Part shown: positions 1 through 64,000 of the stretch, piece after piece
Numbering within the stretch: position 1 is the first letter of the stretch
Layout of the letters: each line of letters opens with the position of its first letter
Source of the DNA: Haliotis rufescens
Lineage: Eukaryota
Length of the DNA stretch: 64,000 bases
Reading direction: 5' to 3'
Assembly (NCBI RefSeq): GCF_023055435.1
Contig: NW_025964112.1
Span: 41,664,001 to 41,728,000 of the forward strand
Translations under genes and position numbers: made by a program
Notes under the pieces: model-generated
Seen by the model: the letters and a program-made list of their open reading frames with translations, nothing else
What the model was told of the DNA's origin: nothing
The model's database searches: none

Positions 1-947
1 TTTTGATTAACATAAGATTTAAATCTACATGCTGTTAAGTTTCAATACATATACAAGAATATTCAATAATTGCGTCAAAAAATGATTCTGAATTTTGGGG
101 TTTTCTCTCGCATAAATTTCTTGACAGTTGTGAATACGTAAGTTTTATTGACAAGACAGTGATCACCATCAATGAATGCACTAGGAAGCTATACTAGCTA
201 TATCGAGGACAGCACTAAGAGGGAAGCAAATTTTTTGCAAAATAATCACCAGTGAAGAAATGTATATGGACAAACTTGTATGATCAATATAACACACATA
301 TAAACAAAAGACATCTAGTATCTCGTTGGCAAACTTCATCAAAGTCATTCAAGGGACATGAAATTCTCCATGCAAAGTAGACTTCAAAATTATGCACAAC
401 ATTTTTCAAATGGTCAAAAAATTCTATTCTTCAAAATGTATTAAAATATCCATTCCAATATTCTACTGACTACGCCCAACTTTACAGTTCTTAGAGGGTT
501 GTATATGTTACAGACAGCAAATTCTCTATATATTGTGCAACCATGTCAATGTATTCATATCAACATGACCCTGAATGACAAAGCATCCACAGCTGGTTAC
601 CATGGGTACCACATAATATCCATGGTTACCACATGGCGCCAATGGTCTTAGTCATAGCATGGACTGAAGCGTGCCTGGCATGTGGCAAAAAAAAAGACAA
701 ATTAGGATTGCCATCAACTGTAATAATCTTAGAATAATAAAACATTTGGATAAAATATGAATATATGTTTAGGAAAAGCAGTACCAACAGGGACTTGCTT
801 GTAGTGTCAAACAGGAATGGCGACATGAGTATTCCTGTTACCGCATTGTCTGCGTACCTATCATCCTAGACAAAGCTGAAGCAAACCGTAGGTGTTTGCA
901 GAGAGGACAAGATGCACAGTCTAAGAATAATCTGCTGTGCTGGTCGT

Positions 948-953
948 TTTATT
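948..953 (-). promoter_or_regulatory. Candidate polyadenylation signal AATAAA in the 3' UTR (a second one at 144-149)
   Basis: TTTATT on the + strand about 440 nt downstream of the stop codon. Hexamer match only. Confidence 0.4.
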
Positions 954-1394
954 TTAATGACTTTTAAAGACAAGTGTCAGAACTCTCAATAATTCCCAGA
1001 ATTCAAAGTTGATAAAGATTTTTGTAAATAAGTAGAAGAGCCTTTGAACACAGAGGACCAAATGTCACAAATTTACAAACCAATGACACATGCACCAACA
1101 GTATTATAACTTTAACTTTCTGAAATGCCCATTCATGTTGTGTTCAAATTTCAATGGAGCTGCTTCCAGCCACCTTGTCTAAGAGTCTGGTATCAGCGAT
1201 TGGCTAAGTTAACAAACTATTGTGTTAAGACTAAAATATTAAAACAATAACAGCTCCCTTGGCCACGTTTGCTCATGTGCGATTCCCCAGTGGCGAGAGG
1301 CGTACATGAGTGCAGGTCTGAGCCAAGGGTAATGTCTATCATCCCCAGTCTCACACTAAACAACAAGCACAAGGATGTGTACTGCTGGCCACAC

Positions 1395-1571
1395 CTAGTT
1401 AAGACGCTGAACGTAGTTGGAAGGCAACATTCCCCGCTTGTTTGTCCGTTCTACTGTGCCATACATCCAGCCGTCATCCACAGGTTCACAGTTGATGATT
1501 ACGTCGTTCTCCATAAAGCTCACCTCGTCCGTATCAGCTGCTGCGTAGTCGTACAATGCTTGAGAGACAAT
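1395..1571 (-). CDS. Lasp: Terminal exon, SH3 domain: [58 protein letters not shown]
   Basis: Acceptor CCCTTTCTTCAG, phase 0. ALYDY, GWMYGTV and GMLPSNYV are hallmarks of the LASP/nebulin SH3. TAG at 1397-1395. Confidence 0.97.
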
Positions 1572-2077
1572 CTGAAGAAAGGGCAGTTGTTTTTAATGTA
1601 GGCAAGAATCAAAGTTTCTTAGGCATTAGTCATTCTCAGTTCAAGCTACAAACCAACCATACTTACATTGACTCAGTCTATTTCTGTTTTAAGTAGCACA
1701 CTTTGTTTCTGTTTTTATCTTTATTTACAATACAATGAGTGTTCAAGAATATATCTACATATGCATTATATGTTGAAGGCTTATTATAAGTGAGATTGGT
1801 TTTACCCAGCTTCAAGTTATTTCCAGCAATAACATGGTAGGGGACACCAGAAATGGAAGTTCACATGATTGTGCGAATTGAACTGGGTCTTCGGCATTAC
1901 AAGCGAATACTTTAACCACTACCGCAGCGCCCAGTCAGCTTGTAATGAGAATACATGGCCACACAGACAGTCACGATATGCAGGTAAACTTCAGATGACT
2001 TCGTGTTCATGTTTAGGCTCTGTGCCTCACGTACATCTAAAGTCAATGTTGATATACATGATGTACATGCTGTAAGG

Positions 2078-2361
2078 TTTGGTTTGTTGTTTAACGCCGC
2101 ACTCAGCAATATTCCAACTATATGATGGTGGTCTGTAAATAATCAAGTCTGGACCAGACAATCCAGTGATTGACATCATCAGCATCGATCCATGCAATTG
2201 GGATACGAGGACATGCATCAACCAAGTCAGCGAGCCGGACCACCCGATCCCATTAGTCGTCTCTTATGACAAGCATAGTCACCTTTTATGACAAGCATAG
2301 TCGCCTTTTACGGCAAGCTTGGGTTGCTGAAGACCTGTTCTACCCCGGATCTTCACGGGTC
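2078..2361 (-). mobile_element. Retroposon family B, full-length: non-tRNA structured head, (AAAC)n tail, 3' end shared with SINE A
   Basis: 13-bp TSD ACATGCTGTAAGG at 2065-2077 and 2362-2374. The 3' end GCTGGAATATTGCTGAGTGCGGCGTTAAAC resembles that of family A. Confidence 0.9.
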
Positions 2362-2580
2362 ACATGCTGTAAGGAGTTTAAACTGTAGAGGTTAGAAAGA
2401 TTGGCATGACAAACTATCAAAATGTCAATGGCCAACACAATTTTACACGTAAGCTAAGACAAATATGTCATACGTAATCGTAATACAGAATTGACAAGCA
2501 GGTTCTAAAGTAAAAAGGTTTTCTAAATTTTGTTCATATTGTGTTGCACTTTAGCATCATGTGTTGTGTCATAAACTTAC

Positions 2581-2609
2581 CCCTTTGTTCTGTTTCGCAG
2601 GTTGGGGAG
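2581..2609 (-). CDS. Lasp: 29-nt exon (A)PQPAKQNKG, converting phase 1 to phase 0 before the SH3 exon
   Basis: Acceptor TTTTTGTTCGTTGCAG and donor GGG|GTAAGT. It provides exactly the phase change needed. Confidence 0.85.
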
Positions 2610-2705
2610 CTGCAACGAACAAAAAGGAATTTAGGAAGGTGTTCAATGTAGAAGTAAGCAGATCTAGTGACTCACCTAGGAGCATGTTTTGCCAGGATTG
2701 GATAG

Positions 2706-2866
2706 AGTGAGTGAGTTGGGTTTTATGCTTCTTTTAGCAATATTCCAGCATTATCACAGCAAGGGACTCCTGAAATGGGCTTTACACATTGTACGCATGT
2801 GGAATTCGAACCCAGGCCTTCAACGTGATAAGCAAATGCTTTAACCACCAGGCCAGCCCATCACCA
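2706..2866 (-). mobile_element. Diverged SINE A. Other diverged or partial minus-strand copies are at about 1789-1931, 13373-13500, 39720-39845, 40380-40470, 46503-46668, 46738-46883, 54430-54582, 55288-55403, 56061-56146 and 58001-58160
   Basis: Shared blocks TTTTAGCAATATTCCAGC, GACACCAGAAATGGGCTTCACACATTGTAC and GAACCC...TTTAACCAC. Confidence 0.82.
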
Positions 2867-4489
2867 TCAGGTTTGACAGAAGTATACTCCAATAGATACA
2901 ACGAAAATCAACCTTCCACAACACAATGACGAGTCAAGAGGTTCAAGACAATTTTGTCTTTTGAATCAATTTGTTCAAAAAATATTTGCAGAGACATATA
3001 TACAAATTAAATGTGTATCAGGAGATACACTTTCAATATCACCTGTGGTTAACCTGAAAAGACAAAAGATCTGAGTTCCTACAGCTGAAGTAACTTGACT
3101 GCAACACTTACCTGCTCTCTACACACAGACAATGTCAGATCATTCAGAAGTTAGTAGCTGTCAATGTCAATATTTCATCTAACTCTAATCACACATCATG
3201 CAAAATGAAAATGGTTAATCAGAATAACAACTTTAAACATCACACTGAATGAATCTGTGATATCCGATATCTCGGAGATGACAATTGACCTGTGTTGGAT
3301 TGAAGCTCATGAGCCTCAAATGACGATTGGAACAACTGCTGGAGAAATTCATATCTGACTGTCCCACAGCAGTAAGCATGTACACCGGAATCTAACACAT
3401 GTCTATATTACATGTACTAGACCGACCTCTACTTACACTTACATTGACAAAGTGCCATTCACTTGGTATAATACACAATGAAACCAGAATACCCACATTG
3501 CAGAACATCCATCAGTGTTTAGCCTTCTCTTGGCCGTACACTGATATGTTCCTTGTCCTCACTGAGCAGTGTGACTTCCACACTACCCTAAGTTACCTGC
3601 CCTTTCTGTGTATCTCTTGAGGAAAGCCTGCAACCCTAAGCTCTTGAAGGCAACAGCGGGGCAGACACAACAGTGCATTGATGCACACATGGGTAGGTGA
3701 AAGTACAAAGCACACACTGAGCACAGGACACTAACACAACCAGCACCAAGGCTTTTTTCCTCACCTGTCAGAGAGGTATATCATTCACAGTGGTCACACT
3801 TATCCTCGAATATGTTTGGAATCTGAATGAATGTCCTTTAAACTGTCTTCTTGTGAGATCTCATACATCTCCTGAGGAACTGATAAAATCTATCTCCTCA
3901 CCTGTTCTGATGTCTCCAAGAAAGCATGAATAGATACTATGGAGCTCACTGCATTGTTCAAAAAGGTGCAAACACGGCATGGCTTGAAGCAGTCATATAA
4001 TCCTCACCAGTTCGCTTTTCTATGTATAACACAAACCTACCTGTGAAAGAGGGTTTATTGTAGGACATACCTTTGTTTCTTTAATGACATTACATGTACG
4101 GTATATATACAACACTTTCAACAACAAATGGCAGCAGTTTTTGTCAGGGGTTGCCTGCCTTAGATGTCTGCATGTTAAAAACTGTGCAAACACTGCATCG
4201 CTTGAAGCACTCATACAATCACTGACAGTACGCCATTATGCAAGGTTTGAAACTGATCACCTACCTTCACATACCTCGGTTCGTTTCAGGATATAGAAAC
4301 AAATTTCCTTTGATATATTTTTGTTTCTACTACAATATCCATCCAGTTCTGTCAGAGCAATAGCAGTTTTTATTTACCGATTTTCTTTACTGAGTAACAA
4401 ACTAAGTGCAAGAGCTCTACAATAAATGACCCCAAGCTCACACCAGTTGTGCAGAGATAGAGGTAGACAGAGTGGTGAAGACATCTTAC

Positions 4490-4549
4490 CTTCCTCATCC
4501 ACCTGGTACGTTGTTCTAAAGCCGGCGCCAACAGCACTAGGTTCCTCCA
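4490..4549 (-). CDS. Lasp: 60-nt linker exon VEEPSAVGAGFRTTYQVDEE(G)
   Basis: GTGTAG acceptor, AAG|GTAAGA donor, phase 1-1. Shares the GxGF[RQ]TTY motif with exons 6615 and 9249. Confidence 0.8.
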
Positions 4550-4610
4550 CTACACCAAACATCAACACAATAGCATGCAGTCAAACAGGCACAGCAGGGG
4601 GCACATTGTG

Positions 4611-4708
4611 CAATACTGTTTGTCTTGTAACAATACTGTTGTCTTGTAACAATGCTGTTTGTCTTGTAACAATACTGTTGTCTTGTAACAATGTTGTTTG
4701 TCTTGTAG
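4611..4708. repeat. 19/20-bp tandem repeat x5 (CAATACTGTTTGTCTTGTAA)
   Basis: Direct inspection. Confidence 0.9.
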
Positions 4709-5294
4709 CAGTTTCTTAAGGTTAAAGGATTTTAGGATTACGTTTATTTATTTGGCATTCTAAATATCTAAATCCTGAACAATTCATATTTCCTGATCTT
4801 TAACCACATACTCATGATCATAAAATCATTAATAATATTGCCACTGTATTCCAATTTAGATTCAAACAATGGGAATTCCTTTAGAGAAACATAAGTTTAA
4901 CAGTTTACATGTATATTACACAGGAATCTCAGCATCTTTAGATATTACATGGTGTTTAGTCGTGTACAGAAGCCAATAAACTACTCAAAAATAGTGTAAG
5001 AAGACCTTATTCTTTCAAATTACTATAGTTATGTTAAGGCATAACTAAAGTAATATGAAAGAATTGGGTGTTCTTCTTTTGAGTAGTTTATAAAGTAATA
5101 CTTAGGTTATAATACTACACAAGATTGCTGCTACATTTAGTTACTACTTACAGAGAAACTTAAACTATAACTAAAAAGCCACACATATTAGGTAGTTATA
5201 ATATTCTGGACTTAGTAATTTATACGAGGTAAAATAGAAATCAACACACGAGATCTTCAGTTAACTCCAACAAATATGTTTTCTGGAGACACTA

Positions 5295-6256
5295 CATTAC
5301 TTACAGCTAGCCAAAGTATCTGACTCTACATTAACCCCTTACTGCCCACTAGCCACAGATTCTGACTCTACATTAACCCCTTACTGCTAGCTAGCCACAG
5401 ATTCTGACTCTACATTAACCCCTTACAGCCAGCTAGCCAAAGTATCTGACTCTACATTAACCCCTTACTGCCAGCTAGCCAAAGTATCTGACTCTACATT
5501 AACCCCTTACTGCTAGCTAGCCACAGATTCTGACTCTACATTAACCCCTTACTGCCAGCTAGCCACAGATTCTGACTCTACATTAACCCCTTACTGCCAG
5601 CTTGCCACAGATTCTGATTCTACATTAAACCCTTACTGCCAGCTAGCCAAAGTATCTGACTCTACATTAACCCCTTACTGCCAGCTAGCCAAAGTATCTG
5701 ACTCTACATTAACCCCTTACTGCTAGCTAGCCACAGATTCTGACTCTACATTAACCCCTTACTGCTAGCTAGCCACAGATTCTGACTCTACATTAACCCT
5801 TTAGTGCATGCTAGCCACAGATTCCGACTCTACATTAACCCCTTACTGCTAGTTAGCCACAGATTCTGACTCTACATTAACCCTTTAGTGTATGCTAGCT
5901 ACAGATTCTGACTCTACATTAACCCTATACTGCCCACTAGCCAGAGTATCCAACTCAACATTTACCCTATACTGCTAGCTAACCAAAATTTCTGCCTCAA
6001 CATTAACCCTATACTGCTAGCTAGCCAGAGTTTCTTCCTCTACATTAACCCTATACTTCTAGCTAGCCAAAGTTTCTGACTCTACATTAACCCTATACTG
6101 CCAGGATGAGTTTCAGACTCTACTTTAACCCTATACTGCCAGGATGAGTTTCTGACTCTACATTAACCCTATACTGCCAGGATGAGTTTCTGACTCTACA
6201 TTAACCCTATACTGCCAGGATGAGTTTCTGACTCTACATTAACCCTATACTGCTAG
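5295..6256. repeat. Minisatellite: 42-bp unit (about 19 copies) grading into a 38-bp variant (about 4 copies)
   Basis: Unit TTACTGCYAGCTAGCCAMAGWWTCTGACTCTACATTAACCCC. Period 42 (5341 to 5383) and 38 (6097 to 6135). Confidence 0.95.
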
Positions 6257-6265
6257 GTTACATAC

Positions 6266-6340
6266 CAGGTGGAGGGGATGAGGAGGACAAACCCACAGTT
6301 GGACTGAAGCCTCTACTGGTATTGTCTTCTTCAACAAGAT
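6266..6340 (-). CDS. Lasp: 75-nt linker exon DLVEEDNTSRGFSPTVGLSSSSPPP(G)
   Basis: TATGCAG acceptor, CTG|GTATGT donor, open frame, phase 1-1. Confidence 0.65.
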
Positions 6341-6614
6341 CTGCATATAACAGTTATAGAAAAGTAATCTCCGACACTAGCACAAACTAAATGCAAAATG
6401 TTGAAACAAACGGACGAAATACAATTAGGAGTGTACTTTTGAAATTCTTACAACAAACTAGTGACCAACATGATAAATAATATAGAACCTTAGTTAAAAT
6501 AACTTCTTAACATAGCTATGATGGAAGTGGAATATATTGGTATTATACACTGTATACAGTTTATATCTCTTATGCATGTGTTACACTGTTGGAAGCTAGA
6601 GACCTGGGACGTAC

Positions 6615-6668
6615 CTGGTGTATCTACTGAGTATGTTGTTTGGAATCCCCCACCACTGATGTCTGCCT
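6615..6668 (-). CDS. Lasp: 54-nt linker exon EADISGGGFQTTYSVDTP(G)
   Basis: CAG|GTACGT donor. Acceptor is AAACAG, or an in-frame CAG 6 nt further in, after a pyrimidine tract. Carries the GGGFQTTY motif; phase 1-1. Confidence 0.72.
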
Positions 6669-6724
6669 CTGTTTCACACCCAATAGGAAGAAAATAGATC
6701 ACATGCGAGCCCTACTTGGTCATA

Positions 6725-7005
6725 TAGAACAACTACAGCAGAGATCCAATTAAAGAGGAGCTAGGCTCAGACATCACTTGACCATATGGAACTATAGCAG
6801 AGATCCAATTAAAGAGGAGCTAGGCTAAGACATCACTTGACCATATGGAACTATAGTAGAGATCCAATTAAAGAGGAGCTAGGCTAAGACATCACTTGAC
6901 CATATGGAACTATAGTAGAGATCCAATTAAAGAGGAGCTAGGCTAAGACATCACTTGACCATATGGAACTATAGTAGAGATCCAATTAAAGAGGCGCTAG
7001 GTTCA
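6725..7005. repeat. 59-bp tandem repeat, about 4.7 copies
   Basis: GAACTATAGTAGAGATCCAATTAAAGAGGAGCTAGGCTAAGACATCACTTGACCATATG repeated with period 59. Confidence 0.95.
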
Positions 7006-7787
7006 GAAGAAACATAAGCAAGTGAATGTTGTTTTATGCTACAGTCTGCCATATTCCAGCTCTACAGACCTGACATTATCAAGTCATGATTCGTGACATG
7101 AATAACCATCGAGGCCATCGGGGCACAGTGTCACACAATGAGCCAGGTCACACATTTACATTCGATCCTTCTTAGTGCACTCTTTCACCAATGATAGGGT
7201 ATGGGACCTACCCTGTAATTGTATCTCCTGCTGTGAAAGCAAATTTGTATCTAGAAGTGATATTTCACCTTGTTTAATTTTCCACAGACTGGTTACCCAA
7301 AATTACAAAAAGATAGCATTCCCATTCCACACTGGGTACAACCAGTGAACAAGTAAACATCTGTCTAGCCTAACACCTCTTTAACCAATGAAATACTCCT
7401 GTAATTTTTGTAAATAAAAAGATTCTTAGGTTTCTCTAAAAATATTGTTAGAAGCAATACACATTGATGTAATCTGATCAAAGAATTCCATATTTATTTT
7501 CACGAAGCATAATTTTCACCTCTTAAGATCTACCTCAAATAACAGTACATCCTTTGCAAACTGACAACTCTTAAAACTTTGATTCAACAATATAAACAAA
7601 CTAACAGAATGAAGATCAAAGAGAATAAAAATAACATAAAAAAAGAATATTATATAAAACCCATAGCCTCCGATTCATTGCCATTCCAAAGATCAACTGT
7701 GCACTTAACGTAACCATGTTAAAATTTAGGTAAATAACGAAAGTAGAAACGAGGTAAAGGAGATGCTACTGAGATGGACTAACGTAC

Positions 7788-7847
7788 CGTGTGATTGTGG
7801 CGTGTAGGGAATAGACTGGCTGCTGACTCGCGTGTCCTCCGGGGAAC
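7788..7847 (-). CDS. Lasp: 60-nt linker exon GSPEDTRVSSQSIPYTPQSH(G)
   Basis: ACG|GTACGT donor and weak GACAAG acceptor. GC-rich island, open frame, phase 1-1. Confidence 0.58.
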
Positions 7848-9107
7848 CTTGTCAACCATAGTTGGAGAATAAACAGCATGCATTCCTTCTACTTCAACAT
7901 CTTCACATAAACTCAGGCGTCTCACTTAGTCAACAATACAACAGCTACAGGATGAAAACTAGCTGTTGCAGCCATTTTGTCCTTTTGATGACAAACCAAA
8001 TAAGGTCAAAACTGTCGAAGGCAACACTATTGCAGCTTGTGACATACTATTGATACTTATTTTAGGCCTTACATTTTATATTGTTGGTTTATGAAGACAC
8101 TGACAGACAAAAAATGACAAAAATTAAAAGAAATAAATTACTAGTGACCAAAAAATTAAGCCGACTCAGTTTTACTATAAGGTGAATGAAAAGAATACGA
8201 GATTTCAGTACTGTGTTCGTACGAAATGGTGAATAATATGTATAAAGGTATTTATTCTAACAAAACACTTTCTTTCTACATCTTGCAATGTTAAAACTTG
8301 TTTGTTTTCATTTATTAGCAGCAGTACTTATCTGAAAGTTCAATATGATTTTAAACAATTCGACCAATTACATTGTTTTTTGGCCAAAAGTTTGGGAGTT
8401 AGTAGGAGCTACCATCCTAGCCACTGGGGTGTGATGACACACCAGGTCAGCCAGGTCAACAAAACAATCTCCCACCTCAGTAATGCCCATACTGAACAGC
8501 CATTGTGGCCACTGAATCCCATCAATGCATCTTAAAATAGTCATGAATCAGCAAGACATGTCATTCTTGGTCTTTTTATATCAGTGCAAAAATTAGATTG
8601 TTTAATTTTGTAATTATTTTTACACACATTCTTCTATGGTTGATGCCAAATTATTGATAAAGCTGTTATTGTTGTTATAACATTATCATGTTTTCAAGAA
8701 AAACAGTACTGCATGTTCTTTATCAACAAATGCATAACCATGTGGAGAGCCAAGATGGGCTCGATAAAGCTCTGGTTGCCAACAGAAAATTAGCGTTTCA
8801 GGGACAAGCAGAGAGATTCATTGATTTCGGAGATAGGAAGGGCAGTCTTAAGGGAAGAATAAATTATAAAACATGCTGTAAAATATATAATATGTGTCTT
8901 CGGAAACAAATTGATTGTTTTGGAAAAAAGGGAAAGGTAACAGGATTGGAAAAAATACTTACACTGAAATAAAAGGGTAAGGGAGAAGGGGGATGGTCAG
9001 TTCTGGGCCATGACAATAGGGGAGGGCAGATAAGGATGTCTGGTATAGAGTCTCACAAAGGAAGGTGCTTCAAGTTGTTACTTATTGCAGAGTGTGCAAG
9101 ACTTTAA

Positions 9108-9232
9108 TATGGGAGCATGACTTCTTACAGTAAGCTAGCCTGTAAGATGGGAGCATGACGTCTTGCAATGTGTGCTAGCCTTTACATGGGATCATGACTC
9201 CTTGCAATGTGTGCTAGCCTTTACATGGGATT
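9108..9232. repeat. About 39-bp tandem repeat x3
   Basis: ATGGGA.CATGAC...GCTAGCCT units. Confidence 0.85.
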
Positions 9233-9248
9233 GATGCGATTTGCCTAC

Positions 9249-9326
9249 CCTGAGGAGAACTCGGAATATCTGTCGGATAGGTTGTCCTAAACCCTCCGCC
9301 AACAACCTCGGGGGCCTGAGGTTCTT
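9249..9326 (-). CDS. Lasp: 78-nt linker exon EEPQAPEVVGGGFRTTYPTDIPSSPQ(G)
   Basis: TTTTTCTGTAG acceptor, AGG|GTAGGC donor, phase 1-1, GGGFRTTY motif. Confidence 0.82.
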
Positions 9327-9764
9327 CTACAGAAAAACAAACATGACCTGTATGCTGACAATTCTCACTCATAGTCAGGGCACGGCACTTGTTTTTAACA
9401 GATACAATAATGTAGTGTATTACTCCTATAACAATCTATAGCTACCAAGTGTTAACCTTGATACATTAATAATTATATCTGTTTCTTTGTAGAATTTCAA
9501 CTAAATATAATTCATTCATGTTAAGAGAGTTTACTTTTTTTAAGTTTTAACACAATATTTTCATTGAGATATTGGAAATATGACTGGATTTTTTTTACAA
9601 ATTCTAAAACTTAACCTTCCTGGAGTTTAAAAATTACTAAAACAAATACAAAGCAAAGACCAATGAGCTTCAATATACATGACCATAAATTTATTAACTC
9701 TGGTCATTTGCACTTTCTTCAATTTAGAAGCAACACACTGTCTTGTGTATACTACTTGACCTAC

Positions 9765-9833
9765 CCTGAGTTTGGTCACTATAAGGTTCGGGGACAGGCT
9801 CTTCCTCCTTGACATCAGGTGTGTCTTCCACAA
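9765..9833 (-). CDS. Lasp: 69-nt candidate linker exon VVEDTPDVKEEEPVPEPYSDQTQ(G)
   Basis: AGG|GTAGGT donor and weak GGGTAG acceptor. Open frame, phase 1-1, acidic/Pro composition like the neighbouring exons. Confidence 0.55.
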
Positions 9834-10098
9834 CTACCCACATGACGTAATGAGTGAGAAACACATGCAACTCATGCAGTTATGAGACATAACTATGAAA
9901 ATAATCCAACAGTATGAGATGGGGGGTCATACGACCCTGCCTCACCACCGGGTGACGAGGAGCAAAATGGTGACAGCATAATAATGTGAAGGAACATCTT
10001 CAGATAGAAACATAAAAGTTACCATCCTCGTTAAAAATTCAACCAAGCTGAAAAGGCTTCAGTTGGTTTAGTTGTCACTCCATGAGCAGCTTACAGTG

Positions 10099-10445
10099 AT
10101 GAGTGAGTGAGTGATCTTAAGCCACTTTTAGCAATATTCTAGCCAAATCAGGATGGGAGGGGGGACACTAGAAATGGCCTTCACACATTGTACCCATAAT
10201 GGGATTTGAACCTTTCGCTTGATAAGTGAACACTTTAACCACTAGGCTACCCCACTGCCCTTCACAGCAATGAGTGAGTGAGTGAGTGAGTGAGTGAGTG
10301 AGTGAGGTTTTACTCCGCTTTTAGCAATATTCCAGCAGTATCATAGTGGCAGACCCCAGAAGTGGCCTTGAAACATTGTACACATGGGAAATCAAACCCA
10401 GGCCTTCGTCATGACAAGTAAACACTTTAACCACTAGGCTATGCA
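10099..10445 (-). mobile_element. Two tandem diverged SINE A copies
   Basis: Two (GAGT)n...TTTTAGCAATATTC...TTTAACCACTAGGCTA units. Confidence 0.85.
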
Positions 10446-11164
10446 CTGTGAGTGAGTTCAGTAATCTCACTGTATGTACATTTAATGTGGGATCAGAGAG
10501 AAATTAGTATTCAAACCCTGATCATGTGGCCTCTGAGAAATGCAGCACCTCTCACCACTTGGCCACCTGTGCCCCCCACCACAATCCCTCAAATGAGCTG
10601 AATTTTCACAAAGTCTTGTTTTCTGTCATGGCATGCTTTTCAAATCATCAAATTAAATTAACTTCAATAGAAAAATGCAATGGCTTTTAACCTCTAAACC
10701 AAATGAACTAAAACATTTTCAGCTTAAATGTAAATACTTTATCATCATTTACAGTTATCAAGAGCAAGATAATAGGCAAAATGTGCTTAACAGTGCCTCA
10801 AAACACATTACTTTTGTATTCTCAAGTTCCTGTATCAAATCACATCAACTGTGCATAAGCATGGCTTCATAGATAACAGTTAATTCCCTTCACATTTCCT
10901 TGATACAAGTGGGGAGTTTGACATTTATTATATCGGAATAAGTCTTGCCTATCACTTGATTTTCACAGTGGATTAATGCAGTTATGGTGACTGAACTTAA
11001 ATGTGGTATGAGATGAAATGACTGTTTCAAGCAAACATGTTAATTTAACATCTCCCAACAAACACAGAGTAACCACCACATAACCAAACTGTGTAGCAAC
11101 AAGCATTCCTGTGTCTGTCAGAACTAGATGGAGGAATGATATTCTTCTGGGGTCCACTGATGAT

Positions 11165-11905
11165 GTGGGTGGGTGGGGAAGGTGTGTATTGACAGGTTGG
11201 TGGGGCAGGTGTGTATTGACAGGTGGGGAAGGTGTGTATTGATGGGTGGGAGGGGAAGGTGTGTATTGATGGGTGGGAGGGGCAGGTGTGTATTGGTTGG
11301 TGGTGGGGTAGGTGTGTATTGACAGGTGGGTGGAACAGGTGTGTATTGACAGGTGGATGGGGCAGGTGTGTATTTACAGGTGGGTGGAGCAGGTGTGTAT
11401 TGACAGGTTGTTGGGGCAGGTGTGTATTGACAGGTGTTTGGGGCAGGTGTGTATTGACAGGTGGGTGGGGCAGGTGTGTATTGACAGGTGGGTTTGGGCA
11501 GGTGTGTATTTACAGGTTGGTGGGGCAGGTGTGTATTGGTAGGTTGGTGGGGCAGGTGTGTATTGACAGGTGGGTGGGGCAGGTGTGTATTGACAGGTGG
11601 GTGGGGCAGGTGTGTATTGACAGGTGGGTGGGACAGGTGTGTATTGGTAGGTTGGTGGGGCATGTTGTATAGGTTTGTGGATGGGGTAGGTGTGTATTGA
11701 CAGGTGGGTGGGACAGGTGTGTATTGACAGGCGGATGGGTCAGGTGTGTATTGACTGGTTATTCCGGCAGGTGTGTATTGGTTGATGGGTGGGGCAGGTG
11801 TATTGGTTCGTGGGTGGGGCAGGTGTGTATTGGTTGATGGGTGGGACAGGTGTATTGGTTGGTGGGTGGGACAGGTGTGTATTGGTTGATGCATGGGGCA
11901 GGTGT
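11165..11905. repeat. G-rich 27-bp minisatellite, about 27 copies (CAGGTGTGTATTGACAGGTGGGTGGGG)
   Basis: Direct inspection. It explains the overlapping repetitive ORFs in the track. Confidence 0.95.
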
Positions 11906-12687
11906 TTTCCGATGCTTCTAAAGTGTAATATATTCATTGGAGGGTAGTAGGTTTGCAAGCCAGGACAGAAATATCCCATGTGTTGAAGACCTTCACATCT
12001 CTCATTACATCAATATGTCTATGTTTTGTTTGTTGTTTAACGCCACACTCAGCAATATTCCAGCTTTATGACGGCAGTCTGTAAACAACCGAGTCTGGAC
12101 CAGACAATCCAGTGATTGACATTCTGCGCATCAATCTACATAATTGGGAAAACCATGAGTCGCATCTTACGACAAGCATTGGTTGCTTCAGACCTATTCT
12201 AATCCAGATCTTCACGGGACGTCATTGTACAAGATGCTGTTTCCTTGACTTATAGTACACTAAAATTCATATGCTTTTTAAAGTAGTTGTTCACAAGGTG
12301 TGTAAACATTAAATGAAAATCCAACAAACAATTCTTAATGTTTCAAAATACCATGACAATCATCTATAAGTATTCAAGGAAAAGGAAGGGAAAAACTATG
12401 GAAATCGAGGCTCTTGTCAGAAAGGTAATAAGGTATTGTCAAGGGTATCAAGGGGGTCATGGCATCAGCTGGGACAAAGGTGTCAGGGGATGTTTTCCAG
12501 GACCAACGGACCTTTGATTAAGGGTTCTGTAGAAAAATAAGGAAGAGGAGCTACAATAAGGACCAACCCACTGCTGGCAAACTGAAATGAACCCTGACCA
12601 CTACATGGTGGATGAGATCTGTAAAGTGATGAGGCTAGGTGTGAGGGTGCAAGCACAGCATCACCACACTTGAGTATTGCCACCTAC

Positions 12688-12837
12688 CTTGCACAGGCCT
12701 AAAGGGTGTGTACATGGACCCCTGGCCTGGCCGCGCCTGCGGCTGAGACGTGTACTGGCTGCTTGGAGCAGGGCTGCTGTTTGGCATTGGGTTAAAGTTA
12801 ACTGACCCGATCTGCCTTTGCACGGAACTAAACTGGC
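12688..12837 (-). CDS. Lasp: 150-nt linker exon GQFSSVQRQIGSVNFNPMPNSSPAPSSQYTSQPQARPGQGSMYTPFRPVQ(G)
   Basis: TTTACAG acceptor, AAG|GTAGGT donor, phase 1-1. Paralogous to exon 14089 (RQIGS...P). Confidence 0.85.
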
Positions 12838-13849
12838 CTGTAAATGCAACGCACTGTGAGTAAGCAGAGTTACACGGTGCTGGAAAGTATTAACCTGTTA
12901 GCGGGAGCTTGGGAGAGTCTGTTAGGGGGAAGCTTTGGTTGGATGGATGCAGGGGCCATCCTTCTGACAGGCACTCATGTTTCTAAACCTGCTGGAATAT
13001 CCTTGTGAACATTTGACCATCATTGAACACAAATCTGGATCAACATTTACTGGAAAACTATTCAGAGATTCAGGTTTACTAACATCTTGATTCCTTCTTA
13101 ATATCTAAAAATCATGTTCTGAATAATCAGAGGACAAAGAAATACCATTTCTGGGTCATCATGCACAGTTTTGTTTCATTTTTCAGTGGCTTCGAAGATG
13201 TGAAAGTTACAAGACGGAACGAGCAACAGATGCATGCGATTTCAGTAACTAGCCTAGTCTTGGACCAGTAGAGCCAATAAAGATATAGTGGACTCCGTCT
13301 AAGTCCAAGGACCAAAACAGAGTTACTTTTTCGAAATGTTTTTTCAAAAATCTTCATCCTCTTCAAGAAGAGAGTGAGTGAGGTGGCAATATTCCACAGT
13401 TAGGGGCACATGTCCCTCACACTTTGAACCTTCGGTGGGCATCAAAACCAGTACTTTGGCATGACAAGCCAACACTTTAACCACCAGGCTATCAATACAC
13501 CTCTCCAACACAGCCACTTATCTCCACATCAACTGATTCTGTGACAATGGCTTGAACAGGGATGGTATATTAGTTATATACCCCGTCTTCAACTGGAAAG
13601 TTAGTCATGACAATGGGCTGAGTCTCTTCACTCTGCTGGACAGTAAACATTTCACTGGCATACATTTCAAATTTCAAAAAACATTTTATGAGGATCGATA
13701 GCTCACCCAACCTCTACACAAGGACTCCATTCATATGATCCTCCATGGTGCTTCTACAGCTCTAACATCGACACAATAACATAGAGCTACAACAACCATT
13801 GCAGTGCAAATAGTGCTTCAGTGACCAACCATTTCAGGGTTGATGCTGG

Positions 13850-14075
13850 CGACTTGCCCTTGTAGTCAGACAAGTCAGAAATCTTTTACACCAAGTCCAG
13901 ATGAAGCCATGGAGTAGCTCACCACGGACTTGCACTCGCAGTCAGACAAGTCAGAAATCTTTTACACCAAGTCCAGATGAAGCCATTGAGTAGCTCACCA
14001 CGGACTTGCCCTTGTAGTCAGATAAGTCAGAAATCTTTACCCAAAGTCCAGATGAAGATACCAGTTAGCTCACCA
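13850..14075. repeat. 76-bp tandem repeat x3
   Basis: AGTCAGA[C/T]AAGTCAGAAATC starts at 13864, 13940 and 14016. Confidence 0.92.
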
Positions 14076-14088
14076 TGTTATAGCTTAC

Positions 14089-14247
14089 CTGGGGGGCTGT
14101 AAGGTGTGGGTGCAAACATGGCGGGGGAGCGGGGCTGCTGGCTCGGCACCGACTGGTACCCGGTGGGTTGGGCCGCGAGTATCTGGTTAGGTATTGGGTC
14201 ATAATCTGCAATAGACCCAATCTGCCTCCTACTCTGGTGATTCTGCT
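14089..14247 (-). CDS. Lasp: 159-nt linker exon EQNHQSRRQIGSIADYDPIPNQILAAQPTGYQSVPSQQPRSPAMFAPTPYSPP(G)
   Basis: TTTGTTTACAG acceptor, CAG|GTAAGC donor, phase 1-1. GSIADYDP resembles the nebulin-family linker motif. Confidence 0.9.
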
Positions 14248-14838
14248 CTGTAAACAAACAAACAATTACCAAACCATATCACCCATAGTAATAGAATGAT
14301 TGTATGTAATAACCTTACGATATTTGCACATGTGCATTTTAATTATTCTCAATGCTGATTGGTCAATTGAAGCCATGACATCACAGTGCTTCTAGTTGAG
14401 AAAAATATATGATGTCATCATTGTTCATGACATCACAAACTGATTACATTTTTTCATCTGACCAACAGGCTGCCTTCAGTGAAGTTTCTCTGTAGGGTTG
14501 ACATTTCATACCCTTTTTCCTTCATTTTCTCTCATAATGTCAATGAGTAATATATATAATAGGAATTCTGGATTATCTGTCCTTCGTGAATAAAAGTGTA
14601 CGTCCATTGACAAAGGCTCGGGATTAACATTATTCATTCATTGTGGACTGATAATCCGCTCTTTGTTTTTCCCCTGATTATTCCCTGTTTGAGCCTGTTT
14701 TTAAAGTATATGCTGCTGTTAGGGACAGCACTGTGACAGCTACATCCACCTGACCTGTACATGCATCTATGCAAGTATGTAGATGCAAGTATGTATATGC
14801 AAGTATGTAGATGCAAGTATGTATATGCAAGTATGTAG

Positions 14839-15257
14839 GTGAGGTGAGGTGAAATGGGGTTAAACGTCGTGTCCAAGATTATTGCNNNNNNNNNNNNNNN
14901 NNNNNNNNNNNNNNNNNNNNNNNNNNNNNNNNNNNNNNNNNNNNNNNNNNNNNNNNNNNNNNNNNNNNNNNNNNNNNNNNNNNNNNNNNNNNNNNNNNNN
15001 NNNNNNNNNNNNNNNNNNNNNNNNNNNACTGATGCCGATTTATAGTGCTAGCCCACTGAGATACCATGCCGCAGTTTAACATGAATACCTCAGACTCCGA
15101 GCCGTCCAGTCCTTGCTTTAACCCCTTTATCCGGAGCGCCAGACAGGGTAACAACAAGTACCATATTTTAACGTCTTTTGGTATGACGCGTCCGGGGATC
15201 AAACCCCGGACCTTACGATCTCCGGGCGGACGCTCTACCACTAGACCACGGAGGCGG
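14839..15257 (-). mobile_element. SINE family C inserted into a 14-bp minisatellite and containing an N gap. Older or partial copies at about 38770-38880, 42850-43060 and 47094-47415
   Basis: Near-identical to the 52645 copy; flanked by TGCAAGTATGTAG on both sides. Confidence 0.88.
14886..15027. other. Assembly gap (142 N) inside SINE C
   Basis: Run of N. The matching segment of the intact copy (52688-52747) is 60 bp and contains a (TG)n tract. Confidence 0.99.
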
Positions 15258-18200
15258 TGCAAGTATGTAGATGCAAGTATGTAGATGCAAGTATGTAGAT
15301 GCAAGTATGTATATGCAAGTATGTATATGCAAGTATGTATCTGCAAGTATGTACATGCAAGTATGTATCTGCAAGTATGTATATGCAAGTATGTATATGC
15401 AAGTATGTACATGCAAGTATGTACATGCAAGTATGTATCTGCAAGTATGTACATGCAAGTATGTATATGCAAGTGTGTACCATACAGAGATTATTACCTT
15501 CATGTGTTTCCGTATGATATATATCATATATTAGAATACAAATTGTATTAAGCGAACTATTGGTGAGCATAAGACACATTATTTATTCCTGATATTTGAT
15601 ATTTATGACACAGAAACTCACAAGGGTAATAATTTCTTTATCATATATTGCTATTCTTCCAATAATTCATGTTTAAGCAGCAATGTCACTCGAAGTAACT
15701 TTAGAAACTGTTTATGAATAAAGTGTTTGAGTGAAATGACCCCACTTATCATATATAGTATCAAATGTCATGCAGCCATACACATCAGGAAACCCTATCA
15801 AAACTTATTGGGCATGTTATTCAATAATTTATTGAGAAAGCAGATATTGCATGGGAGCTAAAACAGTAGTTCTTGACCTCATTTGCATATTTATCTATCA
15901 TGCCTCCCAGTATATTTGACTGGTATATTGCATCGATGATACAATCCATTATTGGTCGCATTACGTGCCATTAAAAACATTTATATGACCACTGTTTTTT
16001 TCCATCATACATATAAAATCAGATGTTCTGCTTTTCACCGAGTCAATCATAATCATGGATAGACACAATGGGTCATATCCATCTATATGTAGTCCACAGC
16101 TCGTTTCAGACTAGTGGTTTAGTAAATTGATTAGATGAGGGATATAACAACTAGCCTGCCAAGATTGTTACTAGTCTCGGACAAAGTCAACCCTGTACCA
16201 GCAATAGCGATCAGCTGCACCGAAGTGCAACGCTTAGAGTTATTATTATTTTAAATATATTTAGTAAAAGCTGCAACTAATTTAGCATGATATTGGAATA
16301 TATTATTCCTGATAAAAAAATAGTTTCAGATACAATTTGTCCTGATCCTTGCATCAAAATCTTTTAAAGTTATATCATTGGGTAAGTTTTAACCAAATTA
16401 GCGTTCGATTCCAAGAAAAACGTGTGTACAGCTGATTGCTTTTTCCGGCTTTGTTTACGAGAAAATACACAAGGGAATCTTAATCTCTGCATGTAAAACA
16501 ATGCCAAGCATTTTTTTCTGTGAATAATTTTTTTTTTTAATTTCTCCAAAATACTGTATCTGCTAGAGGGGTTGCGGACCATACTCAAGAAAATATGGTA
16601 ACTTGTATTTAGCTGTGATTAGCAAACACAAAGTGTGGAGAAAGGAAACAACCTTCTGTGAAGGATGTCCTGTGACAAAACAATGATGAACTGTCTATAT
16701 GTTAATGTTAAATGTCATGAAGTCATGTGATGATATGAAATTACTGATCATAATAAATAAAAAAACAAACAACTTAAAATCCAAGTTAAACACAAAATGA
16801 AACTTAAATCAGAGGCCATATGAGATGACCTAAACCAAATCTTGGATCATGACTTGAATTGTCAAATTATTTCTTTAACAAATATTACATCCACAACAAA
16901 CACAAATGATAAACAAAAGCATGCAACATTACAAAAGCTCAACACAAATAAAATATATTAAATAAAAGACAGTCATACGCACAAAAGGTTGTTCTTATTC
17001 ATCAATAAATGATGATTTACTATGGACTGAAGGCCATTCACTGAGTGAGTGAGTGAGTGAGTGAGTGAGTGATATTCATGATCATATTCACATTATATAC
17101 ATAAAACATAAACAATCTTATCAGGGTGAGCTAGATTATATACTACTTAAAAAATGTTAAGGAACACCCAATTCTATCATATTACTATAGCTAATCTGTC
17201 ATGCCAAGACAGATTTACTATACTAATATGAAAGTCAGGTGTTCATTTACTTCTTTATAGTAGTATATTATTGCTTTAATTTTGTTGTAATGTTTCAGTA
17301 TATAATTGAATTATCATTATGAAATAGTTGGTGAGTGAGTGAGTGAGTTGAAATGAAATGAAATACAAGGACTAAAATATCGACCAAGGTGAAAACAATG
17401 GTGACATTCAATACGTGTTTCTATTATTATCAGTTGACATGAGCAATGTCATAACAAACTTATGTAATGTGCTAGTTAGGCCACAACAAACTCTACTCTA
17501 CTCTACCCAGTGAAATGAGAACTGACTGGACATTATCTTTCATTTTAGAAGACCTCAATTGATTAATTTTGGAATAAACTGACTAATACATTTTTGAAAG
17601 TGAGTGAATGTTGTTTCATGCTAAAAGTCTGCAAATACATGTAATTAAATCAGTCAGTGCGTGAGTATGGTTTGAAGCCGTTTTTAGCAATATCACGTCA
17701 ATATCACGGCAAGGGACATCGGGAATTAGTCTACAAGGAAAAGTCACTGGTCCTCCCTCACCCAAGAAAATCAGACTGATGTTAATTTGAAACCATGTGG
17801 TACGAGCGACATATTCAGTACTTTTGGCTACATTCACCAGTTATATATTTTTTTGTCTCAATGTCAGAAAAAACGTACCACTCAGTTCTAGCATGAGTGC
17901 TTTACAAAGTCCTGAGTTTTCTATACAGCCGGAACTTATTCAGTAGAAGCAACTGATTTGTTGTGGCCCAAGTAGTGATATTAATAACGTTCATGTTTGA
18001 TGTTATACCCTGTTAAGACAAACTAAAGTTTGTATCCAAATGTTACAGTTGATGAGTGAGTGTTACAAATATGTCCATATCTCCATGTTACGGTTTATAT
18101 CAAACTCAACATGTTATACAGTGTTATAGCATATTTTAACAAGTTAATATCAAACATGTTATTATCTTCTGTATTGACCAACTCTGACACACCATGTAAC

Positions 18201-20031
18201 AGGCATCCTTGATTACCCTGATTTTCATATCTCCATTGTATTATGTAACATCCCTGGACCCATCTTCCATAGCTTCATTTGTGGCCTTCGAAACATGTGA
18301 AAGTTGCTGCCCAATCATTTGTTTGTTTGTTGTCTATATAGAGAATCTCACCCGCAAGCCTCAGAGTTTTTCCACTTTTATCAACTTGTGTTGATATATT
18401 AGATGTCAAAAGACATGAGGGTGAGATTTATTTATCATCAAACATCAATCTTAAATCGAAATATACGCGAGAAAAAAATCTGTGATTTGTAAAAGCGATA
18501 TCTACAATGTAGATCTTGCTTGATCTCACCCAAGCTAAATCTCCTGTGGGAACCTGTTTGGGATGATAAATAACACTCAGCAATATTTCAGCTATATTTC
18601 AGCAATATAACAGAGGTCTGTAAATAATCCAGACTGGGTCAGACAATAGTGATTGATATTGTGAGTGATCTTCGCAGTCAGGTTACAAACACACACTATC
18701 AACCACACAAGCCACTTAGTCACTTCGTGTGACCAGCATAGGTAGCTGGGACTAGCTTAGACTAACATCTAGTCTCTGAAATGAACTATCTTACATAAAA
18801 AACAAGTTGTTAAGTTATAGTTATAAAATATAATAAAAAGAGCACAGAGGCTTTCTTCATTTTCAGAATATTGCAGTAATCTAAACTTGCCAAATGACTT
18901 GCATGGGCTGGATATATTTGTTTCAGGGTCTGTATGACAGATTAGGGATTAGTTCTAACCTAGGATAAAACCACATGGTCCATCCCATGCAATCAAATAA
19001 AACTCATGACTGAGAGAATTTCTGTGAAAGGTTCCTTTGTTTAATGCCGCACTCAGCAATATTCCAGCTATATAACGGCGGTCTGTAAATAATCGAATGT
19101 GGACCAGACAATCCAGTGATTGACATCATGAGCATTGAGATTATCATCACTGAGATTATCATCACTGAGATTATGATCACTTCCTAAAAGAAGACGTGGT
19201 ATCGACTTGTTCCAGGGTTCATAACAGAATGGAGATATAATACACTGGATGATCGTGGATGTGTTTCGGAAATGTTAAGTGTTGATATCCCTCGACAGAA
19301 GGCCCTGGAAACTGCAGGAGCAAATTGTTCAGCGATAGGAAAGATATAAGCTTTGCACAAAGTAGTCTTTCTGTTACTTACTCTCATCATCAAATACCTC
19401 AGCTTCTTCTACAAATGAAGGGTAATTTTAATATCACAGTCAAAATTAGGATTCAGCTTTTTATCATCCTTAATTTTCATTTAACATGCAACACAAGAAT
19501 ATCTGCACTGTTCAGACATCAAACACGAAGAATGCCAGAGTAAAATAAGGAAATAACAAAACATGATGAATGTTGCTGAATGTCTGAAAAAGTAGACAAA
19601 TGAGATGCATGTGAACAACAATAAAAGAAATGTCTACAAGTATATCTAAAAATTGCAAAAATACCATCAATATCTTGGAATCCTTTTGACCAAGCTTACG
19701 TCAACTTAGTCAAACAAAAACATATGCAAGATATTCCATTTTGGACTTTTAAATATCTTTCTATGAAAACATCTAATTCTGCTTCAGGTAACATTACTTT
19801 AAAAAAAAACTTACCATCTATTTTTTATAAGGTCAAATAATGATATTTACATCTCTGAGTAGTTATCCAAAGTATTGAGCATTATTATCAATTTTCTTGC
19901 CCAAACATTTCAAGGCAAAACACAGAACAAAATCTAAAAATAATATGAAATATTTGTATCAAGAGGTGGCCGAGTAATATGTAACCAATTGTTTTTTTCC
20001 TTCCAAACCTAATTGGACGATTTAATGAATA

Positions 20032-20206
20032 CAGTAAAGTACGTTTATAACGAACACGCTTATAACAAACTGACGGATATAACCAACTGATTTTTTGGTC
20101 CCGACTTTTTGCTATAGTTATGCTGTATATATGCTTTTAACAAACTACGGTTATAACAAACTAAAGTTAGTGGTCCCTTCGAGTTTGTTATAACAGTAGT
20201 TTACTG
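20032..20206. mobile_element. MITE-1 with CAGTAAA...TTTACTG terminal inverted repeats (pogo/Tigger-like, Tc1/mariner superfamily)
   Basis: Imperfect TIRs, TA on the left flank, second copy at 60096-60259. Confidence 0.8.
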
Positions 20207-21354
20207 TGATTTAGAGTAAGCTACTTCAACTACTCCTGGACATCCCTAAAGAACCCAACTTTTAAGTTTATTTATATACTACTCAAAAGAAGTAAAAGAA
20301 TGCCAGATTCTTTGATATTACCATAGTCAATCTGTCATGGCATGACAGAATAGCTACAGTGGCATGAAAGAATCAGTGTTCTTTAACGTCTTTGAGTAGT
20401 ATATATTCAGCACCTTGTGGTCTGTACTGACTTAAGGACCATGTCCAAAATACCTGTGTAGTTGATAAGTATACACAATACACGACTGTCGTGTCTGGCA
20501 AGACAGTCTGCACACAATATTAGTGGACAACAACAACAACACAGCAGACAGATATCATCTGTAACAACTGGTTCCAAGAGTCATGCAGCACCAAGTTGTG
20601 GATGCCATTAATAGTGGTAAGTTACAAATTCACATCATAAAATGAAATCTAAATCATTTCCTACGAAAACCAATCTTTCAGGTACTTCCACATGTTGAGT
20701 TAATTGAAGTGTTATCTAAGTATAACTCCATACTGAACATGCACACATAGCTAAATTAACTAGGTAACCACACATAGCATTAGAAAATACTTTCATTTGA
20801 TGCATTAGAAAATACTTTCATTTGATGTAAGGGAAAACAAATCTAACATATAACAAAAAAACACAAACCTTTCAATCAATATTTAGAGTCACCTCTTTAA
20901 AAACACAATTCTACTTTACTAACTTTCTGCAATCCATACTCTAAACATTTTCAACAAAAACAATGTCTTACTTATTCCTAACCTTTAGAGGATATTATCG
21001 GGTTTAGATAATGGATCAAGCAAGAAGATAACTTCCTTAAGTAATACTTCAGAATGAACACATACCCTAAAACCCTCCATATCCACTGCTTACATAATTT
21101 TGATCATGTATTTGATAAAATCTACAATCATACTAAAATTTGTTTCTAGTCCAGTTGTAATAAGACAATCAAGACCTAAGATTTTGAAAAACATTTTTCC
21201 TATTGTCAAAAAACATTTATGACCTATAAATTTACAAATGGTTCCATAATTACATTAACAAGATCTCAGAAATAAGATTCATGAAGATGGGATAAACTTC
21301 CACTACTGTTGTTGAGACTACTGTTGTTGTGACTGTTGTTATTGTTGTTCTTAC

Positions 21355-21465
21355 CTTCTCCTTTAGAGTTGTAGACATGGGTGGGTTGGTTTTGTGGGGG
21401 AGTAGCCACGGCGGTGGGCACATAGTCAGTTATGCTACCTGGGTTCTTGTGACCACGCCTGCGAG
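21355..21465 (-). CDS. Lasp: 111-nt linker exon ARRRGHKNPGSITDYVPTAVATPPQNQPTHVYNSKGE(G)
   Basis: CCTCAACAG acceptor, AAG|GTAAGA donor, phase 1-1, NPGSITDY motif. Confidence 0.88.
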
Positions 21466-21536
21466 CTGTTGAGGGTACATGCAAAACACAAACAAGCATA
21501 GCAGAACCCAAACTAAACATTGTAGCAAAATGGTAG

Positions 21537-23085
21537 ATGATAGGATCAGAAGTGATGGTACTCCACCCAATGGGAGGGGATATAGGATCAGTAGTGATGG
21601 TCCTCCACCCAATGGGAGGGGATAGGATCAGTAGTGTTGGTACTCCACCCAATGGTAGGGGATATAGGATCAGAAGTGATGGTGCTCCACCCAATGGGAG
21701 GGGATATAGGATCAGTAGTGATGGTGCTCCACCCAATGGGAGGGAACATAGGATCAGTAGTGATGGTGCTACACCCAATGGGAGGGGATATAGGGTCAGT
21801 AGTGATGGTAAACCTCCCAATGGTAGGGGATATAGGATCAGTAGTGATGGTACACCACCCAATGGGAGGGGATATAGAATCAGTAGTGATGGTACACCAC
21901 CCAATGGTAGGGGATATAGGATCAGTAGTGATGGTACTCCACCCAATGGGAGGAAATATAGGATCAGTAGTGATGGTGCTACACCCAATGGAAGGGGATA
22001 TAGGATCGGAAGTGATAGTAAACCACCCAATAGTAGATGATAGGATCAGTAGTGATGGTACTCCACCCAATGGTAGGGGATATAGGATCAGTAGTGATGG
22101 TAAACCTCCCAATGGAAGGGGATATAGGATCGGAAGTGATAGTAAACCACCCAATAGTAGATGATAGGATCAGTAGTGATGGTACACCACCCACTGGGAG
22201 GGGATATAGGATCAGTAGTGATGGTAAACCACCCAATGGTAGATGATAGGATCAGTAGTGATGGTGCTACACCCAATGGGAGGGGATATAGGATCAGTAG
22301 TGATGGTACACCACCCAATTGGAGGGGATATAGGATCAGTAGTGATGGTAAACCACCCAAAGGTAGATTATAGGATCAGTAGTGATGGTACTCCACCCAA
22401 TGATAGGGAATATAGGATCAGTAGTGATGGTGCTCCACCCACTTGGGGGAATATAGGATCAGTAGTGATGGTGCTCCACCCAATGGTAGGGGATATAGGA
22501 TCAGTAGTGAAGGTACTCCACCCCATGGTAGGGGATATAGGATCAGTAGTGATGGTACTCCACCCAATGGGAGGGAATATAGGATCAGTAGTGATGGTGC
22601 TCCACCCAATGGTAGGGGATATAGGATCAGTAGTGATGGTACACGACCCAATGGGAGGGGATGTAGGATCAGTAGTGATGGTACTCTACCCAATGGTAGG
22701 GGATATAGGATCAGTAGTGATGGTACTCTACCCAATGGTAGGGGATATAGGATCAGTAGTGATGGTGCTCCACCCAATGGGAGGGGATATAGGATCAGTA
22801 GTGATGGTACACCACCCAATGGAAGGGGATATAGGAACAGTAGTGATAGTAAACCACCCAATGGTAGATGATAGGATCAGTAGTGATGGTGCTACACCCA
22901 ATGGTAGGGGATATAGGATCAGTAGTGATAGTAAACCACCCAATTGGAGGGGATATAGGATCAGTAGTGATGGTAAACCACCCAATGGTAGATGATAGGA
23001 TCAGTAGTGATGGTACACCACCCAATGGTAGGGGATATAGGATCAGTAGTGATGGTACTCCTCCCAATGGTATGGCATATAGGAT
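21537..23085. repeat. 42-bp minisatellite with 40-bp variants, about 37 copies
   Basis: Unit GATATAGGATCAGTAGTGATGGTRCWCCACCCAATGGKAGGG. Confidence 0.96.
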
Positions 23086-23950
23086 AAGACTCCAAAAAGG
23101 GCATTGAAGATTTAAGATCAGTAGGGATAGAACAACCTAATGATACAGAATATCGAGTCAGCACCAATCATATTGCACCATCAGTGGGCAGATTGTGGGT
23201 CTTAGTCACAACTAACACAAGACATCAAATAATGTTATCTTAAAAGTGTTAAAACTTCACAATCCAAACGCATTCCTTAAGTAACAGGCACAGTTACTGA
23301 AGCAACGTTTAAAGATAGAGAAGAAGATATTTAAATAACATCATCAAAAGAACATTTCAAAGATGGCTTGACCAGGTTAGTATGAGAGATTAGACAGTTT
23401 CACACAGAGCCACGACTGACAAATGTTAATTGCACTCATATCATTGTTATGTAAGGAACATGTTCTGATTCGATCAGTGTTTATTTATAGGAAAAGACAA
23501 AAGTGTTGAAATTTATAACATGTTCCAGTGTCGGTCAAAGGAAACATAACATACTGTTTCAAATTTTGACTTCTCTGCAACATTAATCATTTATTTTCAC
23601 ATCCTTCATAAACTCTACACTGACCCAGGGTATTCTGTCGGAGATCAGAGGAGGGGGTATGAGATGACAAGAATTAAACAGCAACTTAAAATGGCAGTAT
23701 TTAAGCTGATGCAGCAATAACAGCATAGTGTATGACATGTAACACCATGGACCGATGAGGCGGATACAGTGAACTCCACAACAGTGTGCCTTGTTCAGCA
23801 TCATATAAGGACTGGGGATAATGGATCAGTACTGATCATACTGACCATCTTTACAAGACACTTTTAAGCAATGTACCAGGTAGCCCTTGCTATTTAGTCT
23901 ATGTTGCTGGCATAAGTCGACACTTTTCACAAAAGACAAATGTCATGATA

Positions 23951-24041
23951 GTGAGTGAGTTTGGTTTTACACCGCTTTTAGCAATATTCCAGCAATATCA
24001 GGGCAGGGGACACCAGAAATGGGCTTCACACATTGTACCCG
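23951..24041 (-). mobile_element. 5'-truncated SINE A
   Basis: 3' half only; 13-bp TSD AAATGTCATGATA. Confidence 0.88.
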
Positions 24042-24533
24042 AAATGTCATGATAATTAAGACATTTGTACCTGACTGGAGTTCACTGTTTGAGATTTTGA
24101 AGATGAACGTGAATTGGGTTCAGAAAGGAAACTGAGGACACAGAACTAAATAAATGATGAGCTGCTTGAAAATGCTACTGGCTGAGACTTTAACTGACCT
24201 GTAGGCCAGGAGATTGACCAGATCTTCAAGAGGGGCTGTGGATGAGTTAATTGTGTTTAATGCTGCTTTAACAACATTTCAGTAATATCAAACTTCAACA
24301 TAATGTTGGAGAAAAAAGTAATGTAGGTCTCAGAGATCACCCTTAATCAAACCCTCAAGCACGAGTATGGTGCAGACAAACCAAAAATTATTACCAGGGC
24401 GATTGAGGGATTCAAACCACTAAACTCATAAGCATGGGGAACAGAGAACCTACTTTTCCTAATTATCCCCCAAAATGTCAAGGAATGAAAACAGAACCTC
24501 CAACCAGTTTCAGAGTTTTCTGTTTGAGTTTAC

Positions 24534-24717
24534 CTGCAAAGTTATCCGTCTCCTCGTTAGGTCGATTCTGTTCCATCCTTGCCTTCTCCTGGAGTGTGTT
24601 GTGGTAGGCCACATTACTCACAACCTGCATGTTTTTCTTGAGGCGCTGGGTTTCTGGGTCGTCAGCCACAGACATTTTTTTGCCTTTTTCTTTTTCAAAG
24701 TTTTCATGGTACTTAAT
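24534..24717 (-). CDS. Lasp: 184-nt exon, last canonical Lasp nebulin repeat: IKYHENFEKEKGKKMSVADDPETQRLKKNMQVVSNVAYHNTLQEKARMEQNRPNEETDNF(A)
   Basis: CCTACTTTTCAG acceptor, CAG|GTAAAC donor, phase 0-1. KYHExFEK...DDPET...SNVAYH is typical of invertebrate Lasp. Confidence 0.95.
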
Positions 24718-26010
24718 CTGAAAAGTAGGAAACGACAAAAATGAAGGAAAAGATAAAAGGACAAGTTATCTGCTGAAACACTGAATTTGTACATTATTTG
24801 AAACGAGAAAAAAATTCAAAGTGATTTGAAAGACAAGTTTTAACAGTGAACAACATGAATTTCACAGCTTTATCATAAATATTCAAGATACTTATTGAGC
24901 AATCACAAAGGATTCTCAGTAATAATACCAAATGTTTCTGACAACTGAAGTCTGAAAAGTCTGAAAAGTACATGGTACTAGGATTCTGAAAAGGAACAGT
25001 GGTCATTATTAGGAGAAGAAAATGTCAGTCTTGAACAGGACTGAAAGAAAGAAAAACTCACGCACATTAGAAAGAAAAAGAAAATATATTAAATATGGTG
25101 TACATAAACTGTGTACACTTGTAGAAAATTGCAAGAAAGAAATCAGGTTCTCAAAATATACAATTATAGATGCATTATTTCACATGAGTTTGCCAGCAGA
25201 AGACCAAAACAATAATATCTCTAAATATTTTGTTGTTGGAAGACTCTCATCAAGTCAGCAAGATGTATGATAATCACATAAATAATAACAAAATACCACT
25301 TGTACTCAGCTAATAAACACAAATTAATATAGTGGTGGCACAGTCACATTAAAAGTGTGTCATATCTACATGTAGTATCCTAGCAACTAGACATAATGAC
25401 CAATCAGAGCAAGGCTTTTAAAAGCAACATAATGCCATATGCATTTTTATACAGGATTTGCACAGCCTATGTGTTCTGATACACAAATCTGTATAGTTCA
25501 ATCTTTCCACAGAATTAGAATCCCCATTTGGCATCTGTTCATTAAAGACCTAAACGCTCCTTAAAATATATTGGGGTACCTTGTAAATCAATGTGTCCTA
25601 TCCACAAAGAGTTGTGTATCTCAATACTCATCACTGTACACTTAAATACCTACCACATATTGAGGGAAGGGGTGGGGCGGAGAAAATCAGAAGCAGGTTT
25701 GAAAAACAATTACTCAATTTGACACAGGACACAATAGAATGTTTACTTAATTTATGTTTTTCTTTTAAAAATATGTTTCATCACAATGCTCCGTTGAGGA
25801 CATGTGCAGAAGGAAAATTCCACTGTGACATGTACTACTCAAAGAAGTTGAAACACCAGATTCATATCATGACGGATTAACTATAGTCATATGAAAACAT
25901 TTGTGTTCTTTAATTTCTTTGAGTAGTACATTTAGACAATTGCTTTGGATGGGAATCTCCGCCCGAACCCCATCCCTATGATAAATATTGACGAGTCCCT
26001 CAGGACATAC

Positions 26011-26805
26011 CGTAGCAGAGGTCAGTTGTCCATACAGGAGGCAGATAACAAGTCCAGCCAGTCATTGCTGCTCCACAGCCTCACTTGGAGGCTCTTGTGG
26101 AAGCTCTTCAGCTGGTTCTTGAGGAACCTTGGTCACAGGTTCTTCTGCAACCTTTTTAGCTGGTTCTTGAGGAACCTCGGTCACAGGTTCTTCTGCAACC
26201 TGTTTAGCTGGTTCTTGAGGAAGCTCTTCAGCTGGTTCTTGAGGAAGCTCTTCAGCTGGTTCTTGAGGAACCTTGTTCACAGGTTCTTCTGCAACCTTTT
26301 CAGCTGGTTCTTGTGCAACCTTCTTAGCTGGTTCTTGAGGAACCTCTTTAACTGGTTCTTGAGGAAGCTCTTTAACTGGTTCTTGAGGAACCTTGTTCAC
26401 AGGTTCTTCTGCAACCTTTTCAGCTGGTTCTTGTGCAATCTTCTTAGCTGGTTCTTCTGCAACCTTCTTAGCTGGTTCTTCTGCAACCTTCTTAGCTGGT
26501 TCTTCTGCAACCTTCTTAGCTGGTTCTTGAGGAACCTCTTTAACTGGTTCTTGAGGAACCTCTTTAACTGGTTCTTGAGGAACCGCTTTAACTGGTTTCT
26601 GTGAAACTACTTTAGTAGGCGCTTGAGAGAGCTGTTTGGGTGGCTCCTCAGGAAGTTGTTTGGGAGATTGTTTGGGCACCTGTTTAGGAGCTCCAAGTTT
26701 GGGTTCTTGTAGTAATTGGGTTGGGGATTGAGGGGTGGGGGATTGAGGAGTGGGGGATTGAGGAGTGGGAGATTGAGGTGTGGGTTGGGAGGGTTGTGGA
26801 GCCAC
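26011..26805 (-). CDS. Lasp: Large PEVK-like exon: (PTPQS)n followed by about 21 8-aa [QE]EP[AV]KK[VL][AP]-type repeats, with an in-frame TGA at 26064-26062
   Basis: TTCTTGCTTACAG acceptor directly before the ORF's first codon (phase 0), 247 open codons, and an ACG|GTATGT donor at 26010. Length 795 nt is a multiple of 3. Confidence 0.75.
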
Positions 26806-29803
26806 CTGTAAGCAAGAAGCCTACAAGTATTAAGACTTGTGTTTTCTTGTATTCCATCTCCCATCAATTATTTTCTTGACTTTAACTTTATCACATCAAT
26901 TTGCTCTTCAAGGAACTCTAATCAATGACTTCGGAAAAATTGAGTTCACTTAAGATTTTCTTATTATACTATTGGTTGGTTACTGTTCATTGCTTAATGT
27001 TTTTCATTTCCTACATCTGTATCAAATATACAATAAGCAGACACATCAATATTAGTAGCAACCAATCAATATTCTGTTATTGTATTTCACAGATCTACTC
27101 AGATCTACCAAAACTACACATCATGCAACAGTGAAGAAGCGGATGTTTTTGTTAATGTTAGATACTTATTTTGAGCTAAATCCCCAGTAGGAATTGTCAA
27201 CCAAATTTTGTTTCCAATGAAGAATTTTTTAGGTCCAGTAATAGTTTCTGGAAGGCTTGTGATGGTACCGGGTCACTTTATAGAGTTCGAAATTAAGCAT
27301 GAAAGTCAAGGGGTCCTTGTCACAACTCTCATGTTAAAAGTTGAAGATTTAGAATCAAATACTATCGGAGCATACCTCAAGAATTCCACCGCCTTTATTT
27401 CAAACATTGTTTTACATATGTCCACTCCGACAGATCAAGTCACAATATCCCATTAAGTCTGGTTGCCAGGGATAACACACCAAGTTTGGTTTAAAACTAT
27501 ATTTTGGCATGTTCAAATAACAGCATTGATGGAGTATAATAACGAATCACAGGACTGTCGTCGAACTCCATCAATTTGATTCAATATATATTCTGATGCT
27601 ACCCTTAATCACTCCAAAATTAATAGGACAGTATATATTCCAGAGCACTGCAATTAAAAAATGGGCGAGTGTGGTTTTACGCTGCTCTTAACAATATTCC
27701 ACCCATATTACAATACAACTTACCGATCCCGCTAGTCGCCTCTTACAACAAACATTGTCGCCTTTTAAGGCAAGCATTAAGGATTTTGATGCAATGATGG
27801 GAATTTTTTTTATCTGAAACTATCTTATCAGGGATAATATATTCCTATATCGCGTAATTTCAGATGCAGCTTTTACTATGTTTCAGTGTTCAATGCAGGT
27901 TAATACAACAGAAGTGCTGACAACAGCAGGGAAACACATGAATCACAAACCAACTGACAATGCAGTAAGAAACAAATGTTAAAATTAACAAATAATCTCT
28001 ATTTTAAACTTCTGGAGTGAAGTATAGTCACTGATTCAGCAACCATGGAAAAATCACCATGAAATGTAAACCTAGACTTGCATAAGTCTCTGAAGAAATA
28101 TGTTTTAATTTAAATTATAATTCCTAAATAATACGAAAAAGTTGTCCCTTTAAAAGACTGGAAACATGTTTTTGTACTAGAATGGCAACCTTAGAACTGT
28201 TGACTTATCTAGACTTGTGTTTTATACATATAAGGATAGAATTACTGTCCATGCAGTTACAATTCAGTACAGCCTTAGAGCAAGGCTAATGAACACCTAT
28301 CAATTTATATCACAAAATCCTTCACTTCAGAAAGAAAAGAACACACATAAGCTTTTTTTTTCTTTCAAAGTATTATAAACAAAAGAAAGCACACAAACGT
28401 ATCCACAATTAATGCCATCAGTCATTTCTTTAGTGCTGGAAAACAACAAAGACTTGCTGGTAAGTGACGCCAAGAAAAAGGCATGGTGCCAAAATCACAC
28501 TGCACTTTGATGACGGCCATGATACACTGACAGTCAGACATCCCCAACATACATAACAAAAAAACATTAATAACCTTTCCAAAATAAGCAGTATTTCAGG
28601 TTGGCAATATCACTATTTATTACATGGCTAACAAGGGCTCGTTTGGCCAGATCTCACTGAAAAATCTGTAAACAAATGTAACCAAAATTCTGTAAATCAT
28701 TGTACAATAATTTCAGACTTAGGGATGCCATATCAGATTGTTCCAAAGATACACACAAACAACCACAAGTTAGTGAGTTATCGCCCGATGGTAGCGAAAT
28801 GTTGTTTTTTATCAGGCACCCACCAACTCTACCCCTTTGACCACAAACCATCATGCCCCAGCAAAGTGTGAAGCAAATCACAAGTCTTGGTCCGATGTTT
28901 TGAAACATTCAAGGCCTCAGCAAAGTTTTCAAAATGTTTTTTTGTAGACATGGGGAGGACATTTCCAAATCTGATGTATCAGTGACAAAAATGATGTTCA
29001 ATGCAATTCCCTTTTTCCATTACACCAAATGTTTCCATGTTGTTTTTTCAGGTGAATAATTGACTTGCCTTTGCATGTGTTTGTGATAGGAGTCACCAGT
29101 GAGGCAGGATACGCACACGTTTTTGCGAAAACCTGGTGTCATCACTATTTGATAGTGATTCATAAACATATGCTCGTGATAGAATTGTATAATGGAATCC
29201 ACTTTTAGACATTTCTTATTAATATGGAAAGGGTTTCAGTATTTTATTTGCAAGATGATTTTGTAAGAAGATATTTGTTATGTATTGGCAGCAAGATTCT
29301 TTCAAAGATTCCTGTAGTATGGCAATACATTTTTTTACATTCAGCATCAGTATCATCTCCGTGTTCGATGCTGTGTTTATTGCTCATCGCTGCAGGGACA
29401 CTGCATTCAAACAAGGTACAACACTAAGTGCTGACATCAGCAAATTAGGTTAAAAGAATGTAAAAACAAATCCTGAAAAAACAGTTTTCTGTCTCATGTT
29501 GCTGCCATGGAGTAAACAATTAACAAAACATTCACACCGCCTCCCAAATACCAATATTACCAGATCAGTTTTCAATTGCTGAATCAGTCATGAAAACGAG
29601 CTTTTCTCATTCAGTGTTTGAGAAAAGGGTTATTTACCCATGAAGTACAACCACCTCAATATACCCCACTGCAGTCAGATCCCTCCTATCAAGGCCACTC
29701 TTCACATAACAATGTTAGGGCATTGTTAATAACGCAACAACAATCAGAGAATGCAGCCCCAGCATGATGCCTGCACGATGCCAACAATGGTCGCCCATCC
29801 TAC

Positions 29804-29908
29804 CCCCTTCAGAATCTGTTTGTTCCCCTGGTGGCGCCTCATCTCCACAGTGTCGGCCACTTGAGTGTATTTGCTCTTGGACATCTCAAAGTCTTTGTGA
29901 TAGTCTAC
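29804..29908 (-). CDS. Lasp: Nebulin-repeat exon VDYHKDFEMSKSKYTQVADTVEMRRHQGNKQILKG
   Basis: 105 nt, CAG acceptor, GTAGGA donor, phase 0-0, YHxDFE...AD pattern. Confidence 0.93.
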
Positions 29909-30502
29909 CTGATAGGACGCATACAAGACGGTAGAAATTTTGCATTGCTTGTCATCTTAAATTCCTTTAATATTTGACAATATTTTGACGATTTTCAGAT
30001 ATAGAAACAAATTGTTTGCATAGTACTTTATGGATTACAAGTGAAAAATCCTTATTTCATTGATACAGTTTAGGAGTAAATTGTGGAGTGAGTGAGTGAG
30101 TTTGGTTCAACACTGTTTCAACAGTATTTCAGTTATAGCATGGCATGTCAGTGTGATGTGGGAGCAAGTCTAAATGACACAGCTCAAATACGTTCAGCAC
30201 TTGGGCGAGACCCACAAGCACAGGTATGGTGCTGACAAACCTAGGTTTCAGGGCAGATCAGGATTTGGGATTTGAACCCATGATCAGAATATCCTCCAAG
30301 CAACTCTTTACAGGGACCACTGTGCCACCCATGCTTCAAACTCCAGTCATGCTATTTGCATAAAAAATGGCATTTCAATATATTCTATTACTACTTACGG
30401 ATTAGAACTTGTCTTATAAACTTTTAACTCCAGAAATCTGTTTACATCAGCAGAAGACAGATAAATTATATTTTTGCGTCTAATTAACAGCAGTAATTAT
30501 AC

Positions 30503-30607
30503 CTCACTAGCCAGTTTCTGATTGGTCATACTTCGTTTGAAATCGAGGGCATCAGCTGGCATGTTCACAGACATCTTGCCCTTCTCAAATTCACTGTGGT
30601 ACTCCAC
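30503..30607 (-). CDS. Lasp: Nebulin-repeat exon VEYHSEFEKGKMSVNMPADALDFKRSMTNQKLASE
   Basis: 105 nt, TAG acceptor, GTATAA donor, phase 0-0. Confidence 0.92.
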
Positions 30608-30809
30608 CTATACAATAATAGCCACAAGATGCACCTGGATCATCGTCACTCCGATCGATCATCCATCCTCCAGTATCCAGGGTATTATATCTCCGCTCTA
30701 TTTGGCTTACAGGTTCAGACCAATTGGCAGTCCCAGCAAATTTTATCTTCATTTAAAGTCAATTAAAGTCATTCCAAACCCAAAATGTATGGCTGCACAC
30801 TCAAATGTC

Positions 30810-31054
30810 TGACTGTCTGTTTGTTGTTTAACGCCGCACTCAGCAATATTCCAGCTATATGACGGCGGTCTGTAAATAATTAAATCTGGACTAGACAATC
30901 CAGTGATTGACATCATGCGCATCGATCCACGCAATTGGGATCGATGACATGTATCAACCAAGTCAGCGAGTCTGACCACCTGATCCCGTTAGTGGCCTTT
31001 TACGACAAGCAAAGTCACCCCTTACAGCAAGCATGGGTTGCTGAAGACCGGGTT
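30810..31054 (-). mobile_element. Retroposon family B. Other minus-strand copies are at about 12024-12220, 18570-18740, 19037-19137, 27668-27780, 35586-35790, 37430-37520, 49690-49890, 50975-51150, 52376-52530, 60720-60860 and 60975-61170
   Basis: TSD ACACTCAAATGTC; shared core GTCTGGACCAGACAATCCAGTGATTGACATCATGAGC. Confidence 0.88.
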
Positions 31055-32584
31055 ACACTCAAATGTCAATAATCACCCTCAGACACTCCTAGTTTGACAC
31101 AAGTACAATGTCTGGATGTAGACCCAAAAATTGCACCAGATTGTGGAGCAAAGTCACCCTTTAATACCCTGGGCCGATTAGCTATGTTTTTGAGCCGATT
31201 TGCAATAACACGAGGCTAAAAATAGCCATCCAATCAAATCCCTATAAATGAGAGAAATTTTGCACTGTTAGAGAAATCCTGTGCTAATTTGTGCTAGAGA
31301 TAGGAGCGATGGAAGCTGTACTGCCGCTACAGAAGCAAAGATGGAATACCCCAGATAATGGAGGATGCTTCACTTGTCTTCAGAGCACAACCATTAAGAA
31401 CAGGACACATCAAGCATCTTTCCAAAATACTCTTACATCATGACAAATACTATTACATCATGATAAACATGATGTATATATGTAATCACAAAAAATCAAA
31501 TATGTAAATATACTTATATCAGCATCAATTTACAGATGGAAGATTTTAACATCATGAAGAAGATTATGTTTAAGAATGAGTCATTTAACTCGTAAGTTAA
31601 CCTACAAATAAGTCTATGAATTACAATGATACTCATTACATTTAAATCCGAAGTCCAGAAAACACAAGAATGCAAACTAGAACACATGCTCATATCAAGC
31701 GAAGAAAAGCGTACATCTTGGATGCGTAACTGCCACACAAAATTATTGGGGAAGAAGCCGAGCTTATGACATAAGTCTGTGTAGGCACATGTTATCTACA
31801 CTGTGAACCCGTAGAGATTCCATGCTGCCATTAAGAACATCTTAACGATCACAAAGATCAGTTCTAGCATTATATAACAGAATTATTGGACAAACATACA
31901 CAACTGAGAACACATGTTGAAGCATTTCAAACACTTATCCAAGATTGGCAGAATGATTTTGAAATTTTGAAATGACAATTCAATAAATAACAGCAATAAC
32001 AAAATAACAAATAATAATATAGAGTAAGTCAATCTACATCAACGACAGGACACTAATCACACCAGTCACGCTTTCAGGGATGAGAATCATTTCAGCTGAG
32101 TCAGGTTTCTAGGGGGATATCCCTACACAGTAATACATCTCATACAAATTATACCGTGATCTTAAAAGGTTCACTTCCAAACAAAAAGTCACTTTGAAAG
32201 AGTGAGCGAATGAGTTAGCAGAGGCAACAGTCCGCTTTAAGAAAAGTATCATCACAATGAATTCCTTGTCACAACATTTAGGGCAATTCTCAGTATTTTC
32301 TCAAAATATCAAATCTGATCTTGACCCTGGTCCAGGACCGACTATCCATGTGTATATGAGTGTATCACAGTCACACGTCTGTATGAGTTGAGTGAGTGAG
32401 TGAGTTACATTTTTCTGCATCAGTAATGTTACAGCATGGTCTGACAAAGTCCAGCATCAATGCCTGGCATTAATTGAACAACAACATACACACAAATCCT
32501 TTACACCTGCATGAACCTATTCACATTTACTTTTTGCAGTCAAATATCTCTGCTTGGTATCTCACTGGCTAACAACTACACTTC

Positions 32585-34537
32585 TTCAACAATTAGCTTC
32601 AGGGCAACCTGGATCTGATTGGTTAACAAGATAATACATTTCTCCAACAACTACCTTCAGGGCAACCTGGATCTGATTGGTTAACAAGATGATATATTCT
32701 CCAACAACTACCTTCAGGGAAACCTGGATCTGATTGGTTAACAAGATGATATATTCTCCAACAACTACCTTCAGGGAAACCTGGATCGGATTGGTTAACA
32801 AGATGATATATTCTCCAACAACTACCTTCAGGGAAACCTGGATCGGAATGGTTAACAAGATGATATATTCTCCAACAACTACCTTCAGGGCAACCTGGAT
32901 CTGATTGGTTAACAAGATGATATATTCTCCAACAACTACCTTCAGGGAAACCTGGATCGGATTGGTTAACAAGATGATATATTCTCCAACAACTACCTTC
33001 AGGGAAACCTGGATCGGAATGGTTAACAAGATGATATATTCTCCAACAACTACCTTCAGGGTGACCTGGATCTGATTGGTTAACAAGATGATATATTCTC
33101 CAACAACTACCTTCAGGGCAACCTGGATCTGATTGGTTAACAAGATAATACATTTATCCAACAACTACCATCAGGGCAACCTGGATCGGATTGGTTAACA
33201 AGATGATATATTCTCCAACAACTACCTTCAGGGCAACCTGGATCGGATTCGTTAACAAGATGATATATTCTCCAACAACTACCTTCAGGGTGACCTGGAT
33301 CTGATTGGTTAACAAGATGTTATATTCTCCAACAACTACCTTCAGGGCAACCTGGATCTGATTGGTTAACAAGATAATACATTTATCCAACAACTACCTT
33401 CAGGGCAACCTGGATCGGATTGGTTAACAAGATGATATATTCTCCAACAACTACCTTCAGGGTGACCTGGATCTGATTGGTTAACAAGATGATATATTCT
33501 CCAACAACTACCTTCAGGGAAACCTGGATCGGATTGGTTAACAAGATAATACATTTCTCCAACAACTACCTTCAGGGAAACCTGGATCGGATTGGTTAAC
33601 AAGATGATATATTCTCCAACAACTACCTTCAGGGAAACCTGGATCGGATTGGTTAACAAGATGATATATTTTCCAACAACTACCTTCAGGGTGACCTGCA
33701 TCTGATTGGTTAACAAGATGATATATTCTCCAACAACTACCTTCAGGGCAACCTGGATCTGATTGGTTAACAAGATAATACATTTATCCAACAACTACCT
33801 TCAGGGCAACCTGGATCGGATTGGTTAACAAGATGATATATTCTCCAACAACTACCTTCAGGGCAACCTGGATCGGATTCGTTAACAAGATGATATATTC
33901 TCCAACAACTACCTTCAGGGTGACCTGGATCTGATTGGTTAACAAGATGTTATATTCTCCAACAACTACCTTCAGGGCAACCTGGATCTGATTGGTTAAC
34001 AAGATAATACATTTATCCAACAACTACCTTCAGGGCAACCTGGATCGGATTGGTTAACAAGATGATATATTCTCCAACAACTACCTTCAGGGTGACCTGG
34101 ATCTGATTGGTTAACAAGATGATATATTTATCCAACAACTACCATCAGGGCAACCTGGATCTGATTGGTTAACAAGATGATATATTCTCCAACAACTACC
34201 TTCAGGGCAACCTGGATCGGATTGGTTAACAAGATGATATATTCTCCAACAACTACCTTCAGGGTGACCTGCATCTGATTGGTTAACAAGATGATATATT
34301 CTCCAACAACTTCCTTCAGGGTGACCTTGATCTGACTGGTCAACAAGATGATATATTCTCCAACAACTACATTCAGGGCGACCTGGATCTGTCTGGTCAA
34401 CAAGATGATATATTCTCCAACAACTACCTTCAGGGTGACCTGGATCTGACTGGTCAACAAGATGATATATTCTCCAACAACTACCTTCAGGGTGACCTGG
34501 ATCTGATTGGTTAACAAGATGATATATTCTCCAACAA
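32585..34537. repeat. 57-bp minisatellite with occasional 58-bp units, about 34 copies
   Basis: Unit CCAACAACTACCTTCAGGGCAACCTGGATCTGATTGGTTAACAAGATGATATATTCT; starts at 32644, 32701 and 32758. Confidence 0.96.
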
Positions 34538-35076
34538 TGCCATCCTGCCAGAAGAAGGTTCCAAGGGCAATCCTGGAGCCATTGGATATAACCTAATATA
34601 TATCCAATCATGCACATATATTCTCATCCCTGTATTAATGTTAATGACAACTGAGCTACATAACAGATTATTAATAATGGTGTTAAGACACAGAGTATAC
34701 ATGTTTAGTATGTGACCTACACTACCTTAAAAAGAACTTCTATCAAATGTTAGCAAACAAAATATATGAAAGGAAGGAAAGAAACAAATAAGTAACAAAG
34801 AAATCAGATTAACTCAAAATGAACAAACAAATATGTACCTCTTCTGAAAATAAAGATAAGTATTTCAAAAGAAAGATTTGAGCAAAAGATTCAAAATAGG
34901 TTCTGAAAGTCCAAAAGAAATCAAGTTTGACACAAAAATGCAAACAAAAGATTCAGGTTTTAATTTTCAAGATATGCACACGTAACAAAACTATTTGGCA
35001 ATCCAGGGTATTATGTGATGTCAGTCTGATGCGAGGGTTGGCTACATTCAATCACTTGCCGTATGTACGATCATAC

Positions 35077-35181
35077 CGCACTCAGAATTTTCTGATTAGA
35101 TTGGTGGCGCTTCATATCGGCAGAATCGGCAACTGTTGTGTATTGACTTTTCGTATGCTCAAAATCTTTGTGATATTCAAC
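35077..35181 (-). CDS. Lasp: Nebulin-repeat exon VEYHKDFEHTKSQYTTVADSADMKRHQSNQKILSA
   Basis: 105 nt, CAG acceptor, GTATGA donor, phase 0-0. Confidence 0.93.
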
Positions 35182-35836
35182 CTGTTAGATAAAATAAATA
35201 AAGGTTAACCATATTAACATAGGTGAACTAAGCATTAATAATTATTTAAGCAGGAAATAACTATGGGATAGTGGAAAGGGTTTACGAAACAAATATGGTT
35301 AAATCATTGAACAAAAGCATGGGAGAAGGATGTTAAGATATAACTACAGAACTATCACATTCTATTACCAACCATAATCAAATTCCTAAAAATGCAATAT
35401 CAGTTTGAAATACATACACTATTCACAAAGACATAATCTGAAGCTAAACTCCCTCAAAATAGTGAGAATTATTCCTTGAGAAATAATATTAGAATAATTG
35501 ACCAACAGGATTGACATCTGTGATGGCAATATTGCTTAACTGTGGGATAAGGGAAGTATCATTCAGTTTCCTTAAAATCTTTTGCTGTTTAATGCCACTC
35601 TTCAACAATATTCCAGCCATATGATGGCAGCATGTAAATAATGAAGTCTGGACCAGACAACCTAGAGATTGATATTATGAGCAACGATCCAAACATTGGG
35701 GTACGATGACTTGAATCATCCAGCTGAACCCGACCACTTGATCCATTTGGTCCCCTCTTACGTTGGTTCCCGGGGACCAATTCTAACTGCTAATCCCCAT
35801 GGGAATGTTGTATGGAGAAGTGAGATATGGCATTAC

Positions 35837-35941
35837 CCCACTGATGTTTTTCTGGTTGTCCTTATGGCGTTGCATCTCTAGAGGGTCGGCAACCACAGTA
35901 TAGTGAGATTTCTCCTTCTCAAAGTCACTGTGGTATCGAAC
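35837..35941 (-). CDS. Lasp: Nebulin-repeat exon VRYHSDFEKEKSHYTVVADPLEMQRHKDNQKNISG
   Basis: 105 nt, AAG acceptor, GTAATG donor, phase 0-0. Confidence 0.93.
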
Positions 35942-36280
35942 CTTTATAATACAAACATTCTAAAGTGAACAATCGGACCACAGAAACCACATTTATACAT
36001 GGATTCTTTGTACAGATATCTAATATGAACATGAGACCGATATGATAAAACTCCATATGTATACAAGGCATACAATCACCTATCTTCATGCATTTATTGG
36101 AAACGGATTAACAGGGTTGAAAAATCTTTGAATGATAGTCTGTCTTTCACATTTTAAGATAAAGAAACAATCCTGAAATATCTATCAATGTCTGTATCAT
36201 ATTTCTGAAGAATGCTTAACTATTTCAGTGGTTGATTGTACAGTGATCCCTCGCTATTGTGCTCTTCGATAAAGCCCTAC

Positions 36281-36382
36281 CTCGGTTACAACCGGCGGTA
36301 ACGCATGGCTCCCAAAATTTATGTACACTTTTAATACTGAGAGTTTTACACAGACATGATTGTATTGTTGTTCGTTGTTCAT
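36281..36382 (-). CDS. Candidate alternative first coding exon MNNEQQYNHVCVKLSVLKVYINFGSHALPPVVTE
   Basis: An ATG in CAAATG context opens 34 codons that end in phase 0 at GAG|GTAGGG, 340 nt upstream of exon 35837. It lies just downstream of a CpG/CCAAT-rich region. Confidence 0.35.
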
Positions 36383-36599
36383 TTGCACATAACGCTTCTC
36401 ATTGCATAATCAACCGTTTATCGCTGAATGGAGTTCTAATAATCTGTTTGAAAACATCAGCGGCAAGTCCCGGAAATACGATTGTTCTACTAATTAACTT
36501 TTCACACTATACATCCTTTGATCTTAGAAGCGCATGCATGCAATAAAAGAGAACCACAAGCGAAGTTTATATTCTTAATTAGTGGGCAATCCAATTTGA

Positions 36600-37140
36600 G
36601 GTGACACTGTCAAAACACATGTAGTTGCTGTCACAATACGGCGGTCATTCCTTTTGATTCGGATCAAGTAACTGTATCAAATCAATTAATCTGTCTTGAA
36701 TGTGTATCTATATTTGTATGAATGTGTATAAATGCGCGTAGTGCTGGTCAAAACTCTCGTTTTCCGTATTTTAAGCAACATGACCAATCAATGCCACTGA
36801 AACACTCTGTACTTGTGTAATGGATTGTGATTGGCTCTTCACTCATAGCGTCTGTTACTACCATTATCGATCGATATTTTCATGTAAGTAGACTACATTC
36901 ACATTGAATGTGACAGTTAAGGCTTGTAAATAATAACAAACGGCGAAAACATAATGGATATATATTTTTACACTATGAACGGTAAACAACTTGTATCATT
37001 GCAATGTTCGAGACAAGGCGAAGATCGTGAGATTGGTCGAGCGCGCTCCCCCGCCTCGGCCTCGGTTAAAAGGCTCATCGTCTATAACGCCCACCAATTA
37101 TTTGGACCCCATTGGAAGCATTGTAGCGAGGGACCACTGT
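36600..37140. promoter_or_regulatory. CpG-enriched region with several CCAAT/ATTGG boxes and a GC box; possible internal promoter
   Basis: CCAAT near 36784 and 37095, ATTGG near 36830 and 37032, and GAGCGCGCTCCCCCGCC near 37040-37056. CpG density is visibly above the flanks. Confidence 0.4.
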
Positions 37141-37876
37141 ATATTCAAATTGACTCCTGTGAATTCTATTGTCCCAGTAATAATTCCATGTGCCCATATT
37201 GCATACTGACATATGTACCTTTCATACACTATTACAATCTACACATAGACACATCTTATTAGATATTAGTAATTTGTGTCACTACTACATAAACATGCAT
37301 GCTTACAATGGCTAGTAGCTGAGGAGACCTTGGTAAATGACCCTTATATAAACATTCCGCTCATATTAATAAATATTCTTTCATTTATGGCTCAAAATGT
37401 ACCACCAGTATTTTGTTCGGTTACATGCTCAGAAATATTCCAGCATCATGACAGTGGACTGTAAATAATCCAGTCTGGGCAAGACAGACCAGTGACTGAT
37501 ATTATGAGCAACAATCCATGCCATCATCTCATAAAATCTAGAATTCTGTGCTTGTAAAAACTTAGTTGCATTAGTATAAGCTTCAATTACTGTCTCGCAT
37601 ATCTGTTATGAGATGAAAACATGAATAAGTTTTCAATCCCCATTTATAAGTGCTTGGCCAAGAACATAAACAGATATTTTTCATCCATGTAATTTCTGAC
37701 ATATTTCATCTAATTTACTCCGATCAGTCATATAATGATAAATATTGACCTTCCCTTTCAACATGAGTCACAGATTACTGAGCAATATCAGCACAAATTC
37801 CCCATGCTGAGTGACAAAAGCATTACAGATTACTTATAACAGGGACAAAATGCCCTGTTCATGCATTTTAATACAG

Positions 37877-38044
37877 TGAGTTTGAATGAGTTTTGTTTTA
37901 CACCGCTTTTAACAATATTCCAGCAATATCATGGCGGGGGACACCAGAAATGGGCTTCACACATTGTCCCCATGTCGGGAATCGAACCCGGGTCTTCGGC
38001 GTGACGAGCGAACACTTTAACCACTAGGCTACCCGACCGCCCCC
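37877..38044 (-). mobile_element. SINE family A, full-length
   Basis: Near-identical to the 48895 copy; TSD ATTTTAATACAG on both sides. Confidence 0.92.
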
Positions 38045-38572
38045 ATTTTAATACAGCCATCAATTGCAGGAAGATTGTAAGAAGAATTATACCATGCAGA
38101 TACTGGCTTCAGAAGCAACATCATAATGTGATACAAGCCATGCAGACTTACTGACAGTGAGTTAGTGAATGGGCCTGTATGCCATGGTCACTTGCACAAC
38201 AGTCTATGATGTGAGTGAATTTTAGCATATAAATATGAAGTGCAAATAGAATCATTTTCAACTTAAAGCCAAAATATGACAACCACTGAATGTGCAAAGT
38301 AAGTTGGTGATTAGTGAAGCAGTTTTATTCACAATCACATGCCATTACTGGTTCCAGTTCTTATTCTAGTTCCTGATTATTCAAGCAAATTATTCAATGT
38401 TAAGTCTGCAAATACTCAGTCAATCGTGTTAGATTTGTATATCCCTTGAAACCAAAGGAACTGACTTGTAAAAAGAAGTTGTTCATTTGAAACAAAATAA
38501 CACAACATTGTTAATCATAGTTATTACATTTATTTCACAATAATTTAACATGCTTGAAGAATATCTTTATAC

Positions 38573-38677
38573 CAAGCTAGCATTCTTGGTGGCAGCCATG
38601 GCAGTTTTGAGGGTCAAAGGGTCAGCAATAGACTTGACCTTGCCCTTGGACTCCTGAAAGTCTTTCTTGTACTGAGT
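38573..38677 (-). CDS. Lasp: Nebulin-repeat exon TQYKKDFQESKGKVKSIADPLTLKTAMAATKNASL
   Basis: 105 nt, CAG acceptor, GTATAA donor, phase 0-0, YKKDF nebulin core. Confidence 0.93.
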
Positions 38678-39127
38678 CTGGGAATTGATGATGAATAATT
38701 CATGTTCATGACTTATGTAAAACACACATTTATTACATGCAAACAGATTATCTAGACTTGTATAGCTGGCCAGTCCTTGTTTTATCCCCTTCACAGAATG
38801 CCAGGATAACAACAAGTACCATCTTTTACTGTCTTTTGGTATGACACAGCTGTGGATCAAACCACCAGGCTGACGCTCTATCAGGTTTTACTGAGTACTG
38901 ACAAACAAAAAGTAAATGTTTTAGTTTCGTTACCAGAAGCTGAGAGATAATATACTTTGCACTGATGGCAAATAAAATGGTTATATGTTTGTCTCATACA
39001 GGTTAAGAGACAAATCTTCAAAATTCATCATACATCAAAAGTATTTTATCTCAGAGATTACATGAGACACAATAAAGCAGCATTTTTTAAAGGGTTTTAA
39101 TATCATATTTATCATCATCAACCATAC

Positions 39128-39232
39128 CGTGCTAAGGTTCTTTGTGTTTTCAAGACATTTCCTGACCGACATGGGATCAACCACCGTCGTGTAGTTTCCC
39201 TTGGTCTTCTCGAAGTCAGCATGGTACACATT
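39128..39232 (-). CDS. Lasp: Nebulin-repeat exon NVYHADFEKTKGNYTTVVDPMSVRKCLENTKNLST (cluster)
   Basis: 105 nt, TAG acceptor, GTATGG donor, phase 0-0. Confidence 0.92.
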
Positions 39233-39495
39233 CTAACAGTAACAAATTAGACATTAAAACCTTCATCAGATGAACTGCAGCAAGCTTGGACACCTACTTC
39301 CTGTTTAGACTAGACAAGGTGGACGGACCAAATATTTTGTCTTTTTTTTCAACAACTTAGGATTCCCAGTACATGTTAATTTAAACTGGTGAGCAATTCC
39401 TATAGAGTATTCAAAGCACACAATTAAAACACCTTTAATTCCTTCCTACTGAAATCTACAGCTATCACAACACAACACAAGGGTTTACCCCATAC

Positions 39496-39600
39496 CGCAC
39501 TAAGATTCTTGGTATTCTCAAGACACTTCTTCATGACCAGGGGATCCACAACCGTAGTATAGTCACTTTTGGTCCTCTCAAAATCAGCATGGTACCGAGT
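39496..39600 (-). CDS. Lasp: Nebulin-repeat exon TRYHADFERTKSDYTTVVDPLVMKKCLENTKNLSA (cluster)
   Basis: 105 nt, TAG acceptor, GTATGG donor, phase 0-0. Confidence 0.92.
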
Positions 39601-40139
39601 CTAGCTCAACGAAACCAATCAGAAATTAATCTGGTTCAAAAACATTGAAAGAACAAACTCGGCTTCCTAAGCCTGACAGACTTTTAACAACTGAACTACC
39701 AATTGATGCATTACAGGCTAGAGTTTTCAGCCACTAAGTACTATTCGAGCAATATCACTGTGGGGGAACCAAATATGGGCTTCACACGTTGTATCGAACT
39801 GGTAAATCAATGTTCCCGTGTGAATGTTTAACCACAAGGTCACCCAATTGACCAAATGCTACATCTACAAGCCATGCTACAAGCTCTTGAATAAGCTTTT
39901 GAGAAAGTTGATATTATCCTTTGAACTTTTAAAGATTCCCTCGACATGCATCTCAACACCAACAAAGTCCGCAAGTGAACAAGGAGTGGCAGCAATATTG
40001 AGCAGTATACAATGTGCCCATATTTGCAAATGAAGCCTCGTCTTATTTTGGCCCAATATCCTAGTGACAGTGCAACTACTTCTACGGCTAAGTTTCTACA
40101 AGACATCACAACATCTACTAAACAAACTACGCTGCATAC

Positions 40140-40244
40140 CGAACTTAGATTCTTGGTACTTTCAAGACATTTCTTCATAACCAGGGGATCCACAACCGTA
40201 GTGTAGTCACTTTTGGTCTTCTCAAAATCCGCATGGTAGGCACT
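40140..40244 (-). CDS. Lasp: Nebulin-repeat exon SAYHADFEKTKSDYTTVVDPLVMKKCLESTKNLSS (cluster)
   Basis: 105 nt, CAG acceptor, GTATGC donor, phase 0-0. Confidence 0.92.
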
Positions 40245-40673
40245 CTGGCACAAGTAAACCAATCTGTTATAAGATTTATTTAAGTGGTTGAAACCATCTA
40301 GGTCCAACTCCACGAACACATCAGCGAAAGTAGCCATGCAACAGTGTGCAAGCTCTTGAACAAGTCTTTCAGAACACGTTAAGTGACGTTTTACACTATT
40401 TTAGCAATATTCCCATTGGGGAATCAAAAATAGGATTCGACACGACAAACAAACACTTTAACCACCAGACCCAATACACCCTTAAGAACAGAATAAAGTT
40501 GTCTTTAATGATTCTCAAATTGTTTCAAGAGGTTTGGTAGAAACACTAATTCTCTGCATCAGGCAATATAAGAAACTGAGACAAGGCGATCCCAAATCAA
40601 AATTTGACTTTAGCAGATTTCTGATCTAACTACAACAAAACAACAGCTAGGTGCTCATTGAACTTCATCATAC

Positions 40674-40778
40674 CACGCTAAGATTCTTGGTACTTTCAAG
40701 ACATTTCTTCATGACCAGGGGATCCACAATCGTAGTATAGTCACTTTTCGTCCTCTCAAAATCAGCATGGTAGGCACT
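40674..40778 (-). CDS. Lasp: Nebulin-repeat exon SAYHADFERTKSDYTTIVDPLVMKKCLESTKNLSV (cluster)
   Basis: 105 nt, CAG acceptor, GTATGA donor, phase 0-0. Confidence 0.92.
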
Positions 40779-41131
40779 CTGACATAATGAAACCCATATG
40801 TTATTAATCTTTTATCAATCTGTTCATGTTGTATTATCTAACAAACTCCTGGTTGAGTCTATACCTTCTTCACATCAGCAACAGAAGCCATGCTACAGTG
40901 TGCCTGACTTTGACTGGACTGAGTTTTTTGGCTTGACAACACATATCTACCTTTCATGATTCTCAATAATTATTTTAAGAGGTCATTGCAGGACAAATTT
41001 CTTGAAAATGTGAATGATTTTGTAGATGCATCAAGACTCTGCTTCAGACAATATGGGCACTGGAGACATGGCGATACCAAATCTAAACTACGACAACACA
41101 ACAGCGACGTGCCAATAGAACAGCATCATAC

Positions 41132-41236
41132 CGCACTAAGATTCCTGGTACTTTCAAGACATTTCTTCATGACCAGGGGATCCACAACCGTAGTATAGTC
41201 ACTTTTCGTCCTCTCAAAATCAGCATGGTAGGCACT
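41132..41236 (-). CDS. Lasp: Nebulin-repeat exon SAYHADFERTKSDYTTVVDPLVMKKCLESTRNLSA (cluster)
   Basis: 105 nt, CAG acceptor, GTATGA donor, phase 0-0. Confidence 0.92.
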
Positions 41237-41627
41237 CTGGCACAAGGAAACCCATATGTTATTAATCTGTTCCTGTTGTATTATCTCACAACCTGCGTCA
41301 AACTCCTGGTTGACTCCAAACCTTCTTCACATCAGCAACAGAAGCCATTCTACAGTGTGCCAGCTCTTGTACTAATCTGTGATTTTTGGCTCGACAAGCA
41401 AGCACTTAAACAACCAATATTCCCTCCACCATCCCCAATAACAGCAAATATCTAGCTTTCATGACTCGGAATAATTATTTTAAGAGGTCATTGCAGGACA
41501 AAATTCTTGAAAATGTGAATGATTTTGTAGATGCAACAAGACTCTGCTACGTAAACAAACTTGTGAGCAGATTTCTGATGTAACTTCGACAACACAACAG
41601 TGACGTGCTAATTGAACTTTATCATAC

Positions 41628-41732
41628 CACGCTAAGATTCTTGGTACTCTCAAGACATTTCTTCATGACCAGGGGATCCACAATCGTAGTATAGTCACTT
41701 TTCGTCCTCTCAAAATCAGCATGGTAGGCACT
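41628..41732 (-). CDS. Lasp: Nebulin-repeat exon SAYHADFERTKSDYTTIVDPLVMKKCLESTKNLSV (cluster; same peptide as exon 40674)
   Basis: 105 nt, CAG acceptor, GTATGA donor, phase 0-0. Confidence 0.92.
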
Positions 41733-42163
41733 CTGGCACAAGGAAATCAATCAGAAATGAACCTTTCACTGACATGTGATAACTTTGATATCCACCAACA
41801 GCTTATACCTACCGTAATATCATGGTAACAAACAATGCTACAGTGTGCTAAAACATTCAAGTCTTATTCCAGTCAACCACCATACAAATACACATGTCGC
41901 ACACCAAGTGCTTTCAAACAACAACAGCTGAGCCTCTCATATGTTTCCAGTGATGTTGAAAACAGATCAGCAATCATATGAATTATGATCATGATAACAG
42001 TTAGTAGCCAAAAAACTTTTGATAAGTACATAATACATTCCATATTTGGATTTGAAACTTGCCCTGTGATGGCCAACCACCCAATTGTGACTTGAGACAG
42101 TGGACTACATATACTGACTTCACACAAACACCACAACATATATCTGGCACCACTGCATCATAC

Positions 42164-42268
42164 CGCACTTAGATTCCTGGTGTTTTCAAGGCATTTCTTC
42201 AGGTGGAGGGGATCTACAACCGTAGTATAGTCACTTTTGCTCTTCTCAAAATCCGCACGATACAGAGT
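42164..42268 (-). CDS. Lasp: Nebulin-repeat exon TLYRADFEKSKSDYTTVVDPLHLKKCLENTRNLSA (cluster)
   Basis: 105 nt, CAG acceptor, GTATGA donor, phase 0-0. Confidence 0.92.
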
Positions 42269-42284
42269 CTGGCATAAGGAATCA

Positions 42285-42599
42285 TGAATGAGTGAGTATG
42301 GTTTTACGCCACTTTTAGCAATATTACAGTTGGGACACGAGAAATGGGATAACACATCATACCCATGTGGGAAATTGAACCCGGGCTTTTGGTGTAACAA
42401 GCTAACGCTTTAACTAATAGTCTGAATGAGTGAGTGAGTGAGTATGGTTTTCAACGCTTTTAGCAATATTCCAGCAATATCACGGCGTGGGACACCAGAA
42501 ATGGGCTTCACACATTGTAGCCATGTCGGGAATCAAACCCGGGTCTTCGGTGTGACGAGCAAACGTTAAAACCACTAGGCTACCCGACCGCTCCTCACC
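42285..42599 (-). mobile_element. Two adjacent SINE A copies (about 42285-42418 and 42431-42599)
   Basis: Both match the family consensus. The second has TSD AGTCTGAATGAG and sits at the head of the first. Confidence 0.88.
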
Positions 42600-43137
42600 A
42601 GTCTGAATGAGCATGAATGAGTTATGCGTGAGTAGAGAATCTATTACAACAAAATGTTGAAAGAACAGCTTTTGGGCAAACATGTTACAACCGACAGAAC
42701 ACAAATCTACCACAACGGCACATCAACAAGCCATGCTACAGTGTGCAAGCCCTGGCATATGCACTCCAGAAAAGATGATACTCTCTAATAGTTCCAAGAT
42801 GAAACAACTGAAATAGGTCAATACAAGGACGAAAAGCACTGAATTAACAGTGAGTGAATGAATGGGTTTAACATGGCTTAGCTTGTTTCAGTTATATCAT
42901 ACTGACTTCGAGCCAACCAGTCTTTGTTTTATCAAGTTAATGATGAACCGGTGACAGGTACCTTCCTTTAACGTATTTTGTTACGACATGGCTTGGGATT
43001 GAACCACCGATCTTCTGTTCTCCAGGCAGAACCTCTATCCACTTGACCATGGAGGCAGTCTCATACAAGAGAATCAAGCTGCCCTGGGTGATTGTGCTAC
43101 TCAATTGTGGTCAATACAACATCATCAACCATTCTAC

Positions 43138-43246
43138 CCAACCAAATTTAATTCCTTGTGTTATTTCAAGACATTCTTCCATTAATGTGAATCTGCAAAA
43201 CCATTAGTAATGTCCGCTTCTCTAAATGAGCATGACACACAGATTA
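43138..43246 (-). pseudogene. Decayed copy (pseudo-exon) of the cluster nebulin-repeat exon
   Basis: On the + strand, ATTCCTTGTGTTATTTCAAGACATTCTTC and CTTCTCTAAATGAGCATGACACACAGATT align with ATTCCTGGTGTTTTCAAGACATTTCTTC and CCTCTCAAAATCAGCATGGTACAGATT of exon 44464. It has indels and no acceptor AG at the homologous position. Confidence 0.65.
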
Positions 43247-43519
43247 TCATACAACACAGCAGGCAGTATGGACTCTTAAGCTACAATGTTGTCAAAAGAC
43301 TAAGCGCCAATGTCTGGTGCCTATTTTCTGCCATGAAGACATCGTAACTAATACCATGACATTGTTTCAGTATAGTTAGTGTCGTCAGTAACTGCTCAAA
43401 TGGTATACATTCTAAAACTAGCACCCCAAGAAAGAATCATTAAACCTTGTGGGTAGGACTGTCAATTAGCCGAGCCTAGATCCCCTTTAAATTAGAACAA
43501 AGTGACATAACTATCAGTG

Positions 43520-44015
43520 ACAAATATAACACAAATGGTTCCTATTCCAAATACAGCTCTGATGATTCCTCATATTTCTGATACACCTCAGATGGTTCCA
43601 TATATTCCAAATACAATTCAGATGGTTCCTCATATTCCAAATACTGCTCTGATAGTTCTCCATATTCCAATTACAGCTCTGATGGTTTTCCATAGTCCAA
43701 ATACAGCTCTGATGGTTCTCCACATTCCAAATACAGCTCTGATGGTTCCATATATTCCAAATACAGCTCTGATGGTTCTCCACATTCCAAATACAGCTCT
43801 TATGGTTCTCCATATTCCAAATACAGCTCTGATGGTTCTCCATATTCCAAATACAGCTCTGATGGTTCTCCATATTCCAAATACAGCTCTGATGGTTCTC
43901 CACATTCCACATACAGCTCTGATGGTTCTCCATATTCCACATACAGCTCTGATGGTTTTCCATAGTCCACATACAGCTCTGATGGTTTCTCATTTTTCCA
44001 AATACAGCTCAGATT
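43520..44015. repeat. 30-bp minisatellite, about 16 copies (GATGGTTCTCCATATTCCAAATACAGCTCT)
   Basis: Direct inspection. Confidence 0.95.
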
Positions 44016-44463
44016 ATATCCTCATACACATATAAATGACCAAAGAAGGTTCAGCACGAAGGACAAAATATTTTTCCTTGGTCTCAAACCAGAACATTAG
44101 ACACTGTGCAGCAAACTCAGAGTAAAAGTATAAATAAAAGGAACTAGACCATCCAAAGATTTGTTTCCAACATCTTCAAACATATTTTACACTTTGGCTA
44201 AATGCGGATTTAACACATAAAACATATGCTGGGAATCAAACCATTATTCCATGAATGAACACATTATCCGCTGGGCTACAGTCACATCCACAAAGCATTG
44301 CTTTGAAGCCTGTATAACTGTTGTATGGCTGAATATGACAAGTTGCAGTATATTTGCAGCGAATAATGGACACTGGCTTTGCTATTAGCAAGCATGCTAC
44401 TATCTATGCGGCTATCGCCGAGATGCTGCACTAGTACAATACAACAGCATTATTTACCCATAC

Positions 44464-44568
44464 CGAACTCAAATTCCTGGTGTTTTCAAGACATTTCTTC
44501 ACATGGAGAGGATCGACAACTGTTGTATAATCACCTTTGGTCCTCTCAAAATCAGCATGGTACAGATT
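44464..44568 (-). CDS. Lasp: Nebulin-repeat exon NLYHADFERTKGDYTTVVDPLHVKKCLENTRNLSS (cluster)
   Basis: 105 nt, TAG acceptor, GTATGG donor, phase 0-0. Confidence 0.92.
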
Positions 44569-44915
44569 CTAGCACAAGGGATATATACCAGTATACTGTT
44601 GCATAGTTTGTAGCCATTATAATTGATTTTGATTTTACAAATACAAAGAAAATTGTTTTTCATTTCAATCGGAACATCACACTTAAATAATGCTACACTT
44701 TGTTAAAACTAGTGAACAGTTAATCTGAGTAGCATACACATATTTATAACAGATTTAATTTGAACATTTCAGTAACATATCTCCATTGAACTACCAGAAT
44801 AGGTTACTGGTATCCACAAGACAAGGCCTTAAGGTGTCATCAACATATAGACTTATATTACCCAAAGGGAGACAACTTGGTCATATAACAGTTAACACAA
44901 TAAAAGCGTAGCTAC

Positions 44916-45020
44916 CACGCTGGCATTCTTGGAGTTCTGTAGAAGCTGTTGCAGTCCATTGGGGTCAGCAATGACGGTGTAGATGCTCTTGCTCTTCTCA
45001 AACGCGCTGTGGTACTGATT
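44916..45020 (-). CDS. Lasp: Nebulin-repeat exon NQYHSAFEKSKSIYTVIADPNGLQQLLQNSKNASV
   Basis: 105 nt, TAG acceptor, GTAGCT donor, phase 0-0. Confidence 0.92.
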
Positions 45021-48000
45021 CTAGTGACATCAGACAAACAACTAACTATTCAGGAAAGCCATCAAACTTTAAGACAAAAAATGATTAAGAAAATAAGTAT
45101 TAAAAAATGTGATCTTCCTAGCGATAAAGACGATGGTAGAATCATTGATGTTGATAATGACGACGATGATGGTGATGTTGCAAGGCCTTATTTGTTATGC
45201 ATTATATATTTGTGTGTACCCATTTAATTCATCTCAGATGCTCTGAAGAAATCTTTAGGTCCTGATGGTGTAAGGATTTGTCTCATATGGTGTTGACGGT
45301 TTTCCTTCACAATTGTATAAATCATAAAATGAGAACACACAAACTGTCCCAAACACATCAAGGCGTCAAAGTTCAACAAATATACATACAATACATGTAT
45401 ATTTCAACCATATTTACAAAATACATACACACAATTTTTTAGTACAAAAATATAAAAAATAATTTACAAATATATAAACAGGATTCATCTTTAAATACTT
45501 GTGTCTTGTGATGTTCAGGATACTACATCTAAAATGGAAGGAAACCATGCAGTCACTCTACCGCTGAACACAGTTACCCAATAAGAGTTGTCTCCCTTTA
45601 TTCAACCTCCGCAAGCCTGAAAGAGCAAGTAGGTCAAGCCCTGAAAAATCAAGAGTGAATAATTACCCCAAAAATGGCAAATATTTCTTAATGTGTATTC
45701 TGAATGTGCATCCATGCGTACAATTAAAATATCGTGACAACCAGAGCTTATCCAACAATGTTCATTATCTAGGTTTTATGACAAGATAAAATGAGGGACA
45801 AAACATTTCAATGATGAGGCTCCATTTACTTTTCTGCTGAAAGGCACATTTGACCATAGCATCATCTGCTGAATTGGTTAAGCATACATTATGCATCGTA
45901 AGCAAAGAGCAACATAGCCTTCAGCATATACACAACCCATACAGGTATATGTGCTTAAAATCACCTTGTTTGCTACCACATTGATTCTAATCATCTCGCT
46001 CAACTCAGCAATCATTCAATTTCTCCAGAAATAAGCAGAGAAAATATCAAATAATTACCACCAGATGGCAACAAACACTTTGGCCTGCACAAGGGGGCCA
46101 TATTTACTCTCACACAACACAAGCAACATGGCTAATTTTGTCTTCCATCAAATCAATACAGATGCAGCAAAGACAATCTCTAAACCGTGTGAAAAGCAAT
46201 TTCATCTCTGTCATAGCACATCACTGAGATACGAAAGTCTGGGCCTAGACTGTCCGGCTTACGTTCAGGTTCACTGGGAAGACATCAGCACACTTGCATT
46301 CCTATTGCTAATATGGGGCAACCTAAGAGCACTTAATTTTAACAACTTATTCTGCAATTTTATGTAATAGGTACGTGTAACAGCCAGAAAATCAATGAAA
46401 GTAATTCACTTTTTTTACATATTTTATAGATTCTCTTTAAGAGATGAGCAAATGAGTTTGCTTTTATCTTCAAGCAATATTGCTGCTTTCAGGCTCTGAA
46501 TGGGTGAGTCTTTGAGTGAGTTTGATGTCATATGCCACTTTTAGCAACATTTCAGCCATATCACAGACTGGGACACAAGAATTAGACTTTACACGGAATA
46601 CATGGATTAACCATGTTGGGAACCAAACTCGGCATTAAGATTCTGAACACCTAAACCTTCACCCCACCATCCCTCAGACTAAGAATAAGCTTCAGACATC
46701 TACCTATGTGTGGAATCAAACTACAAATTGACTGACAAGTGAGTGAGTGAGTGAGTGAGTATGGTTTTACGCCGCTTTTAGCAATATTCCTGCAATAACA
46801 CGGCGGGAGACACCAGAAATGGGCTTCACTCAGTGAACCCATGTTGGGAATCGAACACGAGTCTTTGGCTCTGACTGACAAGCATGTCATTTACCACAAA
46901 GTCAACCATATAAAATGTTTAACAGATGTTATAAAGAAAAGTCAGTGGAAAGACTGCACCACAAATTTCAGTCTCATTCTACCTTAAGGTTTATTTTCAC
47001 TCTAGTGCATAGTAAATACAGCAGTAACATATATCATTAACTTTTATTAATGTCTTCAGCTCCCATGAGTTCATAATTAAGCTGCCAAACTATGTGAGGT
47101 GAGGTGAGGTGAGGTGTGGTGAGGTGAGGTGAGGTGAGGTGAGGTGAGGTGAGCTTAACATCACAACCAAGATTATTGCACTTTTACAGTAACATGTATG
47201 CACACATATGTGTGTATGTTGCGACTTGTTCTAGTCCAGACTAATGCCAGTTTTATGATGCTAGCCCACTGAGATACCATGAATACCCCACTCAGACACA
47301 GTATACTGACTCCGAGCTGACCAGTCCTTATTCTATCCCTTAATGCTGAGCACTAGGCAGGGTAACAACAAGCACCATCATTTAACATCTTTTGGTATGA
47401 CATTCGGGGATCAATGACCAGTGCAAAACAATTCAACTCTGGCATAGGACAAGACTCACTCCCAGAAAAGTGCTCCCAGAGGAATGTTCTAATTACTTTT
47501 CTTTCAATTTCATGTTAATTGATCTGTTAATGTTAGCAGGTCAGGAAACCGGTTGACCTGGAACTGAACAGAAGCTACTACTGAGCTGCTTCTGAGGTAG
47601 ATAGGTGGTAAGCAGGACAATTACAGCTCACATAGGCCTCATCTCCAAGAAACGTCAGGTGGTAATTGGCTCCCATATTGTTCAAGGTTGCTGGGATGGA
47701 CTGGTGGAGCTACCTCATAATGCTGCGTGGACACTTATAGATTTATGACATTGGCGGAGAACAGAGTCTCAGATGAAGGATCGCAATATGGACTAACCCT
47801 GATTGTTTCGCGATGCATACAAATGTTATTGAATTGGTTACTGAGGTCCTGGCAGTCTAGCAGATAATTGCATACAGATCCTGTGCTTCTATACTATTCC
47901 ACTTTCGATAGGAATATTTTTTTCTTTCCATGATACACCAAACTGATTATAATATGTGTAGTGCATATTTAAATATATCTGACATATTTAATAGTTGAGT

Positions 48001-48306
48001 GTGAGAATTAGGATATACACTGGTGCCCATGTAGAAAAATTTGATAGCACTAGATTGAATTTAGACTGAGTTGGGTTTAACATTGCTTTGAACAGTATTC
48101 TAGTTATATCATGGCAAGTCAGTTTGATGTTGGAGGAAATATGTTGTGTGACAAACCTAGAAACATAATCAGGACCAACCGGGATTCGAATCCATCATCA
48201 CTAAACTATTTAAATGAATATCATAGGTTGTTGATTTCAGTTAAGGAAGAAATAATAAATAAAGTCTGTCACTGTATGTGCCCAAACATTGTTTTACATC
48301 ATTATA

Positions 48307-48433
48307 TGCTACTCAAAAGAAGTTAAGGACCACCCAACTCGATCATATTACTATAATTAATGTGTCATGGAAAGACAGATTAACTATAGAAACATGAAAG
48401 AATCTGGTAGTCCTTAACTTCTTTTGAGTAGTA
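48307..48433. mobile_element. MITE-2, an approximately 125-bp palindromic Tc1-like element. Copies at about 4981-5087, 17141-17265, 20277-20401 and 25833-25928, with a partial copy at about 58380-58449
   Basis: TIR CTACTCAAAAGAAGTTAAG / CTTAACTTCTTTTGAGTAG, an internal palindrome and TA-rich flanks. Confidence 0.82.
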
Positions 48434-48894
48434 TACTTTATTTGCATGTGGAAATCTCCTGTGATGTCATCTACTGCTTTTCAGAGGTTTCTGGCCAAAC
48501 CTGTGGTTGACAAAATGATTAATTACATAACCAACCAGATCCCACTGTAACCTACCAATTCTCATTGGTCTGCTCATAGGACATATCGAGGTTCCAAAAC
48601 ATTATGAACTGGGAACATATTCTAAATATAATACACTGCAATATTCTTTTGCATTTATGTTTCCATTGACCAGAAATAAATATGCCATTCCCACTAACGG
48701 ACGACTGTTTCCTCATTGGCTGATAATAGAAGGGGCGGGGCTTGTGTGGGATTATTGCGCTGAATGATGTCATCTATTTCGTACTGTTGTCTACAGTTTT
48801 TGCGTGTTCATGATTAAATAAGCAGTCTGTGAAGTTCTCATTGCCGACGTATGTACTTATAAGAATTGATTTCCATATGTTTTAGCCTTTATGG

Positions 48895-49063
48895 TGAGTG
48901 AGTGAGTGAGTTTGGTTTTACGCCGCTTTTAGCACTATCCCCGCAATATCACGACAGGGGACACCAGAAATGGGCTTCACACATTGTACCCATGTCGGGA
49001 TTCGAACCCGGGTCTTCGGCGTGACGAGCGAGCGCTTTAACCACTAGGCTTCCCGACCGCCCC
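48895..49063 (-). mobile_element. SINE family A, full-length: tRNA(Asp)-like head, (ACTC)n tail
   Basis: A-box-like AGCCTAGTGG, GTC anticodon-like loop and B box GGTTCGAATCCC. 14-bp TSD TTTAGCCTTTATGG at 48881-48894 and 49064-49077. Confidence 0.92.
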
Positions 49064-50719
49064 TTTAGCCTTTATGGAGTTATAAACATAAAAACCTATG
49101 TGCACACTGTGCATAAATTTCCATTGTGGATTTACATAGTACGCACATCATTTCTTATGTTTGTACCTCCAGAAACGCAACGATATTGATGTTAATTATT
49201 AACACAGGAACATCTTCTGGGTCAAGGACTGTTGAAACCTAAACCAACAACAAGAAGCATTTTGATGGGCCCTTGTATATTCTGGATCTGGTGAATCATG
49301 AAAACATAAACTCATGCATGATAGTCAAAGTGCTAAGCTTGAGGAACAAGTCCTTATTACCAGAACAGTTAAGCATCAACTGCTTGTGATGCAGTATAAA
49401 GGGGTATGACATAAACAACATGATCCTTGTGAGACAAAGTCTCAACTCTCATCATGTCTCTGCTCAGCTTTGAACATGGAATGAGAACACATGGTGAACA
49501 CATGGTCAGGATGGTGAAGGCCAACCCCATCGGAGACAGAGGCTGGCTACTTGTGTTTCTGCTTTCACAAAATGTCTGTCATTTCAATGTCAAGTAGTAT
49601 CGCCATGTGAAAATTCAGCTGCATCATAGAATGGTTAATTCAGATGACAATGCTCATGTGACCCCTAATGTTTATATGTCGCTTGACACAGCAATATCCC
49701 CGCTATATGACGGCGGTTTGTAAATTATTGAGTCTGGACCAGACAATCCAGTGATTGACATCATGAGCAATGATCTACGCAATCGGGATACAAAGACATG
49801 CATCCACGAAGTCAGTGAGCCTTACCACCCGATCCCATTAGTCACCTCTTACAACAAGCATGAGTTGCTGAAGGTTAATTCTATCCAGTATGGGGGCGTG
49901 ACCTTGTATGGCTGCCTTGGAAGTTATTTCTGCAACAGATATCTCCTATACCTAAATGAAACATAAACTTTATTTGAAATATTGAAACAGTTTGTCGCGA
50001 AGGCTGCACAGTGTGAATAGTTGAAAATCTGACTCTCTGTTGCGATATATCGTAACCAAGCAGTGTGTATCGTTGCCACATATGAACTTGACTGAAAATT
50101 AAAGGGGATTGGATGTTTTTTATGTGTGATCTGGGCAATCATGTGTCATCATATTATGATAGTTGCCATTACAGAATATTTAAAGGGATTGGATGCATAG
50201 GATAGTTTCTGTGACAGATGATTAATGGGGATTGGATGGATATGACAGTGTCTGTGATAGCAGATTAAAGAGGATTGGATGGATATGGCAGTTTCCGTAA
50301 TAGCAGATTAAGGGTGATCAGATGGTTATTAAGTGTGATCTGGTTGATCAAGCATCATCATATTATGATAGCTTACGAAAGAGAAGACAAAAAGGAGAAT
50401 GGGTGGCTATTGCATGTCATCTGTTCATGCATCATCATATTGTCATACACTGTGCTCATGCTATCAACCACTGGTTTTGCTGATCCAGAATCAATCACTT
50501 CACAGGCCTCAATACCATACCTGTTATGTTGTGGACTATGACGAAAACCCTATATCTATTAACACACTCAATCCATCTATATTGGGTTTTTTTTCAACTT
50601 TACTTTCCATGCACATATTTCTTCCTTGATTAAAGGAAACTAAAAGGTAAGCACAGCACACATTTGAGGGTGTACTACCGGCACCCTCCCTCAGTAAACC
50701 ATGCCTGGGTGTTAGTTAC

Positions 50720-50824
50720 CAGACTGGCATTCTTGGTGTTAAGCATGTGGCGCTGTAGCTCAGGGTTATCAGGTATCACTGTATATGAGGACTTGAACCT
50801 CTCGAACTCACTATGGTACTGTAC
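50720..50824 (-). CDS. Lasp: Nebulin-repeat exon VQYHSEFERFKSSYTVIPDNPELQRHMLNTKNASL
   Basis: 105 nt, TAG acceptor, GTAACT donor, phase 0-0, PDNPE motif. Confidence 0.94.
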
Positions 50825-52231
50825 CTATATGTAAATAAAACACACAGTTAATGCAAGTTAACACAGACACGGGTGACATTCATGCACCTGCAAAACTGAG
50901 CACCAGAGAATGTACATCCTGATGAATATAATGATGATGATAGTAAAAATACAAATATGAATAAAAACGATATGTCTGTTGTTTAACACCACAATCAGCA
51001 ATATTACAGCACTGTGTGAGTAATTGAGTCTGGCCAATCCAGTGACTGATGTCATGAGCATCGATAGACGCAATTGGGATATGATGACATACATCAACCA
51101 AGTCAGTGAGCCTGACCACTCGATCCCGTTAGTCGCGTCATACGACAATCATAAATATAAAATGTTGTATTATTGTAAGTATGTTAATATTAGCAGCTAA
51201 TTTATGTTAAATGTATCATTTGGCAAGAATATATTTCCTATTTTTAACAGTTATCCTATGTCATCATGGCAGAGTTTGTTTTCCCTGTTGAACTTGAGAC
51301 TGAAAATTATTCTTATATTGGAACCAATCTCAGCCATTGAGACCAAAATGAATCTCTCAATATTTTTATATTTTTATATTTTTCTCATGTTCTACTTGGC
51401 TAGAACATATCCTCACTACAGTGAAGCCACTCCCACACACACGCAGACACAACATGGCAAAAACTCCTTATTTGGTGACTGTCTACATGTAGAGTGCATC
51501 AAAGAGGCTGGACAAATGTCAAAGATCTCAATTACAGCTCATTTCTCAAAGCAAAAAAAAAAAGCAGAAGACAGTTCTGTGATCGCATGATTTTGTGTAT
51601 GAGACATTTCCAATATACTCAACTTCACAGTATTGATACACCTAGTGTCTGATTTTCTCATATCATTGATCGCGAGGAGCGTGAATGGGATGTATTACAG
51701 CGACACAATCAGTGTTTACGCCATTTTGTCTGTCTAGTCGTGTCCATGCAATCAATAGAGTTAGCCTCAGGATACCCTGACTACTACTGATCTCATCTAG
51801 CACGACATCCATCACGCCGATGTTGCTCACAATGATGCCACCAACCTTGTAGACAGGGTTTTATTTCATGGACTAAATTTGATGTAAAACTTTCAAACAT
51901 AGTCAAATCATTGACAGCCATATTGCCATATTGCCATCTTGCTTGAGGCATCATTCCCTTAACCACATCTTTCTATTAAAAAATAAGATCAAGACATTTT
52001 GGTTATATACATCAAGTACAGCAAGGAATGAATCCATTGTATTCATGTCCATCCTCTTTAACACCACCCTATGCACCCTCAACCATCCTACCCCATTCCC
52101 CCCCACCACCATACTCCATACTAACAATGAACCAACCCCATTCAACTACACCCACACCATACCACTGTGAACTTCACACTATCTGATCCTGCCAGACCAC
52201 ACATCACCCAGCTAAATACCTAGCCTAACCC

Positions 52232-52376
52232 ATCTCACAACACACCACACCACACCACACACCCACACCACACACCACACCCACACCACACCACACCACA
52301 CCACACCAAACCCACACCCACACCACACCCACACCACACCACACCACACCCACACCACACCACACCACACCACACC
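52232..52376. repeat. (CACCA)n-type microsatellite
   Basis: Direct inspection. Confidence 0.9.
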
Positions 52377-52644
52377 AGTGATTGATATCATGAGCATTGT
52401 TCCACGCAATTGGGAAAAGATGATGTGCATCAAACAAGTACAGGGAGCCTGACCACCAAATCCCATTAGTCATCTCTTTCAACAAGCACAGGCACCTTTT
52501 AAAGCAAGCATTGGTTGCTGAAGACCTACATCTAATAAGGTAGCAAAAAATAAATTAAATGGTTGATCTTTTTAAAAATTATTCAAGCAAAGCAAGCACC
52601 TATCTTCTCATTTCTATATCCCCACTATGACCTTGAGGAAATGA

Positions 52645-52995
52645 GGTGAGGTGAAATGGGGTTTAACGTCGCGTCCAAGATTATTGCACTTATATAGCGA
52701 CGTGCATGTACGTGTGTGTGTTTGTGTGGCTGCTTGTACTAGTCAGGACTGATGCCAATTTATAGTGCTAGCTCAGAGATACCATGGCGCAGTTTAACAT
52801 GAATACCCCACTCAGACACAGTATACTGACTCCGAGCCGACCAGTCCTTGTTTTAGCCCCTTAATGCCGAGCGCCAGACAGGGTAACAACAAGTACCATC
52901 TTTTAACGTCTTTTGGTATGACGCGGCCGGGGATCGAACCCCGGACCTTCCGCTCTCCGGGCGGACGCTCTACCACAAGACCACGGAGGCGGTCT
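52645..52995 (-). mobile_element. SINE family C, full-length: tRNA-derived head, central domain resembling the Meta-SINE domain, (CCTCA)n tail
   Basis: Head GTGGTCTTGTGGTAGAGCG...GGTTCGATCCCCGG, then GTCATACCAAAAGACGTTAAAAGATGGTAC...GGCGCTCGGCATTAAGG. TSD TTGAGGAAATGA. The Meta assignment is from memory of the consensus and needs a library check. Confidence 0.88.
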
Positions 52996-53171
52996 TTGAG
53001 GAAATGAAGAAACCAGACATCCCCCACCATAACACACACCCTTCACTCTGGATAAGGAAGTAACATACAAGTGCCAGGTGTACACCCATACACACAGTGT
53101 CAACCAGCTTTCAGTGGGGAATATAGTTTATGCTTCAGTGGAGATGAACCATAAGCATGCTCATCATGTGG

Positions 53172-53400
53172 ACTTCCTGCTAAAGTTGGTCATCAGCAAC
53201 CCATGCTTGTCGTATGATGCGACAAACAGGATCAGGTGGTCAGGCTCGCTGACTTGTTGATATGCGTTATCGTATTTCAATTGCGTAGATGGATGCTCAT
53301 GATGTCAATCACAGGTTTGTTTGGTCCAGAGTTGATTATTTACAGGCTGCAATCATATAGCAGGAATATTGCTGAGTGCGGCATTAAAGACCAAACAAAC
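53172..53400 (+). mobile_element. Family B copy in the opposite (+) orientation; further + fragments at about 56970-57025 and 61930-62060
   Basis: Reverse complement of the other copies, ending ...GCTGAGTGCGGCATTAAAGACCAAACAAAC. Confidence 0.85.
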
Positions 53401-53725
53401 AGGTGTGAAAACCTGTGGTGATCTCGGGGCAGAAATGTCCCCAGAACCTCAGGCTAGTCAAGTCCAGCAGGTATGTGTGTAAACGTGTGGTGATCTCGGG
53501 GCGGAAAGGTCCCCAGTACATCTCAGGGCAGAAAGGTCCCCAGTACCCCATGCTAGTCAAGTCCAGCAGGTATGTGTGTAAACGTGTGGTGATCTCAGGG
53601 CAGAAAGGTCCCCAGTACATCTCAGGGCAGAAAGGTCCCCAGTACCCCATGCTAGTCAAGTCCTGCAGGTATGTGTGTAAACGTGTGGTGATCTCGGGGC
53701 AGAAAGGCCCCTAGAACCCCATGCT
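53400..53725. repeat. Composite tandem repeat, about 4 units, two with an internal sub-duplication
   Basis: CAGGTATGTGTGTAAACGTGTGGTGATCTC...GCAGAAAGGTCCCCAGTAC...GCTAGTCAAGTCC is repeated. Confidence 0.9.
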
Positions 53726-55044
53726 TGCACTTACATGATGAAACTGAACAGATGCCTTCCGTATCCTACAGCTCCACATAACACCGTACACCTACATAAA
53801 TTTATTGCAGTATGTACAGTAACGCTCCAAACAACTGTCTCCTACGATCAATATTTATTGCAGCGAATAGCTTGGTGTAGTGAGCTAGTCAGCCTGGTGC
53901 TCTCCTCTCCCACAACCTGCCACACACAGGACCAGCCCTTGAAGGGTGCAGGACAGGCTGCTGAGTGTATGTGTGGCAGAGGAAACGCAGAATTACATAC
54001 ACCACTATAGTCAAGGCCACACTGACACCTGACAGCCAGCACTGCAAGAAATTAACACAGGGAGGATTCCCATGGGAGGGATCTACATGCAAGAAAAACA
54101 TTTCACTTTTGAGCAGGATTTGGACAATTTGATAACTACATGTTTCGGTGTCTGACACACACTACACCTGTGATTTACAATCTTGTTCCACAAATTGATC
54201 GTAGTGATAAGACGATTGTAGCTCCAAACTTTCACGTGGACTCTACTTTAACATGACAGTCATAGAGCTATGATCATTTTAAGGAACAGGTTCCGGCATC
54301 ATAAAGTTCAAACAACCCCCTCAACAAAGCGTTCTTTGTACCAAGAGAATTGTTAGTCCATGTAAACGCATGTGAGTTGCAATGGTGAAATCGCTCAGAT
54401 CAGTTCATGGAATGGGCCCCAGAGTATTTGAATGAATGAATGAGTATGGTATTACGCCAATTAGGGCAATATTCCAGCATTATCACAGTGGGGGTCACAA
54501 GAAACGGGCTTCACGCATTGTACTCATGTGGGGAATCGAACCCAGGACAAGCGAACGCTTTAACCACAAGGCTACCCCACCGATCTCCCTGGAGTGTTTG
54601 AAAATGTACCTTCAGACCTTCTTAGTTGCAGTAGTATGTATCATCATACTAAATGTCTTACAATTTATTTATTCTACTAAGAGAATACATAAACAGATAT
54701 GTGAGACATGTTACACAATATTCATTATCACTAGTTGTGACTTTCATAAAATGGCACAGGAGTAGCTCCATGGCTTCAATCAATAAAGGATCTTACATTG
54801 ACGACTGTCTAAATTTATGAACAGAAGTACAGATTCTACATAGCTGTGTGGAAGGAAGCTGGCTTGCATTAGGCTAGGACAGAGTGTTGGAGTTTTAATA
54901 TGGAAGACCTACAATATATATAGTCAAACACCATTGTGAAGCGGTTGAAGGGACCTACTTAAATACTTTGAGATATATGAGGTTCGCCAAATGAAAAAGG
55001 ATGAACAAAAAAGGAATACACAGGGACCAAGCTTTTACTTTGGG

Positions 55045-55340
55045 ACAATCGTAAGTTCAACACATCAATTTTCAACACAGTGTTAACACTGTGTGCAGAC
55101 AAACCATTTGTAAAGTTGAACCACTGATTCCTTACACAAATATTTGGCAATATTTAAGCAGCATAACGGCAGGGGATACCAGAAACAGACTTGAGTGAGA
55201 CAATCGTAAGTTCGACACATCAAATTTCAACACAGTGTGCAGACAAACCATTTGTAAAGTTGAACCACTGATTCCTTACACAAATATTTGGCAATATTCA
55301 AGCAGCATAACAGCAGGGGATACCAGAAACAGACTTGACA
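55045..55340. repeat. About 150-bp tandem duplication that includes part of a SINE A
   Basis: GACAATCGTAAGTTC...ACCAGAAACAGACTTGA occurs twice. Confidence 0.88.
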
Positions 55341-57459
55341 CATTGTACCTGAGTGAGGAACCCTTTGGAATGAGGAGCAACATGTTAACTACTAGGCTAC
55401 CCATTGATTCATGAAGGGGTGGAGCAGGTTTAAACTCATTACGTTCGTACTGCAACTAACTAGTAGTACTATTTACATATTGTAGAAAGGAAAAAAAAAA
55501 ATCAACAAATATTCAAAATGTGTTGTGTTTGAATATCTGTTTTTTCCTTAGCATGGAAACAATACTCATCACACATTGGGTAATATAATTTTCATAATTT
55601 TCAAGTTTAATCACCTTAATCTGAAAATCTTTTGAAACAAACGAGACCTGACCTATGAGGCCTCACAAGATATTCAGTATCTATAAATAGAGGCGATGTA
55701 TCTGGCTCTCCCACACATCAGTTCTTGGAGTGAGCTTGTAAAGAGCTTGGCATTGAATACGACACTATTAAAACATCATTGGTCAGGATTACCTGGGCAA
55801 GGGAGATAACTCTCAATATTTCTGTAAACCCCTTGTGCATCAACTAGCCTTACTTGTTGCCTCAAATCGAATTACTAGCACTGTTCTATGTCATGACTGA
55901 ATCTGCATTATGTTACACTCATTCTGAAGAGAAGATTTAAGTGTTTATTTTCTTCAAACGGATAAAATTTCTGATGATCATGATTAAATAAAAATATATA
56001 AGTAACGTCTTGTGGGCCCATCTTATGATGTATACAAAGTGTATCAAGGGCTACAAAGCAAGTGAGTATGATTTTACGCCGTTTTTTGCAATATTGCAGC
56101 AATATCACAGCGGGAGACACCAGAAATGGGCTTTACATATTGTAACCAGATTAGTAAAGAAACTGTATTTCATGTACATTATTTGGAACATGTGCCATGC
56201 AAAATTCTAGTTCAAAGGAATGTTTATAAACTGAGGACAACTACACCCAACATTTTGCAAGCCACAGCCACCTGTACCCCAAGTGCTAAACTTGCTTGGC
56301 ATATCATGTATATGGGAGGGTTTTCCCTTTTGCCCCTACAATCAGGGGGTCAACACCACTCCCAAAGCACTTACACAGCCACAGCGAAACAGAAAGTTTG
56401 ACAGTTCAAAAGTCATATGCTGTATAAGGGCACTTTTTACACACTGATTCTGGACATAAATAGGAATCACATCTTTCAACGCCTTAATAAACTCATATTC
56501 ATGGAAGAAAGTCTTTTCAGTTTTATTTACATATTGGTTTAATGGGATATATATTTCATTACATGGGTCAAAGAGACAGAGATTTTAGCAATAAATCACA
56601 TTGAGAGATGAATCTTTTAAACACCTTAATTAAACCTTAATTTTATCTTGTTAGAGAAACAACAATTCACATATTTTAATTAATGGGAGTAATGGGTTTC
56701 ATTTCTCTACATGGGACAAAGAGACAGATTCTAGCCTAGAGAAATTACATCTTGTAATGCCTTAACATAAACTCACATATTTTTTAGAAAAACAAAAAAT
56801 ATATTATTTAAAATAATGGGTGGTATGGGTTTCAATTAATTACATGAGACAAAGCGACACACAGATTCTAGCCACAATTAACATTAACTGAGCTTCCTAA
56901 ACATGAACCATACATTCTTTAACAGAATCTTATCATTTCAAACAAACACTGCATACAATCCTTTGTGTAACGCCGCCATACAGCTGGAATACTGCTCAGT
57001 GCGTCATTAAACAACCAAACAAACTTTGTGTAACAGGTTCCTAAAATTCTGAACAAAAAAGACCCTGCTGAAGAAGATTAGTGCAAATTTGACTGTCAAA
57101 TCTTCCCAATAGGCTCTACTTCTGATGCAAGGTGGGCATTGAATGATAATCCAACAGCAAGTCTCCTCCCAATGGAGAATACACACTGGCTAAATTTGTG
57201 TGCAGGTGTCAGGGAGGTCGGGTGAAAAAAACACAAACAGCTGTTTTGGATTTGTAAACATCTTGTTGACATTTCGAAAAAGAAATGAATGAGGGCCTAA
57301 CCTTGGTGGTTTGTGACATCAACTTGGCAGGTTAGGGGAACGTTAATCTTGATTGTGTCACCACAGCGACTCAGTGTGATCTCCAAATACAACACATACT
57401 TCACTAAATGACATGATGGCAGCACTATCCTGAGAAACCTTCTCCTTCTCCCTCTCCCA

Positions 57460-57714
57460 TCACCACCACCATCATATCATCATNNNNNNNNNNNNNNNNN
57501 NNNNNNNNNNNNNNNNNNNNNNNNNNNNNNNNNNNNNNNNNNNNNNNNNNNNNNNNNNNNNNNNNNNNNNNNNNNNNNNNNNNNNNNNNNNNNNNNNNNN
57601 NNNNNNNNNNNNNNNNNNNNNNNNNNNNNNNCATATCATCATCTCAACATCATCATATCAACATCATCATCATCATATCAACATCATCATCATCATCATA
57701 TCATCATCACCATC

Positions 57715-57746
<32 letters not shown>

Positions 57747-57748
57747 CA
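57460..57748. repeat. (CAT)n microsatellite spanning an assembly gap (N at 57484-57631)
   Basis: Direct inspection. Confidence 0.9.
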
Positions 57749-60004
57749 AAATGTGGACTACCACATGACTTAATGTCACTATAGCAACCTGTGTGATCTT
57801 CTCATACCTTTCTTACAACATGCCATCATTATCTTGTAGATGCATCACCATTATTTCCATTTAAAACTGTTATCATGATGCACTCTTATTTCATTTCCTG
57901 AACATTCTCACATTAATTATACTGCATAAACTTTTATAACACAATATTTTCAACAAACATTTTTAATTATCGTCCATTTGAATACCTGTCTCTAATTACA
58001 GGTGAGTGAATATGGTTTAACACCACTTTTAGCATTATTGCAGTAATATCATGGCAGAAAGTACCAGAAATAGGCCTCACACATTTAATGCATGTGGGAA
58101 TTGAACCCAGGCCTCCGATGCAACAAGCAAACGTATTCACCACTAGGCCACCTTACTGCCTCTCATATTATAGGTACCACTGACGTTTTTAACTTCAAGT
58201 AAATGGCTAGTCAATAGGTTTGTCCAGTTGCTAGAGGTATCACTACAAGAGGTCCCAATATTTCACACATAATGTCAATGTTGGATCCCTGTCTTCTGCA
58301 TATTTAGGAAATGTTTAATCACTAGGCTACCCCACCTGTCAAACAAGGGAGGATTTAAGAAAACGATATTTTATCATATATTAATATGAAGAAAATGGGG
58401 CGTCCTTTAAAGAATCAGGTGTCCTTTAACTTCTTTTGAGTGGCATATTAACATAAGCATGCAACATTTAACTGGGATTGGGCCAAAATTGAGACAAACA
58501 ATATATTCATAAACGAGTAATCATACAAGTAGAACATACTGAACCAGAATTCTATTTTTATATTCATCCTCATATTTGCATTGTGGTTATATAATGAACA
58601 GTTTCTTATCATTGGCAATGAAAGTCTTTACATGTCTTAGCAACAACAAAAATAATCCCTGCAACAAATTAATACTTTAAAGTTAAAAAATAGAAGAAAA
58701 AAAAGTCAAGAAGTAAAATATTTGTCAGATTTTAAGTTTGAAATCTTAAACCTCAGTTTAACCTTAAAAATCCTTTGTTAGCAATGTAAGCAGCAAGGGC
58801 TTAGAAAGAGTACATGAGAGTAGTGTCTGTGCGTTAGCTCCTCCAGGACGCAGTGGAGGATCTACAGCAGGGGCGGCCATTCACACCTGTCTCCCCATCG
58901 TCAACAATGTCCATCAAACAAAACCACGTCAATATTGGGAGCCAAGAAAAATCTATCTTTCAGATTAGGGAACCAAATGCTGGTGTTTTTTGTCCCCAGC
59001 AATCGACATGCAAACCCTGTTTTTGTCTCGCATGGAAATGCTTGTTGAACTTTGCTTCATGTGAAGAATTTGAGTGACACCAAGATATGTCACACCGGAC
59101 TGTACCCACCCCAACCCATCAAGGGAATTAATCTGACGCTCTAATATCCAAAGATTCATAATAATTCAATATTTGCTCTAATATCCAAAGATTCATAATA
59201 ATTCATTACTCCAGAAAATGAGTGAATGTTTAATACAACATTCTGGCATAATGACAAAGGACCCTATTCAGTGTCCAAAATAAGTGCCTGCCTGCCCTTC
59301 TGCCTGCCCGTGGCTAGTAAATTTTCTGTCCGGCTGCATGAAATGTTCCTCCACCTGCCTGACTGCCTGGCAGATAATTTGAGACTATTTACATATTCAG
59401 TTTTAGCATAGCTCCTTGTAGATTCTCAAGTAATTCTTTGCATTCTTTCAACTGAATCAAGATGTGATTTGTCTCTTAGTTTTTTACGATTTTTCAATAT
59501 TTATAATGGCTGAATTCAGGCAGGTAACTTTGAAGATGTGCAGGCAACACCTAAGGGTCACCTGCCTACTGTCTTGTTGGGTTCAAAAATTATTTCAAAC
59601 ACTGCCTCTATTAAATCAAATCTGGATCTCTTTGCCCTGTGGTCACCTGTACCTGCAATGTTACAATGACCCAATTAGCAAGGTCAATAATGTCATTTCC
59701 TCCTAATTTAAATGAAGTCATTATGACAAGCAGGTGTGCTGATTATGTAGTCAACAATCCCCACTGAGCTTGTTCACAAGGGAATCTTAAACATATCCAC
59801 ACCTTGATAATAAATCAATACTTAATATGTTTTGGCTTGACCTACAATTTAATCTGACACTTCCAAACAGTAAACATGACAAAAATAACACTAGCGTCAA
59901 CTTTATACATTTGGTGACCCAGTTTATCAACTACAGACCTAGATATGATTTGATGATTGCTCTCATCAAGACCTGGGCTGTTGGTGATTCACAGCTGTGC
60001 AGGA

Positions 60005-60530
60005 TGCATGTGACCTTCACCGTATTTCCCATGTAGATATGCCATATATAGATAATATACACCAACTAGGAGTTAATGCAGGCAATATGCAACTACAGTA
60101 AACTTTGTTTATAACGAACACGTTTATAATAAACTGACAGATGTAATGAACAGGCTTCTTGGTCCCGGCCATTTGCTGTATATATGCTTATAACAAACTA
60201 TGGTTATAACAAACTAAAATTAGCAGTCCCTTCGAGTTTGTTATAACCGACGTTTACTGTATGTGATCTTCACCTTATTTCCCGGGAAGATATACCATAA
60301 ATAGATCGTAAACACCATCCAGGAGTTATTACAAGCGATATGCAACTATGTGACCTTTACCTTATTTCCCCTGTGAAGATATGCCATATATAGATAATAT
60401 ACAATATTCAGGAGTTATAACGGGTGATATGCAACTATGTTACCATACAGCCATATGTCCAGTGTAGATATACCATATATAGATCATATACACCAAGCAG
60501 GAGTTATTGCAGGTGATATTCAACTTCATT
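60005..60530. repeat. Diverged approximately 85-bp tandem repeat (about 4 units) interrupted by MITE-1
   Basis: Recurring AGATATRCCATATATAGAT...AGGAGTTA...GATATGCAACT. Confidence 0.8.
60096..60259. mobile_element. MITE-1 copy with TA target-site duplication
   Basis: TA|CAGTAAAAC...GTTTACTG|TA. The empty site CAACTATGTGACC is visible in the next unit of the host tandem repeat (about 60343). Confidence 0.88.
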
Positions 60531-63500
60531 ACCCTACTTCCTTCAACACTTTACACAGGAATAAGAAGGCCAGGTGTGTGTTTATTTTGTATATGCAAAG
60601 TAAATATGTCTCATGAACCAAACCAAGGTAAGGTTAACAGTATACTGGTGAAAGCAACACCATCTCCTAATATAGCCCATAATCTTTGTGGCTGCATAAA
60701 CACAATAAGTGAGTGAGGGAGTAAGCGTTTATTGCCACAGTCAGCAATATTCCAGCTGTATCCCATCGGCTTGTAAACAATTGAATTTGGGGAAGACAAA
60801 CCAGTTGTTGATATTTTGAGCAAGGGCCCACATCGTTGGGGCGAGGGTATTAGAGGTTAATTCTATGCAGGACTTAGGGTCGAACATTCATTGAAATTAC
60901 TTCTGTGCTAATGATACATAAGAATTAACATTGACATCTACTGTTCCATTGAGTGAGTAATAATTTTTAATGTTGTTGTTTGTTTGTTGCACTGATCAAA
61001 ATACCAGCTGTATGCCGGTGATCTGTAAATACTTGAGTCTGGACCAGTAATCCAGTGATTGATATCATGAGCACCGATCTACGCAATTGGGATATGAAAT
61101 GTATCAACCGAGCCTGACAACCAGATCCCATCAGCCGCCTCTTGCGACAATCATGGGTTGACCAATCAGATCTTCAGAATTCAAATATCATTTTTCATTA
61201 TTTTTTTTCAAACACTTAGAGCAGTGAAGGAACATAAAACATATATTTTTTAAAGATTAAACAAAATTGACTTTCTAAGAACAAGATCTTGGATAGTGAA
61301 GCACACAAGGCAAAATGATGCCTTTAATGTGACAACCACTGATCAACATTTATAATGGAATCAAAAATACTTCAAATGAACGTTAACTTGTAAAATATAC
61401 ACATGCATCACATGTTTATTTAGGATAGGCAAAAGCATTACGTAAGAAAAGAAAAAATATGTCGCTACAATTGTAACGATAATAAACATCATAGAACTGA
61501 ATCAAACAAAAACTTCAGAACAAACCCTTATGGAGATCCTGACTTAAAAACATATCATTACAGTTACATTAAAAAACATGGTCCAATTAATAACGAACAG
61601 AAGCGGCACTGTTATCTAAAGGAAATGCAGAGAACAAGTGATCTTTTTCCAGGGACTGTTGGCAATTTAACATTTCTGACTTGCACAATTAGGGCAGTTG
61701 TTAGGGGAGTAGCAGTGTGCTGCTTCAGCTAGTGCCATTAATTACACAACTGTGCTGCAAGTTGGCCGACAGCTCCCCCAACACCAGAGCACTTCCAGAC
61801 AGGTTATTCCCAGATACTCCCTCCTGGTGCTCATGGATTGTTCAGCCACAGCGTTCATTTAAACATTTAACTTTTTTTCTGAAATGACTTGACTGCATAT
61901 CAAAAGAAAGCATGTTATTTTTTTTCTAAAGACCTTGGTTTGATACCCCCTTGGGTACACGTTGTTCAGAATATCAATACGGTCACTGTCTGGTCCAAAC
62001 TCAACTATTTACTGACCGCAGTCATACAGCTGCAATATTGCTGCAAACAGCAAACAAACAAATCCTATGAACAATAGTGAAGAAATATGTGGAGGTTATC
62101 AGTTGCATGTGAGTAAGTGAGTTTTTATTAATTGTCACTTTGAACAGTACTCCAGTTATATCACAGCATATCAGCATGTTGTAGGAGGAAAGCCCAAAGT
62201 GATGCAGGTCTTAGTCGATTACCACTGTGGTGAAACCCATGAGCTAGGGTATTGGGTTGACAAACCTAGAAACGAAATCAGGGTGGCTGGATTCTAACCA
62301 CCAATCATTGACTTCTGACATGCCTAGAGGATGCAACTCGGCATAGGGAATAATAGCGGAGCCTTCGGTAACTGGGCCATATGAATTATTAACATTGACA
62401 TATGAATTATGCAATACTGTGTCACCCATAATGCAACTTGTCCACACGCTTGCACTTGTTCATGGAATAATTACAAATACCTGAATTTGCAATTCTCAAA
62501 CGGACTATAGGGAGTACTGTAATCATTATGAATAAAAAATCCATTCCTTTGACTCTCAATTAGTTTCTGTCATAAAAATAAATGTTAGCATTACATAAAC
62601 AACTTTCCCATGCTATCAACCCCTCACTGTCAAAATTGTTTTAATGAATGGCAATTCATATCAAAGAATACCATCATGTCACAAATGGAAAATTCGCCCC
62701 AAGACAATATCCAAGCTCTTAAATTGTTCCAACTTATTATATTTCGTGAGTGTGGTTAATGATTGACATCATCATAAACTGTTCAAACTCATCAGGAATA
62801 TAAGGGAGATAACTCCATGTGGGAAGAGCTAAACCAGAAGTGATCAAGTGGACAGCACTTGATGTGAAGAGCTTCATCATGTCAATGCTATTGGTGGTAT
62901 GGTGACTTTCACAAGGCTAGCATCATCCCTGCAGCAAAATACTAGGACATCGTAAGGCCAAACGTCTATGGTTGACAGGGATTTAAGGAGTAAAACTGCA
63001 ATAAGATGCAAGATATAGTTTTAAAAACTTGAATATTTTCTATTTTATTTTGAATGATTATGAAAGACTTTTATGGCTTATTAAAAGAAAAAAAAGCAAC
63101 CTTTTTTGGAAAAACAGTTTGTATCCCTTGAATAACTACAATTTCATTTTGACAGAAAAGTTTTTTCTTTCCATTACATGTTTACAGTGGACAGAGACCT
63201 TTCATCCATTGATATTTTCCTGCTTCTTCCAAAACAAGGCGGACAGGCAACTATATATAAATTCAAATAATCTCTATTCATTTCCTGCTTTATGGCTTTT
63301 GGCAGTGGTCGGTCGATTCGGAAACCAAAAAAGTGTCGTCTTAGTGACACAGGAGAAGAAAATAAGCTTCGGCGCGAAGTGCTTGCAGGAATATTAATGG
63401 TTTGTTGCATGTCATGAATTATTACGATTTCTTATCAGAAACAGTTAAAGCTTGGGAATAAACCTCTCCATCAAGCATTTAGAAGGATGTTGGAAATGTT

Positions 63501-63887
63501 CACATGTTGAAATTATATTTTAAACCCTGTAAACTTGATAAATCACACAGAATGGTTTATGCAAAATGATATGGAAAATGATACTTATAACTTGAAATTG
63601 CACAGCAAACTAGTTCCAAACCAAACCTTTGTGCCATTCTTCTAATGCAAGAACAACAGGACGATGGCGCCTCATTGGAGATCAGGTAATGTTCTTCACA
63701 GTCACTACAGCCGAAACTATTAGACAAAGACACGGCAAATCAAAGAGTACTGGCACACAAAGCCATAAAACTGTGGTCAATGGCTAGATAATTGAACCTA
63801 GGGTGTTGTCATAGCAAATCAAGGAAAACACAGCATGATATATGAGAACACGGCAATCCAAAGCCTCTATGTTCACCACCATCATAC

Positions 63888-63992
63888 CAGACTGGTATTC
63901 TTGGTATTTTGCAGATGTCGCAGGAGTTCAGGATTGTCCGGTATGGCAGTGTAGCTACCTTTCTGTTTTTCGAAGTCACTATGGTATTCTCT
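63888..63992 (-). CDS. Lasp: Nebulin-repeat exon REYHSDFEKQKGSYTAIPDNPELLRHLQNTKNTSL (most 5' exon in the window)
   Basis: 105 nt, TTTTGCAG acceptor, GTATGA donor, phase 0-0. Confidence 0.94.
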
Positions 63993-64000
63993 CTGCAAAA

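What the first reader, a model, noticed from the sequence alone, without database searches (positions are those of the whole stretch)
24534..63992. A nebulin-like long Lasp built from one-exon-one-repeat phase-0 modules
Seen in sequence: 16 exons of exactly 105 nt plus the canonical last-repeat exon give at least 17 nebulin repeats. Every junction splits the SxxxY actin-binding motif at the same place (S-x | x-x-Y). Established: vertebrate LASP1 and Drosophila Lasp have two repeats, nebulette has about 23, and each repeat binds one actin subunit. Some longer invertebrate Lasps have been described, so novelty is lineage-specific. Inference: this is an independent expansion toward a nebulette-sized thin-filament protein. 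Any subset of exons stays in frame, so splicing could tune the actin-binding length.
Basis: partly seen in the sequence, partly recalled or inferred. Interest (0 to 1): 0.8.

Follow-up and report, generated by a model that had tools for sequence, protein, structure and literature searches.

The report
Abalone Lasp gene with 16 nebulin-repeat exons
The window holds most of the single Lasp (LIM–nebulin-repeat–SH3) gene of the red abalone, in which 16 interchangeable 105-base exons each add one actin-binding repeat and are alternatively spliced; this contradicts the textbook "two repeats in invertebrates", but RefSeq already annotates the gene as "nebulin-like".

Summary
On the minus strand there are 16 exons of exactly 105 nt. 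All are phase 0 with AG/GT borders, and each encodes one 35-aa nebulin-type module. A last-repeat exon follows at 24534-24717, and a Lasp/nebulette-type SH3 exon lies at 1398-1571. The LIM exons and the first-repeat exon lie 2-52 kb beyond the window end.

The N gap (57484-57631) sits inside the 13-kb intron between e1 and e2. It is flanked by ATC microsatellite and interrupts no exon.

The genome is Haliotis rufescens. RefSeq "nebulin-like" (773 aa) maps at 100% identity and uses 8 of the 16 cassettes, giving 10 repeats. Congeners are annotated only with the 2-repeat form.

Spliced RNA contigs show e10→e11, e3→e11 (skipping e4-e10), exon3→e3, exon3→e11 and e11→e12. So the cassettes are alternatively spliced.

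A repeat tree puts 12 of the 16 cassettes in two abalone-only clades. Other molluscs have 3-6 cassettes at the same site.

This locus holds all 17 matches found in the genome. A transcript with all 16 cassettes (18 repeats) is not shown.

Verdict: real, a new variant of a known family, moderately interesting. The scan had only first-reader notes on this same window.

The parts
63888..63992 (-). cassette exon e1 (105 nt, phase 0)
   Evidence: AG/GT borders and 35-aa nebulin module; Pfam Nebulin 21.1 bits. Groups with e2 and Gigantopelta cassette 1. Not in the RefSeq model; no RNA evidence obtained.
50720..50824 (-). cassette exon e2
   Evidence: present in RefSeq protein P0152 at 100% identity
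44916..45020 (-). cassette exon e3
   Evidence: RNA contigs join exon 3 to e3 and e3 to e11 in run X5. Not in the RefSeq model.
44464..44568 (-). cassette exon e4 (Cys-containing young family)
   Evidence: in P0152
42164..42268 (-). cassette exon e5 (young family)
   Evidence: Not in the RefSeq model. dN/dS to its paralogues is 0.06-0.30.
41628..41732 (-). cassette exon e6 (young family)
   Evidence: 104/105 nt identical to e8. Not in the RefSeq model.
41132..41236 (-). cassette exon e7 (young family)
   Evidence: Not in the RefSeq model.
40674..40778 (-). cassette exon e8 (young family)
   Evidence: Not in the RefSeq model.
40140..40244 (-). cassette exon e9 (young family)
   Evidence: An X4 contig ends at its acceptor and runs on into sequence that is not the adjacent intron (record 18). 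Not in the RefSeq model.
39496..39600 (-). cassette exon e10 (young family)
   Evidence: Splice joint e10 to e11 in runs X1 and X4, from two studies. Its peptide is in P0152.
39128..39232 (-). cassette exon e11 (oldest of the young family)
   Evidence: Joints e10 to e11 and e3 to e11; loose ends show exon 3 to e11 and e11 to e12.
38573..38677 (-). cassette exon e12
   Evidence: The loose end at 39128 in X5 reads into the e12 start. Its peptide is in P0152.
35837..35941 (-). cassette exon e13
   Evidence: Pfam Nebulin 23.8 bits
35077..35181 (-). cassette exon e14
30503..30607 (-). cassette exon e15
29804..29908 (-). cassette exon e16 (ends K-G, not S-x)
   Evidence: Not in the RefSeq model.
24534..24717 (-). 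last-repeat exon (completes one repeat, holds one whole repeat and the start of the linker; phase-1 donor)
   Evidence: Pfam Nebulin 25.7 bits. Groups with the 'last' repeats of other lophotrochozoans, 99/98.
4491..21466 (-). linker exons of the RefSeq model. Approximate tblastn limits: 21356-21466, 14084-14248, 12689-12838, 9766-9834, 9247-9327, 7789-7851, 6616-6669, 4491-4550.
   Evidence: P0152 mapped at 96-100% identity
1395..1571 (-). SH3 exon with stop codon
   Evidence: Pfam SH3_1 1e-14; acceptor read. Closest solved chains are the nebulette, LASP1 and nebulin SH3 domains, E about 1e-19.
57484..57631 (.). assembly gap inside the e1-e2 intron, flanked by ATC microsatellite

Best explanation
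The window carries about 64 kb of the roughly 115-kb, minus-strand LASP-family gene of Haliotis rufescens. All 17 genomic matches to the repeat profile lie in this one locus.

The protein plan is an N-terminal LIM domain, a run of 35-aa nebulin-type actin-binding modules, a proline-rich linker and a C-terminal Lasp/nebulette-type SH3.

Sixteen symmetric phase-0 exons of 105 nt lie between the constitutive first-repeat exon (just past the window end) and the last-repeat exon (24534-24717). Each exon boundary falls inside the S-x|x-x-Y motif. Any exon can therefore be joined to any later one and still rebuild an intact repeat.

The exons behave as cassettes. Skipping all of them gives the canonical 2-repeat Lasp. 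The annotated model includes 8 of them (10 repeats). RNA contigs show further combinations. The upper limit is 18 repeats.

The array grew by tandem exon duplication, mostly in the abalone lineage. The bursts are e4-e11 and e13-e16, and purifying selection has kept the exons while the introns decayed.

Shown here: the exon anatomy, the domain identities, alternative splicing and the lineage-specific clades. Inferred: each module binds one actin subunit, as in nebulin, so splicing sets the length of actin filament covered (about 5.5 nm per module, up to about 100 nm). The long forms would then act like nebulette, as anchored thin-filament stabilisers in muscle, rather than as a full-length ruler.
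For: Exon anatomy:
- 17 profile hits lie on one strand only.
- 16 exons are exactly 105 nt with AG/GT borders and phase 0.
- The SH3 exon is confirmed.
- LIM exons 1-2 and the first-repeat exon lie upstream.

Identity of the gene:
- RefSeq 'nebulin-like [Haliotis rufescens]' (P0152, 773 aa) sits on a contig of 65,595,138 bases, the same length as C334.
- It maps at 100% identity and uses e2, e4 and e10-e15.
- Pfam on P0152 gives LIM 46.9 bits, Nebulin 174.9 bits in 7 stretches, and SH3 53.6 bits.

Isoforms and splicing:
- 2-repeat isoforms (exon3 to last exon) are annotated in H. asinina, H. rubra and H. cracherodii.
- GT..AG joints: e10 to e11 in X1 and X4, and e3 to e11 in X5. Loose ends equal to the end of exon 3 occur at both e3 and e11, and a loose end reads into e12.

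Selection and origin:
- dN/dS is 0.06-0.37 for nearly all young-exon pairs.
- Exon identity is 80-99%, while intron similarity is lost beyond about 30 nt of the splice sites, except for the e6/e7/e8 units.
- Repeat tree: e4-e11 clade 99/99; e13-e16 clade 93/91; e1 and e2 group with Gigantopelta cassette 1 at 95/95.
- The same insertion site carries 3-6 cassettes in octopus, oysters, scallops, mussels and Gigantopelta, 1 in the annelid Owenia and 0 in Lingula.
- A genome-wide profile search found all 17 matches in this locus.
Against: - No molecule with more than 8 cassettes is on record. The RefSeq model is a computational prediction.
- Logan contigs are short and break in the near-identical exons, so co-inclusion along one transcript cannot be read from them.
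- In run X5 the young exons e4-e10 have no more depth than the introns, and e3 is spliced straight to e11.
- e1 and e16 have no expression evidence here.
- Tissue, localisation and actin binding were not tested.
- The runs are only guessed to be RNA and also hold unspliced contigs.
- The repeat tree rests on 35 columns.
Confidence: 0.85

Rival explanations
1. A full-length, nebulette-sized isoform with all 16 cassettes (18 repeats) is a major product, for example in foot or shell muscle. The shorter combinations would be minor or non-muscle forms.
For: All 16 exons keep open frames, AG/GT sites and pyrimidine tracts. The young exons are under purifying selection. In X1 and X4 the bins holding e4-e10 have more depth than neighbouring intron bins.
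Against: The RefSeq model has 8 cassettes. Direct joints skip seven exons (e3 to e11), and exon 3 joins e3 or e11 directly, skipping e1 and e2. No protein with more repeats was found in the 425-1353 aa range.
Confidence: 0.25
2. Part of the array (the near-identical e5-e9, perhaps also e1 and e16) consists of recently duplicated exons that are rarely or never spliced in. They would be evolutionary raw material rather than working parts.
For: They are absent from the RefSeq model. In X5 their depth is not above intron level. A short-ORF search around e6 found nothing.
Against: dN/dS is well below 1, and the exons are conserved while most introns have diverged. Splice sites are intact. Exon bins have higher depth than intron bins in X1 and X4, and an X4 contig ends at the e9 acceptor and continues elsewhere. 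Near-identical exons are hard for short-read assemblers and gene predictors, so their absence from models is weak evidence.
Confidence: 0.2
3. The copy number of the near-identical units is an assembly artefact: collapsed or duplicated units, or haplotypes laid in tandem.
For: e6 and e8 differ at 1 of 105 nt. The window contains assembly gaps.
Against: The introns between the units are mostly different from one another. Contigs from independent runs of three organism labels tile the e5-e10 introns and exon borders at 95% identity or more (table 8). The gaps are not in the array.
Confidence: 0.04

Closest known systems
Lasp / LASP1 (Drosophila Lasp, vertebrate LASP1, C. elegans F42H10.3)
   Same: The order LIM, nebulin repeats, variable linker, SH3 is the same. 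The 2-repeat splice form (exon 3 to last exon) seen in congeners is a canonical Lasp. The SH3 and LIM domains are closest to solved LASP1, nebulette and nebulin domains.
   Different: This gene has 16 optional extra repeat exons, against a fixed 2 repeats. The literature held here describes invertebrate Lasp as 2-repeat and stresses rigid domain spacing.
Vertebrate LASP2/NEBL locus (LIM-nebulette and nebulette from one gene)
   Same: One gene yields a short LIM-repeats-SH3 protein and a long multi-repeat SH3 protein. The extra repeat exons are inserted at a site that splits a nebulin repeat (bioRxiv 10.64898/2026.10.05.756842). The abalone repeat region aligns with nebulette at 27% identity over its whole length, E 1e-47.
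   Different: Nebulette drops the LIM domain and has its own N-terminus and about 23 repeats. The abalone model keeps the LIM domain. The abalone cassettes form their own clades, so the expansion is independent. Whether the insertion sites are homologous was not tested.
Nebulin
   Same: 35-aa modules with a conserved S-x-x-x-Y core, and a C-terminal SH3 of the same subfamily. The modules are mostly encoded one per exon and are alternatively spliced (my own knowledge for nebulin).
   Different: Nebulin has about 185 modules, a 7-module super-repeat with a tropomyosin-site motif, and no LIM. Here there are at most 18 modules, no 7-fold order and no Trp-containing motif.
Other mollusc 'Nebulette-like' or 'nebulin-like' Lasp isoforms in RefSeq (Octopus sinensis, Saccostrea, Ostrea, Pecten, Argopecten, Mytilus, Gigantopelta)
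   Same: The same gene and the same insertion site, with the same 35-aa register and many predicted isoforms.
   Different: They carry 3-6 cassettes. The abalone genome has 16, of which 12 belong to two abalone-only clades.

Membership tests
LASP family (LIM and SH3 protein) | Single N-terminal LIM domain | tested here: met
   LIM exons lie upstream of the window. Pfam LIM 46.9 bits on P0152, which maps to this locus.
LASP family (LIM and SH3 protein) | Nebulin repeats directly after the LIM domain | tested here: met
   Pfam Nebulin 174.9 bits on P0152. Single exons score 13-26 bits.
LASP family (LIM and SH3 protein) | C-terminal SH3 of the Lasp/nebulin subfamily | tested here: met
   SH3_1 1e-14. 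The best solved matches are the nebulette, LASP1 and nebulin SH3 domains.
LASP family (LIM and SH3 protein) | Two (LASP1) or three (LASP2) repeats | tested here: not met
   10 repeats in the annotated model and up to 18 encoded. A 2-repeat splice form is annotated only in congeners.
Nebulette | No LIM domain; own N-terminal acidic region; about 23 repeats; SH3 | tested here: not met
   The only long model keeps the LIM domain. No alternative first exon was sought with RNA data. The maximum is 18 repeats.
Nebulin | Seven-module super-repeats with a conserved tropomyosin-site motif; well over 100 modules | tested here: not met
   17 modules in the window, with no 7-fold pattern in the identity matrix and no Trp in any module.
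Nebulin-repeat proteins in general | One module binds one actin subunit along F-actin | not testable with these tools
   Known for nebulin (reviewed in PMC9140763). It needs co-sedimentation or cryo-EM for the abalone modules.

The most novel reading that the evidence does not exclude
Abalone, and to a lesser degree other molluscs, have independently turned the single ancestral Lasp gene into a nebulette-like thin-filament protein of adjustable length. Cassette choice would set anything from 2 to 18 actin-binding modules per molecule in a tissue-specific way. A PEVK-like exon (26085-26805) could act as an alternative to the last-repeat exon. That would be a protostome parallel to the vertebrate LASP2/NEBL arrangement, and would suggest that the phase-0, motif-splitting exon design was the ancestral substrate from which nebulette and nebulin also grew.
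Probability: 0.3. Interest if true: 0.65.

Novelty: new variant of a known kind. Interest (0 to 1): 0.45.

Why it matters
Reviews and comparative studies treat invertebrate Lasp as a fixed two-repeat protein. They argue that rigid spacing explains why nebulin repeats were so rarely redeployed outside vertebrates (PMC3305314, PMC9140763).

This locus shows a protostome Lasp gene with 16 optional repeat exons, real alternative splicing and recent, selected exon duplications. It gives a natural series of 2-, 3-, ... 10- (perhaps 18-) repeat proteins from one gene.

That series could be used to test how the number of nebulin modules relates to actin-filament stabilisation in muscles that have no nebulin. 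It could also serve as a living model of how nebulette and nebulin arose from a Lasp-like ancestor.

The value is tempered because automatic annotation already lists the gene and similar mollusc isoforms.

Tried and rejected
I stopped typing sequences and rebuilt the seed inside the script from window coordinates only.

Searches used single exons, an alignment of single exons (A1) and database proteins.

3. The one library-wide search used the SH3 exon. Its list was dominated by multi-SH3 proteins, but it yielded P0021, P0050 and P0087, which opened the mollusc Lasp series.

4. TRF did not see the exon array because its period is above 500. A self-BLAST replaced it.

6. A 35-aa exon query was too short. 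The 42-aa open frame around e6 found no short ORFs, so no junction evidence came from protein collections.

7. Literature searches for nebulin or Lasp together with mollusc or Haliotis found nothing. The Fujita et al. paper on invertebrate LASP is not in the library.

8. A regex search for a whole LIM domain failed because the domain is split over two exons. Half-domain patterns found them.

9. I considered and rejected chance ORFs (17 hits on one strand, 0 on the other), a second nebulin-repeat gene elsewhere in the genome, and the gap breaking an exon.


Full report
**What is in the sequence**

The gene lies on the minus strand. A profile built from nine repeats (taken from the window by coordinate) found 17 strong matches, E 1e-6 to 1e-23. 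All lie on the minus strand between 24610 and 63986. Nothing comparable occurs on the plus strand or in the other 24 kb of the window.

Reading the flanks shows that 16 of the matches sit in exons of exactly 105 nt:
- e1 63888-63992
- e2 50720-50824
- e3 44916-45020
- e4 44464-44568
- e5 42164-42268
- e6 41628-41732
- e7 41132-41236
- e8 40674-40778
- e9 40140-40244
- e10 39496-39600
- e11 39128-39232
- e12 38573-38677
- e13 35837-35941
- e14 35077-35181
- e15 30503-30607
- e16 29804-29908

Each exon has a pyrimidine tract and AG acceptor, a GTA donor, phase 0 at both ends and an open frame of 35 codons.

The 17th match is the last-repeat exon, 24534-24717 (184 nt, donor CAG|GTAAAC in phase 1).

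The alignment of the 17 modules has Y3, F7, K11 and D19 invariant. Its consensus is xxYHxDFExxKSxYTTVxDPLxxKxxLxNTKNLSx.

The exon border always falls between S-x and x-x-Y. The Ser is present in 15 of 16 cassettes; e16 ends K-G.

**The assembly gap**

The N run at 57484-57631 lies in the 13,063-nt intron between e1 and e2. Both sides are (ATC)n microsatellite, and no nebulin-like frame abuts it.

e1 and e2 are each complete with their own splice sites. Nothing in the finding therefore depends on continuity or frame across the gap. I did not try to fill it. A hidden exon cannot be excluded but is unlikely in a simple repeat.

**The rest of the gene**

Downstream, the SH3 exon is 1398-1571 plus the stop codon, with acceptor ...ttcttcag|. 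It scores Pfam SH3_1 1e-14. Its best solved relatives are the SH3 domains of nebulette, LASP1 and nebulin, at E about 1e-19.

Upstream, the window is G000:C334:41664001-41728000. In 80 kb fetched beyond the window end there is only one further repeat-bearing exon. This is the first-repeat exon, L002:2383-2467 (window-equivalent about 66.3 kb). It encodes HYPQ...IQSN and ends in phase 0 with donor gtaagt.

LIM exon 2 lies at L002:6369-6485 and LIM exon 1 (MSKKCGKC...) at L007:3071-3142, window-equivalent about 116.5 kb. The gene thus spans about 115 kb.

If every cassette were used, there would be 18 repeats in the Pfam register.

**Whose gene it is**

The SH3 exon search and a follow-up word search identify the organism. 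'nebulin-like [Haliotis rufescens]' (P0152, 773 aa) is on a contig of 65,595,138 bases, the length of C334.

P0152 maps onto the window at 100% identity exon by exon. Its sequence reads: LIM exons, first-repeat exon, e2, e4, e10, e11, e12, e13, e14, e15, last-repeat exon, about ten linker exons, SH3.

Pfam finds LIM, Nebulin (174.9 bits, 7 stretches) and SH3 on it.

So the gene is already annotated, with 8 of the 16 cassettes. e1, e3, e5-e9 and e16 are not in the model.

A profile of the 17 modules searched against the whole 1.33-Gb genome hit only these 17 places. On that evidence this is the only nebulin-repeat gene in the animal. The tool's counts are lower bounds.

**Are the exons spliced, and how?**

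Sequencing runs guessed to be RNA were laid on 39100-45050. They contain joints with CT..AC ends, which is GT..AG on the gene strand:
- 39232/39496 (e10 to e11) in X1 and X4, from two studies.
- 39232/44916 (e3 to e11, skipping e4-e10) in X5.

Loose ends in X5 give three more joins:
- At 45020 and at 39232 they read the reverse complement of the last 27 nt of the first-repeat exon. That exon is therefore joined directly to e3 in one contig and to e11 in another, skipping e1 and e2.
- At 39128 the loose end reads into the start of e12.

Congeners H. asinina, H. rubra and H. cracherodii are annotated only with the form in which the first-repeat exon joins the last-repeat exon, a canonical 2-repeat Lasp.

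Together with the 10-repeat model, this shows that the cassettes are alternatively spliced and that different subsets are in frame, as the phase arithmetic predicts.

What is not shown is a molecule with all 16. Contigs break in the near-identical exons. Depth figures are per contig and cannot be ranked. In X5 the young exons have no more depth than the introns, whereas in X1 and X4 the exon bins stand above their intron neighbours.

**How the array arose**

Exon identities define three groups:
- A young Cys-containing family, e4-e11. Within it, e6-e10 share 92-104 of 105 nt, and e6 and e8 differ at one base.
- A second family, e13-e16.
- The older e1, e2, e3 and e12.

Self-BLAST shows that similarity between units stops 5-33 nt outside the exons. 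The exception is the e8-intron-e7 unit against the e7-intron-e6 unit, at 79% over 688 nt.

Nei-Gojobori estimates among the young exons give dN/dS of 0.06-0.37 for nearly all pairs. dS rises from 0.05 (e6/e8) to above 1 (e11 against the rest). The picture is stepwise tandem exon duplication with purifying selection on the peptide.

In a maximum-likelihood tree of 43 modules (35 columns, so many forks are open):
- e4-e11 form an abalone-only clade (99/99).
- e13-e16 form another (93/91).
- e1 and e2 group with cassette 1 of the vent snail Gigantopelta (95/95).
- All 'last' repeats form one clade (99/98).

Other lophotrochozoans carry cassettes in the same register at the same site:
- Octopus sinensis 6
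- Saccostrea and Ostrea 4
- Pecten, Mytilus and Gigantopelta 3
- the annelid Owenia 1
- Lingula 0

A search with the repeat region of P0152 over proteins of 425-1353 aa found no invertebrate protein with more repeats. Beyond molluscs it found only vertebrate nebulettes, at 26-29% identity.

The site and the design therefore seem old in the group, while most of the abalone copies are lineage-specific.

**How it most likely works**

Shown: the domain plan and the cassette behaviour.

Inferred from the family: each 35-aa module lies on one actin subunit, as solved for nebulin (reviewed in PMC9140763). The LIM and SH3 ends would tether the protein to adhesion or Z-disc-like partners.

Splicing would then set how many consecutive actin subunits one molecule clamps, from 2 up to 10 (annotated) or 18 (encoded). 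Eighteen modules correspond to roughly 100 nm. That suits a nebulette-like stabiliser near the filament anchor, not a ruler for the long thin filaments of mollusc muscle. Tissue specificity is unknown.

**Comparison with the known**

It is a LASP-family member by LIM, nebulin repeats and SH3. It departs from the family's 2-3-repeat rule.

It resembles the vertebrate LASP2/NEBL locus, where extra repeat exons are inserted at a site that splits a nebulin repeat and both short and long proteins come from one gene (bioRxiv 10.64898/2026.10.05.756842). However, the long abalone model keeps the LIM domain.

It is not nebulin: there are no super-repeats, no Trp-containing motif and at most 18 modules.

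The held literature states that invertebrate Lasp has two repeats and that nebulin-repeat proteins are otherwise confined to vertebrates and amphioxus (PMC3305314; PMC4137052). I found no paper on mollusc long Lasps.

**Limits**

- The runs are only guessed to be RNA and also contain unspliced contigs.
- Read laying, the look-up of sequencing runs and the library-wide protein search were single-use.

**Verdict**

It is unproven for a full 17-18-repeat protein and for any thin-filament role.

Novelty: a new variant of a known kind, already auto-annotated and apparently undescribed in the literature held here. Interest: moderate.

Noticed in passing
window 26085-26805 (-): PEVK-like proline/glutamate/valine/lysine-rich open frame of about 240 aa, made of 24-nt repeats, in the intron between e16 and the last-repeat exon and on the gene's strand. 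It has a good phase-0 acceptor (cttacag|) at 26805 and a consensus donor (AA|gtgagg) after 26085 in phase 1. That is the same phase as the last-repeat exon's donor, so it could replace that exon in frame. It is not in the RefSeq model and was not tested with RNA.
   Followed up: partly
window 42284-42681: A roughly 400-bp element in the e4-e5 intron has contig depth of 10^5 or more in all four runs, with many rearranged joints. It is a very high-copy, transcribed interspersed repeat (SINE-like). The same 'FGFTPLLAIFQQYHGGGHQKWASHIV' frame recurs at about 23950, 37860, 48900, 54440 and 56050.
   Followed up: no
window 4491-9327 (-): The linker of the RefSeq protein carries the motif G-x-G-F-[RQ]-T-T-Y three times, each on its own small exon. 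Congeners have it too (P0021, P0151). Its function is unknown.
   Followed up: partly
window 32582-34537 and 43543-44014: Two large intronic minisatellites: 57 bp x 34 copies at 93% identity, and 30 bp x 15.7 copies. Both give long spurious open frames on both strands.
   Followed up: no
window 11124-11894 (-) and 21266-23167 (both strands): Long proline-rich or repetitive open frames inside the linker introns, for example 256 aa of 'PPVNTHLPH / PTCQYTPAP' units on the gene's strand. They are either minisatellites or unannotated alternative linker exons.
   Followed up: no
window 14886-15027: A second assembly gap, in a linker intron between the exons at about 14248 and about 21356. It lies outside the finding and touches no exon of the RefSeq model.
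   Followed up: no
window 44726-44728 (run X4, record 23): An unspliced 1931-nt contig covering e3, the intron and e4 carries about 336 extra letters at this point compared with the assembly. This is an insertion/deletion polymorphism in the e3-e4 intron.
   Followed up: no

Follow-up and report, generated by a model that had tools for sequence, protein, structure and literature searches.

A stop-bearing alternative cassette exon with a P/E/V/K-rich reading frame in a Lasp-type gene of the abalone Haliotis rufescens

A Lasp-type gene of the abalone Haliotis rufescens contains a 795-nt exon that is joined to its neighbours on both sides in spliced RNA and whose reading frame, after 247 P/E/V/K-rich codons, reaches a TGA 51 nt before the donor site. 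This TGA is present in the mature spliced RNA, and there is hardly any doubt about the structure of the mRNA itself. As to its meaning, the exon is probably a stop-bearing alternative cassette exon, the inclusion of which would give rise to an isoform with a P/E/V/K-rich tail and a spliced 3′-UTR and lacking repeat 2 as well as the SH3 domain. The stretch of DNA analysed here (the window) comprises 64,000 nt of RefSeq assembly GCF_023055435.1 (contig NW_025964112.1, forward-strand positions 41,664,001 to 41,728,000); coordinates are window positions unless indicated otherwise, and the gene is read on the minus strand.

Structure of the Cassette Exon

Both the sequence and the two contig joints described below delimit the exon as 26011-26805 on the minus strand, between an acceptor AG at 26807-26806 (...cttacAG/GTGGCT, with a polypyrimidine tract in front) and a donor GT at 26010-26009. 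Its length is a multiple of three and both flanking exons are in phase 0, so that the frame is preserved and remains open into the repeat-2 exon that follows. The coding part (26065-26805) is open in the frame set by the preceding nebulin-repeat exon (29908-29804), and P, E, V, K, A and Q account for 88% of its 247 codons. It contains four copies of a 15-nt SPTPQ unit (26723-26784), a degenerate stretch enriched in P, K and Q, and an array (26093-26597) in which a 24-nt unit occurs 21 times within a 120-nt higher-order repeat. Nine codons past the end of this array lies the in-frame TGA (26062-26064, context CAA TGA CTG), followed by a 51-nt segment (26011-26061) whose 17 open codons read LAGLVICLLYGQLTSAT (GRAVY +1.53) and run up to the donor ACG/GTATGT. 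The first-pass annotation, which was made from the letters of the window, had described this layout (phase 0, TGA, 17 open codons, GTATGT donor and 795 nt), and every detail was recovered at the same positions.

One alternative donor, CAA/GTGAGG at 26085/26084, is located upstream of the TGA; it would produce a 721-nt exon with a broken frame and is not among the joints listed. Weak phase-0 AAG/GTT sites that recur within the repeat may serve as minor donors.

With regard to polyadenylation signals, AATAAA does not occur on the minus strand before 23590, in agreement with the earlier statement that none is found in approximately 1 kb downstream, and an ATTAAA is present at 25909-25914 in the downstream intron. 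This ATTAAA is overlapped by a 23-nt inverted repeat (25830-25852 and 25909-25931, 91% complementary, 56-nt loop) located within a dispersed repeat whose intronic start is close to 25934; the element at approximately 25880-25934 has dozens of genomic copies with 85-92% identity. Very high-copy dispersed repeats were also observed in the introns at 27579-27765 and 28888-29261, as well as at 25709-25934, and the summed contig depth in a DNA run (X15, see below) reached 320,000 over 27579-27765 and 270,000-450,000 over 28888-29261, compared to a background of approximately 34.

The tail of the cassette exon is single-copy in the 1.33-Gb assembly. A genome self-search revealed no second copy of it (haplotig, paralogue or retrocopy) in the species' own genome, the other matches being internal repeats of the exon and the dispersed repeat; therefore, the joints of the cassette exon do not derive from a retrocopy.

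Inclusion of the Exon in Spliced RNA

Four public contig sets (X1, X3, X4 and X15) were placed on window positions 24400-30000 (5,601 letters). X15 shows a flat depth of approximately 34 over exons and introns and is DNA, from a related organism B. The records are silent on the type of the other three, and X1, X3 and X4 were treated as RNA on the grounds that their exon depth is far greater than their intron depth and that they contain joints missing from X15. X1 comes from an individual other than the window animal, and X3, X4 and X15 represent the related organisms B and C, which are 1-3% diverged.

The upstream joint of the cassette exon (29804>26805) was detected in X1, X3 and X4 and the downstream joint (26011>24717) in X1 and X4, neither being present in the DNA run X15. 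Both appear as CT..AC on the plus strand, i.e., GT..AG on the minus strand. The first-pass annotation had predicted splicing in frame to the last nebulin-repeat exon and had proposed these two junctions as a check; the former is borne out by the phase-0 joint 26011>24717 in X1 and X4, and the latter by the presence of both junctions in RNA-like runs only. An X1 contig of 147 nt (record 3) starts at 26128, crosses the TGA and the 17 codons behind it, and ends 29 nt inside exon 24717; it has 0 differences from the window, in a data set whose introns differ from the window by 0.5-2.5%. Hence, the TGA is neither an assembly error nor a private allele of the reference animal. At consensus level, the contig carries an unbranched A at the TGA.

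The isoform is not rare. Relative to the depth of exon 24534-24717, the depth of the joint 26011>24717 was 48/228 in X1 and 240/357 in X4 (approximately 20-67%, contig depth being a rough measure), and the intron downstream of the cassette exon had a depth of 12.5 in X1 and approximately 5 in X4. Since the joint lies well above the downstream intron, the donor behind the stop is used efficiently. A composite terminal exon with polyadenylation after the ATTAAA at 25909 was considered and rejected, because the spliced joint exceeds the depth of the downstream intron approximately 4-fold in X1 and 50-fold in X4. An unused donor at 26010, polyadenylation downstream and a sense codon in place of the TGA had been named beforehand as findings that would speak against a recoding switch; none of them was observed, the codon having been read in X1 only.

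Several length differences were found in the repeats of the coding part. X3 and X15 lack 15 nt (one SPTPQ unit) at 26718, an in-frame change in repeat number, and X4 shows a probable 48-nt (two-unit) contraction at approximately 26110-26158 that also keeps the frame. One of two X15 contigs (depth 28/62) has a 1-nt deletion at 26749 within the SPTPQ repeats, which might reflect a frameshift allele or, next to the 15-nt deletion, an artefact of the alignment.

The Host Gene and Its Isoforms

Profile matches and motif scans confirmed the locus, as judged from its sequence, as a Lasp-type gene with the predicted order LIM domain, nebulin repeat 1, optional 105-nt nebulin exons, cassette exon, repeat 2, linker and SH3 domain. 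A partial LIM match (PF00412, profile positions 18-52, 31 bits with a cut-off of 22.9) lies on the same strand at G000:C334:41734269-41734373, approximately 4 kb upstream of repeat 1, and is assigned to the gene by position and strand. In a motif scan, the nebulin motif was recognised in sixteen exons from 63992 to 24613, namely fifteen full 105-nt phase-0 exons and the first 105 nt of exon 24717, and the Pfam Nebulin family (PF00880, cut-off 20.1 bits) matched exon 24717 with 26.4 bits and exon 35941 with 23.2 bits. At the other end, the SH3 open frame with the normal stop codon of the gene occupies 1398-1592 on the minus strand (Pfam SH3_1, PF00018, E = 2.9e-16).

Immediately upstream of the cassette exon, contigs support the chain 30607-30503 > 29908-29804 > 26805. 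The first of these exons (30503-30607, minus strand, phase 0-0) has the form AG + 105 nt + GT, is open and carries the nebulin motif; a loose end of X4 behind 29910 maps to 30505-30534 and identifies it as the upstream partner of exon 29908. The second (29804-29908, minus strand) comprises exactly 35 codons (VDYHKDFEMSK...QILKG), has a weak Pfam Nebulin match and is spliced to the cassette exon, which is placed after the last optional nebulin exon and before repeat 2. The repeat-2 exon (24534-24717, minus strand) starts with ATT AAG TAC in phase 0 and reads IKYHENFEKEK...; the exon that follows 24534 begins at 21465. The latter position lies at the edge of a minisatellite of approximately 1.9 kb (21269-23167), in which several frames are open on both strands. 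Tandem-repeat arrays at 32589-34623, 43511-44032, 11048-11933 and 15216-15582, in introns of the gene, likewise contain long spurious open frames.

Exon 24717 serves as acceptor not only for the cassette exon but also for a repeat-1 exon outside the window. In an X1 contig, it is joined to 29 letters found at G000:C334:41730283-41730311 (window-equivalent 66283-66311), 2.3 kb beyond the upper edge of the window; these letters close an exon that reads ...HTAVADTPESRRIAENTKIQSN. Judging from the human LASP1 sequence, this ending and the IKYHENFEKEK start of exon 24717 presumably form the canonical repeat 1/repeat 2 pair of Lasp proteins. The gene therefore has an abundant short isoform in which repeat 1 is followed directly by repeat 2 and approximately 41.5 kb, containing the whole optional nebulin array and the cassette exon, is skipped.

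Probable Termination at the TGA and the Segment Behind It

According to the interpretation favoured here, inclusion of the cassette exon after the optional nebulin array would lead to termination of translation at the TGA. In the product, a disordered P/E/V/K-rich tail of 247 residues would come after the nebulin repeats, and repeat 2, linker and SH3 would be missing; the 51 nt past the TGA together with all downstream exons would form a long spliced 3′-UTR. Skipping of the exon would yield isoforms with SH3, of which the short Lasp with a repeat 1-repeat 2 joint is the one shown. We infer that the exon is translated and that ribosomes stop at the TGA; the truncated protein would then have to be stable and functional, and the exon-included mRNA would largely escape nonsense-mediated decay.

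The nature of the sequence around the stop is consistent with this interpretation. Closure of the frame nine codons past the array is expected where the open frame of a stop-free repeat runs into an unselected flank. As the first-pass annotation had cautioned, a 17-codon open stretch can arise by chance: among windows of 17 codons taken from the flanking introns, 33% have no stop (composition models give 0.29-0.59), and hence the open stretch behind the stop is no more than chance would give. Combined with a length divisible by three (1/3), the joint chance is approximately 0.1-0.2. The composition changes abruptly at the TGA, with hydropathy shifting from -1.14 before it (where no 17-residue window rises above 0) to +1.53 after it and the P/E/V/K/A/Q content falling from 88% to 24%. 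The fold of the post-stop sequence was no better than that of shuffled sequences (z = 0.12). Codon usage gave a less uniform picture: the in-frame score of the 51 nt was 0.03 per codon, compared to -0.59 and -0.54 in the other two frames, and this value exceeds that of 92% of the open 51-mers from introns, falls short of that of 96% of true coding windows, and matches that of the exon's own non-repeat part. Most likely, the segment represents the first 51 nt of the spliced 3′-UTR. Among the alternatives mentioned by the first-pass annotation was a simple alternative C-terminus whose UTR is spliced, and this is the reading that fits best.

Some observations do not fit easily with a simple stop-bearing cassette exon. 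At least two exon junctions (26011>24717 and 24534>21465) follow the TGA, and the mRNA is nonetheless abundant; this abundance calls for an explanation, which could be that junction-dependent decay is weak in the lineage or that leaky termination protects the mRNA. The CAA-UGA-C context of the leaky type, the length divisible by three, the open frame into repeat 2 and the codon score of 0.03 are further counterpoints. In addition, every annotated Lasp isoform of Drosophila has the SH3 domain, deletion of which impairs localisation and function (PMC4137052), so that an isoform without SH3 would have no precedent in that study.

Competing Explanations

The best-surviving rival is that of a poison exon, inclusion of which would mainly lower the amount of the SH3-containing long isoform via nonsense-mediated decay, the truncated protein having no role. 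The premature stop upstream of the junctions, which gives the mRNA a 3′-UTR of many exons, is what such an exon should have, and a young, repeat-derived exon for which no homologues were found would also be in keeping with it. However, an efficiently degraded isoform should be rare, and a low steady-state level was not seen, the downstream junction amounting to 21% of the exon depth in X1 and 67% in X4, as far as contig depth, a rough measure, can tell. We regard a poison exon as unlikely.

Programmed readthrough of the UGA appears improbable. In this scenario the UGA would be decoded by a regulated share of the ribosomes, which would continue across the exon junction and produce a full-length protein in which the P/E/V/K segment and a 17-residue hydrophobic insert are followed by repeat 2, linker and SH3. 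The locus would then be a mollusc readthrough site, equally improbable in our judgement, at which termination yields an SH3-less protein with an extensible tail and readthrough across the splice junction places repeat 2, linker and SH3 behind a spring. UGA followed by C is a leaky stop context, a feature that is necessary but far from sufficient for readthrough. Use of the post-stop donor, the frame kept into repeat 2, the abundance of the stop-bearing mRNA, and an in-frame codon score above those of both other frames are all compatible with the idea. In flies, some alternative exons have annotated readthrough sites (PMC4528330), and Dunn et al. listed extensions that contain splice junctions (PMC3840789). 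On the other hand, an open frame together with a length divisible by three is not a rare coincidence, the composition flips at the stop, no stimulatory structure was found behind it, and isoforms with SH3 are already obtainable by exon skipping. In the summary of Jungreis et al. given in PMC4528330, abundant readthrough in animals is believed to be limited to insects and crustaceans. Even at a low level, readthrough might protect the abundant mRNA from nonsense-mediated decay.

A nonsense allele that is still segregating, or a nonsense mutation of recent origin, in an otherwise fully coding, in-frame cassette exon is likewise improbable, and we rate it slightly lower than programmed readthrough. 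Past coding use would explain the length divisible by three and the preserved frame, and the species is highly polymorphic, the runs differing from the window by 0.5-3%. Yet the TGA is found in two independent haplotypes, that of the window and that of the X1 contig with 0 differences, while the introns of X1 differ by 0.5-2.5%; moreover, in a DNA contig of organism B covering 25875-26128 the differences amount to one substitution and two inserted letters, and the change in composition at the stop speaks against uninterrupted coding.

That the UGA is recoded, either to UGG through A-to-I editing or through insertion of selenocysteine, is extremely improbable, since the only point in its favour is the identity of the codon, the spliced X1 contig is unbranched with A at the site (contigs being insensitive to low-level editing), and selenocysteine in a disordered tail would lack a rationale. 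No inverted repeat that could form an editing duplex was found over 26062-26064. The SECIS search suggested by the first-pass annotation gave no match in the window at the Rfam gathering score or in 1-2200 at E<=1; the 3′-UTR may extend below window position 1.

Overall, the first-pass interpretation proved right about inclusion of the exon, use of the post-stop donor and the frame into repeat 2. The readthrough or editing switch that it had favoured as the mechanism was neither borne out nor refuted: no SECIS element, post-stop structure or inverted repeat at the TGA was found, and X1 reads A at the site. None of the tests lent positive support to readthrough or recoding, and we do not favour it.

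Origin of the P/E/V/K-Rich Module

The 247-aa product of the cassette exon has no significant match to a Pfam-A family. An exhaustive search with this product among 1.84 billion representatives returned 551 matches at E<=0.001. The six top matches inspected were unrelated proteins that share only the 8-residue repeat (an RTX protein, a cadherin and a cornifin-like protein among them), none of them titin-like. Among the best 150 of the 551 matches, a motif scan revealed no nebulin-repeat motif, and no orthologous exon was found. A word-indexed search of 90% clusters, whose scope was proteins of 136-432 aa and thus excluded longer isoforms, gave four unrelated matches. Its sequence suggests a lineage-specific exon that arose from tandem repeats.

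Comparison with Known Systems

The readthrough genes of Drosophila (kelch, headcase, Oamb, CG34377 and others) resemble the abalone locus in that UGA is their commonest stop, that sites occur in alternative exons and that extensions may cross splice junctions (PMC4528330, PMC3840789). They differ from it in being defined by deep conservation of stop and frame or by ribosome footprints, whereas the abalone case is known from sequence and contigs, and molluscs, unlike flies, are not a lineage in which readthrough is known to be common. Readthrough, if true, would be notable outside arthropods, but the present evidence does not favour it. Considering that the mRNA is abundant despite its layout, the locus offers a clean natural test case of how molluscs handle a stop located before many exon junctions.

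The tail predicted for the truncated isoform is similar to the PEVK segment of titin in its P/E/V/K-rich composition and its short tandem repeats, and it is thus probably disordered and extensible. The resemblance is compositional, there being no Pfam or sequence homology between the two. If the truncated isoform is made, nebulin repeats would be joined to a disordered, titin-PEVK-like tail, a combination of domains for which the nebulin family offers no described example.

Drosophila Lasp shares with the abalone gene a LIM domain, nebulin repeats, a variable linker and an SH3 domain, and its isoforms are distinguished by alternative exons located around the linker (PMC4137052). However, all four annotated fly isoforms keep both SH3 and repeat 2 (PMC4137052), which the abalone exon would remove. 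In flies, these two parts are needed for localisation of Lasp and for control of thin-filament length (PMC4137052). If the truncated isoform is made, a single optional exon would switch mollusc Lasp between actin-binding scaffolds with and without SH3.

A close parallel is provided by vertebrate LASP2/NEBL, where one gene encodes both a short protein composed of LIM, few repeats and SH3 and many-repeat isoforms, depending on whether in-frame blocks of single-repeat exons are skipped or included (bioRxiv 10.64898/2026.10.05.756842). The abalone repeat 1-repeat 2 joint, which skips approximately 41.5 kb of optional nebulin exons, gives a layout resembling that of lasp-2 and nebulette. The vertebrate isoforms described keep the SH3 domain, and a stop-bearing P/E/V/K cassette exon has not been described among them (bioRxiv 10.64898/2026.10.05.756842). 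A natural isoform that lacks SH3 and ends in a spring-like tail would be new, yet would fall within a known kind of alternative-splicing switch.

What the first reader, a model, noticed from the sequence alone, without database searches (positions are those of the whole stretch)
39128..44568. Young tandem array of eight near-identical Cys-containing nebulin exons duplicated together with their introns
Seen in sequence: eight exons share YHADFE[KR]TK[SG]DYTT[VI]VDPLx[MLV]KKCLE[NS]T[KR]NLS. The invariant Cys (KCLE) is absent from every other repeat in the gene. The introns are homologous too: a GCCATGCTACAGTGTGC-like motif recurs at about 39871, 40333, 40887, 41344, 41836 and 42730. Inference: the array is expanding by unequal crossover of roughly 450-650-bp cassettes. 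The exons may be included in series, which would place a Cys every 35 aa along the filament (a possible redox or cross-link site), or used as a mutually exclusive cluster.
Basis: partly seen in the sequence, partly recalled or inferred. Interest (0 to 1): 0.7.

Follow-up and report, generated by a model that had tools for sequence, protein, structure and literature searches.

The report
Abalone Lasp with optional repeat exons
An abalone gene for the small actin-binding protein Lasp carries eight copies of one short exon that are spliced in one after another or skipped, which likely changes how long a stretch of actin filament the protein grips; the shared cysteine comes from one founder copy and is probably not a special site.

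Summary
The array is real: eight 105-nt, phase-0 exons (A1-A8, minus strand, 44568-39128), each with one Cys. The gene is not nebulin but Lasp (LIM + nebulin repeats + SH3), with 16 optional one-repeat exons between its two ancestral repeat exons. RNA-run contigs join adjacent copies at GT-AG sites (A7>A8 in 3 of 4 runs, A6>A7 and A5>A6 in 2, A4>A5 in 1; three joints in one run pass the 31-letter bar), and loose ends point to forms that skip to A8. Use is serial and optional, not mutually exclusive. Only A3-A7 are near-identical (92-104/105 nt). Pooled dN/dS is 0.18. The introns between A2 and A8 exist in a second species, so the copies predate that split; one intron shows signs of later gene conversion. 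The Cys is one of 20 invariant residues of one clade (bootstrap 99), at a position where nebulin-family repeats mostly have Ala and sometimes Cys, also in octopus Lasp. Octopus and limpet Lasps have their own expansions; this scan noted the octopus case before. Likely role: splice-tuned length of actin grip. Modest interest.

The parts
44464..44568 (-). A1, Cys-type nebulin-repeat cassette exon (105 nt, phase 0)
   Evidence: present in protein record P0001; outside both laid stretches
42164..42268 (-). A2, Cys-type exon; not seen spliced; a dispersed-repeat insert abuts its 3' splice site
   Evidence: contigs of X16 and X18 run through it unspliced; insert
41628..41732 (-). A3, Cys-type exon (104/105 nt identical to A5)
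41132..41236 (-). A4, Cys-type exon
   Evidence: joint from its 3' end to an A5-type start in X17, short side 29 letters
40674..40778 (-). A5, Cys-type exon
   Evidence: joint A5(or A3)>A6 in X17 and X18
40140..40244 (-). A6, Cys-type exon
   Evidence: joint A6>A7 in X17 and X18
39496..39600 (-). A7, Cys-type exon
   Evidence: joint A7>A8 in X15, X16, X17; in P0001
39128..39232 (-). A8, most diverged Cys-type exon; followed by D1 in all four runs; entered from A7, U1 or exon 3
   Evidence: loose ends located; in P0001
40887..40903 (-). 17-nt conserved intron block about 90-110 nt before the 3' splice site (also 40333, 41344, 41832, 42730; partial near 39871 and near 44690); candidate splicing element, untested
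   Evidence: only one other exact copy in the genome
42283..42600 (.). dispersed-repeat (SINE-like) insert between the intron block and A2
   Evidence: 14 matches in the window, self included; very high depth
43543..44014 (.). 30-bp minisatellite in intron A1-A2
44916..45020 (-). U1, Cys-free repeat exon just upstream of the array
   Evidence: loose end U1>A8 in X18
50720..50824 (-). U2, optional repeat exon
   Evidence: in P0001 and P0045
63888..63992 (-). U3, optional repeat exon
   Evidence: same peptide in P0045
38573..38677 (-). D1, Cys-free repeat exon just downstream of the array
   Evidence: loose end at 39128 in 4 of 4 runs
35837..35941 (-). D2, optional repeat exon
   Evidence: Pfam Nebulin 23.8 bits, over cut-off; D2>D3 joint in 4 of 4 runs
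35077..35181 (-). D3, optional repeat exon
30503..30607 (-). D4, optional repeat exon
   Evidence: in P0001
29804..29908 (-). D5, optional repeat exon
   Evidence: near-identical peptide in P0045
24529..24717 (-). D6, ancestral Lasp repeat exon that runs on into the linker
1398..1571 (-). last coding exon, SH3 domain

Best explanation
This is a block of eight tandemly duplicated one-repeat cassette exons inside the abalone Lasp gene; copies are spliced in series or skipped as a block, which likely sets how many actin subunits one Lasp molecule grips in different tissues. Shown: gene identity, exon structure, copy-to-copy splice joints, one origin of the eight copies, purifying selection, presence in a second species. 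Inferred: each 105-nt phase-0 exon adds half of one repeat and half of the next, so any subset keeps frame and adds one actin-binding unit per exon (2 repeats in the short form, up to about 18); the array grew by unequal crossing-over and is partly homogenised by gene conversion; inclusion depends on tissue or stage; the co-duplicated 17-nt intron block may help regulate A1-A7 together. The Cys is most likely a tolerated small residue fixed in the founder exon.
For: LIM exons upstream and SH3 exon downstream; P0001 carries PF00412, PF00880 and SH3 and matches window exons letter for letter. 16 optional 105-nt exons between exon 3 and D6 in 324 kb scanned; of 14 listed protein records from three other Haliotis species, 13 join exon 3 straight to D6 and 1 includes three optional exons. 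GT-AG joints A7>A8 (3 of 4 runs), A6>A7 (2), A5>A6 (2), A4>A5 (1); loose ends for exon 3>A8 (2 runs) and U1>A8 (1 run). A7>A8 joint depth against D2>D3 depth is 36/36 in X17, 16/24 in X16, 5/37 in X15, and not listed against 295 in X18 (contig depth is a rough guide only). Pooled dN/dS 0.18 over 28 non-independent pairs. A1-A8 clade bootstrap 99. Actin-contact residues D3, S18, Y22 and K30 of the nebulin structure (10.1101/2021.10.06.463400, passages) are invariant in all 8 copies.
Against: No tissue labels for the runs; they are 'RNA?' by guess, though spliced joints show RNA. Only 3 joints, all in X17, have 31 or more letters on both sides; the others have 28-30, and the skip forms rest on 27-29 loose letters. 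A3, A4 and A5 share their first 48 nt, so the exact partners of the A4>A5 and A5>A6 joints are uncertain. No joint was seen for A1 (outside the laid stretch), A2, or into A3. The array's introns are also covered unspliced at depth about 4-19, so part of the RNA is unfinished or intron-retaining. Single A exons do not reach the Pfam cut-off (0 of 3 tested), and D19, K11 and K23 of the nebulin contact set are not kept. Actin binding was not tested.
Confidence: 0.75

Rival explanations
1. The exons are spliced in series, but the array is a tolerated by-product of easy cassette duplication; repeat number is not tuned for a function and selection only removes harmful changes.
For: Array joints are minor or unlisted in X15 and X18; A2 was never seen spliced and has an insert at its 3' splice site; repeat numbers differ among molluscs; none of 14 listed records from three other Haliotis species includes an A exon.
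Against: In X17 the A7>A8 joint is as deep as the D2>D3 joint; dN/dS 0.18 with dS up to saturation between A8 and the rest; separate expansions at the same place in octopus and limpet.
Confidence: 0.15
2. The Cys every 35 residues is the selected feature: a row of redox-sensitive or cross-linking thiols along the filament.
For: Cys in 8 of 8 copies despite saturated synonymous change; Cys at the same position in the first extra repeat of two octopus species; the next position contacts actin subdomain 4 in nebulin.
Against: 20 of 35 residues are equally invariant; one origin; the position holds Ala in 9 of 18 and Val in 5 of 18 repeats of P0013 and Cys in 1/133, 5/90, 1/44, 1/42 and 1/38 repeats of long nebulin-family proteins; the limpet expansion has Ala in 6 of its first 7 repeats. 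One repeat spans one actin subunit, about 5.5 nm (own knowledge), too far for Cys-Cys bonds within a bound chain; the cytosol is reducing (own knowledge).
Confidence: 0.1
3. The eight exons form a mutually exclusive cluster, with the intron block acting as a selector sequence.
For: Tandem similar exons with a shared upstream intron element.
Against: Copy-to-copy joints at four boundaries, in 4 of 4 runs for at least one boundary. No complementary docking site near the array: 2 candidate matches in about 115 kb, both upstream of the second LIM exon.
Confidence: 0.03
4. The copies are an assembly over-expansion or dead exons.
For: A3 and A5 differ at 1 of 105 nt.
Confidence: 0.02

Closest known systems
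Lasp family (Drosophila Lasp, vertebrate LASP1 and LASP2, C. elegans F42H10.3)
   Same: LIM + nebulin repeats + linker + SH3; the short form joins exon 3 to D6 and has two repeats.
   Different: 16 optional one-repeat exons between the two ancestral repeat exons. Drosophila isoforms differ only in the linker (PMC4137052, passages).
Vertebrate nebulin Z-repeats
   Same: Single-repeat, in-frame, alternatively spliced exons whose number varies by species and fibre type (PMC7754682, passages).
   Different: Z-repeats are 31 aa / 93 nt with SSVLYK in a giant protein; these are 35 aa / 105 nt in a Lasp and arose separately.
[quoted passage not shown]
   Same: Extra in-frame repeat exons lie inside a Lasp gene and can be skipped (10.64898/2026.10.05.756842, passages).
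   Different: Nebulette and lasp-2 share only their last exons there; here the long forms keep the LIM domain (P0001, P0045), and the insertion lies between exons 3 and 4.
Other molluscan Lasp genes (Octopus, Patella, Gigantopelta, Saccostrea, Ostrea, Mytilus, Argopecten records)
   Same: 3 to 7 or more extra repeats at the same place, present or absent among isoforms.
   Different: Most extra exons among those seen (but the others were counted from protein records, not genomes); the Cys-type clade was found only here.

Membership tests
Lasp (LIM and SH3 protein) | N-terminal LIM domain | tested here: met
   LIM exons about 6 kb and 52 kb beyond the window end; PF00412 on P0001; match to LASP-1 structure 1zfo
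Lasp (LIM and SH3 protein) | nebulin repeats after the LIM domain | tested here: met
   PF00880 on P0001; D2 and D6 over the cut-off as single exons
Lasp (LIM and SH3 protein) | C-terminal SH3 of nebulin/Lasp type | tested here: met
   exon 1571-1398; best PDB matches are nebulette, LASP1 and nebulin SH3, E about 3e-19 to 5e-19
Lasp (LIM and SH3 protein) | binds F-actin | not testable with these tools
   shown for other Lasps; inferred here
Nebulin repeat (exons A1-A8) | 35-residue unit with exon border inside the SxxxY[KH] motif and conserved actin contacts | tested here: inconclusive
   length, border, D3, S18, Y22, K30 met in 8 of 8; D19, K11, K23 not kept; 0 of 3 single A exons over the Pfam cut-off; they group within the Lasp repeats
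Nebulin (NEB) | giant chain of seven-repeat super-repeats | tested here: not met
   18 repeat exons in 324 kb scanned
Nebulin (NEB) | WLKGIGW troponin-binding motif | tested here: not met
   no Trp in any of the 17 exon peptides printed; motif
Nebulin (NEB) | no LIM domain | tested here: not met
   LIM present
Nebulin Z-repeats | 93-nt exons with SSVLYK | tested here: not met
   105 nt, motif absent
Nebulin Z-repeats | single-repeat exons included in variable number | tested here: met
   serial and skip forms
Mutually exclusive exon cluster (Dscam/Mhc type) | no splicing between cluster members | tested here: not met
   joints at four copy-to-copy boundaries
Mutually exclusive exon cluster (Dscam/Mhc type) | docking site complementary to selector sequences | tested here: not met
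   no match near the array at the threshold used

The most novel reading that the evidence does not exclude
Molluscs have rebuilt a short nebulin from Lasp independently of vertebrates. Abalone dials the protein from 2 to about 18 actin-binding repeats by muscle type, using a splicing element that was duplicated with each cassette to switch A1-A7 on as a block, and the long form acts as a thin-filament or dense-body stabiliser whose evenly spaced Cys residues make it redox-sensitive.
Probability: 0.15. Interest if true: 0.6.

Novelty: new variant of a known kind. Interest (0 to 1): 0.3.

Why it matters
It is a small, living example of the process that built nebulin and nebulette from a Lasp-like ancestor: one-repeat symmetric exons duplicated in tandem and spliced in variable number. 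Natural isoforms from 2 to about 18 repeats in one gene would let one test how repeat number changes actin binding. It also shows an annotation gap: the public protein record includes 3 of the 8 copies and is named 'nebulin-like'. The mechanism is known, so the surprise is modest.

Tried and rejected
The first lay was swamped by dispersed repeats; only the D2>D3 joint and some pieces were usable. The genome search with PF00880 rang nowhere, controls included, so it says nothing. Protein searches with an A4-based query found only P0001 among longer proteins and nothing among 22-70 aa proteins: weak evidence of absence. The idea that the intron block is a transposon remnant was tested and not supported (3 exact copies genome-wide, 2 here). 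A docking-site search gave 2 distant matches, taken as chance. Counts of recalled splicing-factor motifs around exons showed no clear pattern. In the tree the limpet repeats were left out by a parsing offset, and one 36-residue octopus repeat is out of register; deep branches are unsupported. No structure or complex was predicted: isolated nebulin repeats fold only on the filament. Literature searches listed no paper on molluscan Lasp repeat exons; the invertebrate Lasp survey cited as Fujita et al. 2021 was not in the library and could cover this, and bioRxiv supplements were closed.
Full report
Observation. Each is 105 nt, phase 0, with AG/GT ends. All 8 have one Cys; none of the 9 other 105-nt repeat exons in the window has any. 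A3-A7 share 92-104 of 105 nt; A1, A2 and A8 share only 74-88 with the rest. Spacings are 2300, 536, 496, 458, 534, 644 and 368. The quoted consensus fits 6 of 8 copies.

The gene. Scanning 324 kb (the window plus 200 kb upstream and 60 kb downstream) found 18 repeat exons, two LIM exons upstream and an SH3 exon at 1571-1398. The gene is therefore Lasp. The one protein found with an A4-based query, P0001 (773 aa, named by its source 'nebulin-like [Haliotis rufescens]'), carries LIM, nebulin and SH3 domains and includes only A1, A7 and A8 of the array. Of 14 listed records from three other Haliotis species, 13 join exon 3 directly to D6 (the ordinary two-repeat Lasp) and one includes U3, U2 and D5; none includes an A exon. 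So 16 optional exons (U3, U2, U1, A1-A8, D1-D5) lie between the two ancestral repeat exons.

Real or artefact. The introns differ from each other. Contigs of X15 (same species label as the best holder) and X18 (another species label) cover the array's introns; X18 covers all six introns from A2 to A8 at least in part, with 17 differences in 568 and 23 in 598 letters. The closest paralogous introns differ at 44 of 331 aligned columns, so even the youngest duplication predates that species split. Extra copies in other species are not excluded.

Splicing. I laid 4 of the 6 guessed-RNA holders. Joints with GT-AG ends: A7>A8 in X15, X16, X17; A6>A7 in X17, X18; A5>A6 in X17, X18; A4>A5 in X17. Three of these eight joint records, all in X17, have 31 or more letters on the short side (56, 34, 34); the others have 28-30. 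A3, A4 and A5 share their first 48 nt and A3 and A5 their ends, so two joints may involve other copies, but every reading is copy-to-copy, which mutual exclusion forbids. Loose ends show A8>D1 in 4 of 4 runs, exon 3>A8 in X16 and X18, and U1>A8 in X18 (27-29 letters). D2>D3 is joined in 4 of 4 runs. Rough depths of A7>A8 against D2>D3: 36/36 (X17), 16/24 (X16), 5/37 (X15), none listed/295 (X18, where A6>A7 is 7). The tool warns that contig depth is a poor measure, and tissues are unknown. Against a clean picture: the array's introns are covered unspliced at depth about 4-19, against 1 or less in the D2-D3 intron bin; A2 is crossed unspliced in X16 and X18 and no joint involves it; A1 lay outside both laid stretches.

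Evolution. A1-A8 form one clade (bootstrap 99), A3-A7 a subclade (94), and three octopus repeats a separate clade (89) among 40 repeats (limpet left out, one octopus repeat out of register). Pooled dN/dS is 0.18 over 28 non-independent pairs. At 4 of 5 listed sites in 41247-41300 the window matches the neighbouring intron A4-A5, while X17 and X18 carry other letters, those of intron A5-A6 at the same 4 sites; this fits gene conversion after the split, on few sites and a cut table. A 17-nt block lies 88-108 nt before the 3' splice sites of A3-A6, 461 nt before A2 (an insert of about 320 nt lies between), and in part before A7 and A1; it is not found before A8 or the Cys-free exons and has only one other exact copy in the genome. 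Several copies hold GCAUG, which I recall as the Rbfox motif, but A3 and A4 do not. A regulatory role is a guess.

The cysteine. In the numbering of the nebulin thin-filament structure (10.1101/2021.10.06.463400, passages) it is position 10 in helix H1. Contacts named there, D3, S18, Y22 and K30, are invariant in the array; K11, D19 and K23 are not kept. The Cys is 1 of 20 invariant residues. Position 10 is Ala in 9 of 18 and Val in 5 of 18 repeats of nebulette P0013, and Cys in 1/133, 5/90, 1/44, 1/42, 0/41, 1/38 and 0/18 repeats of seven long relatives. Octopus Lasp has Cys there in its first extra repeat; the limpet expansion has Ala. With one repeat per actin subunit, neighbouring Cys would be about 5.5 nm apart (own knowledge). 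The simplest reading is a tolerated substitution fixed in the founder exon. A redox role is not excluded.

Mechanism. Shown: symmetric exons, serial joints, skip forms, selection on the protein. Inferred: each exon adds one actin-binding unit, so splicing sets the length of filament gripped, from 2 to about 18 subunits, probably by tissue; growth by unequal crossing-over with later conversion. Drosophila Lasp regulates thin-filament length and spacing with two repeats (PMC4137052, passages); vertebrate Z-repeats vary by splicing with fibre type (PMC7754682, passages); nebulette exons sit inside the lasp-2 gene (10.64898/2026.10.05.756842, passages).

Novelty. Extra optional repeats at the same place occur in records of octopus, limpet, Gigantopelta, oysters, mussels and scallop, and this scan noted the octopus case earlier (e1-10341217, seen after I had reached this reading). 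Six literature searches (listings only) showed no paper on molluscan Lasp repeat exons; a 2021 invertebrate Lasp survey cited in the preprint was not available, and preprint supplements were closed. Verdict: a real, lineage-specific, serially spliced exon array in a known gene family by a known mechanism; new variant of a known kind, interest 0.3.

Noticed in passing
window 26062-26820 (-): 252-aa open frame of Pro/Glu/Val/Lys-rich 8-residue repeats (period 24 nt) between D5 and D6, not in P0001; a plausible in-frame 3' splice site near 26805 but no clear in-frame donor before the stop, so it would be a terminal exon or only an intronic minisatellite.
   Followed up: partly
window 35942-43400: Guessed-RNA contigs cover the introns from D2 up through the array unspliced (depth about 4-19) while the D2-D3 intron is nearly bare: slow or retained splicing of the optional region.
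   Followed up: partly
window 41247-41300: Signs of gene conversion between introns A3-A4 and A4-A5 in the window's species.
   Followed up: partly
window 42283-42600, 37883-38043, 48899-49064 and others: Abundant SINE-like dispersed repeat, 14 matches in the window; one copy abuts the A2 splice acceptor, and A2 also has His>Arg after the conserved Tyr.
   Followed up: partly
window 4488-12838 (-): The linker is built of short exons with repeated GGGF[RQ]T[TS]Y-like units, and their number differs among Haliotis records: a second region of exon duplication in this gene.
   Followed up: no
protein P0091 (Patella caerulea record): Separate expansion of six similar repeats (22-31 of 35 identical) with Ala at the Cys position.
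   Followed up: partly
window 21540-23085, 32582-34537, 5297-6253, 11168-11905, 43543-44014: Several long intronic minisatellites (periods 42, 57, 42, 27, 30).
   Followed up: no
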